From positions 1 through 48,655 of IMG/VR virus record IMGVR_UViG_3300009502_000072: 48,655 nucleotides of DNA. The stretch is one strand, 5' to 3'. The notes beneath the pieces are model-generated. The model did not search any database. It saw only the letters and a program-made list of their open reading frames with translations, and was not told the origin of the DNA. A program made the translations under genes and the position numbers. The DNA comes from a virus. Taxonomy: Duplodnaviria > Caudoviricetes. Positions 1 to 48,655 of the stretch are shown piece after piece (positions within the stretch are counted from its first letter, which is position 1; every line of letters begins with the position of its first letter).

Positions 1-32
1 CCGATCTGGCAAATCAAGTCGGTCAGGGCGGC

Positions 33-905
33 TTGAGTGCCTTCAACACTGCCGGTGGACTGCAGACTCAAGCCACCGACTACGGTCGGCAAGCCAGTGG
101 TCTCGCGCCACAGGATATTGCAATGGGTAATGCTGGTGCTGGTGCGGGGTTTTCCTATGGGCAAAACGCGACCAATCCGAATGCCGTGCAGGCGTACATG
201 AATCCCTACCTGCAATCGACCCTGCAACCGGCGATGCAGTTGCTGAACCAGCAATACAACCAGCAGGGCGCATACGAGCAGGGCGCTGCGACCAACGCAG
301 GAGCATTTGGCGGGTCACGCGAAGCGCTGATGCAAGGTTTAAACAACCAGAACCGCGACCTCGCTTCGAATCAGCTTGTCAGCAACGCCTACAACCAAGC
401 CTACAACACCGCCAATCAAAACATGCAACAGGCATCCAGCCTTGGCATGCAGGGGGCGCAGACCGGCATTGCTGGTTTAAACGCAGCAAATGCCTCATAT
501 GGGACTGGGATTTCTGGCGTGAATGCAGCCACGGGTGCAGGTCAATACGGATTGCAGGGTCTTGGTCAGGCTGGGCAGGCGGCAGCAACCCTCGGGGCGC
601 TTGGGCAGACCCAGTACACCCAGCAGCAGGGTATCAATCAGGCGATGCTGGGCGCTGGCGCTCAACAGCAGAATCTACAGCAGCAGGGTTTAAACACCGA
701 TTACGGTCAGTACCAGCAACAGCTTCAGTACCCCTATCAGCAGCTTTCGTTCATGCAGGGGATGTACAGCGGCTTGCCAATGAGCAATACTGCGACCAGC
801 ATGTACCAGAACCCCAGTGCCGTCTCTCAGGTGGCGGGTCTCGGTACGGCAGGCATTGCCGGTCTGGGCTTGTACAACACCATGAACAAAGCGCCCGGAA
901 CGTAA
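33..905 (+). CDS. Putative DNA pilot/ejection protein (probably 5'-truncated by the window edge)
   Basis: G/Q/A-rich protein with 'YMNPY' and 'GAFGGSR' motifs and a C-terminal 'QYPYQQLSF...G' segment, typical of podovirus internal proteins; first of three tandem ejection-type genes. Confidence 0.65.
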   Translation: MSAFNTAGGLQTQATDYGRQASGLAPQDIAMGNAGAGAGFSYGQNATNPNAVQAYMNPYLQSTLQPAMQLLNQQYNQQGAYEQGAATNAGAFGGSREALMQGLNNQNRDLASNQLVSNAYNQAYNTANQNMQQASSLGMQGAQTGIAGLNAANASYGTGISGVNAATGAGQYGLQGLGQAGQAAATLGALGQTQYTQQQGINQAMLGAGAQQQNLQQQGLNTDYGQYQQQLQYPYQQLSFMQGMYSGLPMSNTATSMYQNPSAVSQVAGLGTAGIAGLGLYNTMNKAPGT

Positions 906-914
906 GGAGCCACC

Positions 915-2966
915 ATGTCGATCACAAATTTAAACAGCCTGATGGCGTCGGCAGAAAACCTGTCCGACGACCAGATCAAGCAGTCTGTCTCCAACGGCGT
1001 CCTCCCTGCGTACATCGGAACCTCGGTCTTGGAAGCGCGGTACAAGATGCAGAACGAGTCCAAGCAGGCGCAGCAGCGCCCGACCGTCATGCAACAGGTT
1101 TTCAACAAGGCACCGCAGCAACCGCAGATGGCACAACAGGCGATGCAGCCGCAGCAGCAGATGCCGCCGCAGCAACCCGCTGGCATCGACCAGATGCAAT
1201 CGAACATGCCGCAGATGGCGCGTGGCGGGATCGTGGCGTTCGCCGATGGCGGCGAGATCGATGATGATTTCGATCCGGATGAGTACAACGAATCCGTTGA
1301 TGACGCCGAATACTCGGAGCAGATGCAGCGCGTCTTGGAAAACCATGCCATCGCCGCAGGTCTCGGAAGTCGTGTAAATGACACGCCGAGGGTCGAGGGC
1401 GGGATCAGCCTGCCGTCAGGGGCGCATGGCGTCCAACCGCAGGGCAAAGATTTCTACCGCGCACTGCATGGCGAATTGCTCGCCAAAGCCAAGGAGATGG
1501 GCGCAGCCAACCCCGAAGCGATTGCGGCGCTTGGCGCTGCACAGTCGGCGCTGGAAACTGGATATGGTAAGCACCTTGCCGGTGGCAACAACTATTTCGG
1601 CATCAAGGGTAAGGGTTCCTCCCAGTCGACGCAGGAATATGACCCCGCGACCGGCAAAATGGTCACGATCAAGGACAGCTTCCGCCAGTACGGGAACATG
1701 GGCGACTCCGCAGCGGACTACGTCAAATTCCTGCATGAAAACCCCCGCTACGCAGGCATCCTCGCCGCCAAGACGCCCGAGGAAGCCATCCAGCTTCAGG
1801 GCAAGTCTGGTTATGCAACCGACCCGCAGTACGGGCAGAAGCTTGCTTCCATCCACCAATCGAATCAGATGGCAAGTGGCGGCATCGCCATGCTGGCTGG
1901 CGGCGGGAGGGTTCTTGGATACGCTGGAACTCCAGATATTGGAAGTCTTGTGCAAGGGGAACTTGCAAGTCAGGATGTCACCCAACAAGGTCTTGGGTCG
2001 TCTGCGTTTATGCGCGGAGAAACGGGTGGTCGAGCATCACTTGCTTACCGCCGTCCACGCGCTGGTCATAACGGCCCCCCCGTCCCGACGGCTCCGTATG
2101 ACGACCCTGCGTCAGCCGATTTCATTACCCCTTCGGGAGACCTTCCCGCGCCGGGGGCAAAGCCACAGCCCGACGCCGCTCCGCTTGGAGAAGGCGTTGA
2201 CCCGACAGACATCAGCGCAGCCCTTGCCGGTATGCCAAACAAAACGACCGCTCCCACTAAACCGGTCGATAGCGCGTTACCAACCGACATCGGTGGTACG
2301 AAAGCGCCTGCGACCAAGTCCGAATACGACAATTTCATCGAACGCATGATGGGCGAACATGAAGACATCAAGAAGCAACGCGAGATCGACAACTACATGG
2401 CGCTGATGATGGCGGGTCTCGGCGCTGCCGGTGGCACCTCCCCCAACGCCCTGTCGAACATCTCGCAGGGTGCGATGTCCGGTCTTGCTTACAAGCAAGG
2501 CGCGGAGAAGAATCGTGCCGCCGAACAGAATGCGCTTAATAAGAGCATCCTCTCTGCCAACCGCTACAAGGGCATGGAAGAACTCGCTCGCGACACGCGC
2601 AACCTGACCGACCAACAGCGCCGTGATTCGATGGGCGAGCGTGGTCGAGAGGCTGACCAGACGCTGGCGTTCAACCAGCACAAGCTTCTGAGCGAAGAGA
2701 TCGCCAAGCGCCAGACGCAGATCGAAAACCTCGTCACCAAGCAGTACAACCCCAGCATGGATATGAGCCAGATGACGCCGGACATACAGCAAAGGATACA
2801 AGCTGAAACGGCGCGTAGGATTGCTAGCGATGACTGGCTGAGAGATCGCTATAACCTGCTTGCTGGCATAACCAAGAGGGCATATGGCATTGAAATGACC
2901 CCGCCCGACTATGGTGCCGCCGCTACTGCTCCGCATTACGATCCGAAAACCAAAACATGGCGATAA
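915..2966 (+). CDS. Internal virion protein with GH73 (FlgJ-type glucosaminidase/muramidase) domain
   Basis: Motifs AQSALETGYG, NNYFGIKG, FRQY and YATDPQY at about 1500-1860; SD AAGGAG upstream. Confidence 0.85.
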   Translation: MSITNLNSLMASAENLSDDQIKQSVSNGVLPAYIGTSVLEARYKMQNESKQAQQRPTVMQQVFNKAPQQPQMAQQAMQPQQQMPPQQPAGIDQMQSNMPQMARGGIVAFADGGEIDDDFDPDEYNESVDDAEYSEQMQRVLENHAIAAGLGSRVNDTPRVEGGISLPSGAHGVQPQGKDFYRALHGELLAKAKEMGAANPEAIAALGAAQSALETGYGKHLAGGNNYFGIKGKGSSQSTQEYDPATGKMVTIKDSFRQYGNMGDSAADYVKFLHENPRYAGILAAKTPEEAIQLQGKSGYATDPQYGQKLASIHQSNQMASGGIAMLAGGGRVLGYAGTPDIGSLVQGELASQDVTQQGLGSSAFMRGETGGRASLAYRRPRAGHNGPPVPTAPYDDPASADFITPSGDLPAPGAKPQPDAAPLGEGVDPTDISAALAGMPNKTTAPTKPVDSALPTDIGGTKAPATKSEYDNFIERMMGEHEDIKKQREIDNYMALMMAGLGAAGGTSPNALSNISQGAMSGLAYKQGAEKNRAAEQNALNKSILSANRYKGMEELARDTRNLTDQQRRDSMGERGREADQTLAFNQHKLLSEEIAKRQTQIENLVTKQYNPSMDMSQMTPDIQQRIQAETARRIASDDWLRDRYNLLAGITKRAYGIEMTPPDYGAAATAPHYDPKTKTWR

Positions 2967-2972
2967 CCAATC

Positions 2973-5900
2973 ATGCAGACTGTGAACATCTCGGGGTTTG
3001 GGCCGATGAACTTTCCGGACGAAATGTCCAAGGAAGAAATTCAAGCTGCCATTGACAACGACATCTATCCAAAGCTGCAACAAGCAAAAGAAAAGCCCGA
3101 CACCGGATTCACGGGCGCTATGAAGTCGTCCTTCGCAAAGATGAAGGGCGAAGCAGCGCTGACCGCCGGTAAAGTTGGGCTGATCAATCCAGACACAGCG
3201 GAAAACTTCCATCAGGAACAGGAAGCTGAAGCCAAGCGTGTGTTTAAACCAACCGAGGAAGGTTGGCTGCAAGCGCCGTGGCAGAACTTCAAGGAAACCC
3301 TTGGCGGCTCATTGCCGTACATGGCAGCACCGCTGGTTGCCGGTGGTATTGGAACTGCTGCCGCTGGCGCTGCCCCTGCTGTTCTGGGCGGAACCCTCTT
3401 GGGCGCTGGTCTGGGAACCCTTGGTGCCTTCGGCGCTGGTGCCGCGCAATTCACTGGGTCGAACCTTGCCCGTCAAATGGATGAGGGCAAGTCATACCAA
3501 GACGCCGATGTCGCCAATGCCGCTCTTGCGGCGCTGCCACAGTCCGCCTTGGATACCCTGTCGCTGCACATGATCCCCGGCATCAGCCGGATCTTTGGTC
3601 AGGCAGGCAAGAAGATCACACAAGCTGAAGCCAAACGCATCGCCGAGCAGGGACTTCTCGCCACCACCGGTAGCTGGGCATTGAAGACCGGCAAGACGAT
3701 GGGCATTGAGGGCGGCACCGAAGCCGCCCAACAGGTGTTTGAACGCCTGCAGGCACACCTGAGCCTGACCGATGAAAAGGCAAAGCAGGAATATTTCGAC
3801 AACTTCATCGGCGGTGCCGTCCTTGGTGGCGTACTGGGTGGCTTCGGTCACATGGTCTCGCGCCCCGAGGTGATGCCAAACAAGCCCGAGGTCGAGGGCG
3901 GGCAGCTTCAGGAAGGGTTTCTCAATCCTCCGGAAGGAGGAATCCCTCCTGCCCCTCCCGCTGGCACTCCTCCTGCCGGTCAGTTTCTCAACTCCGAAGA
4001 AGCCCGATTCGCAGAACAGCAGCGTCGTTTAAACAAGCTTGGAGAGGGTGCGCCCGTCGCACCGGAAGCCGCGCTGCCGAGCAACGTCAACCCTGTCACT
4101 CCGTCACAGGTTCCACCTCGGATTCCCACCGCGCCGCTACAAGCCGATCAAATGGCTCGCCGCATAGATGAGCATGCCAAGCTTCTACAACAGGCTCAAA
4201 ACGAGCCGGTTGCAGCCCAAAGGCAAGCCTTGGAGGCAAAAGCTGCCCAGTTGATTGGCGAGCAGCAATCTGGGGTGCCTGCCGCCCAGCTTCTCTCCAT
4301 GCAGCCACTGAGCCTGACCGAAGCCCGACAGGTCGTCGGGATGGCACAGAATGGTTTCCAGCACCCGATGCTTGGGAGCCAAGAGGTAAACCCGAGCGAA
4401 CTGCACATCGTTCCGCATCCGTCGACCCCCAATGCGTTTGCCATTGAGCAGCGCGGCGTACCGGAGGCGTACCGCACCCGCGAGCAGGCACCGCAGCCCA
4501 TGACGGCAGCGCAGGCTACCCAGCGCATTGAGGAAGCCAAACCCGCAGAGCGCGATGTCGCACGGCAGCAGGATGAGCAGGGGCGTCAAGCCATGATCAC
4601 CCGCGCCATGCAGAACATTGAGGCGCGAAATGGCGTTGCCAGCCCACAGGAAGCGGAGACTCTTCGCGCCGCCGGTCTCGGTCAGCCCTACAACAGGATC
4701 GACCCCAACCTTGCCCCCAAGGGAACAGTTGACCAACAGTTGACCGATGCCACCGGCATCCAACTTCAGAACCGTCCTCGTGAGTCGGGATCTGTCGGCG
4801 CTGCCCAGACTTCCGCCCAGCAAGCTGCCGACCAGCAGCAACAGCAACAAATGAACGCCGCACAGGAATCCCGTGGCTGGGAAGAACGTGCTGCCGCCCG
4901 TCAGGCGGAGCAGGCTTCGCCCATCCCCGAGTCGACCGCCCCCGCTGCGCCAGATCCCCGCGCCGTCATCGATGCCTACAATACCCCGCCTGCTTTGCGC
5001 AGTGCGGCACAGGTCGCCCTGCTCAACATCGCGAAGAACCGGATCAACCCATCCGATCTCAGCGCCCTTCAGATGGTGGGCGAGGAAGGCGCAAGCCTGC
5101 CCCACACGATGGAGCGAATCCAGCGCCAGCTTGGCTCACCCGAAGCGCCTGCCGCCAAGGTCGAGTCGACCCCAGAGCAGCAGACCGTCATGTCCGCGCT
5201 GGAGACCACGGGTTCCATGCGTACCGCAGAGCAGACCTCCCTTGTCAATAAGGCGCGTGAACTGCTGGGCGAGGACGAGGTCAAGAAGCTGGAGAAGACC
5301 GCCCGTCAGCGCAAGGCTCGCCGCACCAAGTACAGCCTTGCCGAGGAATCCACGGTTCCGGAAGAAAACCGAGCCAAGACCGAAGAGGCAGGCAAGAAAC
5401 TGGTCGCTGCGCTTAAACGGTTTGGTCTGGAGCGCGTTGGACTGCGGATCGTCAAGTCCATACTGGACGGTGCTGCCGAAGCCTCCTTCGCGAATCGCAT
5501 CATCAACATCGCCATGAACGTGAATGACCCGATGGGGGTCATGCGCCATGAAGCCATCCACGCTCTCAAGGAGATGGGTGCCTTCACCGATGCCGAATGG
5601 AAGATGCTGACCGATCAGGCGCGGAACAAGTGGATCAAGGAATACATCAGCCCGAAGCGCATGGAGGAATACCAGCAGGTTTATGCCGAAGAGAACGGCA
5701 ACCTCGACGGTTTTGACGAGTACATCGCCGAGGAAGCCATCGCGGATGCGTTCCGCGACCACGGCAACATTGCTGGCGCTCCGCGCACCCTGATGAACCG
5801 CATCGCCAGCCTGCTCAAGGCGATCAGGAATGCCTTCAATGGTCAGGGGTTCAAGACCGCCGAGGACATCTTCCGAGGTATTGAGCGTGGAGAGTTCAAG

Positions 5901-8900
5901 CCAGACAGCTGGAAAGCCACGCCAGAAGACCGTGTTCAGGCTCGCGAGTACGAGCGTGTAAACGGAATAGCGCCATACCTGTCAGAGGGCCAGCTTGCAG
6001 TTCCTGCGACCGGCGTCCGGTATGCAATCAAGGGTTCCTACACCGACAAGCAGATCCAAAAGAAGAACGCGAAACTCAAGACCGAGGGCGAGTACGGCAA
6101 CCATCCTGTGTTTGGCATTCCGATGAACGCCAACGGAACGGTGACGCTTTACGTCCCAACCAACGGTGAAATGGCTCGCCGCATCGCCAACGAGAAGAAG
6201 CTGTTTGGAGACACACCTGAGTCCAACCGCATCTACCTGACCAACGAATCCGATGGTCAGGCGGTGATGAAGAACCCCGGCGTCATTGCCCATCGCATGG
6301 ATGGCGCAAACGTGCTGGTGCAGGTCGATCCGTCATGGCTGGAATTGGAAGCCGAGCATGCCGATGGTCGTAAGGACTTCTCCATCGTGATTGCCGAGGG
6401 TAACGCCTTCGCCAAGAAGATGGCGCAGACCAAGATGTTCACCCTGTTTGCAGATCGCAACAAGGGTATCTCCAAGACTGCAACATTCAATTCCATTGGC
6501 AATGGCATCACCAAGGGCGTTGATGCCTACCGTGCCATGTCGACCAAGGAACAGGCTGCACGTTTAAAGCAGGCAAAGGATTTGCTTCGCGCCGAACATA
6601 ACGTCGGCATCCTGCTGACAGAGAATGGCAAGCTGCAGAAGAGCCGTCTCGGCGAGTTCAACCTCAAACAGGACGGCAACAGCATTGCGTCGATGGGTCT
6701 TGGGCTGGCGTCTGCCCAGAAGATCAACGACAAGCTGTCAACGTGCATCAACTCTGCTAGATGCGAAGGGCTGTGCCTTGGTGAAACTTCTGGTCAGAAC
6801 CTTCTGTACGGCGGCGAGGGATCGTTCAGGGCTGGCCCACGCCTGTCGCAATACCTCAAGACCGAGGCGATGGTCATGCACCCCGAGGAATTCGGGATCG
6901 CGCTGTACGCCGAGATTGAGTCACTGCGTAAATGGGCTGCGAAAGAGACCGGCACAGAGTCGGTCAAGGTTGAGGAATCGGACAAGAAGGTCAAGGTTCC
7001 AAAGCAGGTCTATGAGCCTGCCATTCGTTTAAACGTGACCAGCGATTTCCCACCGCCAGTATTTGAGTCGATCATCCATGCGTTCTCATCTCCGGAGAAG
7101 CGTGTGAATTTCTACGACTACACCAAATTGAACACCAAGTCGATTGGCGACAATCACCATTTGACCTATTCCTCAACTGGTGCTTTGCAGCGAGTCGGTA
7201 ACAAAGTCGTCGGGCTGGCGCGTTCGAAGTCTGGTGAGGTCACCACGCCGAACTGGGACGACATGCAAAAAAAGCTGGATCGCGGATTCAATGTGGCGAT
7301 GGCGTTCTCCGACAAGAAGCACATGCCCAAGTTCGTCGTGGACGAAAAGAGCGGCAAGAAGTACCAAGTTTGGAACGGCGACCTCTACGATGCGCGGTAT
7401 CTCGACCCGAAGCGCGAGGATGGCGTTGGCATGATCGTTGGTCTGACCAACAAGGATCGCACCGGCAATCCCGCTGAGTCGCCTGTGCGACACAACGGCT
7501 TCTTCGTTGCCTACAACCCGAAGACCGATGGAGACACGGTCACCATTGAGGATCAGGAGAAGCTTGCCAAGGAAGCAGAGAAGACCCTGCCGCCCGTTGA
7601 GCATAAGGTTGGCATGCCGGGAAAGGCGAAGTACTCGCTCGCGCAGCAAAAAAAAATCATGGGCGAAGCCTCATGGTCTAAGGATCGCATCAACAAACTG
7701 ATCAATGAATACGCCTACACCAATGATGAGGCTGACACGAAGGCATATGCAACCTTCATGTCCCCGCAGCAATTGCTCAACATCAGCACCAACAAAAAAT
7801 ACCAGAAAGATGTTTTAGAGAAGGAAAACAAACCCCTCGACACTGATAAGCTGACCTCTTACGGTTACCCGATGTGGATTGACGTTAATCCAGATTCATT
7901 CGGCGGAGGAAGAATTACAGCCACCGGTCATGAAGGCCGTCATCGCATGATGGCGCTACGCGATGTAGGGGTCGACAAAGTTCCAGTGGTGATCAAATAT
8001 GGTCGTCGCCAGAGAGATGCGAAGCCAATCAAGCAGATGTTGATTGATAGACAAAACACGGGTCATGAAGGTTCTTATGTCGAGAACATGATCCCCATCT
8101 CGTACAAGTACGCGAAGGAACTAAACGAAGTGTTCGGCAACCCCGACGCGCAGGTTCGCTTCTCGCTCGCCCATCACAACACGCCTGCGTTCAAAAACTA
8201 CTTCGATGGCAGCAAGATCGTCAACGAGGACGGTTCGCCATTCGTCCTGTATCACGGCACTGGAAGTGACATCCACCATTTCATTCCTTCGGAAGACGGG
8301 ATGATGGGGAGGGGCATTTACATGAGTGGCGATTCAGACTACGCCAGTCATTATGCAAACCACAAAGAGAATGGCAACGTGGTTCCGGTGTACGCATCGA
8401 TCAAGAACCCGTACTACATTGAGCGAGATCCGAAAGCCAAGAACAAATACATGGCAAGTCCATTTGTTTCTGGGTTTGTCGACAAGGACAATATCTTTGG
8501 CGGCAGACGCGTAATGGATCTGAGCGGCAACCAGATCCGTAACGCCTTCAAGAAAGCTGGCTACGATGGGATCGTGCTGCGCGATGCAACGCATCCGTTC
8601 ATTGAGGTAGTTGCGTTCGATGCGCCGCAGATCAAGTCCGCCATCAGCAACACCGGCAAGTATGGCAAGGACAAGAAGATCCGCTACTCGCTGACCCAGT
8701 CGACCCCGCAAGTCAGCGCCGGTAAAGCGATGGTCAATGCCGTCTCGGACATGTACGACTCCATCCGCGATGGCAATGCCCGTACCTCATGGCGCAATGG
8801 CTGGGTTGATTCCAACTCCAGCTTGGCGAAAGCCCTGTCGCCGAACCCACTGTTCAACCACGCCGATGGAACCCTTCGTGCCGACATGATCAACCATGCC

Positions 8901-11411
8901 AAGGCACAGACGATCAACTTCGTTCGCAACGCATTGCTGACCGGTCAGCCCATCGTCAACAATGATGGCACCCTCGGGGTTCATATCACCGACAAGAACC
9001 TGTCGACCGCAGTCAAGAAGGCAGATAGTTTAAACGCAGAGGCACAGCGCCTTGGCTACACCGATGGTCGCCACATGGTGGCAGAGGTTGCTCGAGCATT
9101 GCGCGGCGAGGACATCCTTCAGGAGGACGTAGCCCGTCGTGCGAAGGCGCAGCAGGATCTGGCGGATGCTCGCAACATGTTCACCCAAGTGCGTGGCATG
9201 CCGATGAACCAGACCCGTGCCAACATCTTCAACCAGATCAAGGAAATGCGCCGCAAGGCACAGCAGGAACTGAAGCTTAACCGCGAGAAGATGGTCAAGC
9301 CTGCCGACATCGCGCAGGCGCATTCGACCTTGCAGGCTGTGCCGCAGATTCAGGAGGTTCTGGACATATGGAAGGATGTGAATGATTCCCTGATCGATCT
9401 ATGGCATACCGTTGGTCTGCTTGATGTTACCCGTGCCGATGAACTGAAGTCGCACAAAAACTACGTCCCGCTGTTTAAATCAGCCGATGACCTTGAGGAG
9501 ACCGATTACTTCCAAGGGTCGGGAACTGGTTTGAAGTCAACCGCGAACCTCCAGAAGCTGAAGGGTGGGACGCACAAGACCAACATCTGGGAAAACGTGG
9601 ACAAGCATTTCGCTCGCATGATCGCGAATGCCTACGAGAACCAGTCGCGCCGCATTGCCATCCAGCAACTGGGTGCCTTGAACCTTGCCACGATCACCAA
9701 TGACCCGAACGACAAGCGGATCAACCTGAAGTTCAAGATCGACGGCAAGGATGTAAATGCCATTGCCCATAACCCGAACGATGTGGCTGGGTTCCAGATG
9801 ATGCAGTATGAGTTGAATCCGGTCATGAAGATGTTCTCGGGCGCAACCAAGCTGCTGCGGATCGGCGCACTGGTCAACCCGATGTTCTGGATCAAGCAGT
9901 TGATTCGCGACCCCATACACGCATCGTTGGTCGCAGGAACGGGCATCGTGACGCCGTTCCAGTCTGCGGCGCATTTCTTCTCTATCTTGGCGAACAAGTC
10001 CGAGGGCGCGAAAGTGCTTGCCCGTCATGGTGTGATTGGTCAGTACGACAGCACCGTGTCGATCCATGAGTACCTCGACAACGTCGGCAAGGCGCATGCC
10101 CCCACGGGCAACATGAGCAAGCTGATGAGCAAGGTCATGGAAATCCATGAAGCATCGGATGCCGCCACCCGTGTTGCGATCTATGAGCAGGTCAAGAAGA
10201 AGGCGCTGGCTGAAGGCAAGAGCGAAGAGGACGCGACCAACTTCGCCGTGTTTAAAGCACGGGAGTCGATCAACTTCGCCGTGCATGGCAACTCCCCGAT
10301 CCTGCGCAACCTGCGCATGATGGTTCCATTCCTGTCGGCGCAGATCACTTCGCTCGACACGGTGTATCGCGCCCTGACCGGCAAGAACCTCAGTCCGGAC
10401 GAAAAGGCTGAAGCCAAGGCGATGTTCATCTCCCGCGCCCTGATGCTGACAGCACTGAGCGTTGCCTACGCCGCGATGTATCAGGATGACGACGAGTACA
10501 AAAAGCTTCCCGACTACGTCAGGGACAACAACTGGCTGATCCCCACCACCGATGAAACCGGTCGCAAGACCTTCATCAAAATCCCGACCCCGTTCGAAGT
10601 CGGGTTCCTGTTCAAAACGCTGCCAGAAGCGTCGATCAGGTATTTGAGCCAGAACAGTACGGGCAAGGAAGTTATCGCCTCCTACCTCGGCGGTTTAATC
10701 CACAACCTGCCTGCCAACGGTATCCCTGTCCCGCAGGTCATCAAGCCTGCGCTTGAGACGATCACCAACTTCTCGTTCTTCAACATGGCTCCGATTGAGT
10801 CGCTTGGGGATCAGGGGCTGGCGACCAACATGCGCGGCAGGAACGCGACCGAGTTCTCCCGCATGCTCAGTACGATGGGGCTGGACAAGCTGGGCTTGTC
10901 ACCGGTCAACATCGACTACATCGCGCAGGGCTACCTCGGTGAACTGGGCATCTTCTCGCTGGTGGCGGCAAGCCAGATGGCGGACGCTACGACTGGCAAG
11001 CAGTCGCCCACTTTAAACAGCGAGCAGATGACGTTCCTCAAGTCGTTCATGACCGACCCTGCGGTGCAGAAAGGGGTCTCGGACTTCTACAACGTCGACC
11101 ATGCGGCGCGACAGATCGTGACCAGCTTCAACAACCTGAAGAAGACTGGCAGGCTGGACGAGGCGCAGAAGATGCTGGATGAACCGGAGACCAAGCAGGC
11201 GATCTTCGGGGAGAAGGCTCTACGCAAGTTCTCCGAGAACATGACTAAGCTGCGCAACCAGATTGAGTTCGTCAAGAACAGCAAGGACTTGACCCCAGAT
11301 CAGAAGCGCGATCAGGTCAATTTGTTAAACGACAAGTTCGACCAGATGGCACAACAAGGGTATCAATTCGCCAAGTCCGTTGGGCTTGAGAAATCATTCA
11401 GCATGAGGTAA
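2973..11411 (+). CDS. Large polyvalent virion-ejected protein (zincin peptidase, Gp88-like, ParB-like, ART-like and LPD38-like regions)
   Basis: HEAIH...EEAIADAF (~5550-5750); CINSARCEGLC...IRLNVTSD...FYDYTK...HLTYS...GDLYDAR (~6700-7500); EGRHRMMAL...KVPV (~7930-7990); LYHGT...GRGIYMS...PVYASIKNP...GYDGIV...QIKS (~8180-8670); KIPTPFEVG (~10580). Confidence 0.85.
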   Translation: MQTVNISGFGPMNFPDEMSKEEIQAAIDNDIYPKLQQAKEKPDTGFTGAMKSSFAKMKGEAALTAGKVGLINPDTAENFHQEQEAEAKRVFKPTEEGWLQAPWQNFKETLGGSLPYMAAPLVAGGIGTAAAGAAPAVLGGTLLGAGLGTLGAFGAGAAQFTGSNLARQMDEGKSYQDADVANAALAALPQSALDTLSLHMIPGISRIFGQAGKKITQAEAKRIAEQGLLATTGSWALKTGKTMGIEGGTEAAQQVFERLQAHLSLTDEKAKQEYFDNFIGGAVLGGVLGGFGHMVSRPEVMPNKPEVEGGQLQEGFLNPPEGGIPPAPPAGTPPAGQFLNSEEARFAEQQRRLNKLGEGAPVAPEAALPSNVNPVTPSQVPPRIPTAPLQADQMARRIDEHAKLLQQAQNEPVAAQRQALEAKAAQLIGEQQSGVPAAQLLSMQPLSLTEARQVVGMAQNGFQHPMLGSQEVNPSELHIVPHPSTPNAFAIEQRGVPEAYRTREQAPQPMTAAQATQRIEEAKPAERDVARQQDEQGRQAMITRAMQNIEARNGVASPQEAETLRAAGLGQPYNRIDPNLAPKGTVDQQLTDATGIQLQNRPRESGSVGAAQTSAQQAADQQQQQQMNAAQESRGWEERAAARQAEQASPIPESTAPAAPDPRAVIDAYNTPPALRSAAQVALLNIAKNRINPSDLSALQMVGEEGASLPHTMERIQRQLGSPEAPAAKVESTPEQQTVMSALETTGSMRTAEQTSLVNKARELLGEDEVKKLEKTARQRKARRTKYSLAEESTVPEENRAKTEEAGKKLVAALKRFGLERVGLRIVKSILDGAAEASFANRIINIAMNVNDPMGVMRHEAIHALKEMGAFTDAEWKMLTDQARNKWIKEYISPKRMEEYQQVYAEENGNLDGFDEYIAEEAIADAFRDHGNIAGAPRTLMNRIASLLKAIRNAFNGQGFKTAEDIFRGIERGEFKPDSWKATPEDRVQAREYERVNGIAPYLSEGQLAVPATGVRYAIKGSYTDKQIQKKNAKLKTEGEYGNHPVFGIPMNANGTVTLYVPTNGEMARRIANEKKLFGDTPESNRIYLTNESDGQAVMKNPGVIAHRMDGANVLVQVDPSWLELEAEHADGRKDFSIVIAEGNAFAKKMAQTKMFTLFADRNKGISKTATFNSIGNGITKGVDAYRAMSTKEQAARLKQAKDLLRAEHNVGILLTENGKLQKSRLGEFNLKQDGNSIASMGLGLASAQKINDKLSTCINSARCEGLCLGETSGQNLLYGGEGSFRAGPRLSQYLKTEAMVMHPEEFGIALYAEIESLRKWAAKETGTESVKVEESDKKVKVPKQVYEPAIRLNVTSDFPPPVFESIIHAFSSPEKRVNFYDYTKLNTKSIGDNHHLTYSSTGALQRVGNKVVGLARSKSGEVTTPNWDDMQKKLDRGFNVAMAFSDKKHMPKFVVDEKSGKKYQVWNGDLYDARYLDPKREDGVGMIVGLTNKDRTGNPAESPVRHNGFFVAYNPKTDGDTVTIEDQEKLAKEAEKTLPPVEHKVGMPGKAKYSLAQQKKIMGEASWSKDRINKLINEYAYTNDEADTKAYATFMSPQQLLNISTNKKYQKDVLEKENKPLDTDKLTSYGYPMWIDVNPDSFGGGRITATGHEGRHRMMALRDVGVDKVPVVIKYGRRQRDAKPIKQMLIDRQNTGHEGSYVENMIPISYKYAKELNEVFGNPDAQVRFSLAHHNTPAFKNYFDGSKIVNEDGSPFVLYHGTGSDIHHFIPSEDGMMGRGIYMSGDSDYASHYANHKENGNVVPVYASIKNPYYIERDPKAKNKYMASPFVSGFVDKDNIFGGRRVMDLSGNQIRNAFKKAGYDGIVLRDATHPFIEVVAFDAPQIKSAISNTGKYGKDKKIRYSLTQSTPQVSAGKAMVNAVSDMYDSIRDGNARTSWRNGWVDSNSSLAKALSPNPLFNHADGTLRADMINHAKAQTINFVRNALLTGQPIVNNDGTLGVHITDKNLSTAVKKADSLNAEAQRLGYTDGRHMVAEVARALRGEDILQEDVARRAKAQQDLADARNMFTQVRGMPMNQTRANIFNQIKEMRRKAQQELKLNREKMVKPADIAQAHSTLQAVPQIQEVLDIWKDVNDSLIDLWHTVGLLDVTRADELKSHKNYVPLFKSADDLEETDYFQGSGTGLKSTANLQKLKGGTHKTNIWENVDKHFARMIANAYENQSRRIAIQQLGALNLATITNDPNDKRINLKFKIDGKDVNAIAHNPNDVAGFQMMQYELNPVMKMFSGATKLLRIGALVNPMFWIKQLIRDPIHASLVAGTGIVTPFQSAAHFFSILANKSEGAKVLARHGVIGQYDSTVSIHEYLDNVGKAHAPTGNMSKLMSKVMEIHEASDAATRVAIYEQVKKKALAEGKSEEDATNFAVFKARESINFAVHGNSPILRNLRMMVPFLSAQITSLDTVYRALTGKNLSPDEKAEAKAMFISRALMLTALSVAYAAMYQDDDEYKKLPDYVRDNNWLIPTTDETGRKTFIKIPTPFEVGFLFKTLPEASIRYLSQNSTGKEVIASYLGGLIHNLPANGIPVPQVIKPALETITNFSFFNMAPIESLGDQGLATNMRGRNATEFSRMLSTMGLDKLGLSPVNIDYIAQGYLGELGIFSLVAASQMADATTGKQSPTLNSEQMTFLKSFMTDPAVQKGVSDFYNVDHAARQIVTSFNNLKKTGRLDEAQKMLDEPETKQAIFGEKALRKFSENMTKLRNQIEFVKNSKDLTPDQKRDQVNLLNDKFDQMAQQGYQFAKSVGLEKSFSMR

Positions 11412-11717
11412 TGCATCGTGTCGCATTTGAATTGCAAGTGCCAAGACTTGGTCGTAGAGTTCATGCTCGTTTCCATACCGGCGTTCAAACTCATGTTTCC
11501 ACGGGTGACGGGAAACCGCTACTTCGTTGTTTATCCCGTGCCGGTGGTGAATGGGGCATAGGGGGATCGTGGCAAGGTCGCCCATGCGGCGATGCTGTGG
11601 TGAGTGGATGTGGTGCTTGTCGGCAGGGGAGTGACCCCTGCCTTCGTTTAAACAAACGATGCAGCCGATTTCATCCAGCCACCGGAACCACTGCGCTTTC
11701 GTGAACTGGTCGTTCAT
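11394..11717 (-). CDS. Ref-like (recombination enhancement)/DUF968-type HNH nuclease
   Basis: GCIVC...HHIH...TIPLCPIHHR motif; start taken at MNDQF. Confidence 0.7.
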   Translation of the reverse strand: MNDQFTKAQWFRWLDEIGCIVCLNEGRGHSPADKHHIHSPQHRRMGDLATIPLCPIHHRHGINNEVAVSRHPWKHEFERRYGNEHELYDQVLALAIQMRHDALPHAE

Positions 11718-11877
11718 ACTCAACCCATTCGCAGAGAGGAAGTTCGATTGTATCGAACGGCATGTCACATGCAGGGCATTTCCTGCGCTGTCTGGTGTAC
11801 AGGTAGCCATGCGTTGGCTCGGTGTAATTGCGCGTGTCGATCACCTTGGTGTCGACATAGCAGCTAGGACATTTCAT
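11671..11877 (-). CDS. NrdR N-terminal-like zinc-ribbon protein
   Basis: MKCPSC...TKVIDTR...RRKCPAC...FDTIE resembles the NrdR Zn ribbon; no ATP cone. Confidence 0.7.
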   Translation of the reverse strand: MKCPSCYVDTKVIDTRNYTEPTHGYLYTRQRRKCPACDMPFDTIELPLCEWVEYERPVHESAVVPVAG

Positions 11878-11969
11878 TGCTTCCCCCTAATAATCCAATA
11901 AACGATGTAGCACACAACTACCAGTGCTACCCACGGAAACACCATCCAGAATGTTGACTCAGGAATCAT
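11874..11969 (-). CDS. Small membrane peptide (MIPEST...)
   Basis: Single hydrophobic helix; 4-nt overlap with the downstream gene. Confidence 0.45.
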   Translation of the reverse strand: MIPESTFWMVFPWVALVVVCYIVYWIIRGKQ

Positions 11970-11972
11970 TTC
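11952..11972. repeat. 21-bp direct repeat, copy 1 (TGTTGACTCAGGAATCATTTC)
   Basis: Identical to 12676-12696. Confidence 0.9.
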
Positions 11973-12375
11973 GCTTAGCCGCCAGTCCGTGCAAGTAGCC
12001 CTTCTTGTAGAGGTTACCGATGAACTCACCCGCAACGTCATGCGCCTGCTTGCCAAACATGAACATATACTCTGCGTATGATGCCTCTAGCCGTTGATCC
12101 TGCGTCGGCTCAACTGCCATCGCTGCTTCGACGCGGGTCTTCATTTCATTGATGTCCATGATGTCTATCTCCGTAGTGATTAGTGATGTGTCGTTTAAGT
12201 CTTGATCTGGTTCTGGTGCGGCGTTCGGGTGAGCAACGCTAGTTAGCATCACACCTTCGCCGGTTTCAATCATGCTGCTAAATACCCTCCTATGCTCGGC
12301 TGCGTGGATCTTCTGGTAAATGTCGCTCAACTGCCGTGTGATCTCGTTCCGAAATACGTCCTTCACTGTGATCAC
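11959..12375 (-). CDS. Hypothetical protein
   Basis: ORF packed into the - strand operon. Confidence 0.55.
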   Translation of the reverse strand: MITVKDVFRNEITRQLSDIYQKIHAAEHRRVFSSMIETGEGVMLTSVAHPNAAPEPDQDLNDTSLITTEIDIMDINEMKTRVEAAMAVEPTQDQRLEASYAEYMFMFGKQAHDVAGEFIGNLYKKGYLHGLAAKRNDS

Positions 12376-12545
12376 GATAAATCTCCCCCCAACGGCACGA
12401 CCAGATACCCAACAGGCTCTTCGGCAGGGGGTGCGAATCCCCGTGTGATGTACAGCGTGTGTATCTCTGCGCCGCCCATGCTCGCCGCTAGTTTAAGATC
12501 CTCGGCGTGGGTTGCTTTGATAAACGTGACGACCTCTTTAATTTT
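12372..12545 (-). CDS. Hypothetical protein
   Basis: Start at MKIKEV; 4-nt overlap with the next gene. Confidence 0.45.
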   Translation of the reverse strand, partial: KIKEVVTFIKATHAEDLKLAASMGGAEIHTLYITRGFAPPAEEPVGYLVVPLGGDLS

Positions 12546-12675
12546 CATTTCTTTTCCCTGTTTTTCAACCACACGACTAGTCCTACGATAACCAGCGCGA
12601 CGATAACGACAATGACGCCTATCATCGTCTCAGCAAGAGCCTTGCCGATCCAGAATTGAAATCCAGCAGAGATAG

Positions 12676-12696
12676 TGTTGACTCAGGAATCATTTC
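12676..12696. repeat. 21-bp direct repeat, copy 2
   Basis: Identical to 11952-11972. Confidence 0.9.
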
Positions 12697-12875
12697 ATCT
12701 CCCTCCTGATTAGCATCGCGTCTGCTCGCTTGTAGGCAATATCAGCAATTATGTCAGGGGTAAGGTGATAGCCCTTTATCGCATCCGCAGTGGCAACAGA
12801 CAGCAACGCCTGTCCCGCAAAGTAGTCGCGCAGGGTCATCTCTTCCTCGACCTTAACGATTCGTTCTTTAGTCAT
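12690..12875 (-). CDS. Small conserved phage protein (LRDYFAGQAL...AYKRADAML family)
   Basis: Recognisable phage motif; similar to 20115-20369. Confidence 0.7.
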   Translation of the reverse strand: MTKERIVKVEEEMTLRDYFAGQALLSVATADAIKGYHLTPDIIADIAYKRADAMLIRREMK

Positions 12876-13078
12876 TTTTTGCTCCAGTTGTCGCCCATCG
12901 GCTTAGTGTTGGCAAGTGCTCCCTGAAACGTAATCGTCGGGCGCAGATGCTCGACCGGCTGTATCATGTCTTTGCATTCACCGTTCTCAATCACGGCATT
13001 CCTGACCAGCGCCACGGGGTCACCGTTCTGCGCAGGGATCGTACCGGCGAGGTCTTTCCAATAGGTGACGGGTTTCAT
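12872..13078 (-). CDS. Hypothetical protein
   Basis: 4-nt overlaps on both sides. Confidence 0.55.
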   Translation of the reverse strand: MKPVTYWKDLAGTIPAQNGDPVALVRNAVIENGECKDMIQPVEHLRPTITFQGALANTKPMGDNWSKK

Positions 13079-13602
13079 GCTTTCCTCGCAGCGTCGATGA
13101 TTGCTCGGGCTACATCTATCCTGAACTGGTCGTAAGGCACGGTGTAGTCAACGCTGCGCCACGCCTTGTCGATTTCCTCGTCGCCCAACTCGCGCAGCGG
13201 TTGTGGGCGGGTGAAGACGTGTTCAGCAGTCCATCCTCCGGCTATGTACTCATCGGTCAGCGGAAGTTTCGCCAGAAAAGTAGTCTTCCCGAATTTGTAA
13301 ATCCATCCTACCGGCTCATCCTCCGCTTCCATCGGCAAACTACCGGGGCGGTACGACATCTCGGGCGTCCTCACGCTCTGCGCTGCCCTCACCTTGCCTG
13401 TATCGGTGTGCGCCTTGTCGTGCAGTAGTCCTGCTGCATCTGGCTCACCCTGCGGCTCTGCAAGCGCGGTGCGGAGTGTGGCAAACAGCGGCTCTATCGG
13501 TTCCCGCAGTACGCTCAACGGCGGGAGTGTCCTGTCTTCGTGTTCCCATCTATACCAGCGTTCAATCAAGGCTTGCGCTGCTTTCCTGAGTGTGTCGGTC
13601 AT
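13075..13602 (-). CDS. Hypothetical phage protein (LRKAAQ...ALA.P / EPVGW type)
   Basis: Motifs shared with 16305-16697 and 16690-17592; coupled overlaps. Confidence 0.65.
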   Translation of the reverse strand: MTDTLRKAAQALIERWYRWEHEDRTLPPLSVLREPIEPLFATLRTALAEPQGEPDAAGLLHDKAHTDTGKVRAAQSVRTPEMSYRPGSLPMEAEDEPVGWIYKFGKTTFLAKLPLTDEYIAGGWTAEHVFTRPQPLRELGDEEIDKAWRSVDYTVPYDQFRIDVARAIIDAARKA

Positions 13603-13808
13603 GGCTTCGCTCCGTTTCCGATCCAGTAATCAAGCCGCTCATGCAGCCATTTTTTGTTCAATTCGCCGATGGTTTCACCGCTAATAACAACCCTAGGATC
13701 GTTCATCATCTCACCCCACTTATCGTCTTTGCTGATGGTGAAAGTTTCTTCGCGCCGCACCACGGTGCAGCCTACGCCTATGTAGCTAATCCTTGCTTCG
13801 GTTGTCAT
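13599..13808 (-). CDS. Hypothetical protein
   Basis: Coupled overlaps. Confidence 0.55.
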   Translation of the reverse strand: MTTEARISYIGVGCTVVRREETFTISKDDKWGEMMNDPRVVISGETIGELNKKWLHERLDYWIGNGAKP

Positions 13809-14035
13809 TTCGCACTCCTTTGGCGTATGCCCCTGCGTATCTGTGCGGTGGCACGGTTGTTGCGCTTGACCTGCATGAAGATAGCCTTGCCCGGAGGACG
13901 ATCAACTAGCTTGAAGCGCAGAATATGAACAAGTCCACAATCGCAGCAAGCCATGTTGAACCCTGTCTTTTTCGGGTATACCCAGCGTGACCAGCCGTTC
14001 TTCTGTGCGTCCTCTATCTCGTATTGCTTGGTCAT
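13805..14035 (-). CDS. Small Cys/His protein (CCDCGLVH)
   Basis: Putative metal-binding motif; coupled overlaps. Confidence 0.65.
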   Translation of the reverse strand: MTKQYEIEDAQKNGWSRWVYPKKTGFNMACCDCGLVHILRFKLVDRPPGKAIFMQVKRNNRATAQIRRGIRQRSAK

Positions 14036-14316
14036 TTCTGCTCCTGTGCGGTGAGTGCTGCTTCAATCTCAGGCATTGCCCGTTCTGCTTCTTTGTACGA
14101 CTGCCCATCGTCTTGATACAGCATGTCACGCAAACGATTACGGGCAACGGTGAGCGCGGAGACAAGGGTATCGTGGCTGTTGACCACACGGACGAGAGCC
14201 GTAGCTTTCTCGGTGTCCATCTTGTCGATGATGGGTAAGCCGTTGTTGTTCATAACTGATGCGTGGTTGCGGCTCAACGGAAAGACATACCACGGCAAAT
14301 TCATTTCATCGCTCAT
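14032..14316 (-). CDS. Hypothetical protein (VNSHDxLV family), paralog A
   Basis: Similar to the adjacent 14313-14594. Confidence 0.65.
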   Translation of the reverse strand: MSDEMNLPWYVFPLSRNHASVMNNNGLPIIDKMDTEKATALVRVVNSHDTLVSALTVARNRLRDMLYQDDGQSYKEAERAMPEIEAALTAQEQK

Positions 14317-14594
14317 TTCCCATCTCCTTGTATGGATTTCCTTGTAGCGGCGGCAAGCACCTTCCTTGCGTTTACACGCGCAGGGTCATCGTGCATCATT
14401 GCTATCCCCGATACCATTTCAAGTTGATGTAAAGCCTCGACCAACCCGTCATGCGAGTTCACGCAACGGACGATGTGGGCGGCGTGTTCAGGTTCAATCC
14501 AGCCCGTAATCTCTTGCCCCTTCGCATCGTCAATGGCGTACTGCCCAGACTCCATTGCACCAATCTTCAAAGGCAAATTCAAATCATTGCTCAT
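14313..14594 (-). CDS. Hypothetical protein (VNSHDxLV family), paralog B
   Basis: Start MSNDL after GAGGAG. Confidence 0.65.
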   Translation of the reverse strand: MSNDLNLPLKIGAMESGQYAIDDAKGQEITGWIEPEHAAHIVRCVNSHDGLVEALHQLEMVSGIAMMHDDPARVNARKVLAAATRKSIQGDGK

Positions 14595-14916
14595 CTTTAT
14601 CTCCTCGGGCGCGGATTGCTGTGGCTGCAAAGTCACACGCCATAGCGGCGATCTCCGCTGTCCAGTCGTCAATATCTTTAATCACCCGTGGCTGGCTTGC
14701 CCGTTCGATATAAGACTTCCCTTTTTCCTCACACACCTTCGCGCAACTTTCCCGTTCGTCCTTCGCTGCTCTTGCAGATACTAAGGCGGCGAAACGTTCC
14801 AGAAACTTCGGTGTCTTGGCTGCGTACAGCACGACTTCGCGTCCTGCATGATCCGCGCTACCGTCTGACTGCGCTGCCTCTTTCGCCATTTTGATGATTT
14901 CGTCTGTGGGGATCAT
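14584..14916 (-). CDS. Hypothetical phage protein (ERESCAKVCE...AIRARG family)
   Basis: Recognisable motif; related to 16090-16308. Confidence 0.65.
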   Translation of the reverse strand: MIPTDEIIKMAKEAAQSDGSADHAGREVVLYAAKTPKFLERFAALVSARAAKDERESCAKVCEEKGKSYIERASQPRVIKDIDDWTAEIAAMACDFAATAIRARGDKDEQ

Positions 14917-15071
14917 GGCTTTACTCCAATCGGGAAATACTGTTGGCAATGTTTGCAAGTGACGTTGCTCTTGTCGCGGGTCATGCGTGGGCAATACCAC
15001 AATCCACATCGGGTTCTCGGCATCCATGCGCCCATCTGGTACGCCTGTAAATGGATTCGGCTGTTGCTCAT
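14913..15071 (-). CDS. Small putative zinc-binding protein
   Basis: H...TRCG...VTCKHC; coupled overlaps; SD GGAGG. Confidence 0.5.
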   Translation of the reverse strand: MSNSRIHLQAYQMGAWMPRTRCGLWYCPRMTRDKSNVTCKHCQQYFPIGVKP

Positions 15072-15535
15072 ACATCCTCCCCCGGCAGATCGCCCACCAC
15101 TTCCAGAAACCGTTTTGACTGAGCATCCCACGCAGCAGCCCCCGCAGCATCCCACGCAGCATCCCACGCAGCAGCCCACGCAGCAGCCCTCGCAGCATCC
15201 CACGCAGCAGCCCTCGCAGCATCTAGTTCCGCTTGTGTCGCCTCGCCGTTTGCAAACCGCTCTGCTACGTCAAGCGCGGCAATGATTCTTGGGTCAATAA
15301 TCAAGGGCTGCACCTGTCTCGCGCACCACACGGCGTACATTCGCCATTCTTTTGCATACTGAGGCTCTGCACGACAGCACCACAGCGCATCGTCCAGCCC
15401 GTTGCTCTTGAGAATCACGGCGTAGGGTAGCGGCTCATCGTCGGCCTTCGTCTTGCCGAGATACTCGAGCAGTTTCGCCCATCCGTCTGTACATGGCTGG
15501 TGCTCACGGATTCGGTTTAGCGTAGTTGTAATCAT
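15068..15535 (-). CDS. Phage protein with AAWD/AAWA tandem repeats
   Basis: Conserved N-terminus (TTLNRIR..PC.DGW.KLL..LGKTKADDEPL) followed by Ala-rich repeats. Confidence 0.8.
   Translation of the reverse strand: MITTTLNRIREHQPCTDGWAKLLEYLGKTKADDEPLPYAVILKSNGLDDALWCCRAEPQYAKEWRMYAVWCARQVQPLIIDPRIIAALDVAERFANGEATQAELDAARAAAWDAARAAAWAAAWDAAWDAAGAAAWDAQSKRFLEVVGDLPGEDV
15121..15223. repeat. 12-bp tandem repeat (GCAGCATCCCAC variants), about 8 units, coding
   Basis: Directly visible in the sequence. Confidence 0.9.
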
Positions 15536-15723
15536 GATTTCTCCATTGGTTGTTCACTCATCACCTTCACGATCTGCGCATCCACTTGCTCGACGGTGCA
15601 GCCTGAGATGTGAGCGCAGAGGCGAAGAACGAAGGCGTATTTGTCCTCTGTGTTAATCGGGCGCATCGTGACGCGAGTGTCCGTTTCTGTGACCGTATAT
15701 CCACGCCATATTTTCTTGGTCAT
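15532..15723 (-). CDS. Hypothetical protein
   Basis: Coupled overlaps. Confidence 0.5.
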   Translation of the reverse strand: MTKKIWRGYTVTETDTRVTMRPINTEDKYAFVLRLCAHISGCTVEQVDAQIVKVMSEQPMEKS

Positions 15724-15926
15724 GACTTGTCTCCAAAGGCAACACCTAGCCCTTCGAGCCGCTTCTGCTCATCTGGCGGCACGATATACCACGCGCATGA
15801 CTGCCCGTCCCTGCCGACCGCATGGCGACCGTTTTGAAAATTACCGTCCTCGTCAAACCACGCAGTCATGCGTACCTTAAACTCGCTACCGTCGATTTCA
15901 ATTCCATGCTCTGGCGTGAATTTCAT
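15720..15926 (-). CDS. Hypothetical protein
   Basis: Coupled overlap; SD GGAG. Confidence 0.5.
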   Translation of the reverse strand: MKFTPEHGIEIDGSEFKVRMTAWFDEDGNFQNGRHAVGRDGQSCAWYIVPPDEQKRLEGLGVAFGDKS

Positions 15927-16089
15927 GATTTCTCCAGCGGCATCTTCGCCATAGTTTTAACAATTACTGCGTCAAGTGTCTCTGCCGGTGAGTCACCTAG
16001 GTAAACAAAGAGACGCAGGAGCCATTGGTATTTGGCGGCGTCTTGGGCTTGGGTAAGCAGGTGGTTTGATGCAGCGTCCCAATATTTAT

Positions 16090-16308
16090 TCATGGCTTTC
16101 TCCCCCGAATCAGGTCGGCACAGGCACTTGCCTCGGGGTTATTCCTTGCTTCGCACAACAGCGCACAGGCTTCACGCTCAGCGCGTACTGCATCTGCAAG
16201 GATTTGTTTTGCCCCGCCAAGAACCGCGCACTCATGCCGGATGAGAATTTCCTTGATGAGGTCAAGCGCATTTTCCGAAAGGGAGGCTGCAAGTTCACGG
16301 TTGGTCAT
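16090..16308 (-). CDS. Hypothetical phage protein (EREACA family)
   Basis: Motif and coupling. Confidence 0.6.
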   Translation of the reverse strand: MTNRELAASLSENALDLIKEILIRHECAVLGGAKQILADAVRAEREACALLCEARNNPEASACADLIRGRKP

Positions 16309-16697
16309 GGCGTTTCCTTTTTCATGTCACGGTCGATTGAGGCATCAAGTTCCTCGCCCCACAGTTGGTCTGTTGTAATCTGCGTATTCGATTGTGGTGC
16401 TTGGCGTAGCCACCGATACCTTTCAGCATCTTTCTGCCACTCCTCTTGCTCCATCATCCTGACGCCTTGACTCGTCACTAAGGCTTGCAGTTGCTGATAG
16501 TCAACCTTCATCATCGCAATCGTCATCGCCTGATCTGCTGCAATGCCTTCCCAATCAATCGCATCGTCAGGCGCGGCTACGGGCTTGGCTAGGGCTGCGC
16601 GGAGGGTGGTCATCGCAATTATCAGTTGCGTATCTGGTGCGACGTCGTCGAAATAAGCATCGTCAACATCCTGCGCTGCTTTCCTCAGTTCATCCAT
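16305..16697 (-). CDS. Hypothetical phage protein (DAERYRWLR motif)
   Basis: Common phage motif; SD AAGGAG. Confidence 0.7.
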   Translation of the reverse strand: MDELRKAAQDVDDAYFDDVAPDTQLIIAMTTLRAALAKPVAAPDDAIDWEGIAADQAMTIAMMKVDYQQLQALVTSQGVRMMEQEEWQKDAERYRWLRQAPQSNTQITTDQLWGEELDASIDRDMKKETP

Positions 16698-17592
16698 GAT
16701 TCTTCTCCTTTAGGGCGGCGTCGATTGCTTCTGCAAACGCACTCCACAGCGGGTCAGAAACGGTAGTTTGGCAAACCTCAAGCGTCCTTTGAATTTCGTC
16801 TGCACTCAAACCTTGCCACTCGCGGGATGGGGGCGCGGTGTAGTTAGGATCATCAGGCGCGAGTGGCAACGGCATCCAATGCGTGATTTCACCTTCGCCT
16901 ACCGCGATTGACGAGAATTCGTCCCAGTTGTCGATGCACTCGTACCAGCCCTCTGGCGTCCAGTAAGTGTCAGTTTCCTCATCGTATTCGCCCCAGTCAT
17001 ATTCGGCGTTGGCTTCAACGGTTTTTGCAGCAGTCCATTCCGCACGAATACGGCGCAGGTTGCCGTGACTGTTCTTGTAGCAAGCCAGCACGGTCACTCC
17101 TGACTTTGGCATTGCATCATCGACTGAAACCCACGCCACAGGCTGCTGCGGCTCAGGCGCGGCAACGGGCGCGGGTTGTGCGGCTTTTAGTTGGGCGACC
17201 GTTTCCTTGCTGATCGGAAATTTTCCGCAGCACTTGGGACAAATCATCCATTCGGCAATTTCTCCTTTGCCGCCCCAGTAATAGGTTGGCACAGGAAGAT
17301 CGGGAGCGAGAGGAAAAATCGTGAAGCCCTGATCTGCAACCAAATCAAGCGCAGGAGCGGCAACAGGCTGCGGCTCAGGCGCGGCGAGGGCTGCGTCGAG
17401 GATGGCGATTGCCGCGATAACCGTCTGCCGATCCTTGGCAAGCGGCGTTGAGGCAACTGCAAGCGCATTGCGCACTTTCTGTAGATCGGAGTTGGTCATT
17501 TTGCTCTCCCATTTCGAGTAGTCTTCGCACTCAGCGCAAGACTCGTTATAGACCGCGCCATCGTTATGCTGGCAGTCGCTGCAGTCACTCAT
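16690..17592 (-). CDS. DUF551-like domain protein
   Basis: WVSVDDAMP...ITHWMPLP motif; the start could instead be 17499. Confidence 0.7.
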   Translation of the reverse strand: MSDCSDCQHNDGAVYNESCAECEDYSKWESKMTNSDLQKVRNALAVASTPLAKDRQTVIAAIAILDAALAAPEPQPVAAPALDLVADQGFTIFPLAPDLPVPTYYWGGKGEIAEWMICPKCCGKFPISKETVAQLKAAQPAPVAAPEPQQPVAWVSVDDAMPKSGVTVLACYKNSHGNLRRIRAEWTAAKTVEANAEYDWGEYDEETDTYWTPEGWYECIDNWDEFSSIAVGEGEITHWMPLPLAPDDPNYTAPPSREWQGLSADEIQRTLEVCQTTVSDPLWSAFAEAIDAALKEKNHG

Positions 17593-17839
17593 CTTTGCTC
17601 CAGCAGTCAAGCCCGGCGTCTGCCTCATCCATCAGCAGCACATCCTCCCAGCGGTACTTGCCCGTAGGCTCCAGCTTGGTTTCGGTCTCGTACCGATAGT
17701 ATTGATGCTCGCCCCAGAGTTGCTGGAGAACGTTGTCATAGAAATTCAGCGGGTTAACGTCTGAACTCGCCGTTCCCGGGATATTGTTGCGCCGAACGAT
17801 CCAGCGCATCGGGGCAAGGGGTATCCACTTAGTTGTCAT
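17585..17839 (-). CDS. Hypothetical protein
   Basis: Start MTTKW; VLQQLW...WEDV motif. Confidence 0.55.
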   Translation of the reverse strand: MTTKWIPLAPMRWIVRRNNIPGTASSDVNPLNFYDNVLQQLWGEHQYYRYETETKLEPTGKYRWEDVLLMDEADAGLDCWSKDE

Positions 17840-17847
17840 CTCATCCC

Positions 17848-18084
17848 CTAGCTGATGGTCGTAATGTAGTGTTGATGGCTCGCCTTGCCGCTCTTGGTCT
17901 CGTATTGAACGTTGACCGATGAACTCGGACATCGGATGACCCTCATGCCGTCCAGCCTGATGTAAACGCAATCCTTCAACTCAGGTATGTTGGTCAGCCT
18001 GTGAATCGAGTATTCCCGCTGATCGATGGGGCGGTTATCACAGCCGACCAAGAGCAAAGCCACGAGCAAGATAAGCAGCTTCAT
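17848..18084 (-). CDS. Putative lipoprotein
   Basis: Signal peptide with lipobox LLVGC. Confidence 0.65.
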   Translation of the reverse strand: MKLLILLVALLLVGCDNRPIDQREYSIHRLTNIPELKDCVYIRLDGMRVIRCPSSSVNVQYETKSGKASHQHYITTIS

Positions 18085-18497
18085 TTCTTCGCCCCCGCAT
18101 CGATCAGTGAGTCAAGGTACTTCTCGACAATGTCGACAGACTTGCCTGCGAGGCGCTGGGCAGTCTCGGACTTGGCGGCTTCGATGACGCCCGTACCGGC
18201 GATGATGAACATGGCGTCCTTCTTAGTCGGCACAAAAACGCAGATGCCTAAGCAGAGCGCAACAATCCACCAGCGTTTAAACACAAGCAAGCACACAGCC
18301 CTTGCGTTTCGCGTGGAGCGGTCGTAGGACTCAATGTTTTCTTTCCCGTTGTACGGGTTCTTGTCCGGATCGGCAAGCATGTAAACCAGCAACAAAATGC
18401 CGAACAGGAACGACCCGCAAAAGAAAATGATGCTCGCCGCAGTGTTGATCGAATCAAGGCGGGTGATCAGGTACAGCACAACGATTTCAGTCGTCAT
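18081..18497 (-). CDS. Membrane protein
   Basis: Two to three hydrophobic helices; YLITRLD and VPTKKD motifs. Confidence 0.7.
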   Translation of the reverse strand: MTTEIVVLYLITRLDSINTAASIIFFCGSFLFGILLLVYMLADPDKNPYNGKENIESYDRSTRNARAVCLLVFKRWWIVALCLGICVFVPTKKDAMFIIAGTGVIEAAKSETAQRLAGKSVDIVEKYLDSLIDAGAKK

Positions 18498-18500
18498 GGT

Positions 18501-19019
18501 TTATTCTCCACATATGAAGTCAACGAAACGCCTCCAGAGCGTTTTCTTGGGCTTGCCATAGGCAAGGTATGTCCTGCCGTTTCCCTCGGGTTCTGGGATC
18601 GTTCCGAACTGTTCGTAGGTGAGCGGCTTTTTAGCCAAGTCAATCCCCATGAAGCAATTCTGGTGTGGGCTGACATGGTTGGAAAGACCGGCTCCTAGCG
18701 CACCCATATGTTTGGCGATAGCCTGATCATCGATGCTTTGCGGCTGGATGTAGTACTCCTCCTTCGGTTTCTTGGGCTTCTGTTTCGGTCGTGATGCTGG
18801 TGACTTGTATGTGCCAGCCGCCTTCAGTTCTTTGATGCGCTGCTTGCGCTGGCGATCACGGTTGACCACGTTGCACACATCGACCAGCTTGCAGCCAATG
18901 AGTTCAGCAACCTCGGATTTGCTCCAGCCTTCCTTGAGCGTCTTGCGAATGGTCGCGGATCGCGAGTCTTTCGGTAGACGATTGATGCGAACTGGTTTTT
19001 TAGCCTCTTGCGATTCCAT
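18501..19019 (-). CDS. HTH-containing protein
   Basis: GWSKSEVAELIGC HTH-like segment; start MESQE. Confidence 0.55.
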   Translation of the reverse strand: MESQEAKKPVRINRLPKDSRSATIRKTLKEGWSKSEVAELIGCKLVDVCNVVNRDRQRKQRIKELKAAGTYKSPASRPKQKPKKPKEEYYIQPQSIDDQAIAKHMGALGAGLSNHVSPHQNCFMGIDLAKKPLTYEQFGTIPEPEGNGRTYLAYGKPKKTLWRRFVDFICGE

Positions 19020-19032
19020 GATTCTCCCCTTG

Positions 19033-19254
19033 TTATGACATTTTCCGAAAGTCAGCGATGCGCCAAGCAAGGCATTCTGCATACAGAAGCATCGCCTTGT
19101 ACTGAATCTGCATTTTGCATTGTTCGCTTGACGGGATGGTATTGAAAACTTTCCCACCAAGGAAAGCGCCTAGCTTGGCAATTTTCTCCATGAGATCCTT
19201 GTGTTCGCGAATCACACGTTGCTGGTAGTCCACCATCGACTGATAGTCCATCAT
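19033..19254 (-). CDS. crAss001_48-like small helical protein
   Basis: YQQRVI.E..DL.EKI.KL..F...Q..AM..Y...L..RI pattern. Confidence 0.65.
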   Translation of the reverse strand: MMDYQSMVDYQQRVIREHKDLMEKIAKLGAFLGGKVFNTIPSSEQCKMQIQYKAMLLYAECLAWRIADFRKMS

Positions 19255-19273
19255 GATGTTTTTCCTTGTTCGT

Positions 19274-19423
19274 TTAAATGCAGGTAACCGTTGTGCCGCC
19301 CATGCCATCAGGGCAGATCGTGCAGACGGTGATGGTGCCATCCTTGCTGACAACCGTGGTTGTCTTGCAAGCATCGGCAGAGCCAAAACCAAGTGCCAAA
19401 ATAATGATCAGTGCGTATTTCAT
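19274..19423 (-). CDS. Small secreted Cys-containing peptide
   Basis: Signal peptide followed by CKTTT...VCTIC...TCI. Confidence 0.55.
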   Translation of the reverse strand: MKYALIIILALGFGSADACKTTTVVSKDGTITVCTICPDGMGGTTVTCI

Positions 19424-19644
19424 AGCGCCCCCTTGAGGAACTGGTAATAAAACAGGATCAATGCCGAGACGGCGATCCCAATGGTGATGATGGTCTTGGG
19501 AACCCACCACTTGTCTTTGGGTATGTCGTAGGTATAGAACGATGCGTTGGTGGGCATCTTCGCGGAGTACAGCCCGTTTGCACCGCGATGTTCGAACTTC
19601 TTAACCTCGTAAGCGCTGCCGATCTTGATTTTGGGTTGGCTCAT
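19420..19644 (-). CDS. Small membrane-anchored protein
   Basis: KIGSAY motif and C-terminal transmembrane helix. Confidence 0.55.
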   Translation of the reverse strand: MSQPKIKIGSAYEVKKFEHRGANGLYSAKMPTNASFYTYDIPKDKWWVPKTIITIGIAVSALILFYYQFLKGAL

Positions 19645-19889
19645 GGTTTGCTCCTTGGCACACGCGCATTTCTAGGCCAGTAACTGCACCAGAGGATTTT
19701 TTCAGTAGTCACCAGCGGAGGTTTATTACCATATGTATGTATCAGATGCTGACTTGACCACGGAAAGCACACAGCGCTCCAGAACTCCCCATTCCAAAAT
19801 CTCCATGCACACGAAGGAGGACTTTCCCCTCCCCAACTCACGTTCCACCACCCGATGTGCGGTGGTTCACCTCTGTTCCATTTATTCAT
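19641..19889 (-). CDS. Trp-rich protein, paralog A
   Basis: GEPPHIGWW...WNG..WS...W..YWP.NARVPR. Confidence 0.7.
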   Translation of the reverse strand: MNKWNRGEPPHIGWWNVSWGGESPPSCAWRFWNGEFWSAVCFPWSSQHLIHTYGNKPPLVTTEKILWCSYWPRNARVPRSKP

Positions 19890-20122
19890 GGTTGCACCCT
19901 CGGAACCCGTGCGTTGATGGGGTAGTAGTCGCACCACTCGATGTTTGGGGCGTTATGGGCGGGTATCTTGGTCTTTGCGATCCGCGCAGCATGGGTTTTA
20001 GTGACATGCGCTGATGCCCCGTAACTCCATTGCGAACCATCCCACCAACGCCACCAATTAGATTGCGTCTGCCACCACCCGACATGCGGGGGCTTTCCTT
20101 TATTCCATTTGGTTTTATTCAT
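19886..20122 (-). CDS. Trp-rich protein, paralog B
   Basis: GKPPHVGWW...WDG..WS...W..YYP.NARVPR. Confidence 0.7.
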   Translation of the reverse strand: MNKTKWNKGKPPHVGWWQTQSNWWRWWDGSQWSYGASAHVTKTHAARIAKTKIPAHNAPNIEWCDYYPINARVPRVQP

Positions 20123-20369
20123 CTTGTTTCTCCTTCGGTTTACGCTTCCTGATAGAGGCAATGCCAACCTCTTCGACTGGCACAACCCCTGTAAATGGCG
20201 GGATGACATTGTTGCCATGCTTGACCTCCAGCATTGCATCGGCAAAGTCATACGCCCACAAAGCGGCTCGCTTAACTTCCTGTCCATGAAAGACACCCGC
20301 GCCGAAATGCGGGATCATTCCAATCAACGCAAGACCGGCGAACAGGTCACGAAGATCTTCGTCATTCAC
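20115..20369 (-). CDS. Small conserved phage protein (LRDLFAG...AYDFADAML)
   Basis: Motif; related to 12690-12875. Confidence 0.7.
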   Translation of the reverse strand: MNDEDLRDLFAGLALIGMIPHFGAGVFHGQEVKRAALWAYDFADAMLEVKHGNNVIPPFTGVVPVEEVGIASIRKRKPKEKQDE

Positions 20370-20685
20370 CTTTGCGCTCCAGTTCTGCGATCATGCTCTT
20401 CAGGTGTTCGCAGTACTTCTGACCGCTCGGGAACGCCGACTGGTAGAACGCATGACCGTAGATCGCCTCGGTGACATCCTTCAGCGCCTTGTTGTATCCA
20501 GCGGTGTAGGGGTCGTCATCGATCTTGTGTAAACGCATCTCAATGCCTTCACGGGCAATGCGCGAACGGGACATGCTGTGACCGGTGCAGTACTGCTCCA
20601 GTTCTTCGTTGAGTTCCACGCCGATGTGGAACATGCTGCCCTTGTAGGCAAGGTTAGAAGTCGGCTTGCGGGATTTGGTTTTCAT
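20362..20685 (-). CDS. Putative ribbon-helix-helix DNA-binding protein
   Basis: Beta-strand followed by two helices (ELEQYC...SRSRIAREGI). Confidence 0.5.
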   Translation of the reverse strand: MKTKSRKPTSNLAYKGSMFHIGVELNEELEQYCTGHSMSRSRIAREGIEMRLHKIDDDPYTAGYNKALKDVTEAIYGHAFYQSAFPSGQKYCEHLKSMIAELERKGE

Positions 20686-21079
20686 AGTCTTGAACCACCT
20701 TGTCAAAAGTTTCTTGGGCGTAGGGAACAGAACGGAGTTCGGTTCGGCTGTGGATGTTTAGCAGGTTGCACAAATTCTCTACCGCCTGCTCCTCGTTTGA
20801 GACCTCAACCTCAAGAAGCGTTGAGAGGAACTTCCAGAAGTTCCAGTTGCGGCACAGAATCCCAGCCTTGATAACGCGAGCATCTGGCTCCTGTTTCTCA
20901 ACGGTCGTCATCGTCTCGTCGTCGTTTATACGCATCATCGCCACACCGTAGCGAGCGCCGACGTAATCCCGAAGGAGTCCCTCGGGCATCTCGTCAGGGT
21001 GAATCCGCAGCGTCAGCACGAAGCCGTTGGAGTCCTGCTTGAGTGCGATCTTGATCGCTTCGAACGATTTGTTTGCCAT
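20654..21079 (-). CDS. Conserved hypothetical protein of the recombination module
   Basis: FEA.KIALKQD..G.VLTL.IHPD pattern. Confidence 0.7.
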   Translation of the reverse strand: MANKSFEAIKIALKQDSNGFVLTLRIHPDEMPEGLLRDYVGARYGVAMMRINDDETMTTVEKQEPDARVIKAGILCRNWNFWKFLSTLLEVEVSNEEQAVENLCNLLNIHSRTELRSVPYAQETFDKVVQDYENQIPQADF

Positions 21080-21081
21080 GA

Positions 21082-21399
21082 TCAGAAGGGGAGATCGTCG
21101 TCAATGTCGGCTGCAGAAGCAGCAGGCGCTTGCTGGCGCGGGGTCGGCGACTGGGTCTTGGTCTTCCAGTCATCGTTGTTGCCGTCAGAAGCCTTGAGAC
21201 TCAGGAAGGTCTTGCCGACCTTGGTCTGCTTCTTCCAGCCAGCGATGCTGATCTTGATCTTGCCATCGATCAGGCGATACGGGCTCGGGTCAAGAACAAT
21301 GTCTCCGCGATAGTCGGGTGACTTCTCGCTGGTCTTGGTCGCGACCGAGAACAAGCTGCCGGTATTGGGCAGTGTTTCAAAGGGTTTGTCGTAAGCCAT
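21082..21399 (-). CDS. Single-stranded DNA-binding protein (DUF736-like)
   Basis: GSLF...PDYRG...AGWKK...FLSL and acidic tail DDDLPF; adjacent to ERF. Confidence 0.7.
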   Translation of the reverse strand: MAYDKPFETLPNTGSLFSVATKTSEKSPDYRGDIVLDPSPYRLIDGKIKISIAGWKKQTKVGKTFLSLKASDGNNDDWKTKTQSPTPRQQAPAASAADIDDDLPF

Positions 21400-21402
21400 G
21401 TG

Positions 21403-22056
21403 TTACTCCTTGGTAAGTGCCGAACGGATGTCGGCGAAGCCTTGTTGAAGGACAGCGAACTTGCTGGGGTGGACTTCCTTGATGCGGGTGACTTCCTTCT
21501 GGTTCGCCTTCCAGAGGTTGGTCAGTTCTTCGACCGTAGTACAGGAGGTTCCCCACTGGATCATGGAGTCAACGAACAGTTCCACGTTGGCTGCGTCATC
21601 GCCAGCCTCGACCACAGGAGCAGGAGCAGCCTTTGCCTTCTCGGCGTCAACCTTGACGGGAACCTTTCCTGCAGTTGAAGGAGGCGCTGCGGCGTCGACC
21701 GTGTCGGGTTCGACTAGGTCAAGTGCCAGCAGGTACAGATAGCGCCTGAAATAGGTGTGCGTTGATCCCAGAGACTGGATCGCCTGACCCTTCTGGTTCT
21801 CGGCAAAGACTAGCGGCGAGGTAAACACAATGCATTCGCCGCCGTCATCGGTGTCGTAGATCGACAGGGTTGCAAACTCTCCCGTGAAATTGACCACACC
21901 AGCCAGACCGAGTTCGTTGAAGATCGGGGTGATGTGCGGCATGAAGTCGCCCAGTTCAAAGTATTCGTATCCCGCAAATTTGTTCTTGCCGCTCTTCTTC
22001 ATGTTGACCGTCAACATCCGATTACGGGCTTCCTGTAGTTTCTTGAGTACCTTCAT
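21403..22056 (-). CDS. erf: ERF-family single-strand annealing protein
   Basis: KSGKNKFAGYEY.EL.D and GS..TY.RRY motifs. Confidence 0.85.
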   Translation of the reverse strand: MKVLKKLQEARNRMLTVNMKKSGKNKFAGYEYFELGDFMPHITPIFNELGLAGVVNFTGEFATLSIYDTDDGGECIVFTSPLVFAENQKGQAIQSLGSTHTYFRRYLYLLALDLVEPDTVDAAAPPSTAGKVPVKVDAEKAKAAPAPVVEAGDDAANVELFVDSMIQWGTSCTTVEELTNLWKANQKEVTRIKEVHPSKFAVLQQGFADIRSALTKE

Positions 22057-22067
22057 GTTTAAACTCC

Positions 22068-23093
22068 TTAGAATGGAAGGGTATTGAAATTCTTGAGCAG
22101 CCTTGCCGTCTCGACAAGGCAGTCCATGACGAAGCCGATGGTTCGATACGTCACTTGCTTACCAGCAGCGATAGGCAGCGGAAAATCAGGACAGAAATCT
22201 TCGCCCTTGCTGCAGCTAAATCCGAGGATTCCTGCATCGGCAAAATCGATCCCGCCATGCGCCGCCTTGTTTATCCATTGCACATCATCAGCGCCACTCA
22301 GATCAGTGGTGAAGTATGAATAGGCTGGATGGTTCTCGCCAATGGCAACGTACCCGCACAGCACACCGAGGGTATTGCGCTGGATCTCGCACAGATACCC
22401 AGATGATATGAACGACACTTCGCTCGGTTCGCACTTCCAGATATGATGCTTGACGCGCCTGTTGGTGTTGCCAAGCGATGTGACCTGCAAGCCGCCATCA
22501 GGAAGATCAGCCTCTTCGATCTGCGCCTCAGACAATCCGGCATTCTTCCAGACCTGCTCGGCATTCTTCTTGCGCAGGATCATTGCCTCGACCGCCGCTG
22601 CATCGATATGGTTCAGATGCTGCGGCACTCTTGCGGTGGTTGTCGCGGTGCCTCCTGTAAATGTGGCAGAGGTTTGAGCGCCAGCCAGCGTCTGCAGGTC
22701 TTGCTGCCTTTGCCGTTCTTCAGCAGTCGCCTGATTTGCCATGTTGCTCATCATGGTGTTCCAATCCTGATCTTCTGGATGCCATTGCTGCCCCTGCATG
22801 ACGGTCGCCTGCCCCAGTGAGTTGAGCGCCGTGTTCGAAAGATTCATAGCAGTTGGCGGTTTCGTTTTCTTTGCCGGTTTGTTAAATATGCTGACCCCTT
22901 CATGGACAACGTCATACTTGTCGGCAATGTTTTCTACCGACCAACCCTTGTTTTGCAAGTCAACCGCCTGCTCAATGGAGATCTTCTGCTTCATCACCAA
23001 GACGCCATCCTCCCGCTGCACTGCACTCCAGTCAGTGTTGATGTTGTAGTCGTTTGGATTAGCAGGGTTAGACATGATGACAGGAATAGCCAT
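22068..23093 (-). CDS. Hypothetical multidomain protein
   Basis: 341-aa ORF; C-terminal LCGYV...HP...HGGI...GF.C phage motif. Confidence 0.65.
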   Translation of the reverse strand: MAIPVIMSNPANPNDYNINTDWSAVQREDGVLVMKQKISIEQAVDLQNKGWSVENIADKYDVVHEGVSIFNKPAKKTKPPTAMNLSNTALNSLGQATVMQGQQWHPEDQDWNTMMSNMANQATAEERQRQQDLQTLAGAQTSATFTGGTATTTARVPQHLNHIDAAAVEAMILRKKNAEQVWKNAGLSEAQIEEADLPDGGLQVTSLGNTNRRVKHHIWKCEPSEVSFISSGYLCEIQRNTLGVLCGYVAIGENHPAYSYFTTDLSGADDVQWINKAAHGGIDFADAGILGFSCSKGEDFCPDFPLPIAAGKQVTYRTIGFVMDCLVETARLLKNFNTLPF

Positions 23094-23254
23094 TACAGCT
23101 TCCCTCGTTTAAACGCTTCAAATAGGGAAGCCTCCTTCTCGGGAACCTGACCGGTCTTGGCGATCTTGGCGATCTTGCGGCTCATCTTCATCCGCTCGCG
23201 ATATTGCGCCAGTGATTCATTTGACTGACGCTCTGGTGAGTGAAAATTAGCCAT
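23093..23254 (-). CDS. Hypothetical protein
   Basis: Start MANFH after GGAGAG. Confidence 0.45.
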   Translation of the reverse strand: MANFHSPERQSNESLAQYRERMKMSRKIAKIAKTGQVPEKEASLFEAFKRGKL

Positions 23255-23537
23255 CGTCTCTCTCCGAAAAGCTTTTGACAACGGCAAGCTTCAGGTCAAG
23301 AACCATTGCGTCGATTGCTTCAAACGCAATATTCGGAGGCATCTGCGCCATCATGGGAGCCAGCACATTGAACGTTGAGCAAAGCATGGCGGAAATCAGT
23401 TGCATGCCACTTTCATTGGTCGTCAATTCCTTGAGCCTGACGATCATTGATTCGGTCATCTTTTCGCTCAGGCTTTCAACGTTACGCATGAACTCCTTGA
23501 ATTCCGGAGAGTTCATTTCTTCATTGTTGTTGGTCAT
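23247..23537 (-). CDS. Hypothetical protein
   Basis: Operon packing, SD. Confidence 0.55.
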   Translation of the reverse strand: MTNNNEEMNSPEFKEFMRNVESLSEKMTESMIVRLKELTTNESGMQLISAMLCSTFNVLAPMMAQMPPNIAFEAIDAMVLDLKLAVVKSFSERDDG

Positions 23538-23790
23538 TTTTCATTTCTCCAAGTTGTTTGATCTTGCCGTAGTACTTGCCGGTCATTGCCGTCAAGGCTT
23601 CCGGCGGCATCATAAAAGCATTACCGTAAATGCAGGACACTTCAATTGCTGATGCGATGACGGTCGTGCGAGCGATGACATCCATCGGGTGATGCTCGGT
23701 CAGAAACCGGTCAAAGATCTCGCAGACCGCCTCGACAAGGGCATCCATGTCGGTCGCCGCCTTCAGTGCTTCCGCGCTGTGTTCACTCAT
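23521..23790 (-). CDS. Hypothetical protein
   Basis: Operon packing, SD GGAGG. Confidence 0.55.
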   Translation of the reverse strand: MSEHSAEALKAATDMDALVEAVCEIFDRFLTEHHPMDVIARTTVIASAIEVSCIYGNAFMMPPEALTAMTGKYYGKIKQLGEMKNDQQQ

Positions 23791-24667
23791 CTTGAGCCTC
23801 CTGTTGTGCCTTCTGGTACTGGGTACACCACTGGTTGACGTTGCAGTAATTATTGACGCAACGCACTGCCTCTCCCTTGCGGATCATGATGACCGTCTTG
23901 GGGGTCGCCTTCTGCAACTCCTGCGCCTCCGCCTCGGTATCAAAGACACGCAAAGCCCGTTTGCCGCCTTCCTTCAGGACGGCGTACTTCGTATCGCGCT
24001 GCCAGCGATCTTCCTCGGTGCAGGGCGGGAGTTCAGAACCCCAGTCAGCAGCAACCTTGGCATCGCGGTGCAGTTCGATCCGTTCCTTGATGAAACCCAG
24101 CGCCTTGTCCGGAGTCCACAATGGGAGCGCCACCATTTGAATCTGAGCCTGCGGATAGTCAGCCTTGACCTGTGACTCCCGCTTACTCCAATCGCGCAGG
24201 AATGCGCAGATGTTCAAGCCAGAGACGGGGAGTCCCTTGACCTGCTCGACGATGTGCTTGTAGATGTTCTGCTGCTGGTGCCAGTCATCCTTGTCGGCTC
24301 GCAGCGCCCAGACCGAGGTGAACTTGTAGTCGGTGATGTTGACGGTGTTGTCGGTTTGCAGATGCTGCAGATCGATGGCACCTGACAGGGTGACGCCATT
24401 GACCTCGTAGTACAGGCGCTCCTCGGTGATGTGATTGACAACCACGCCATGCTCGGCGATGGAGTGGATCGCCTTACCCATGAACTGCCAGAGCAATTCA
24501 GTGACATCGACCTCCATCTCATTCCAGTGCCTGCGGCGCAGGATTTGAATCCGAGGGGGGGAAATAATTTCGGTGACAGAGTAGTCAGCCTTGCCCTTGC
24601 TGTAGTAATCTTTGGTGATTGCAGCAACAAGTGTTTCGGGAACGCCGAATTTGTTTGTGATCTTCAC
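23783..24667 (-). CDS. PD-(D/E)XK exonuclease (Cas4/RecB-like)
   Basis: G.AIH...E.R...LSGAID...ITDYK...Q.NIY and C-terminal C...YC....WC; GTG start after CGGAGG. Confidence 0.85.
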   Translation of the reverse strand: MKITNKFGVPETLVAAITKDYYSKGKADYSVTEIISPPRIQILRRRHWNEMEVDVTELLWQFMGKAIHSIAEHGVVVNHITEERLYYEVNGVTLSGAIDLQHLQTDNTVNITDYKFTSVWALRADKDDWHQQQNIYKHIVEQVKGLPVSGLNICAFLRDWSKRESQVKADYPQAQIQMVALPLWTPDKALGFIKERIELHRDAKVAADWGSELPPCTEEDRWQRDTKYAVLKEGGKRALRVFDTEAEAQELQKATPKTVIMIRKGEAVRCVNNYCNVNQWCTQYQKAQQEAQDE

Positions 24668-24691
24668 AGTAGCCTCCGTGTTGGAGATTCC

Positions 24692-24720
24692 AATATAGCG
24701 CAGCTTTTAATCCTTTGCAA
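24692..24720 (-). promoter_or_regulatory. Sigma70-type promoter for the leftward recombination/accessory operon
   Basis: TTGCAA-17 bp-TATATT on the - strand. Confidence 0.6.
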
Positions 24721-24730
24721 GTGCTTCCAA

Positions 24731-25207
24731 ATGAAAAATGCAAATATATTTTCTGCCTTTAGAAATCCGACCGATTACCTCGACGCGATTGAGCATGACA
24801 TTCACTTGGTCTTCTATGGGGAACCGGCATCGAAGGCGAACAGTCGCAGATTAGCAACGGTGCGCGGCAAGCCGATGTTCATCAAGAGCAAGAAGGCGCT
24901 GGACTACGGCGGTGATTTCAAGAAGCAGGCGATGCAGTTTGCAGGCACTACCACGCCGCTGGAAGGCGATGTCGTGGTCACCATGATCATTTACTATGCC
25001 TCGCGCCGCCCAGACCTTGACGAAAGCCTGATCCTCGACCTGTTGCAGGGGGTGGCATACCTCAATGACCGGCAGGTCAAGGAGCGCCACATCTACTGGT
25101 CGCTGGACAAAGACAACCCCCGCGCCGTGATCTCGGTGGATCGTTTAAACAATCCGCTGCAGCCGAAGCGCACCGCAGCCTTTCGTTTGTTTGGCACTTG
25201 CGCTTGA
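24731..25207 (+). CDS. rusA: RusA-like Holliday junction resolvase
   Basis: GEPASKAN...RRPDLD...D.LQG..Y.NDRQV...NPR motifs. Confidence 0.85.
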   Translation: MKNANIFSAFRNPTDYLDAIEHDIHLVFYGEPASKANSRRLATVRGKPMFIKSKKALDYGGDFKKQAMQFAGTTTPLEGDVVVTMIIYYASRRPDLDESLILDLLQGVAYLNDRQVKERHIYWSLDKDNPRAVISVDRLNNPLQPKRTAAFRLFGTCA

Positions 25208-25226
25208 CGTTCGCATTCTGTACCAT
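25198..25226 (+). promoter_or_regulatory. Candidate sigma70 promoter upstream of the structured-RNA cluster
   Basis: TTGCGC-17 bp-TACCAT. Confidence 0.35.
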
Positions 25227-25280
25227 TGGTCATGTTGATGGTTTAGCCTCCGGTCAACATCCCTGATCTCCTCGGGGTCA

Positions 25281-25313
25281 AGGGGTGGCGATGATCTCGC
25301 CGCCCCTTTCTTT
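25281..25313 (+). terminator. Intrinsic terminator
   Basis: Stem GGGGTGGCGA/TCGCCGCCCC followed by TTTCTTT. Confidence 0.65.
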
Positions 25314-25319
25314 ATCAAG

Positions 25320-25396
25320 AGTTGTGCGGGTTGGACGGACTGACCTCCGCCCCCGGTCAGGGGATAGTCCTATTGGATCAATCAGCCCGTACAACT
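25320..25396 (+). ncRNA. Candidate structured RNA (long closing stem with internal hairpin)
   Basis: AGTTGTGCGGGTTG pairs with CAGCCCGTACAACT using two G-U wobbles on the + strand; inner CTGACC/GGTCAG and GGAC/GTCC stems. Confidence 0.5.
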
Positions 25397-25513
25397 GTTG
25401 GTAATCATCTCGTTTCCAGTGAGAGGCTGGACAGGCAGGTTAGTGCGACTTGACGGGTCTTGTTTACCAACAAAGACCGTGGGTCTTCGATACAACGAAG
25501 CATGAAGACATCT

Positions 25514-25574
25514 GAACTGGCAACTACGGCTGATGATCCCTTGATGGGTGAAACCGAAAGGTTCCGTGGAGTTC
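25514..25574 (+). ncRNA. Type I hammerhead ribozyme
   Basis: Stem I CTACGG/CCGTGG extended by GAACT/AGTTC; core CTGATGA (25530-36); stem II CCC/GGG; GAAA (25550-53); stem III ACC-GAAA-GGT; predicted cleavage after GUU at 25563. Confidence 0.75.
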
Positions 25575-25655
25575 CCTCTGCCAGTGAATAACTGGGAACC
25601 TCTTTGTTGTTGGCACCTCGGAAAGACGGGGACTTGTTTAAACTAGGAGGCTGAT

Positions 25656-25880
25656 ATGGACTTGTATTTGATGTGGGTCGCTGGCATGGGCAGACCGAAA
25701 AAAATCCATGAAACAATCGAAGGTGCCAGAGAAGCTGCCAAAGCTTATAAAAGCGGGGGCGGTACTCGTGAGTGCCACATCTTTAAATCCGTTGAGGTTA
25801 TCGAAGGAAGAAAATTGCTTTCTCTTAAACGTCGAACTAATGGTGAGGTTGAACCAAAGGTTGACGATACGCATAAGTAG
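25656..25880 (+). CDS. Hypothetical protein
   Basis: Strong SD AGGAGG. Confidence 0.65.
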   Translation: MDLYLMWVAGMGRPKKIHETIEGAREAAKAYKSGGGTRECHIFKSVEVIEGRKLLSLKRRTNGEVEPKVDDTHK

Positions 25881-25889
25881 CAGTAAGAT
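25861..25889 (+). promoter_or_regulatory. Sigma70-type promoter
   Basis: TTGACG-17 bp-TAAGAT. Confidence 0.7.
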
Positions 25890-25913
25890 TTAATTGTTGG
25901 CGCCTACCCAATG

Positions 25914-25985
25914 AAATCCGTTTAGTTCTGTACCTTGCCCCGAAAGGGGGTAGACCAAGATGCAGACCTAAGCGGATTTTTTTTT
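25914..25985 (+). terminator. Long hairpin with U9 tail (leader terminator or small RNA 3' end)
   Basis: AAATCCGTTTAGTTCTGTACCTTG pairs imperfectly with CAAGATGCAGACCTAAGCGGATTT; inner CCCC-GAAA-GGGG; T-tract. Confidence 0.7.
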
Positions 25986-26384
25986 GGCAATGCCAGCCGT
26001 CAGGGCGCGTTAGCTGATAGGGTTTCCACCCGTACCCAAGACAGGAAAACAATCCGGTGTGACCCGCACCCCCAAGTACCGAAAGGGAACAGGATATAGA
26101 CAGGGATGCTAACTACATCCAGTACCAATACTCTGGGCAGTGCTGAAATGCACCTAACGTAGACATGACCGTTGGTCTACGGGATTCGGGGGTGGGCGGA
26201 ATGACTCTCCGTAAGGCTTGCAGCCAGAGTTCTGTCGTAAAGGATTGCACTCGCCCCAACCTTCCGGTGGGTGGGTGTAAGGGTAGGGGTATTTCGACTA
26301 CCGAAAGCTTATAGGTAGTCGCTATCAGTAGCGTTTGATCGATAGCAATTGAAGGGATTTACTTACATAGTACGGAGGCTTAAT

Positions 26385-26597
26385 ATGAAAGTTACAGGCA
26401 ATAGAAACCAGTGTCGTGGATGTGGTGAATACTTCAACTCCAACGGCGCGTTCGACCATCACCGGATCGGTCAGTACTCCCCCAAAGAACGGCGCTGCAT
26501 GACCGTTGATGAAATGCTCGCCGATGGCATGAGCAAGAACGATGGGGGGTTCTGGATCGTGACCAAGATGGACACCGACAGATTCGCGAAGGAATAG
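26385..26597 (+). CDS. FDXHR-type putative zinc-binding protein
   Basis: QCRGCGEYF...AFDHHRIG...RRC; SD GGAGG. Confidence 0.7.
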   Translation: MKVTGNRNQCRGCGEYFNSNGAFDHHRIGQYSPKERRCMTVDEMLADGMSKNDGGFWIVTKMDTDRFAKE

Positions 26598-26601
26598 CGT
26601 C

Positions 26602-26877
26602 ATGCCCTACACCAAATCCCCAAGACCCTACAAGAAAGAATGGAAACAGGAACAGGTGCGGGATGAAAAGCCTGCAAGGGCGGCAAGAGCAAGGGCGCGA
26701 TACGAATTCGACAAGGAGGGCATAGATCGAACAGGCAAGGACATTGATCATGCCCAGCCCTTATCGAAGGGGGGAACGAATGCGAAATCAAATCTTCGAC
26801 TGAAACCACCATCCAAGAACCGCAGCTTTAGTAGGAACCCAGACCACACGGTCAAGAAAAACACCCCCAAAAAATAA
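26602..26877 (+). CDS. Small HNH-like protein
   Basis: GKDIDH..PLSKGGTN..SNL......NRS. Confidence 0.75.
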   Translation: MPYTKSPRPYKKEWKQEQVRDEKPARAARARARYEFDKEGIDRTGKDIDHAQPLSKGGTNAKSNLRLKPPSKNRSFSRNPDHTVKKNTPKK

Positions 26878-26894
26878 CGCTCCGGAGGCTAACC

Positions 26895-28631
26895 ATGAGC
26901 AGTTATCTCGCCGAATCGCTTGGCGGTTTAAACATCCATAGCGGGATGCGAATCAAGTGTCCCTCCTGCTCGCCAGAGCGGGTCAAGAATCCCAATGAGA
27001 AGTCCCTCGTCTTTCACCACGGTGACAAAGGCTGGGTCTACTTTTGTCATCACTGCAATGAGGATGGAGTCGTGCCTTTCGACAATGCCCCGTTCATACC
27101 AACAAACAAAACATACCGCTCGGAGAAAACAATGGCTCAAGCACAGCCCGTAATGCCGCCCACACCGATGGACTTGCTGGGTGAACGGCACCTGCAGTTT
27201 CTTGAATCGCGTGGCATCACCCTTGAAACGGCGCAGGACTTGCGCCTGTTTGCCGCGACCAAGTTCTTCGCCAAGACCGGCGAGCGGATGGATTGCATCG
27301 GGTTCCCCTACTACCGTGATGACAAGATGGTCAGCGCCAAGTATCGGGCGCTGGACTCAAAGGATTTCACGCAGGAATCGGGTGGCGCTCACACCCTGTG
27401 GAACATCGACAGTGTCAAGCACAACCTGACGCTTCCTATGGTGATCGTGGAGGGCGAGATCGATGCATGCACAGGATTCCAGTGTGGCATCATCAATGTC
27501 GTCTCGGTGCCGTCCGGTGCGCCCCAGAAGGTCAATGATGGTCGAGTGGCACCCTCCGAGGACAAGAAGTTCAGCTTTATCTGGGATGCCCACGAGATCA
27601 TTGAACAGGTGCCGTATGTGATCATCGCCACCGACAATGACACCGCAGGTCAGGCGCTGGCAGAGGAGATCGCAAGACGCATTGGCAAGGACAAGTGCAG
27701 GCTGGCGAAGTCGAGCCGGTACAAGGATTTAAACGAGGCATACATGGATGGCGGCAAAGCCGCTGTTCTGGAGATCATCGATGGCGCTGAACCTTATCCC
27801 GTGGCAGGACTTTCTCAGGCAAGCAAGTTCACTGACCGCATCCAAGATCTATGGCACAAGGGAACGGGGAAGGGCGCGTCGACAGGGTATTCAAACGTCG
27901 ACAAGATTTACACGATTGCCCCCGGTCAGGTCAGCGTTATTACAGGCTATCCCTCTTCTGGCAAGTCAAATTTCGTCGACCAGATCATGGTCAATCTCGG
28001 CAGGACAGATGACTGGAAGTTCGCCATCTGCTCCTTCGAAAACCAGCCAGACATCCACATCAGCAGGCTGATGGAAATCTACACCGAACGACGCTTCTTC
28101 GATGGCACCGACCGGATGACCGACGCAGAGCGCGATGATGCGTTTAAATGGGTCGAGCAGCATTTTCTTTTCATGGACTCTGAGACGGTTGAGCCAGCCA
28201 CCATCGAATCAATCCTTGAACGCGCCAAGATCGCGGTCACGCGCATCGGCATACGGGGTCTGGTCATTGATCCCTACAACTACATTTCCAAGTCAGGCAA
28301 CGAGGCTGAACATGAGTTCATCAGCAACATCCTGACCCGTGTTCAGGCGTTTGCCAAAGCCTACGATGTTCATGTCTTTTTCATCGCCCACCCAGCCAAG
28401 ATCACACGCGCAGGCATGGACTTGCCGCGCCCCGATGGCATGGCAATCTCTGGTGGTATGGCGTGGTGGGCAAAGACCGACTGCGGCATCACGGTGCATC
28501 GCGGCGAGGGCAATCAGGTCGAGATCGCGGCATGGAAGATCCGCTACCGCTGGATCGGCACCCAAGGCGAGACCAAGCTTGAGTACCAGAAAACGACCGG
28601 AACCTACGTCGAAATGATGGACGACTTCTGA
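26895..28631 (+). CDS. Primase-helicase (Zn finger + TOPRIM + SF4 helicase; T7 gp4/Twinkle-like)
   Basis: CPSC...CHHC; IVEGEIDA; ATDNDTAG; Walker A GYPSSGKS; LVIDPYN; IAHP. Confidence 0.93.
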   Translation: MSSYLAESLGGLNIHSGMRIKCPSCSPERVKNPNEKSLVFHHGDKGWVYFCHHCNEDGVVPFDNAPFIPTNKTYRSEKTMAQAQPVMPPTPMDLLGERHLQFLESRGITLETAQDLRLFAATKFFAKTGERMDCIGFPYYRDDKMVSAKYRALDSKDFTQESGGAHTLWNIDSVKHNLTLPMVIVEGEIDACTGFQCGIINVVSVPSGAPQKVNDGRVAPSEDKKFSFIWDAHEIIEQVPYVIIATDNDTAGQALAEEIARRIGKDKCRLAKSSRYKDLNEAYMDGGKAAVLEIIDGAEPYPVAGLSQASKFTDRIQDLWHKGTGKGASTGYSNVDKIYTIAPGQVSVITGYPSSGKSNFVDQIMVNLGRTDDWKFAICSFENQPDIHISRLMEIYTERRFFDGTDRMTDAERDDAFKWVEQHFLFMDSETVEPATIESILERAKIAVTRIGIRGLVIDPYNYISKSGNEAEHEFISNILTRVQAFAKAYDVHVFFIAHPAKITRAGMDLPRPDGMAISGGMAWWAKTDCGITVHRGEGNQVEIAAWKIRYRWIGTQGETKLEYQKTTGTYVEMMDDF

Positions 28632-29125
28632 TGGACATCCTAACTGAGCGCGGCGCTGAAACGCTGCGCGATGAGGTCAGGGCAAAGGCAATATTTTTAG
28701 CGACCCATACAGCGTATTCATACATTGAAACGCCTAAAGACCAGCCAGCCTCGGTTGATGCGTTCCTTGTCAGGGACGGGATCATCCGAAGCGTGGTCGA
28801 GACCAAGTGCAGGTACGACTGTGATTACAATAAATTCAGCGCCCAGTACGAAAGTCAGTGGTTAGTGACCATGAACAAGATTGAACGCGCCAGAGCAATA
28901 GCGTTGGGCTTGTGTGTGCCTCTTGTTGGGTTCCTGTATCTCAGGCAGTCTGACTTGTTGCTCGTCCAGAGCATCACTGACCACAAGGGAATGTATGTCC
29001 CTGACATCACCATCAAACCAACTCGCACTCAAGCCACGGTCAATGGCGGTTCGATCATCCGGTCGAATGCCTACATCGACATGTCTGGCGCAAGAGCCTA
29101 TCAAATGTTTTCGGTCGAAGCGTAG
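28631..29125 (+). CDS. PD-(D/E)XK-fold nuclease
   Basis: VDA...VETKCR motif; translationally coupled to the helicase gene. Confidence 0.6.
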   Translation: MDILTERGAETLRDEVRAKAIFLATHTAYSYIETPKDQPASVDAFLVRDGIIRSVVETKCRYDCDYNKFSAQYESQWLVTMNKIERARAIALGLCVPLVGFLYLRQSDLLLVQSITDHKGMYVPDITIKPTRTQATVNGGSIIRSNAYIDMSGARAYQMFSVEA

Positions 29126-29292
29126 GCAGATTGACCGGAATAGAACTGGTGAGACAGTTTAGTGTCTCATCAGGTGAGCCACCGACCGACCGTTTAAACG
29201 CACATGCCAGACGCGACCCCTTGGCATGTCACCCAAAGCCCACGGCTACGACGCTGCTCGGGTTCAAATGTTTAAACGAACAATCGCTGGAC

Positions 29293-29328
29293 AAAAAAAA
29301 TCCCCCTGCACCGTGAGGTGGAGGGGGA
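29293..29328 (-). terminator. Intrinsic terminator of the leftward operon
   Basis: On the - strand: TCCCCCT-CCACC...GGTGC-AGGGGGA followed by T8. Confidence 0.75.
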
Positions 29329-29365
29329 GAACATAAGGAGACATACCGCAGCCAGAATACCAGAT

Positions 29366-29566
29366 TCAGGCAGCTTTGAGTTCCTCCATCGCGTACATGC
29401 ATTCGATCTTGAAAGCTTCGCGTTCCTCTCGGCGGCGCTGTTGCCGGTTGAGGATGCTGCGAAGGTGCTTGCCCTTCTCGCTATCGGCGGGGGGCATGCA
29501 GTGTTTGCACTTCATGCCGCCAACGCAAGGGCAGACGGAGTACTTCTTGTACAGTGACTTGCTCAT
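29366..29566 (-). CDS. Small Cys-rich hypothetical protein
   Basis: GGMKCKHC; SD GGAGG. Confidence 0.55.
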   Translation of the reverse strand: MSKSLYKKYSVCPCVGGMKCKHCMPPADSEKGKHLRSILNRQQRRREEREAFKIECMYAMEELKAA

Positions 29567-29660
29567 GATCAACCTCCGGTTGCGATGACAAAAGCCCAGT
29601 AAAACATCGCCGTGCCAACCACGACAACCGTGGCGGCGGCAATCCAGTCAGCAGGGGATT

Positions 29661-30047
29661 TCATTTGGCGTCCTCCGCGATTTTATCGATGACCCGTGCG
29701 CGGGTTTTGTTGATTATCCCCAGCACCTTGTCCGTTTCGATTGCCTGAAACAGGTCGGACGCATGACCGCCCAGCGCCGCGATGACGGGGTGCAGATATC
29801 TTCTGGCGATCTGCATGTCATGACCGTCCATCTGCAGGATGTCGACCACGGGGCCGGATGGTTCAACAACCCCCAGCTTGACCCAAGTGATAACGTCCAT
29901 CGAATCGGTGCTGATGCGGTCGGTATTGCCAAGACGGTTCTTGAAGATACCGGCGCGGCTGATGACCTCCAGCCGCACGTTGTTGCCGGTGTAGTAGATG
30001 ATGCTGGCGGTCGGAACCGCGACGACTCGTTTCTTGCTCATGATCAA
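29661..30047 (-). CDS. Hypothetical protein
   Basis: SD GGGAG, coupled overlap. Confidence 0.6.
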   Translation of the reverse strand: MIMSKKRVVAVPTASIIYYTGNNVRLEVISRAGIFKNRLGNTDRISTDSMDVITWVKLGVVEPSGPVVDILQMDGHDMQIARRYLHPVIAALGGHASDLFQAIETDKVLGIINKTRARVIDKIAEDAK

Positions 30048-30232
30048 TCTCCCAGATAGACGGCACGGGTTTGCTGGCGCTCACGCGCCCACTTGCGCTG
30101 CAGGCGCTCGCGCAGGTAGGTCGTAAACGGTTTGGTCGGGTAGCAATCTTTATTGATTGCGCGAACCTGCGTCTCGTCGTCGGGGTCAAGACCCAACTCG
30201 GCGAACAGGGATTCCTGTCGTTTGCTCAACAT
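30044..30232 (-). CDS. Hypothetical protein
   Basis: Start MLSKR after CGGAGG. Confidence 0.5.
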   Translation of the reverse strand: MLSKRQESLFAELGLDPDDETQVRAINKDCYPTKPFTTYLRERLQRKWARERQQTRAVYLGD

Positions 30233-30260
30233 GATGGATAGCCTCCGGAACTGGTGAGAG

Positions 30261-30545
30261 TTACTGCATTGGGGTTTCGATGGGAGGGAAGTCATCCTCG
30301 ACGGCGGTTTGCAATGCGCCGATCAGGAATGCAGCTTCCCCGTAATGACGTTTAAACGTCGAGCCGATGTAGCCAAGCAGCATGATCGGGTTTGTCTGGG
30401 TCGACGACCCGACCTGCGCCAGCACGGTGACCAGCGCGGGGATGATCGTATCGACCTCCCCGCCGTCGATCTTGGCGTTGATCAGCGCGACAAGGTCTTC
30501 ATAGACCTTGCGCTGCGCGTCAGTCGTCTTGGGTTTGTCTTCCAT
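30261..30545 (-). CDS. Hypothetical protein
   Basis: SD AAGGAG. Confidence 0.6.
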   Translation of the reverse strand: MEDKPKTTDAQRKVYEDLVALINAKIDGGEVDTIIPALVTVLAQVGSSTQTNPIMLLGYIGSTFKRHYGEAAFLIGALQTAVEDDFPPIETPMQ

Positions 30546-30546
30546 A

Positions 30547-31389
30547 TCAGCACTCCTTAATGCCTGCTAGAAGCTTGGTGAAGGCGACCGAACCGAGGTC
30601 GTCGACGTTTTGGACTGCGGCTGCATTGGTGAACGCCCTCTTGGCGTCATTGGTGCCGATGCCGATTGCCACGATTGTGATCTTCAGCTTGTCGGCGACC
30701 GTCTGCAGGTGCTGCATGTTGGTCATGTTGTACCCTTCTGCATCGGTCAGCAGGAATAGAATCCTGCGCCGTTCGGTGCGTTTTGACAACTCGTCGATGG
30801 CAAGGTACACCCCGCCAAAGTCGGGAGTTCCGCCGTTGGGAGTACCGCTGATCGCCCCCAACTTCAATGCTGCGGTGCGGCGCGTCTCGTGCCAGTCTTT
30901 GAACCTGTACAGGTTGACCTGCTCGGCATAGCTATGCTTCGACCAACTCCCGCCTGCAATGTCGCTGGCTGACGCGCCGCCTGCGATGAATTGCTCGGCA
31001 ACGCTGCGACCATCGAACCCGATGATCGCATACGGGGTGCCGGTCTTTTCGAAGATCGCCGACAGTTGATTGGCGACGACCGAGGCGATGCAGATCTTCC
31101 TGCCGCCATCGTAGCCCATCGAACCCGAGACATCGATCATGACCTCGACCGCCGCAGTGTCCGCTTCTTTGAACTCGCGGCGCGAGAACACGTTCGCCGA
31201 ACCGGCAACAAACTTCACGATTGCCCTGCGGTCGAAGCGACCGGAGTCTTCATTGTGCGAATGACCAATGTAGTCGATGGAGCGAAGCAGGCGGGTGATC
31301 GCGACCTTGACCGCCCCGATACGGGGGATGTTGATCGCGGCATGTTCACTGAACCGCTCTTCGCATTCTGCTCTGTCAAATGTAGGCAT
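30547..31389 (-). CDS. vWA-domain protein (CobT C-terminal-like)
   Basis: SGRFD; MIDAS motif DVSGSM; GGTPD; LTDA; VAIGI. Confidence 0.85.
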   Translation of the reverse strand: MPTFDRAECEERFSEHAAINIPRIGAVKVAITRLLRSIDYIGHSHNEDSGRFDRRAIVKFVAGSANVFSRREFKEADTAAVEVMIDVSGSMGYDGGRKICIASVVANQLSAIFEKTGTPYAIIGFDGRSVAEQFIAGGASASDIAGGSWSKHSYAEQVNLYRFKDWHETRRTAALKLGAISGTPNGGTPDFGGVYLAIDELSKRTERRRILFLLTDAEGYNMTNMQHLQTVADKLKITIVAIGIGTNDAKRAFTNAAAVQNVDDLGSVAFTKLLAGIKEC

Positions 31390-31398
31390 GATGCCCTC

Positions 31399-32571
31399 TC
31401 AGTTAAATTTGATTTCCACAATGGTCGGCTTTCCAACAGAAGGCAGACCGCGCAGGTTGCTGGGGGTTGGTGCTTTCTCTGCGATCTCGTTGCAGATGTA
31501 GTCGGCTGGGTCAGGCAGGCGGTCGACGACCATCTCGCGGGAACCGCTCCCCTTGCCAGCGCCGACTCCGGTCGCCTCGGACTCGTGATCCTCGACGCCT
31601 TCGCCTTCGCCATCGGTTGGCTCGCCATCGCCGTCAGAATCGCCGTCAGCGCCTTTGTCGCCCTCACCCTCACCTTCCCCTTCCCCGTCAGCGTTCGCGT
31701 CTCCAGCGCCCTCCTGATCGGTCTCAGAGGCATTGTCGTCGCCGCCCTCTCCGCCGCCAGCTTGGTCGTCAGGTTCGCCGTCCTGATCGCCGCCCGAATC
31801 ATCGCCCTGCTCGGGTTGCTGGTCGTCGGCTGGGTCTTCGCCGTCACTGCCTTCGCCGCCCTCGTCGCCCTGCTCGGGCGGTTTGGGCTGGGGCTGGGGA
31901 GGAACTGGTGAGGGATCATCCTTCTGCTGCTGCAGCGTTTCGAACAGCTTGATCGCCGCCGCCACAACGCCTGCGGTATTGGTCGCCGCTCGCGCCGTAT
32001 GCAGCGCCTCCCAGATCGCCGCCGCCCACGGCGACTGGTCGACAATGCACGGGACTTCAATCGTGTACCCGTTTAAACGCCGACCCTCAATTGCCAGCAT
32101 GAACGACAGGTTGGGCAGGTCGTCGGGTTCAACGCACCCGTGCTTGCGCAGCATGTTGTTCATGAGGGACTCAAGCAGCGCCTTGCTGTTCGGGGCGTAC
32201 CCCGATTCGATCACCTTGCGTTCGATGCGCGGATCTTCCAGCCCGTTGATCAGCGCCGACAGGTAAGTGCCGTGCTTGTACTTGGCTTGATCCCACGGCG
32301 AATTGTCGGTGAACCAGCAATGCCCCAGTTCATGCAGGCTGAAAGCGATCAGGTCGTTGAACATCGCTTTGCCGATCTCGGCAAGGTCGTTGGTCACGGG
32401 AAAGATGAAGGTCGCATCGACGGTCGTCAGACTAGCGCCCTGACGCTGAAAAGCCACGGCGGCGGTCGTACCCGTCCAGCGGAACTTCAGTTCGCCGAAC
32501 CTGTTGCCAGTGGCGCGGAAGACCCGCTCCAGCGTGGCTTCGACGCCACGCTTAACGAATAAGCCTTTCAT
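31399..32571 (-). CDS. CobT N-terminal-like putative metallopeptidase with acidic G/D/E tail
   Basis: HELGH...N.LED.RIE motif; low-complexity acidic linker. Confidence 0.8.
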   Translation of the reverse strand: MKGLFVKRGVEATLERVFRATGNRFGELKFRWTGTTAAVAFQRQGASLTTVDATFIFPVTNDLAEIGKAMFNDLIAFSLHELGHCWFTDNSPWDQAKYKHGTYLSALINGLEDPRIERKVIESGYAPNSKALLESLMNNMLRKHGCVEPDDLPNLSFMLAIEGRRLNGYTIEVPCIVDQSPWAAAIWEALHTARAATNTAGVVAAAIKLFETLQQQKDDPSPVPPQPQPKPPEQGDEGGEGSDGEDPADDQQPEQGDDSGGDQDGEPDDQAGGGEGGDDNASETDQEGAGDANADGEGEGEGEGDKGADGDSDGDGEPTDGEGEGVEDHESEATGVGAGKGSGSREMVVDRLPDPADYICNEIAEKAPTPSNLRGLPSVGKPTIVEIKFN

Positions 32572-32580
32572 AAAAACTCC

Positions 32581-34098
32581 TTAGTTGAGGTAGGCTTTAA
32601 GGTCATCCTGATCGATGGTCGCGGCAAACGCGCCCTCCAGTTCAGGAATGCACTCGGCGGGGTATGCCGACAGGATGGTCGTCTTAAACGCCAGCCCGAT
32701 GGGGAACCCCTTCTGGATTAACTCCGCCATTGTGAACAACTGGCGCAGGCTGGGCGGCTGGGTAAGCAGACCGGCACGAGCCTTCTCGCGAGCCACATTG
32801 GCGAAACCGCAGAGCATGCGAGCCGCCATGCCGTTTAGTCCGGTACGGTTGCTGATCAGGTCAGCCTCGTCGTCGACAGGCAGGTAATCGAACTCCAGCT
32901 TGATGCCGAACCGGTCGAGGAACGCGCTGTTATGCTCGCGCACCCCAGCGAAGTTGCCCGAGGCATCGCCGAACCCGTTCGAATTGTCAGCCGCGAAGAA
33001 GACGACATGGTCGGCGACCGCGATGCGGCGACCGGTCTCGGGAATGGTGATCGCCCGATGCACCGACCGCTCGCACAGGGCATGCAGGGCGGCAAGGTTT
33101 TGCGCACGAGCGAAACCCAGTTCATCCAGCAGGACGATTGCGCCGGGGGTTTGCACCGCACGGGTGATCACCCCTTCGCGCCAGTAGGCGGAACCGTTCG
33201 CCACACTGTCGGCACCGATGAACTCGGCGCGTTCAGCCGACTCATCGAAGTTGACCCGATACATCGGACGCCCGAGGTAGGCGGCGATCTGGGTCGCGAA
33301 CTCGGTCTTGCCGGTGCCGCGCTCGCCGTACAACCAGAGGTTGATCGGAAGCTTCTGCTCCAGCGCCAGCAGGGCGCAGTGCAGGTGCTGGGCGTTGAAG
33401 ACATAGTCGGTCAGGACTTCCGGCGCATCGGGATGATCCCAGAGCGTGATGTCCAAATTGCCAAAGTCGATCAGCGACCCTTCATCGGTGCGGTATCCCC
33501 ACGGACGGGGAAAGACATCCTTTACCTTGACGATCCGAACCGGCGGCAAGGCGGCGGCGATCTGCGCCAGCGCCTCGACCGTGGCGGTTTGTTTAAACGT
33601 CGAGAAAAGGTCGGCGGCGGCGACCCGCACCAGCGATTCGATCTTGTCATAGTCGACGCCCTTGATCTTGGCGACCTTCTGGTCGATCTCGTCGACAAGC
33701 TTGGTGAACTCGCCTTCGAAGTGTTCGCTGCGCAGGTCGATCTCGCTGACCTTGCCAGCGATGATCGTCTTGACCGCATCGATGCCTGCGACCTGTGCTT
33801 CAGCCGTCTTGACGGCGGCATCGGCACGTTCCAGCACCTCATTGACCTTCGCGGTCAGTTCGGACGGCACCTTCGCCGCGACAGGCGCTGCGGGGGCGGG
33901 AACTGGCAAGGAGGTGTTATACGCCAGCACGGTCGCGAGCGTGACCTGCCCAGCCGCGATCATCTCGGCGACCAGATTGGCTGCGACCAGCTTGACCTGC
34001 TGGGGTTCCTTACCGAACGCGACCAGCACTTCGTTTAACTTGTGTGCATTGCACATTTTCGCGAGTTCAAGCGCGATCTTGGTATCAGCGATTGCCAT
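32581..34098 (-). CDS. MoxR/CobS-type AAA+ ATPase
   Basis: Walker A GERGTGKT; Walker B LLDE; AADN; AFLDRF; SLR; coiled-coil N-terminus. Confidence 0.88.
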   Translation of the reverse strand: MAIADTKIALELAKMCNAHKLNEVLVAFGKEPQQVKLVAANLVAEMIAAGQVTLATVLAYNTSLPVPAPAAPVAAKVPSELTAKVNEVLERADAAVKTAEAQVAGIDAVKTIIAGKVSEIDLRSEHFEGEFTKLVDEIDQKVAKIKGVDYDKIESLVRVAAADLFSTFKQTATVEALAQIAAALPPVRIVKVKDVFPRPWGYRTDEGSLIDFGNLDITLWDHPDAPEVLTDYVFNAQHLHCALLALEQKLPINLWLYGERGTGKTEFATQIAAYLGRPMYRVNFDESAERAEFIGADSVANGSAYWREGVITRAVQTPGAIVLLDELGFARAQNLAALHALCERSVHRAITIPETGRRIAVADHVVFFAADNSNGFGDASGNFAGVREHNSAFLDRFGIKLEFDYLPVDDEADLISNRTGLNGMAARMLCGFANVAREKARAGLLTQPPSLRQLFTMAELIQKGFPIGLAFKTTILSAYPAECIPELEGAFAATIDQDDLKAYLN

Positions 34099-34107
34099 GA
34101 TTTCCTC

Positions 34108-34713
34108 TCAGGCGAGTTCAAAAAGTTCAACGGATTTGCTGGGATGACTGAAGATGTTGGTGCAGTCAGGCAGACCGATCTTCGCCCACTTGGCAGTCAG
34201 GCGGATGGTGTACCCGCAGGCAGGGCAGACCGCCTTGAGCATGCGCGTACCCTGCGGTTCGACTTTGGTCGCGACCTGCAGCCGCTCGTGCGGGTAAGCG
34301 CCGAACTGGCCGACAAGGTCAGACCACATGGCGCGGAAGTCGAACCCCATCGACGGTGCGGTCGGCTTGCCCTCAAGGCAGACCGCCTTCATGGCGGCGG
34401 GATAGCGACCCTTGTACCCATCGCCCTCGGTCGCGGCGTGGCACAACTGGGCGACGACGACCGCGAAGACCTGCAGCGGGTCATCCAGCACAGGGGAAAC
34501 GAACATCTGAACGGTGCCGTCAGCAGTGGCGGCAGACGACCAGCATTCGCCGACCGTCTGGCGGCGAGCGCGAGCGCGTTGGCTCGGGAACCCGCACGAG
34601 ACCTTGATCTTCTCGGGCAGGGGGAAGTTCAGCAGTTCGAAGACCGAACGGGTCTCCTCGACTACTGCGTTGAGCCAGTCTTCACGAGTGGCGTACAGAG
34701 GGGTAGTGGTCAT
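34108..34713 (-). CDS. SprT-like protein with degenerate zinc-protease motif
   Basis: TREDWL...SCGFP...GECW...SP.LDDP...RMLK..C..CGY..R...W...GLP.C family pattern; the HExxH position reads AQLCH. Confidence 0.7.
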   Translation of the reverse strand: MTTTPLYATREDWLNAVVEETRSVFELLNFPLPEKIKVSCGFPSQRARARRQTVGECWSSAATADGTVQMFVSPVLDDPLQVFAVVVAQLCHAATEGDGYKGRYPAAMKAVCLEGKPTAPSMGFDFRAMWSDLVGQFGAYPHERLQVATKVEPQGTRMLKAVCPACGYTIRLTAKWAKIGLPDCTNIFSHPSKSVELFELA

Positions 34714-34729
34714 GATTGACTCCAGTTGT

Positions 34730-35320
34730 TTAAACGCCCCAGCCGAAACGCTTGGCGCAGACGGGGCCGATCCCTCGGGCGGTGGACTCGGCATCGGTCA
34801 GCTTGCGCGAGCAGATCGCGCAGGAGCCGGTCAGCTTGCCGTGCTTGATCGCTTCGCCCTCGGGGTCAGCGACGACCATCAGCACTTTTTGCTCCGCCTC
34901 GTCGTTGCAACCGTAGGACTTGAGGAACTTGCCGCCGGTCATCTTGCCGAGGTAGGTGTCGCCCCACTTGGCGTAGATCGCACCCGGATTTTTGCTGGTC
35001 GCGCCAGCAGGCGAGAAGGTCAGTCCGCCAATGGTCAGGCGGGGACGCTTCAAATTGGAACTGGCGAGAGTGAACGCCGCCTCAAGCTTGTCGACCGAGA
35101 CGACCGGCGCAGTGACCGCTTGATCCAGCCGCGCCAGCTTGCGCTCGACCGAACCGGCGATGCACTTGTCGACTGCGGCAAGTTGACGGTCAGTCAGACC
35201 GCCCCATTTCTGGAGCGCCTCATACAGGCTGACCGCGAAGGGGAACTTAGGATTGTTGACCAGCCATGCATGCTGGATCGGGTGAGCGGCAATCCATGCC
35301 GCCGTTTTTGGGTGACTCAT
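34730..35320 (-). CDS. DUF6011-like zinc-finger protein
   Basis: C-terminal CAICSRKLTDAES..RGIGPVC; SD GGAGG. Confidence 0.75.
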   Translation of the reverse strand: MSHPKTAAWIAAHPIQHAWLVNNPKFPFAVSLYEALQKWGGLTDRQLAAVDKCIAGSVERKLARLDQAVTAPVVSVDKLEAAFTLASSNLKRPRLTIGGLTFSPAGATSKNPGAIYAKWGDTYLGKMTGGKFLKSYGCNDEAEQKVLMVVADPEGEAIKHGKLTGSCAICSRKLTDAESTARGIGPVCAKRFGWGV

Positions 35321-35389
35321 ATAGCCTCCGGAAGTAGTGAGTCGAGGGTGAATCAGCCAGCACCCTGATACAAGGCGCTGACGGGTCAC

Positions 35390-35578
35390 TCACTTGCGCA
35401 TCATGCGGTCGCGGATCGCATCGATCTCCGCCCAAAGCTTCGCGCCGTAGGGGTGATCGGTGCTGTAACCGCCAGCCTGCAGAGCGGCGTGGCAGTCGAG
35501 CAGGGCGAATGTCAGCATCGGTTTGGTGTAGGTGCTGACCTTGCGGCGCATCGCCTGCGCCATTTCAGTGGGGGTCAT
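35390..35578 (-). CDS. Hypothetical protein (first gene of the leftward operon)
   Basis: SD GGAG. Confidence 0.55.
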   Translation of the reverse strand: MTPTEMAQAMRRKVSTYTKPMLTFALLDCHAALQAGGYSTDHPYGAKLWAEIDAIRDRMMRK

Positions 35579-36033
35579 AGTGAACTCCGGTTGGGTGAGG
35601 GGAAATCAGACAGGCGACCTCAGTAATGAAGTGCCTGTCGGATTGGTCTCATACCGGTCTACTTGGGTCAACGTCTGCCCCGTGCTGGCGGCTGCGCCCT
35701 TCTCCATCGCTCCCCTATTCGATGCCCTTTCAGGTTGATCTTTCGGAGTCTTGAGTCCAGCCGCGAGCGACCGAACCGGAACCTTTGGGTGACCTCTGCA
35801 GTATCGATTGTCATGCTGGTCTGCAGCATGCGTTGTCGCGCATCGATGGAGCGCGGGGTGCCTTACCTTTCGCCGTATCGCCCTCTAGATGGGGGTCAGT
35901 CGTCTACTTGGCAGGTGACTACCTTGTCGGGCATGCCCCTCATGAGAAAGGGGGTCGAAGCCGTCCGGTGCAACATGAAAGAACGATCTCATGTACTACT
36001 ACCACTTAACATCAACATCAACTACTAACCTGC

Positions 36034-36062
36034 ATTGTCAATCCATTTAAACAGTAGTGCAA
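36034..36062 (-). promoter_or_regulatory. Candidate promoter for the leftward AAA+/vWA operon
   Basis: TTGCAC-17 bp-GACAAT on the - strand; spacer contains GTTTAAAT. Confidence 0.45.
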
Positions 36063-36171
36063 GCTTTATTTTCAGCAAGGCAGTAGCACTGTGGGGAAAT
36101 AGCAGCGCCAGAGTGTGATCTGGGAACTGATTTGGGTGCCAGATCGGACAGGATGTTCACTGTCATAAAGT

Positions 36172-36359
36172 TATCCCCGCTATCCACAGGGTTATCCACA
36201 GCCCATGATTCCTAAGCAAAACGCAATGCCATTTAAACGGCTTTAAAGGGGTCGCCAAGCCCCGATCTGGGAAGTCCTCATTACCCCCTTGGCACCTTCG
36301 ATAAAAACTCTAAGTGGAACTTGACGCATTCTGTGGATAACTTTGGTGCCTGTGGATAA
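36172..36359. promoter_or_regulatory. Cluster of DnaA boxes
   Basis: TTATCCACA at 36192; TGTGGATAA at 36332 and 36351; near-matches CTATCCACA at 36180 and TTATCCCCG at 36172. Confidence 0.65.
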
Positions 36360-36364
36360 CTCCA

Positions 36365-36424
36365 TGAATGATGGTTCATGAATCACGGTTCACCGTTGGA
36401 TGGTGATTGGTGAACCACGGTTCA
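36365..36424. repeat. Three imperfect palindromes TGAA(T/C)-N4-GTTCA (operator-like)
   Basis: 36365-78, 36379-92, 36411-24. Confidence 0.7.
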
Positions 36425-36501
36425 CGAACGTGGTGCGAACGCAACGATTGTGGGCTGGATCAGTTCGGTTGTATGGCTGAACGGGTCGATAGGGATATGC
36501 T

Positions 36502-37344
36502 ATGGCAACGCAAACACTGATAGAGGGGAAGACTATGGGCAACGAATGGACGATAGACGATCCCAAGGAAGATTTGGGTACGGTCGCCAGCAGACTCGGC
36601 GCGGAGGAGCAATACGGCGAGCGCATGCTCGCAGCGGTCAACCGTGCCAATGCAAAGATAACAAGTAAGGGAACACCAAGAGGTGTAGAGCAGAAGACCA
36701 AAGGCAAGCTAACACCAAAGCAAAGACTGTTTGTGAGTCTGGTCGTACAGGGACACAGCCAGTCCGATGCGTACAGGAAGGCTTACTCAGTCCGAACAGA
36801 CAATCAGGCAGTCGTGAGTTCTCAGGCGAACGCGCTAATGAAGAATCCAAAAGTCAATGCACTGCTTGAGTCTAGCCTCCAACGTCATGAATCCACGCTG
36901 GTCTCAGACGATATTGCCGCTAGAAGGTACGTAATGACTGAGTTGTTAAAGCACAGTCGAGAGTTTAAGGGGGAGAGCCAGCGATTAAAGGCGCTGGAGT
37001 TGATAGGCAAAGCTTCTGGCATGTTCAGTGAACGTGTAAACATCGATGTCAAGACCACCACCACTGAAGACCTGAAGAAGGAACTAGCTAGTCACCTCAA
37101 ACTGCTGGAGCAGATGCCAACCATTGACATCACTCCCAGCCCAACCGTTGCGCAAGGCGAGCCGATCATGGGTGAGGTGATACCTGACCATCACCCAGCC
37201 TCAGTCGACGCCTTGCAGCCTCACGGTTCAAGCCGAGGAACTAGTGAGCCAGCAGTGGCTGATGGTATAGCCAATCCCTATGCTTCCAATCATCCTGATA
37301 GTCGTCACGATGGCAACGACGATGACGACAGGCAGACAGACTGA
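36502..37344 (+). CDS. terS: Terminase small subunit
   Basis: LTPKQRLF...G.SQSDAYRKAY...L.KNPKV HTH and LKALELIGK..GMF; lies upstream of TerL. Confidence 0.8.
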   Translation: MATQTLIEGKTMGNEWTIDDPKEDLGTVASRLGAEEQYGERMLAAVNRANAKITSKGTPRGVEQKTKGKLTPKQRLFVSLVVQGHSQSDAYRKAYSVRTDNQAVVSSQANALMKNPKVNALLESSLQRHESTLVSDDIAARRYVMTELLKHSREFKGESQRLKALELIGKASGMFSERVNIDVKTTTTEDLKKELASHLKLLEQMPTIDITPSPTVAQGEPIMGEVIPDHHPASVDALQPHGSSRGTSEPAVADGIANPYASNHPDSRHDGNDDDDRQTD

Positions 37345-37537
37345 CGCCGTGGCATGACGATGCGTCCCAGCCGAGACCCACCATACCCGCACCCCCGCTT
37401 ATTGACGGCACCTCGTGCCGATCCCTTACATTGCAATCCACTCATCCGATCCCCAATTCAAATCCACTCATCCGATTCCCAATCCACTCCCCTATGCGAA
37501 CAATCTCCTCACCCCCTCCCCCCATGCAAATCTTTGA

Positions 37538-37566
37538 TTGACAAGGTTTAAACGCTTGTGCAGAAT
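37538..37566 (+). promoter_or_regulatory. Sigma70-type promoter with GTTTAAAC in the spacer
   Basis: TTGACA-17 bp-CAGAAT. Confidence 0.6.
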
Positions 37567-37626
37567 GACCCCCGTCGTTCGTGGTTTGTTCATACCCCGT
37601 AGGGGTATATATTTTTGGAGATATCA

Positions 37627-37845
37627 ATGGCAGCACTCAAACGCATCTACGTCGTCATCCACAAGGATGGACTTCATCTGGTCAAGGCTGCACATCGCTC
37701 ACAGGCGCTGAACCATGTGGCGCAGAAGCAGTTCACGGTTCGGGTAGCCACGCAGGATGACCTCGTCAAGTGTCTTGGTGGTGGTGTCATGATCGAAGGC
37801 GCTCAGGATGCAGAGCAGTTGAAACTTGAAGAACAGAGCGTTTAA
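37627..37845 (+). CDS. Conserved small phage protein
   Basis: RIYVV...LVKA...QAL.HVA......VATQDDLV; SD GGAG. Confidence 0.7.
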   Translation: MAALKRIYVVIHKDGLHLVKAAHRSQALNHVAQKQFTVRVATQDDLVKCLGGGVMIEGAQDAEQLKLEEQSV

Positions 37846-37863
37846 ACAAAACGCTTTGTAGTA

Positions 37864-38034
37864 AAGAAGAAATCCTTTCTCTAAGGATTTCTTCTTAGAA
37901 GAACCTCTTTAAAAGCTTTATGACCTTTTAAAGAAAAGCTTTATGACCTAGTTAATAAAAGAACACCCCTATGGGGTGTTCTTAATAACTTATCAATACA
38001 TATAAGTAGTTATATATAGTTATATATAGTTATA
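37864..38034. repeat. AT-rich block of inverted and direct repeats
   Basis: 14-bp IR at 37864-37896; 16-bp DR at 37911 and 37934; 11-bp IR at 37959-37983; TAGTTATATA x2 plus a partial third copy at 38007-38034. Confidence 0.85.
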
Positions 38035-38051
38035 CCTATAAGGATGTAGTT

Positions 38052-38282
38052 ATGACACCTAAACAAAAGTTGGTTCTAGACTTCATCACCGTGTACATCA
38101 AGGTCAAGGGCTTTGCGCCGTCGATGCAGAACATTGCCGATGGGCTTGAACTCAAAAGCCGTTCGAACATCCACCGCATCATCCATGAACTGGAGGCGCT
38201 GGGGGTTCTGAACATGAAAGCCAATGGCGTCAGGACGCTCAAACCAGTCGACAAGACCGTGGACTTCGTCTCGCGCCTATGA
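38052..38282 (+). CDS. LexA-like winged-helix DNA-binding protein (no peptidase domain)
   Basis: TPKQ..VLDFI......G.APS...IA....LKS.S.IH.....L...G. Confidence 0.8.
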   Translation: MTPKQKLVLDFITVYIKVKGFAPSMQNIADGLELKSRSNIHRIIHELEALGVLNMKANGVRTLKPVDKTVDFVSRL

Positions 38283-41200
38283 GCGATATTCTTACCGCCG
38301 AGGAACTTCGGCAGTACGCCAAGCTTCTGGAAATCCTCCCGAAGGGTTCTCCCAACATCGACCGTGTCAGGCAGTTGCTGGAAAATGACCGCATCGCACG
38401 GTGCAAGGACAACTTCCTTCCCTTCGTCCAGTCGATGTGGCCCTCCTTCATCTCAGGGAGGCACCACAAGATCATGGCTGATGCGTTTGAACGCATCGCC
38501 AACGGAACGCTCAAGCGCCTGATCATCAACATGTCACCTCGGCACACCAAGTCGGAATTTGCCTCCTACCTGCTGCCAGCATGGTTCCTCGGAAAATACC
38601 CCGAGAAGAAAATCATCCAGACCGCCCACACCGCAGAACTCGCCGTGGGCTTCGGGCGCAAGGCGCGTAACCTCATCAACAGCATCGATTACCAGACCGT
38701 CTTCAAGACCAAACTCTCGACCGACTCCAAAGCCGCAGGTCGCTGGAACACCTCCGCAGGCGGCGATTACTTCGCCATCGGCGTCGGCGGTGCCGTCACT
38801 GGCAAGGGCGCTGACCTCCTGATCATCGATGACCCTCATGCACTACCATTGGATACGGCGGTTCCAACACCACAAGGATTTAAGACTATTGGTGATTTAG
38901 TTATTGGTGATAGTGTGTATGGCCCGGACGGGCTACCGACGCGGGTTATCGCGAAGTCCACGGTATGCAGAGACCGGGAGTTATTTGCTGTCACGACCGA
39001 TGATAACGAGGTTGTGTACTGTGACGGAGGACATCTTTGGTCATACCACTCTGAGACTGCACTAAAAAACTCACATATTATAAAAACATCTACGGCGCGG
39101 GAATTAGCCAATTGGGACAAACCTAATAAGCCCTATTTGCCCCGGCACTACGCTGTTCAATACTCAGAAGCGGATCTTCCGATTGACCCGTATGTCCTTG
39201 GTGCGTGGCTCGGAGATGGGACAAGTAGCCTTGGAAGAATGACAGCACATCCTGATGATGCCTTGTTTATGCGTACTCAGTTTGAGGCGGCAGGGTATGA
39301 GGTGACTGATCTGAAGAGCGTGTATTCGTTTGGCATCCCCAAATTACGTGGGCAGTTACGAGACCTCGGGGTACTAAATAACAAGCACGTACCGACACCC
39401 TATCTGCAATCTTCTGTATCCCAACGCTTAGCACTTCTTCAGGGAATGATGGATACTGACGGGGATGTTACAGAAGCGGGGCAGTGCAACTTCAATAATA
39501 CAAATAAAGAACTTACTCTGGCTGTTTGTGAGTTGGTGCATAGCCTTGGGGTGAAAGCGAAGATTCACCGCTACGAAGATAGCCGGGTTAACTGTAGCCC
39601 TATATACCGGGTTACGTTCAAGCTTAAAGACGCATGTAGGATGCCACGTAAGCAGATCAGGACGTTTACCCCAACGGACAAGCGGCGGCGCTCGTTTACC
39701 GTGTCCAGAACAGATCGGTGTGCTGATGTACAGTGCATAACTGTTGAGCGGGAAGACGGGCAGTTTCTTGTCGGGCGCGGGTACGTCGTGACACATAACT
39801 CCGAACAGGAGGCGATGCAGGGTAATCCCGAAGTCTATGACCGAGTCTATGAGTGGTACTCGTCGGGGCCTCGCCAGCGCCTGCAGCCGGGGGGGGCAAT
39901 CGTCATCGTCATGTGCATGACAGGCGATACGCCTGTTCTGATGTCAGACGGATCTTCCACTGAACTCAGGCACATCCGCAATGGGGATTCCGTAGCTACC
40001 TATGACTACGAGAAAGGATTGTTCACCACATCAACCGTCAATAATTGGCAGTCAAGTGGTGTTGATTCCATATATACAATACAAACACGATCTGGCAGAA
40101 CACTCCGTGCAAACGAGGATCATCCTTTTCTCGTTGATTTAAACGGAGATCGTTCATGGATAAAGCTGAAAGACCTACAGGTGGGGATGTCTCTTGTAGC
40201 AATGAGTGGTGTACAAGACCAGCCAGATCACAAACAAAGCCCGGACTATGTGCTGCTTGCCAAGCAAGAGCCAGCTACCACAGGAAACATCCAGACGCGC
40301 CCTACCACCCAGATGGATACCACGGGAAATGGAAAGGAGAAACTTGCTGCCAATGCGACAAGCCAGCAGCAATCAAAAGCCTCTGCAAATCTTGTTACAC
40401 CAAGCAATACGACCCTCCACCCAGCACCGCAGAACAGCGCAGAGCCAGAAGGATCAAGAGCAGATACGGGATCACTAGCGAAGCGTATGACAGAATGGTT
40501 GCAGAGCGCAGCAACCGCTGTGATGTCTGTAGTGAGCCACCTTCTGAGAAAAACACTCGCGCCCACTGGAACGGGAAACTCTGTATCGACCACGACCACA
40601 GCACAGGAGTTGTCAGAGGATTGCTCTGCAACAATTGCAATCTCGCAGTTGGATATGGAGAAACCCCAGAAAAATTGCACAGAGCCGCTGAATACCTACA
40701 GCGTTTCGCTGGATCAGATAGTTGACATAACACCATGCGGCGAAGAAGAGGTATTTGATATTGAGGTTGATAGGACTGGTAACTTCATTGCCAACGGGGT
40801 TGTCAGTCACAATACCCGCTGGAGCAAGAAAGACCTGACCGGTCAAATCCTCTCCAACTCCATCAAGCGCGAAGGCGATGAGTGGGAGGTCATCGAATTC
40901 CCCGCCATCATGCCCAGCGGCAAGCCGCTGTGGCCCGAATTCTGGAGCCAGAAGGAACTGGAGGCGATCAAGGCTGAGATCCCCGTCAGCAAGTGGAACG
41001 CCCAGTACCAGCAAAACCCCACCTCGGAAGAGGGCGCGATCATCAAGCGCGACATGTGGAAACGCTGGAAGGAAGAAAAGGCTCCCCCCTGCGATTTCAT
41101 CATCCAAAGCTGGGACACCGCCTTCGAAAAGAACTCCCGCGCCGATTACTCCGCCTGCACCACTTGGGGAGTCTTTGGTCGTTTAAACGACAGGGGTGGA

Positions 41201-41644
41201 TTGATCCACCACATCATCCTGCTTGATGCCTTCAAGGAACGGATGGAGTTCCCCGACCTGAAGACCAAGGCAATGCAGATGTACAAGGACTGGAAGCCAG
41301 ATTCCCTGATCATCGAAAAGAAAGCTGCCGGTGCGCCGCTCATCTACGAACTTCGGCGCATGGGGATTCCATTGCAGGAGTACACACCAACCAAAGGCAA
41401 TGATAAGATTGCGCGTGTAAACGCCATATCCGACCTGTTCGCATCTGGGTTCGTGTGGTGTCCCGAGACGCGCTGGGCAGACGAAGTCGTTGAGGACTGC
41501 GCTGAATTCCCAAATGGCGAGCATGACGACATCATGGACAGCACCTCACAGGCGCTGCTGCGTTTCAGGCAAGGCGGATTCATCACGCTGGACTCCGACG
41601 AGGATGATGATCCTCCAGTCCACCGCAAGCGCAGTTATTACTGA
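38279..41644 (+). CDS. terL: Terminase large subunit with two inteins
   Basis: PRHTKS Walker A; TGKGADLLIIDDP Walker B; VM/TRW coupling motif; SWDTA...DYSA...IEKKA...HDD..D RNase H-like nuclease. Confidence 0.95.
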   Translation: MSDILTAEELRQYAKLLEILPKGSPNIDRVRQLLENDRIARCKDNFLPFVQSMWPSFISGRHHKIMADAFERIANGTLKRLIINMSPRHTKSEFASYLLPAWFLGKYPEKKIIQTAHTAELAVGFGRKARNLINSIDYQTVFKTKLSTDSKAAGRWNTSAGGDYFAIGVGGAVTGKGADLLIIDDPHALPLDTAVPTPQGFKTIGDLVIGDSVYGPDGLPTRVIAKSTVCRDRELFAVTTDDNEVVYCDGGHLWSYHSETALKNSHIIKTSTARELANWDKPNKPYLPRHYAVQYSEADLPIDPYVLGAWLGDGTSSLGRMTAHPDDALFMRTQFEAAGYEVTDLKSVYSFGIPKLRGQLRDLGVLNNKHVPTPYLQSSVSQRLALLQGMMDTDGDVTEAGQCNFNNTNKELTLAVCELVHSLGVKAKIHRYEDSRVNCSPIYRVTFKLKDACRMPRKQIRTFTPTDKRRRSFTVSRTDRCADVQCITVEREDGQFLVGRGYVVTHNSEQEAMQGNPEVYDRVYEWYSSGPRQRLQPGGAIVIVMCMTGDTPVLMSDGSSTELRHIRNGDSVATYDYEKGLFTTSTVNNWQSSGVDSIYTIQTRSGRTLRANEDHPFLVDLNGDRSWIKLKDLQVGMSLVAMSGVQDQPDHKQSPDYVLLAKQEPATTGNIQTRPTTQMDTTGNGKEKLAANATSQQQSKASANLVTPSNTTLHPAPQNSAEPEGSRADTGSLAKRMTEWLQSAATAVMSVVSHLLRKTLAPTGTGNSVSTTTTAQELSEDCSATIAISQLDMEKPQKNCTEPLNTYSVSLDQIVDITPCGEEEVFDIEVDRTGNFIANGVVSHNTRWSKKDLTGQILSNSIKREGDEWEVIEFPAIMPSGKPLWPEFWSQKELEAIKAEIPVSKWNAQYQQNPTSEEGAIIKRDMWKRWKEEKAPPCDFIIQSWDTAFEKNSRADYSACTTWGVFGRLNDRGGLIHHIILLDAFKERMEFPDLKTKAMQMYKDWKPDSLIIEKKAAGAPLIYELRRMGIPLQEYTPTKGNDKIARVNAISDLFASGFVWCPETRWADEVVEDCAEFPNGEHDDIMDSTSQALLRFRQGGFITLDSDEDDDPPVHRKRSYY
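38840..39799 (+). mobile_element. Intein 1: Ala-starting class 3 intein with LAGLIDADG endonuclease (320 aa)
   Basis: DDPH|ALPLDT...VVTHN|S; W in block B (HLW), C in block F (VQCITV), T in block G; LGAWLGDG and LQGMMDTDG motifs. Confidence 0.9.
39914..40813 (+). mobile_element. Intein 2: class 1 intein (300 aa) with no in-frame endonuclease
   Basis: IVM|CMTGDT...ANEDHPF...VFDIEV..TGNFIANGVVSHN|TRW. Confidence 0.9.
40156..40725 (+). CDS. Endonuclease VII-family (His-Me) homing endonuclease nested out of frame in intein 2
   Basis: YGIT...CDVC...LCIDHDH.TG.VRGLLCNNCN.A.G motif; own SD GGAG at 40145-48. Confidence 0.85.
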   Translation: MDKAERPTGGDVSCSNEWCTRPARSQTKPGLCAACQARASYHRKHPDAPYHPDGYHGKWKGETCCQCDKPAAIKSLCKSCYTKQYDPPPSTAEQRRARRIKSRYGITSEAYDRMVAERSNRCDVCSEPPSEKNTRAHWNGKLCIDHDHSTGVVRGLLCNNCNLAVGYGETPEKLHRAAEYLQRFAGSDS

Positions 41645-41653
41645 GGACGCATC

Positions 41654-44131
41654 ATGGCAATCGAAAAAAGCTTGTACCAAGCACCGCAGGGAACGACCGA
41701 GGTCGACCCCGTTGTCATGGACTTCGAAATAACAGAGGACGGCAAGCCATCCGAGGAAATCGAAGTCGAGATAATTCCCGATCCGTTCGATGAAAACCTC
41801 ATTGACCGTCTTGACGCATCCTATGTCGGAACCCTTGCCACCGAACTGCTCTCCGACTTCGACGACGATGTCAACTCGCGTAAAGACTGGCTCGACACTT
41901 ACGTCGACGGGCTTGAACTCCTCGGGTTGAAAATGGAGGAGCGCACCGAACCGTGGGAAGGCGCATGCGGGATTGTCCATCCGCTCCTCACGGAAAGCCT
42001 GATCCGGTTCCAAGCCGAGACGGTTATGGCGATCTTCCCCGCAGAGGGGCCGTGCAAGACGAAGATCCGAGGCAAGGAGACACAGGAAAAGAAGGAAGCC
42101 GCGCAGCGTGTGCGCGACGACATGAACTACAAGCTGACGGAGCAGATGACCGAGTTCCGCCCAGAAATGGAACGTGCCATCTGGGGTCTGGGTCTTTCGG
42201 GAAACTCCTTCAAGAAGGTCTACAAAGACCCTTCCCTCAAGCGCCAGACATCGATCTATGTCACCGCCGACGATGTGGTTGTCCCGTATGGAACCACAGA
42301 CCTTCAGTCGGCGCAGCGCGTCACGCACGTTATGCGCAAGTACAAGAACGACCTGCGCAAGCTTCAGGTATCGGGCTTTTACGCAGACATCGATCTGGGC
42401 GATCCGGTCAACACGCTGGACGAGGTTGAAAAGAAAATCGCCGAAAAGCTTGGGTTCAGGGCTACCAGCGATGACCGCTACAAGCTGCTGGAGATGCAGG
42501 TCAACCTTGATCTGCCGGGGTTCGAAGACAGGGGCGAGGATGGCGAAATGACGGGCATCGAACTGCCCTACATCGTCACCATCGAAAAGAATACCGCCAA
42601 GGTCTTGGCGATACGCCGCAACTGGGTCGAGGGCGACGAGACATTTGCCAAGCGCCAGCACTTTGTTCACTACGGCTATATACCCGGCTTCGGGTTCTAC
42701 CACCTTGGTCTGATCCACATCATCGGCGCGTATGCAAAGTCAGGCACCTCCATCCTGCGCCAGTTGGTCGATGCTGGGACGTTGGCAAATCTCCCCGGCG
42801 GCTTTAAGACTCGCGGCATGCGTACCAAAGGCGACGACACGCCCATCGGCCCCGGCGAGTGGAAGGATGTCGACGTTGCCTCCGGAGTCCTAAAAGACAA
42901 CATCATGCCGTTGCCCTACAAGGAACCGAGTCAGGTTCTGGCGGCATTGCTCGACAAGATCATCGAAGAAGGTCGACGGTGCGCCAATACCGCAGACATC
43001 AACATCTCCGACATGAGCGCACAAGCGCCGGTAGGCACGACGATGGCGCTGCTGGAGCGAACCCTCAAGGTGCTGACCGCAGTGCAGGCGCGTACCCACT
43101 TCTCGCTCAAGAACGAACTGAAACTCCTCAAGTCAATCATTGCCGAGGATGCCCCAGACACATACGACTACGATCCGGAGACAGGCAACCGCTCCGCCAA
43201 AAAGTCCGACTACAACGATGTCGATGTCATCCCAGTCTCCGATCCCAATGCCAGCACCCTTGCGCAAAAGATCATCCAGTACCAAGCGGCATTGCAGCTT
43301 GCCCAAGGCGCACCGCAGTTCTACAACATGCCGCTGCTGCACCGCCAGATGCTGGAAGTGCTGGGCTTGAAGGATGCGCAGAAGCTGATCCCGCTGCCCG
43401 AGGACATGAAGCCGGTCGATCCTGTCTCCGAGAACCAGAACATCCTCATGGCAAAGCCCGTCAAAGCTTTTGCCTATCAGGATCACAGGGCGCACATTAC
43501 CGTCCACATGTCAGCCATGCATGACCCACAGATTGCGGCAATGCTCGGGCAGACGCCGCAGGCGCAAACCTTGCAGGCATCGATGCAGGCGCACATCAAC
43601 GAACACTTGGGATTTGCGTATCGCGTCGAGATTGAGAAGCAACTTGGCTTCAACCTTCCGCCGATGCTCGACGAGATGGGAGACCCAAACCCAATCAATC
43701 CGGAACTGGAAGCCAAGCTTGCCCCCTTGCTTGCCACCGCAGCGACACAGCTGCTGCAGCAGAACCAAGGTCAGGCAGCGCAACAGCAGGCGCAACAACA
43801 GGCGCAAGACCCAATCGTCCAGCTTCAGCAAAAAGAACTGCAGATCAAAGAACTGGAAGTCGAGCGCAAGAAACTCAAGGATCAGGTCGACGCACAACTC
43901 AAGGAAAAGCAAATCGCCGTCGAGGAGAAGCGCGTGGACAATCAGGCGCGGGTCGATGGAATCCGCATCGGCGTTCAGGCAAAGAAAGATGCCACCGAGT
44001 TCAGGGGCAAACAGTTGATGGAAGGCGCTCGGATTGGTCTGGATGCCCAAAAACATCACAACGACATGCATGAGCGCATGGCTGACAAAATCAGCAGTTT
44101 AAACAGCGAGGAACCCAATGGAACTGATTAA
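41654..44131 (+). CDS. Portal protein
   Basis: Follows TerL; 825 aa; HPLL.E...FQA, PGFGFY.LGL, APVGTT.AL and Q-rich coiled-coil tail. Confidence 0.88.
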   Translation: MAIEKSLYQAPQGTTEVDPVVMDFEITEDGKPSEEIEVEIIPDPFDENLIDRLDASYVGTLATELLSDFDDDVNSRKDWLDTYVDGLELLGLKMEERTEPWEGACGIVHPLLTESLIRFQAETVMAIFPAEGPCKTKIRGKETQEKKEAAQRVRDDMNYKLTEQMTEFRPEMERAIWGLGLSGNSFKKVYKDPSLKRQTSIYVTADDVVVPYGTTDLQSAQRVTHVMRKYKNDLRKLQVSGFYADIDLGDPVNTLDEVEKKIAEKLGFRATSDDRYKLLEMQVNLDLPGFEDRGEDGEMTGIELPYIVTIEKNTAKVLAIRRNWVEGDETFAKRQHFVHYGYIPGFGFYHLGLIHIIGAYAKSGTSILRQLVDAGTLANLPGGFKTRGMRTKGDDTPIGPGEWKDVDVASGVLKDNIMPLPYKEPSQVLAALLDKIIEEGRRCANTADINISDMSAQAPVGTTMALLERTLKVLTAVQARTHFSLKNELKLLKSIIAEDAPDTYDYDPETGNRSAKKSDYNDVDVIPVSDPNASTLAQKIIQYQAALQLAQGAPQFYNMPLLHRQMLEVLGLKDAQKLIPLPEDMKPVDPVSENQNILMAKPVKAFAYQDHRAHITVHMSAMHDPQIAAMLGQTPQAQTLQASMQAHINEHLGFAYRVEIEKQLGFNLPPMLDEMGDPNPINPELEAKLAPLLATAATQLLQQNQGQAAQQQAQQQAQDPIVQLQQKELQIKELEVERKKLKDQVDAQLKEKQIAVEEKRVDNQARVDGIRIGVQAKKDATEFRGKQLMEGARIGLDAQKHHNDMHERMADKISSLNSEEPNGTD

Positions 44132-44309
44132 TCCTCTGACGAAGGAACTCAGGGAAAAGGCTGACCAGCTTGGCGACTATTTACTCTCGGGGAGGGTCAA
44201 GACCTTCGACGAGTACAAGGGAGTTTGCGGGGAGATCAGGGGTCTTCTCACCGCGATTGAGTACGCCAAAGACCTCAAAACCAGAATGGAGCATGACAAT
44301 GACACCTAG
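44118..44309 (+). CDS. Conserved small head-module protein
   Basis: L.SG....DEYK...GEI.GL motif, lying between portal and GroES. Confidence 0.7.
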   Translation: MELINPLTKELREKADQLGDYLLSGRVKTFDEYKGVCGEIRGLLTAIEYAKDLKTRMEHDNDT

Positions 44310-44736
44310 CTTGCTGATTGGCTCAAACCCCAACAGTCCAAAGGTCGTAGGAACCATTACTTTCAACAAGCCCGAAGCGGAAGAAGTTCCTGACGGCGAA
44401 AAAGCCAAGCAATTGCCAACTCCCGTGGGGTACAAAATACTCTGCGCCATCCCCGAGGTGGAGAAGGAGTACGAAAACGGCATCGTCAAGGCGGATGTCA
44501 CCATCGATTACGAGGAAAAGCTTGCCACGGTGCTGTTTGTCGTGGCGATGGGGCCGGACTGCTACGCAGACAAGACCCGCTATCCCTCTGGCGCGTGGTG
44601 CAAGGTGGGCGATTTCATTGTCGTTCGACCGCACATCGGCACCCGACTGCTCATTCATGGTCGCGAATTTCGCTCAATCAACGATGATTGCGTCGAAATG
44701 ACCGTCGAAGACCCTCGCGGCATCAAACGCGCTTAA
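44299..44736 (+). CDS. GroES-like co-chaperonin
   Basis: P.GYKIL...GI...VVAMGPD.Y...WCKVGD...G.EFR.INDD.V. Confidence 0.8.
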   Translation: MTPSLLIGSNPNSPKVVGTITFNKPEAEEVPDGEKAKQLPTPVGYKILCAIPEVEKEYENGIVKADVTIDYEEKLATVLFVVAMGPDCYADKTRYPSGAWCKVGDFIVVRPHIGTRLLIHGREFRSINDDCVEMTVEDPRGIKRA

Positions 44737-44748
44737 AGGAGGCACACC

Positions 44749-45684
44749 ATGCCCAGATTTGAAACCCCCGAATTCAAGTTTCCCGACGAAATCAACGGTC
44801 AATCGACCGAAGCCGACGTTCGGGAGCCGATTGAGGTCGTCATCGAAGACGACACGCCTGCCGATGACCGTGGCAGGGAACCCATGCCCGAGGACATCGT
44901 CAAAAAGCTGGAAGACGACGATCTTTCCAGCTACACCACCGACCAACGCGAGCGGTTTAAACAGCTGAAAAAGGTCTGGCACGACGAAAGACGCGCCAAA
45001 GAGGCTGCTTTGCGTGAGCAAAGCGAGGCTGTGACCGCAGCGCAACGAATTGCCGAGGAAAACAAGCGCCTGAAAGCCACGATTGACGCCGGTCGCACCG
45101 AATATGCCGAGGCATTGAAAAAAACGGCTGAAATCGAACTGGCACAGGCTCGGCGAGCCGCTCGCGAGGCTTATGACCTCGGCGATACGGACAAAATCCT
45201 CGACTCGCAGGAGCAGATCGCCAAGCTGACGGTTCAGCAGGAACGTGCGGCGCAAAACCAACAAGTCCCTTTACAACCCACCGGTAATCCGGTACAACAG
45301 TCTCAGAATTACCGTCCCGACGCCAAGGCGCTTGCGTGGCAAGAGCGCAATCAGTGGTTTGGCAAGGATGACGAGATGACTGCAAGTGCGCTTGGTCTCC
45401 ATGCGAAGCTGCAGAAGTCTGGAGTCACCCTCGGCTCGGACGCCTATTACGACGAATTGGACAAAACAATGCGTCGTCGCTTTCCAGAGTCATTTGGCGA
45501 GCCAGTACGGGAGCCTCAAGCAACTCCAAGAAAAACCGCAACGGTTGTTGCGCCTGCATCGCGAAGCACCGCGCCGAAACGCGTGTCATTGCGGCAGTCA
45601 CAAGTCGATCTCGCCCGAAAGCTTGGTCTGACACCGGAGCAGTATGTTGCTGAAGTCTTGAAACTGGAGTCCTCAAATGTCTGA
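44749..45684 (+). CDS. Putative capsid scaffolding protein
   Basis: Acidic N-terminus, coiled coil, W..RN.WF, C-terminal ARKLGLT.EQY; lies upstream of the capsid genes. Confidence 0.7.
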   Translation: MPRFETPEFKFPDEINGQSTEADVREPIEVVIEDDTPADDRGREPMPEDIVKKLEDDDLSSYTTDQRERFKQLKKVWHDERRAKEAALREQSEAVTAAQRIAEENKRLKATIDAGRTEYAEALKKTAEIELAQARRAAREAYDLGDTDKILDSQEQIAKLTVQQERAAQNQQVPLQPTGNPVQQSQNYRPDAKALAWQERNQWFGKDDEMTASALGLHAKLQKSGVTLGSDAYYDELDKTMRRRFPESFGEPVREPQATPRKTATVVAPASRSTAPKRVSLRQSQVDLARKLGLTPEQYVAEVLKLESSNV

Positions 45685-46132
45685 TAACCGCACCTCCCGT
45701 GAAGTTCAAACCCGCGAATTGACGGAGCATCCCAAGCAGTGGATGCAGCCCGAACTGTTGCCTGTCCCGGTGAAGCAGCCGGGGTACGAATACCGTTGGA
45801 TTCGCGTATCGATCCACGAAAAAGCCGATCCCCGAAACGTGACATCAAAAATGCGCGAAGGCTGGGAGCCGGTCAAGGTCGAAGAACAACCCGACATGCA
45901 ACTGCTAGTCGATCCCAACAGCCGTTTTAAGGACAGCATTGAGATCGGCGGGTTGCTGCTCTGCAAGACCCCAACTGAATTCGTGCGGCAGCGGAATGAA
46001 TTTTTCGCCAAGCAGGCACGGGCGCAGACGGATTCTGTGGACAACAACTTTATGCGCCAAAGCGACCCTCGGATGCCCACCATGTTCAAAGAGAGCAAGG
46101 CAACCAAGGTGACCGTTGGCACTCGCGAATAA
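45677..46132 (+). CDS. Conserved head-module protein
   Basis: GY.YRWIR...REGWEPV...IGGLLLC motif. Confidence 0.75.
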   Translation: MSDNRTSREVQTRELTEHPKQWMQPELLPVPVKQPGYEYRWIRVSIHEKADPRNVTSKMREGWEPVKVEEQPDMQLLVDPNSRFKDSIEIGGLLLCKTPTEFVRQRNEFFAKQARAQTDSVDNNFMRQSDPRMPTMFKESKATKVTVGTRE

Positions 46133-46150
46133 CCAATTCAGGAGTCTTCA

Positions 46151-46990
46151 ATGGCTTATCCTTCCGTCTCAGCCCCCTACGGGCTAAAGCCGATCAATTT
46201 GATCGGCGGACAGACGTTTGCGGGTTCGACCCGTGAACTGCCGATCCAGTACGGTTACGCCACGGACATCGGTTACGGCGACATTCTGGAACTTGCTCGT
46301 GGCACGGTGGTTAAGTCCACCATCACGACCTCCAGCGCATCGCACCAACTGATCGGTGTCTTCCTTGGCTGCACCTACACCAGCCCCACCACCAAGCAGA
46401 AAATGTTCTCCCAGAACTGGCCCAGCGGTACGCTGGCTGGTGATGCGATGGCATACATCTGCGATGACCCCGACACGGTCTTTCAAGTCGTCATGTGTTC
46501 CGCCACCACGGTCGTCGCTTCGGGCGCGATTGCGATGATCGGGCAAAACCTCGGCTTGATCCAGAACGCTGTCAACCTCAACAACGGCGACTCGACCGTC
46601 GCGGCGCTGTACTCCGCCACCACCACCACCAACGTGCTTCCGCTGCGCGTCGTCGGTCTGGTCGGCGAATCGGCGATCACGGCATCGGCTCCCGGCAGTT
46701 CATCGTCCACGACCATTACCCTCACGGGTTCCGGTTCTCCGATTGCGCTTCCGGTTGGCACCGACGTTGGCTACATCGCCGCAAACGGACAGTTTATCCA
46801 GACTGGTTCGTATGTGTCGGTCGCCGCCGTCGCTGGTGCAACGTCGATCACCATCAACTCCGCGATTGCGGTTCCCGGCTCGGTCACGGCGATTCCTTCT
46901 GCCTCGACCGTTGTCTTCACCCAGTACCCTGAACTCAAAGTGAAGTTGAACTTTGGCGCTCATGAGTACTACACCGCTACGGCGATCTAA
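46151..46990 (+). CDS. Putative capsid decoration/minor structural protein
   Basis: PYGLKP...GVFLGC.Y...DDPD motif; T/S/A/V-rich; directly upstream of the MCP. Confidence 0.6.
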   Translation: MAYPSVSAPYGLKPINLIGGQTFAGSTRELPIQYGYATDIGYGDILELARGTVVKSTITTSSASHQLIGVFLGCTYTSPTTKQKMFSQNWPSGTLAGDAMAYICDDPDTVFQVVMCSATTVVASGAIAMIGQNLGLIQNAVNLNNGDSTVAALYSATTTTNVLPLRVVGLVGESAITASAPGSSSSTTITLTGSGSPIALPVGTDVGYIAANGQFIQTGSYVSVAAVAGATSITINSAIAVPGSVTAIPSASTVVFTQYPELKVKLNFGAHEYYTATAI

Positions 46991-47001
46991 GGGGATCAAT
47001 C

Positions 47002-47913
47002 ATGGCAATTTCACGCGCACAGCTACTGAAAGAGCTGCTCCCCGGTCTGAACGCCCTGTTCGGTCTGGAGTACAAGCGATACGGCGAGGAACACAAGGAG
47101 ATCTACGAAACCGAGACCTCCGAACGTTCCTTCGAAGAGGAAACCAAACTCTCCGGGTTCTCCGCCGCGCCCGTCAAGAACGAGGGTCAGGCAGTCCAGT
47201 TCGACAACGCACAGGAAGCTTGGACGGCTCGCTACAACCACGAAACCATCGCGCTGGGCTATGCGATCACCGAAGAAGCAATGGAGGACAACCTCTATGA
47301 CTCTCTCTCGGCTCGCTACACCAAGGCACTGGCTCGTGCGATGGCGTACACCAAACAGGTCAAGGCTGCTGCCATCCTGAACAACGGCTTCTCGTCCGCC
47401 TTTACCGGCGGCGACGGGGTTGCACTGTTCTCGACGGCTCACCCGCTGGTCTCCGGTGGCGTCAATAGCAACACCCCCGCCACTGCCTCCGACCTGAATG
47501 AAACGTCGTTGGAAAACGCCGTCATCCAGATCGCTGGCTGGCAAGACGAGCGCGGTCTCCTGATCGCCGCCCGTGCCAAGAAGTTGATCGTCCCGCCTCC
47601 CCTGCAATTCGTTGCAACGCGCCTGCTTGAAACCAAGCTTCGCGTGGGTACGACGGACAACGACATCAACGCCATCGAAAACAACGGCTCGATTCCGGAA
47701 GGTTACGTTCAAAACCACTTCCTGACCGATACGAACGCTTGGTTTCTGACGACCGACGTTCCGAACGGCTTGAAGCACTTTGTTCGTGCGCCGTTGACGA
47801 CTTCGATGGACGGTGACTTCGACACGGGCAACGTCCGTTACAAGTCTCGCGAGCGCTACAGCTTCGGCTGGTCTGACCCGCTCGGCATGTTCGCGTCTCC
47901 CGGCGCGTCGTGA
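47002..47913 (+). CDS. Major capsid protein
   Basis: MAISRAQLLKELLPGLNALFG...K.EG....D...GGDG..L.S.AHP...RERYSFG.SD. Confidence 0.9.
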   Translation: MAISRAQLLKELLPGLNALFGLEYKRYGEEHKEIYETETSERSFEEETKLSGFSAAPVKNEGQAVQFDNAQEAWTARYNHETIALGYAITEEAMEDNLYDSLSARYTKALARAMAYTKQVKAAAILNNGFSSAFTGGDGVALFSTAHPLVSGGVNSNTPATASDLNETSLENAVIQIAGWQDERGLLIAARAKKLIVPPPLQFVATRLLETKLRVGTTDNDINAIENNGSIPEGYVQNHFLTDTNAWFLTTDVPNGLKHFVRAPLTTSMDGDFDTGNVRYKSRERYSFGWSDPLGMFASPGAS

Positions 47914-47923
47914 TGAAGTAAAG

Positions 47924-47952
47924 GAAACCCCGCTTCGGCGGGGTTTCTTCTT
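47924..47952 (+). terminator. Intrinsic terminator after the MCP gene
   Basis: GAAACCCCGC-TTCG-GCGGGGTTTC followed by TTCTT. Confidence 0.85.
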
Positions 47953-47979
47953 GCAGGTTTAAACAGACAGGAGTATAAA
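47951..47979 (+). promoter_or_regulatory. Sigma70-type promoter with GTTTAAAC in the spacer
   Basis: TTGCAG-17 bp-TATAAA. Confidence 0.6.
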
Positions 47980-48065
47980 TGTCTGGACTGGGAACCCAGC
48001 CTCACCAACCGCCCCAGCGGACGTTGCAGAGATGATGAGGCTTGTAACTGCATAAGGAGTCCATC

Positions 48066-48587
48066 ATGGGCTTTGCTACACACTTAGGGCCGTGGCTTCA
48101 GGGAACCCAGAAATGGACGACCGGAACGACCCCCGGCACCATCCGCAATACCGGTGCCAGCACAGTCTCGCAGACCTTCAAGAAAGATTTCACTGGCGCA
48201 GCCTTCGGCTCCGCGACCACTGTCCCGCTGTTCACCCTCCCCGCTGGCGCACAAATCGTCAACACCCACATCGATGTCCTGACGGCGTTCACCGGCTCGA
48301 CTGCGGCGAACATCACCATCGGTGACGGCACGACTGCCAACAAGTACTGGACGACCACCGATATCACGGCGGCTGGGCGCGTGGCTATGACCAACGCAGC
48401 GCTTTCGGCATGGTGTGGTGCGGCTTCGACGGCGTCCCCGAACGGCATCGGTATTGGCCCGCTTGACATCACGGTGACCGCTGCGCTGACCCCCACGGTT
48501 GCCAACGTCACGGCTGGACTGGTTCAGTTCACCATCGTGTATGTGGTGGCCCAGTCGGACGGCACGCAGTATCCGGTGGCGTCGTAA
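48066..48587 (+). CDS. Putative structural protein
   Basis: THLGPW...LPAGAQI beta-rich protein after the MCP; SD TAAGGAG. Confidence 0.65.
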   Translation: MGFATHLGPWLQGTQKWTTGTTPGTIRNTGASTVSQTFKKDFTGAAFGSATTVPLFTLPAGAQIVNTHIDVLTAFTGSTAANITIGDGTTANKYWTTTDITAAGRVAMTNAALSAWCGAASTASPNGIGIGPLDITVTAALTPTVANVTAGLVQFTIVYVVAQSDGTQYPVAS

Positions 48588-48655
48588 GCACGGCTTACCA
48601 TAGGGGATAGCCGTCATGAGCGATGAGCACGAGTTTGCAGATGGGCCGATGACAG

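Follow-up and report, generated by a model that had tools for sequence, protein, structure and literature searches.

The 48,655-nucleotide stretch of lake-water phage DNA analyzed here (hereafter the window), which represents part of the genome of an HTVC023P/MinM2-like phage in a record about 79% complete, raises the question of why one eight-base palindrome, GTTTAAAC, the PmeI site, recurs along its entire length, and what might read it. The preliminary description had counted at least 26 exact copies where less than one would be expected by chance; every coordinate it gave proved exact, the total is 26, and the expectation is 0.29 (sd 0.56, maximum 2) over 100 dinucleotide shuffles or 0.23 under an order-2 Markov model, by which the word ranks first among the 8-mers of the window. 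The one-mismatch variants that it listed are likewise present, with ATTTAAAC/GTTTAAAT (8 versus 0.29) and GTTTACAC/GTGTAAAC (5 versus 0.5) both clearly raised, and a purine follows 40 of the 52 half-sites of GTTTAAAC. Many other palindromes are strongly depleted in this genome (GGCC, 22 versus 235; CGATCG and GCGCGC, both 0). The enrichment is independent of the encoded protein sequence. Under the codon-preserving control that had been suggested, the curated genes retain a mean of 0.28 copies (maximum 3; 1000 synonymous-codon shuffles) as against the 17 that they actually hold; 17 of the 23 peptide contexts in these genes able to encode the word use it, and 11 of their 46 TTA codons lie inside it. 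The reading frames were as first described, namely G/R/S/C-L-N or x-F-K-x. These results support the view that selection acts on the DNA itself, with the word as a recognition site dispersed over the genome.

Eighteen of the 26 sites lie wholly within ORFs. Three, each read as G-L-N, fall in the gene at 33-905 (337..344, 475..482 and 688..695), and four in that for a 2812-aa protein (3242..3249, V-F-K-P; 4027..4034 and 7027..7034, R-L-N; 9028..9035, S-L-N). The minus-strand genes for a nuclease (11646..11653, C-L-N) and at 18081-18497 (18275..18282, V-F-K-R) have one each, as do the gene at 23093-23254 (23107..23114, A-F-K-R), the RusA-like ORF at 24731-25207 (25143..25150, R-L-N), whose label was read from the sequence, with Pfam RusA being carried by relatives, the primase-helicase gene (26926..26933, G-L-N), the genes at 30261-30545 (30350..30357, T-F-K-R) and 31399-32571 (32071..32078, R-L-N), the AAA ATPase gene (33591..33598, T-F-K-Q), TerL (41181..41188, R-L-N), the portal gene (44097..44104, S-L-N) and the gene at 44749-45684 (44955..44962, R-F-K-Q). 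Elsewhere, the word occupies the RBS-to-ATG gap of an Erf-like gene (22057..22064), the position immediately 5' of the RBS of the ORF at 25656-25880 (25636..25643) and the interval between a capsid-gene hairpin and the next RBS (47957..47964); it overlaps the stop of the gene at 37627-37845 (37840..37847) and occurs twice outside the curated genes (29192..29199 and 29270..29277).

Comparison across elements ties the word to one gene, at 34108..34713 on the minus strand (phrog_6361), which is the sole window gene common to unrelated word-rich phages and whose homologues are annotated as SprT-like proteases. Of 134 loci bearing this gene, mostly from one clade and with near-duplicates included, 133 are enriched, 129 in GTTTAAAC and the remainder in a one-letter variant; the 13 near-whole genomes without it hold 0-2 copies each and none is enriched. 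Five gene-bearing genomes of the family use 58-83% of the in-frame opportunities for the word, whereas the 13 genomes without the gene use 5 of 188, and encodable peptide contexts number 1.7-2.4 per 1000 aa in gene-bearing versus 0.7-1.6 in gene-less genomes. Among six complete records chosen by the word alone, all three enriched ones carry the gene. Of 14 cultured carriers, nine are clearly enriched, one weakly and four not; in these four (CN1, Epa5, Dismas and Armstrong) the tail of the protein has diverged and the QxTR[ML] motif is missing. The carriers' hosts belong to Actinobacteria and to three classes of Proteobacteria, and the gene, together with the word, is also found on conjugative plasmids. 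Four word-rich contigs code just for a tail-like stand-alone protein of 55-60 aa, in each case with the word immediately upstream; these match the family profile only at E of about 1e-4 and, in pairwise comparison, reach E of 0.014 with the window protein, a stronger tail profile having been built with their own group included. No SprT-like gene was found in three word-rich fragments retrieved through their capsid genes (L030, L053 and L076), nor in a complete, mildly enriched genome (G057, with 7 copies in 38 kb). The literature yielded no paper describing a link between GTTTAAAC and the SprT-like gene.

Short words such as HIP1 and the DNA uptake sequences near-saturate coding DNA against codon bias, mark entire bacterial chromosomes and have host systems as their readers. 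In contrast, GTTTAAAC is confined to mobile elements carrying the SprT-like gene: four bacterial genomes with the gene, which may not represent the host of the window phage, have just 4-14 copies each over lengths of 4.4-8.4 Mb, and in a 4.5-Mb MAG all four copies lie on its two contigs with the SprT-like gene. Further, of two phages of Microbacterium foliorum, Percival has 14 copies and Dismas none; a word that tracks the host, of the HIP1, Chi or uptake type, was rejected on this ground, and the host nucleoid or Chi-type site that had been suggested is unlikely given the word-poor carrier bacteria and the same pair of phages. The dispersed recognition site of the preliminary description is supported; the proteins it named are not supported as readers, and it missed the SprT-like gene. 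The ParB-like domain ascribed to the 2812-aa protein matches no ParB family in PHROGs or Pfam, the matches being instead to GP88, ART-PolyVal and LPD38, and no ParB-family protein was detected among 72 window ORFs scanned in a record about 79% complete. The profiles of the LexA-like, RHH and TerS proteins match no unrelated word-rich phage and do match some word-less relatives.

The 201-aa SprT-like protein combines a zincin-fold domain with a C-terminal zinc ribbon, the latter being the putative reader of the word. Its model (pLDDT 90) finds its best folds in abylysin (4jiu, Z 7.8) and SPRTN (6mdx, Z 7.7, with 96 residues superposed at rmsd 3.2), these matches to the zincin fold having rmsd 2.8-3.2 over 90-96 residues and middling scores; PF10263 is weakly matched by 27 of 44 homologues (E up to 0.1) and the first Atlas match is SprT-like (0.98). 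Alignments show that the HExxH motif of the family has degenerated to AQLCH at residues 88-92 (34438..34452, minus strand) and that residue 100, His in the family, is Tyr, so that the window copy has lost the catalytic Glu along with two of the zinc ligands. Contigs of three of four sequencing runs (from two studies, possibly the source samples) match the gene and the site at 34728 with identical letters, those of AQLCH included. Most homologues keep HExxH intact; 14 of 54 loci, the window and one further genome (G029) lack it, a quick tree placing at least three independent losses. The loci lacking it retain GTTTAAAC or a variant, except one (L112) with a relaxed form, and have a similar word density (1.29 versus 1.61 per kb, p 0.08); dN/dS is 0.05-0.26 in eight pairs. 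The tail, residues 146-190 (QGTRML...CPAC...R...W...C; 34144..34278, minus strand), is the putative DNA-binding part: Q154, T156, R157, M158, C163, R171, W176 and C184 are invariant in 44 homologues, and the CxxC and distal Cys are conserved, with the Atlas match to PF17283 (Zn_ribbon_SprT type) at only 0.79 and a pLDDT of 54 when the tail is modeled alone. We predict that the window copy binds DNA but has no catalytic activity.

We propose that the zinc-ribbon tail of the SprT-like protein is likely to read GTTTAAAC, and binding as a dimer is probable because the site is a palindrome. As to its role, we see an even chance that the protein is an unconventional repressor with genome-wide sites, predicted to damp the genes of its own element, which comes close to the genome-wide operator contemplated earlier. 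Briefly, binding of the tail to the word in the leader of its gene and at some promoters would block initiation, while the many unoriented sites within genes would act as a further brake across the genome and so keep the phage quiet. This quiet state might be lysogeny in temperate carriers; in the integrase-less family to which the window belongs, it might be a carrier state or else a pacing of early expression. No integrase was detected in the window (Pfam, PHROGs) or in 72/121 ORFs scanned from two complete relatives. Where intact, the protease might be an optional switch acting, for example, by self-cleavage.

Site placement bears on this proposal in several ways. The copy at 34728..34735, a candidate autoregulatory site, overlaps the stop codon of the preceding DUF6011 gene and lies 14 nt before the start codon of the SprT-like gene. 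Of 21 elements that do not belong to the main locus sets, 12 have the word within 100 nt upstream of this gene (0.73 expected); the window's own family shows no such excess (6 of 38 versus 4.8 expected). A sigma-70-like promoter on the plus strand (37538..37566, TTGACA-17-CAGAAT), preceding the LexA-like and TerL genes, holds GTTTAAAC in its spacer (37546-37553), a placement similar to that in L076 and L053. The near-match ATTTAAAC at 36045..36052 falls in what may be a leftward promoter for the operon that includes the SprT-like gene, a promoter read by eye and not called by the promoter scan. The word coincides with repeated promoter elements at 5 of 27 sites in Powerpuff and 8 of 23 in Barnstormer, in a scan whose -35 hexamer TTGCGC was added after the data were seen and in which two Barnstormer matches take their -10 from the word's own letters. 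In four genomes of the window's own family there is no promoter-like enrichment (4 of 209 sites versus 4.65 expected), with an overlap at 1 of 31 sites in the window and 0 of 35 in Venkman. The asymmetric variant within genes has at most a weak polarity in four genomes (47 sense versus 29 antisense).

Immunity repressors usually diversify, whereas the word barely varies across phyla, which counts against the repressor. This near-invariance, with the recurrence of the word on conjugative plasmids, speaks for a possible, if doubtful, alternative, namely that the same protein coats the DNA of its element, with a site about every 1-2 kb, marking it as self and protecting it, sterically or by tethered proteolysis, from silencing proteins, translocating restriction enzymes or the nucleases of the host. 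The near-saturating use of available positions, the roughly twofold greater supply of encodable contexts in gene-bearing genomes, the unoriented sites with short gaps rarer than random, their highest density over the region spanning the ejection, early and replication genes, and the strong restriction-site avoidance of the window all accord with such coating, as does the precedent of ArdC, an antirestriction protein with dispensable metalloprotease activity (PMC7213743). However, some sites are 6.6-14.5 kb apart, the analysis revealed no defence target, and small elements hold just 1-4 sites, often at the leader of the SprT-like gene, which regulation fits better than coverage. It is unlikely that the protein is instead a SPRTN/Wss1-like protease, recruited by the word to phage DNA so as to clear crosslinked or stuck proteins: the likeness of the folds and the HExxH of most homologues favor this, and a preprint on cluster AZ predicts a SPRTN-like function (10.1101/2025.05.26.655371), but SPRTN reads DNA structure rather than sequence (PMC7534798), the window copy lacks the catalytic Glu and two zinc ligands, and the degenerate copies remain under purifying selection at similar word densities, with tail-only forms existing besides.

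That the SprT-like gene is a passenger and the reader a host or other phage protein (RHH at 20362, LexA-like at 38052, TerS or the ejection protein) appears improbable. The genes for these phage proteins do co-vary with the word inside the phage family, where the RHH, LexA-like, AAA and VWA genes co-vary with the SprT-like gene, and there are the few word-rich fragments and the one mildly enriched complete genome without the SprT-like gene; against this, the named proteins are absent from unrelated word-rich phages, carrier chromosomes are word-poor, phages of the same host differ, and the hosts cover several classes. Accumulation driven by bias has been proposed for uptake sequences and HIP1, and a comparable molecular drive, whereby occupied sites skew recombination, repair or packaging, the word accumulates as a by-product and only a few operator copies are functional, would accommodate the near-saturation, the raised one-mismatch variants and the lack of promoter enrichment in the window's family. 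We hold it equally improbable, as no biasing mechanism was found and the drive would have to outrun the codon bias against which rare TTA codons are used. Least credible is a methylation or nicking target: the word is palindromic and the PmeI site, but no methyltransferase family was detected among the 72 ORFs scanned in this approximately 79% complete record, and no nuclease gene is common to unrelated word-rich phages.

As a repressor with genome-wide sites, the SprT-like protein would find a close parallel in the stoperator systems of cluster A phages (L5 gp71, TipsytheTRex; PMC9283540), which have at least 20 sites over their own genome, some at promoters, much like the 26 copies of the window. 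Those sites, however, are 13-bp, asymmetric, oriented with transcription and placed at promoters and in short intergenic gaps, whereas the window's are 8-bp, mostly palindromic, weakly oriented or unoriented (47:29 for the asymmetric variant in four genomes) and mostly inside genes (18 of 26); the cluster A repressor is monomeric, with HTH and Stoperator domains, as against the zincin fold and zinc ribbon of our putative binder, and the word system spans phages of several phyla and plasmids. SPRTN/Wss1 and bacterial SprT (PF10263; PDB 6MDX) likewise join a zincin fold to a small zinc-binding part, but SPRTN is structure-specific and catalytic (PMC7534798), whereas the present family is linked to a word, has repeatedly lost HExxH and includes stand-alone tails. 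ArdC of plasmid R388 similarly pairs a DNA-binding part with a dispensable metalloprotease on a mobile element, with the opposite domain order and a preference-free binding of single-stranded DNA (PMC7213743); no sequence likeness to the SprT-like protein was seen.

The 'SprT-like protease' of cluster AZ/EH (Lizalica gp46) differs in that it keeps HExxH and goes with GTGTAAAC, and no integrase was found for the window phage. Cluster AZ phages are temperate with an unidentified repressor (PMC8758107), and the SprT-like protein is counted among the candidates in a preprint whose available text names no binding word (10.1101/2025.05.26.655371). There, Liebe, with a truncated copy, forms clear plaques and Maureen turbid ones; the Liebe gene codes for 163 aa, and because Liebe keeps both tail and word, its clear plaques implicate the N-terminal domain, in a pair of phages that differ at three further positions. 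Combining these strands, we tentatively suggest a near-universal self-tagging module of mobile DNA, in which a zinc ribbon of about 50 residues would read an 8-base word throughout phages and plasmids of several phyla and, by coating the DNA of its element, silence or shield that DNA, a SPRTN-like protease being an option, the same protein perhaps being the missing immunity repressor of AZ/EH. If true, a widespread and uncharacterized family of phage proteins would gain a DNA target, and a protease scaffold would have been repeatedly reduced to a sequence-specific DNA binder. The signature would also flag such elements in metagenomes, and the published question of the immunity repressor of the temperate AZ/EH phages, of which representatives are in culture on harmless hosts, would become directly testable.

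The palindrome GTTTAAAC is a real and selected feature of these phages, tied to one protein family. Its 26 copies in the window lie exactly where the preliminary description placed them, against 0.29 in dinucleotide shuffles, and make it the most over-represented 8-mer of the window, in which many other palindromes are strongly avoided. The codon-preserving control which that description called for bears the enrichment out: 17 sites fall in curated genes (a set with one small mis-framed ORF), against 0.28 in synonymous-codon shuffles (maximum 3, n = 1000). Within these genes the word is used in 17 of the 23 peptide contexts able to encode it and takes in 11 of the 46 TTA codons; the remaining sites comprise one in a RusA-like ORF, two over stop codons and six otherwise outside the curated set. 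Spacing averages 1.9 kb, with a CV of 0.76. As to whether relatives keep the motif at non-orthologous positions, 33 primase-gene sites from 30 representatives share seven alignment columns, with 21 in a single one, and many sites are thus orthologous.

The protein family in question is that of the SprT-like gene (window 34108-34713, minus strand, 201 aa). Among 134 loci bearing it, mostly of one clade and with near-duplicates included, 133 are enriched (P <1e-4), 129 for GTTTAAAC and the others for a one-letter variant. All 13 gene-less near-whole genomes, some represented by their first 40-60 kb, hold 0-2 copies. By crude ORF calls, 58-83% of the in-frame chances are used in five gene-bearing genomes of the family, and 5 of 188 in the 13 gene-less ones, where 6.8 are expected. 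With only 3 of 80 loci from capsid relatives word-enriched, the word tracks the replication-module clade and not the capsid. Three capsid-found fragments are word-rich with the SprT-like gene not found in the sequenced part; separately, the gene-less capsid relatives L017, L021 and L056 (G020) are enriched for other words, of the AATGTTA/ATTGTTAG type. For viral contigs, a single SprT-like protein query found no homologues and an alignment query did. A word-pair scan returned 131 loci, and the family profile matches 16 of the 25 searched, which were among the longest of the 80 listed. Of six complete records picked by word, three are enriched and all three carry the gene; the other three are gene-less and below the enrichment threshold, with one (G057) nonetheless having 7 copies in 38 kb.

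No match was obtained for the ParB-like domain that had been ascribed to the 2812-aa protein (window 2973-11411); this probably ejected protein instead has GP88, ART-PolyVal (ADP-ribosyltransferase) and LPD38 domains. The LexA-like, RHH and TerS proteins, likewise proposed earlier as readers, were not found in unrelated word-rich phages, nor were the AAA, VWA, 219-aa HTH-like and DUF6011 proteins. The RHH, LexA-like, AAA and VWA genes do co-vary with the SprT-like gene, inside the family only. Directly downstream of it lie the AAA ATPase, peptidase-like and VWA genes (window 30547-34098), which are conserved together with it in the family. The only window gene common to unrelated word-rich phages is the SprT-like gene itself.

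We examined 14 cultured carriers among 164 records with a SprT-like homologue, and nine are clearly enriched, either for GTGTAAAC (Barnstormer 23 copies, Powerpuff 27, Microdon 43, 4A 12) or for GTTTAAAC (R5C 17, Venkman 34, Alexa 8, Persinger 4, Mano 4). Enrichment is weak in ep3, and the word is absent from CN1, Epa5, Dismas and Armstrong, in whose tails the QxTR[ML] signature of the zinc ribbon is missing; a search of these four for an alternative word found only promoter- or RBS-like repeats. A single host can yield both outcomes, with 14 copies in Percival and none in Dismas. Of 74 plasmid records three were examined; one has 16 copies in 26.5 kb, another 2 in 22.8 kb, and the third 6 across 25 kb of a duplicated unit. 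A word also lies within the SprT-like gene itself in three plasmids (L360:20303, L361:20306, L359:20413), and in two of these three the gene adjoins parA-type, RHH and rep genes. In four bacterial genomes with the gene, the word occurs only 4-14 times in 4.4-8.4 Mb, and in one of them all four copies are on its two gene-bearing contigs.

The predicted model of the window protein (pLDDT 90) shows a zincin domain and a small cysteine-rich tail. The former is nearest to abylysin and SPRTN, with middling Z-scores of 7.7-7.8; sequence search gave no solved structure, and Foldseek no match at E up to 0.001. The tail modeled alone was of poor quality, and a search for longer fused forms returned one match. 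The protein resembles the SprT family in fold, but its catalytic motif is gone, with AQLCH replacing HExxH and Tyr the third His; the same letters recur in three sequencing runs, possibly the window's source samples. HExxH has also been lost from 14 of 54 primase-found loci and from genome G029, and a quick tree has five changes of state, at least three being forced by well-supported branches. In degenerate copies dN/dS is still 0.05-0.26, and word density is similar. An unrelated phage group with 1.3-3 words per kb (L380, L402, L411, L418, L426, L441, L398, L403, L409, L505) presents a series running from an eroded protease domain to a tail-only protein. Four contigs encode only a tail-like protein of 55-60 aa, modestly linked to the family (E ~1e-4 against its profile, 0.014 pairwise against the window protein); all are word-rich, with a word just upstream. 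As for variants, G029 combines the relaxed word NTTTAAAN with an R-to-N change in its tail, L104, L113 and L143 have shifted to ATTTAAAC, and L112, L127, L130 and L140 show GTGTAAAC and relaxed forms of it. A residue code, with QPTR accompanying ATTTAAAC in 2/2 tails and G029 as a single case, is only suggestive. We consider the zinc-ribbon tail the likely reader of the word. SPRTN recognizes DNA structure rather than sequence (PMC7534798). The literature searched, with most subscription papers outside it, held no account of the word-gene link.

The window (48.7 kb), a fragment in IMG/VR, is ~79% complete; its capsid protein shares 73% identity with that of MinM2 and 66% with that of HTVC023P. 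Its DNA is present in lake and freshwater sequencing runs, with no RNA datasets among the matches listed. Searches of the window for tRNAs and Rfam families gave no match, including in the mostly non-coding, hairpin-bearing stretch at 25200-26380. The terminase large subunit gene (38279-41644) has intein and LAGLIDADG matches. Restriction-type sites are broadly avoided across 1-48655 (GGCC 22 against 235; CCAGG, GGACC, CGATCG, GCGCGC, CCATGG and GGATCC 0 each), far beyond most relatives, which suggests that the host has many restriction systems. A 9-mer cluster at 36170-36360, which we take to be DnaA-box-like, sits between the SprT-like operon and terS, adjoining two near-match words, and is a possible host-DnaA origin; G029 and G033-G038 likewise have clusters of 2-5 such 9-mers.

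What the tail might do is approached through site placement. Outside the main locus sets, a word lies <=100 nt upstream of the SprT-like gene in 12 of 21 elements (0.73 expected). In Powerpuff the word directly follows the -10 hexamer of five repeated promoter elements, and in Barnstormer it lies in or at the spacer of eight, counted with a -35 variant picked after these elements were seen. In the window, one site is 14 nt before the start of the SprT-like gene and another occupies the spacer of a promoter of the form TTGACA-17-CAGAAT. Family-wide, there is no excess at promoter-like sequences (4/209 against 4.65) or upstream of the SprT-like gene (6/38 against 4.8), and an asymmetric word variant is at most weakly oriented. 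No integrase was found in the window, nor in the 72 of 121 ORFs scanned from two complete relatives. The main rival to a repressive role is that the word-bound protein forms a protective coat on the element's DNA, for which ArdC provides a precedent (PMC7213743); we regard it as rather unlikely.

Repression of the element's own transcription is a putative job that we hold to be about evenly balanced between right and wrong. Powerpuff lysogens are reported to be immune, with no repressor identified (PMC8758107), and a preprint counts the SprT-like protein among the repressor candidates (10.1101/2025.05.26.655371). The latter source also reports clear plaques for Liebe, whose SprT-like copy is truncated; Liebe retains both tail and word, and hence this hint concerns the N-terminal domain. 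The system would work like the Cluster A stoperators, but differs from them in the form, orientation and placement of its sites and in the fold of its protein (PMC9283540). Under the proposed mechanism, the tail would read the word and thereby repress transcription of the element that carries both.
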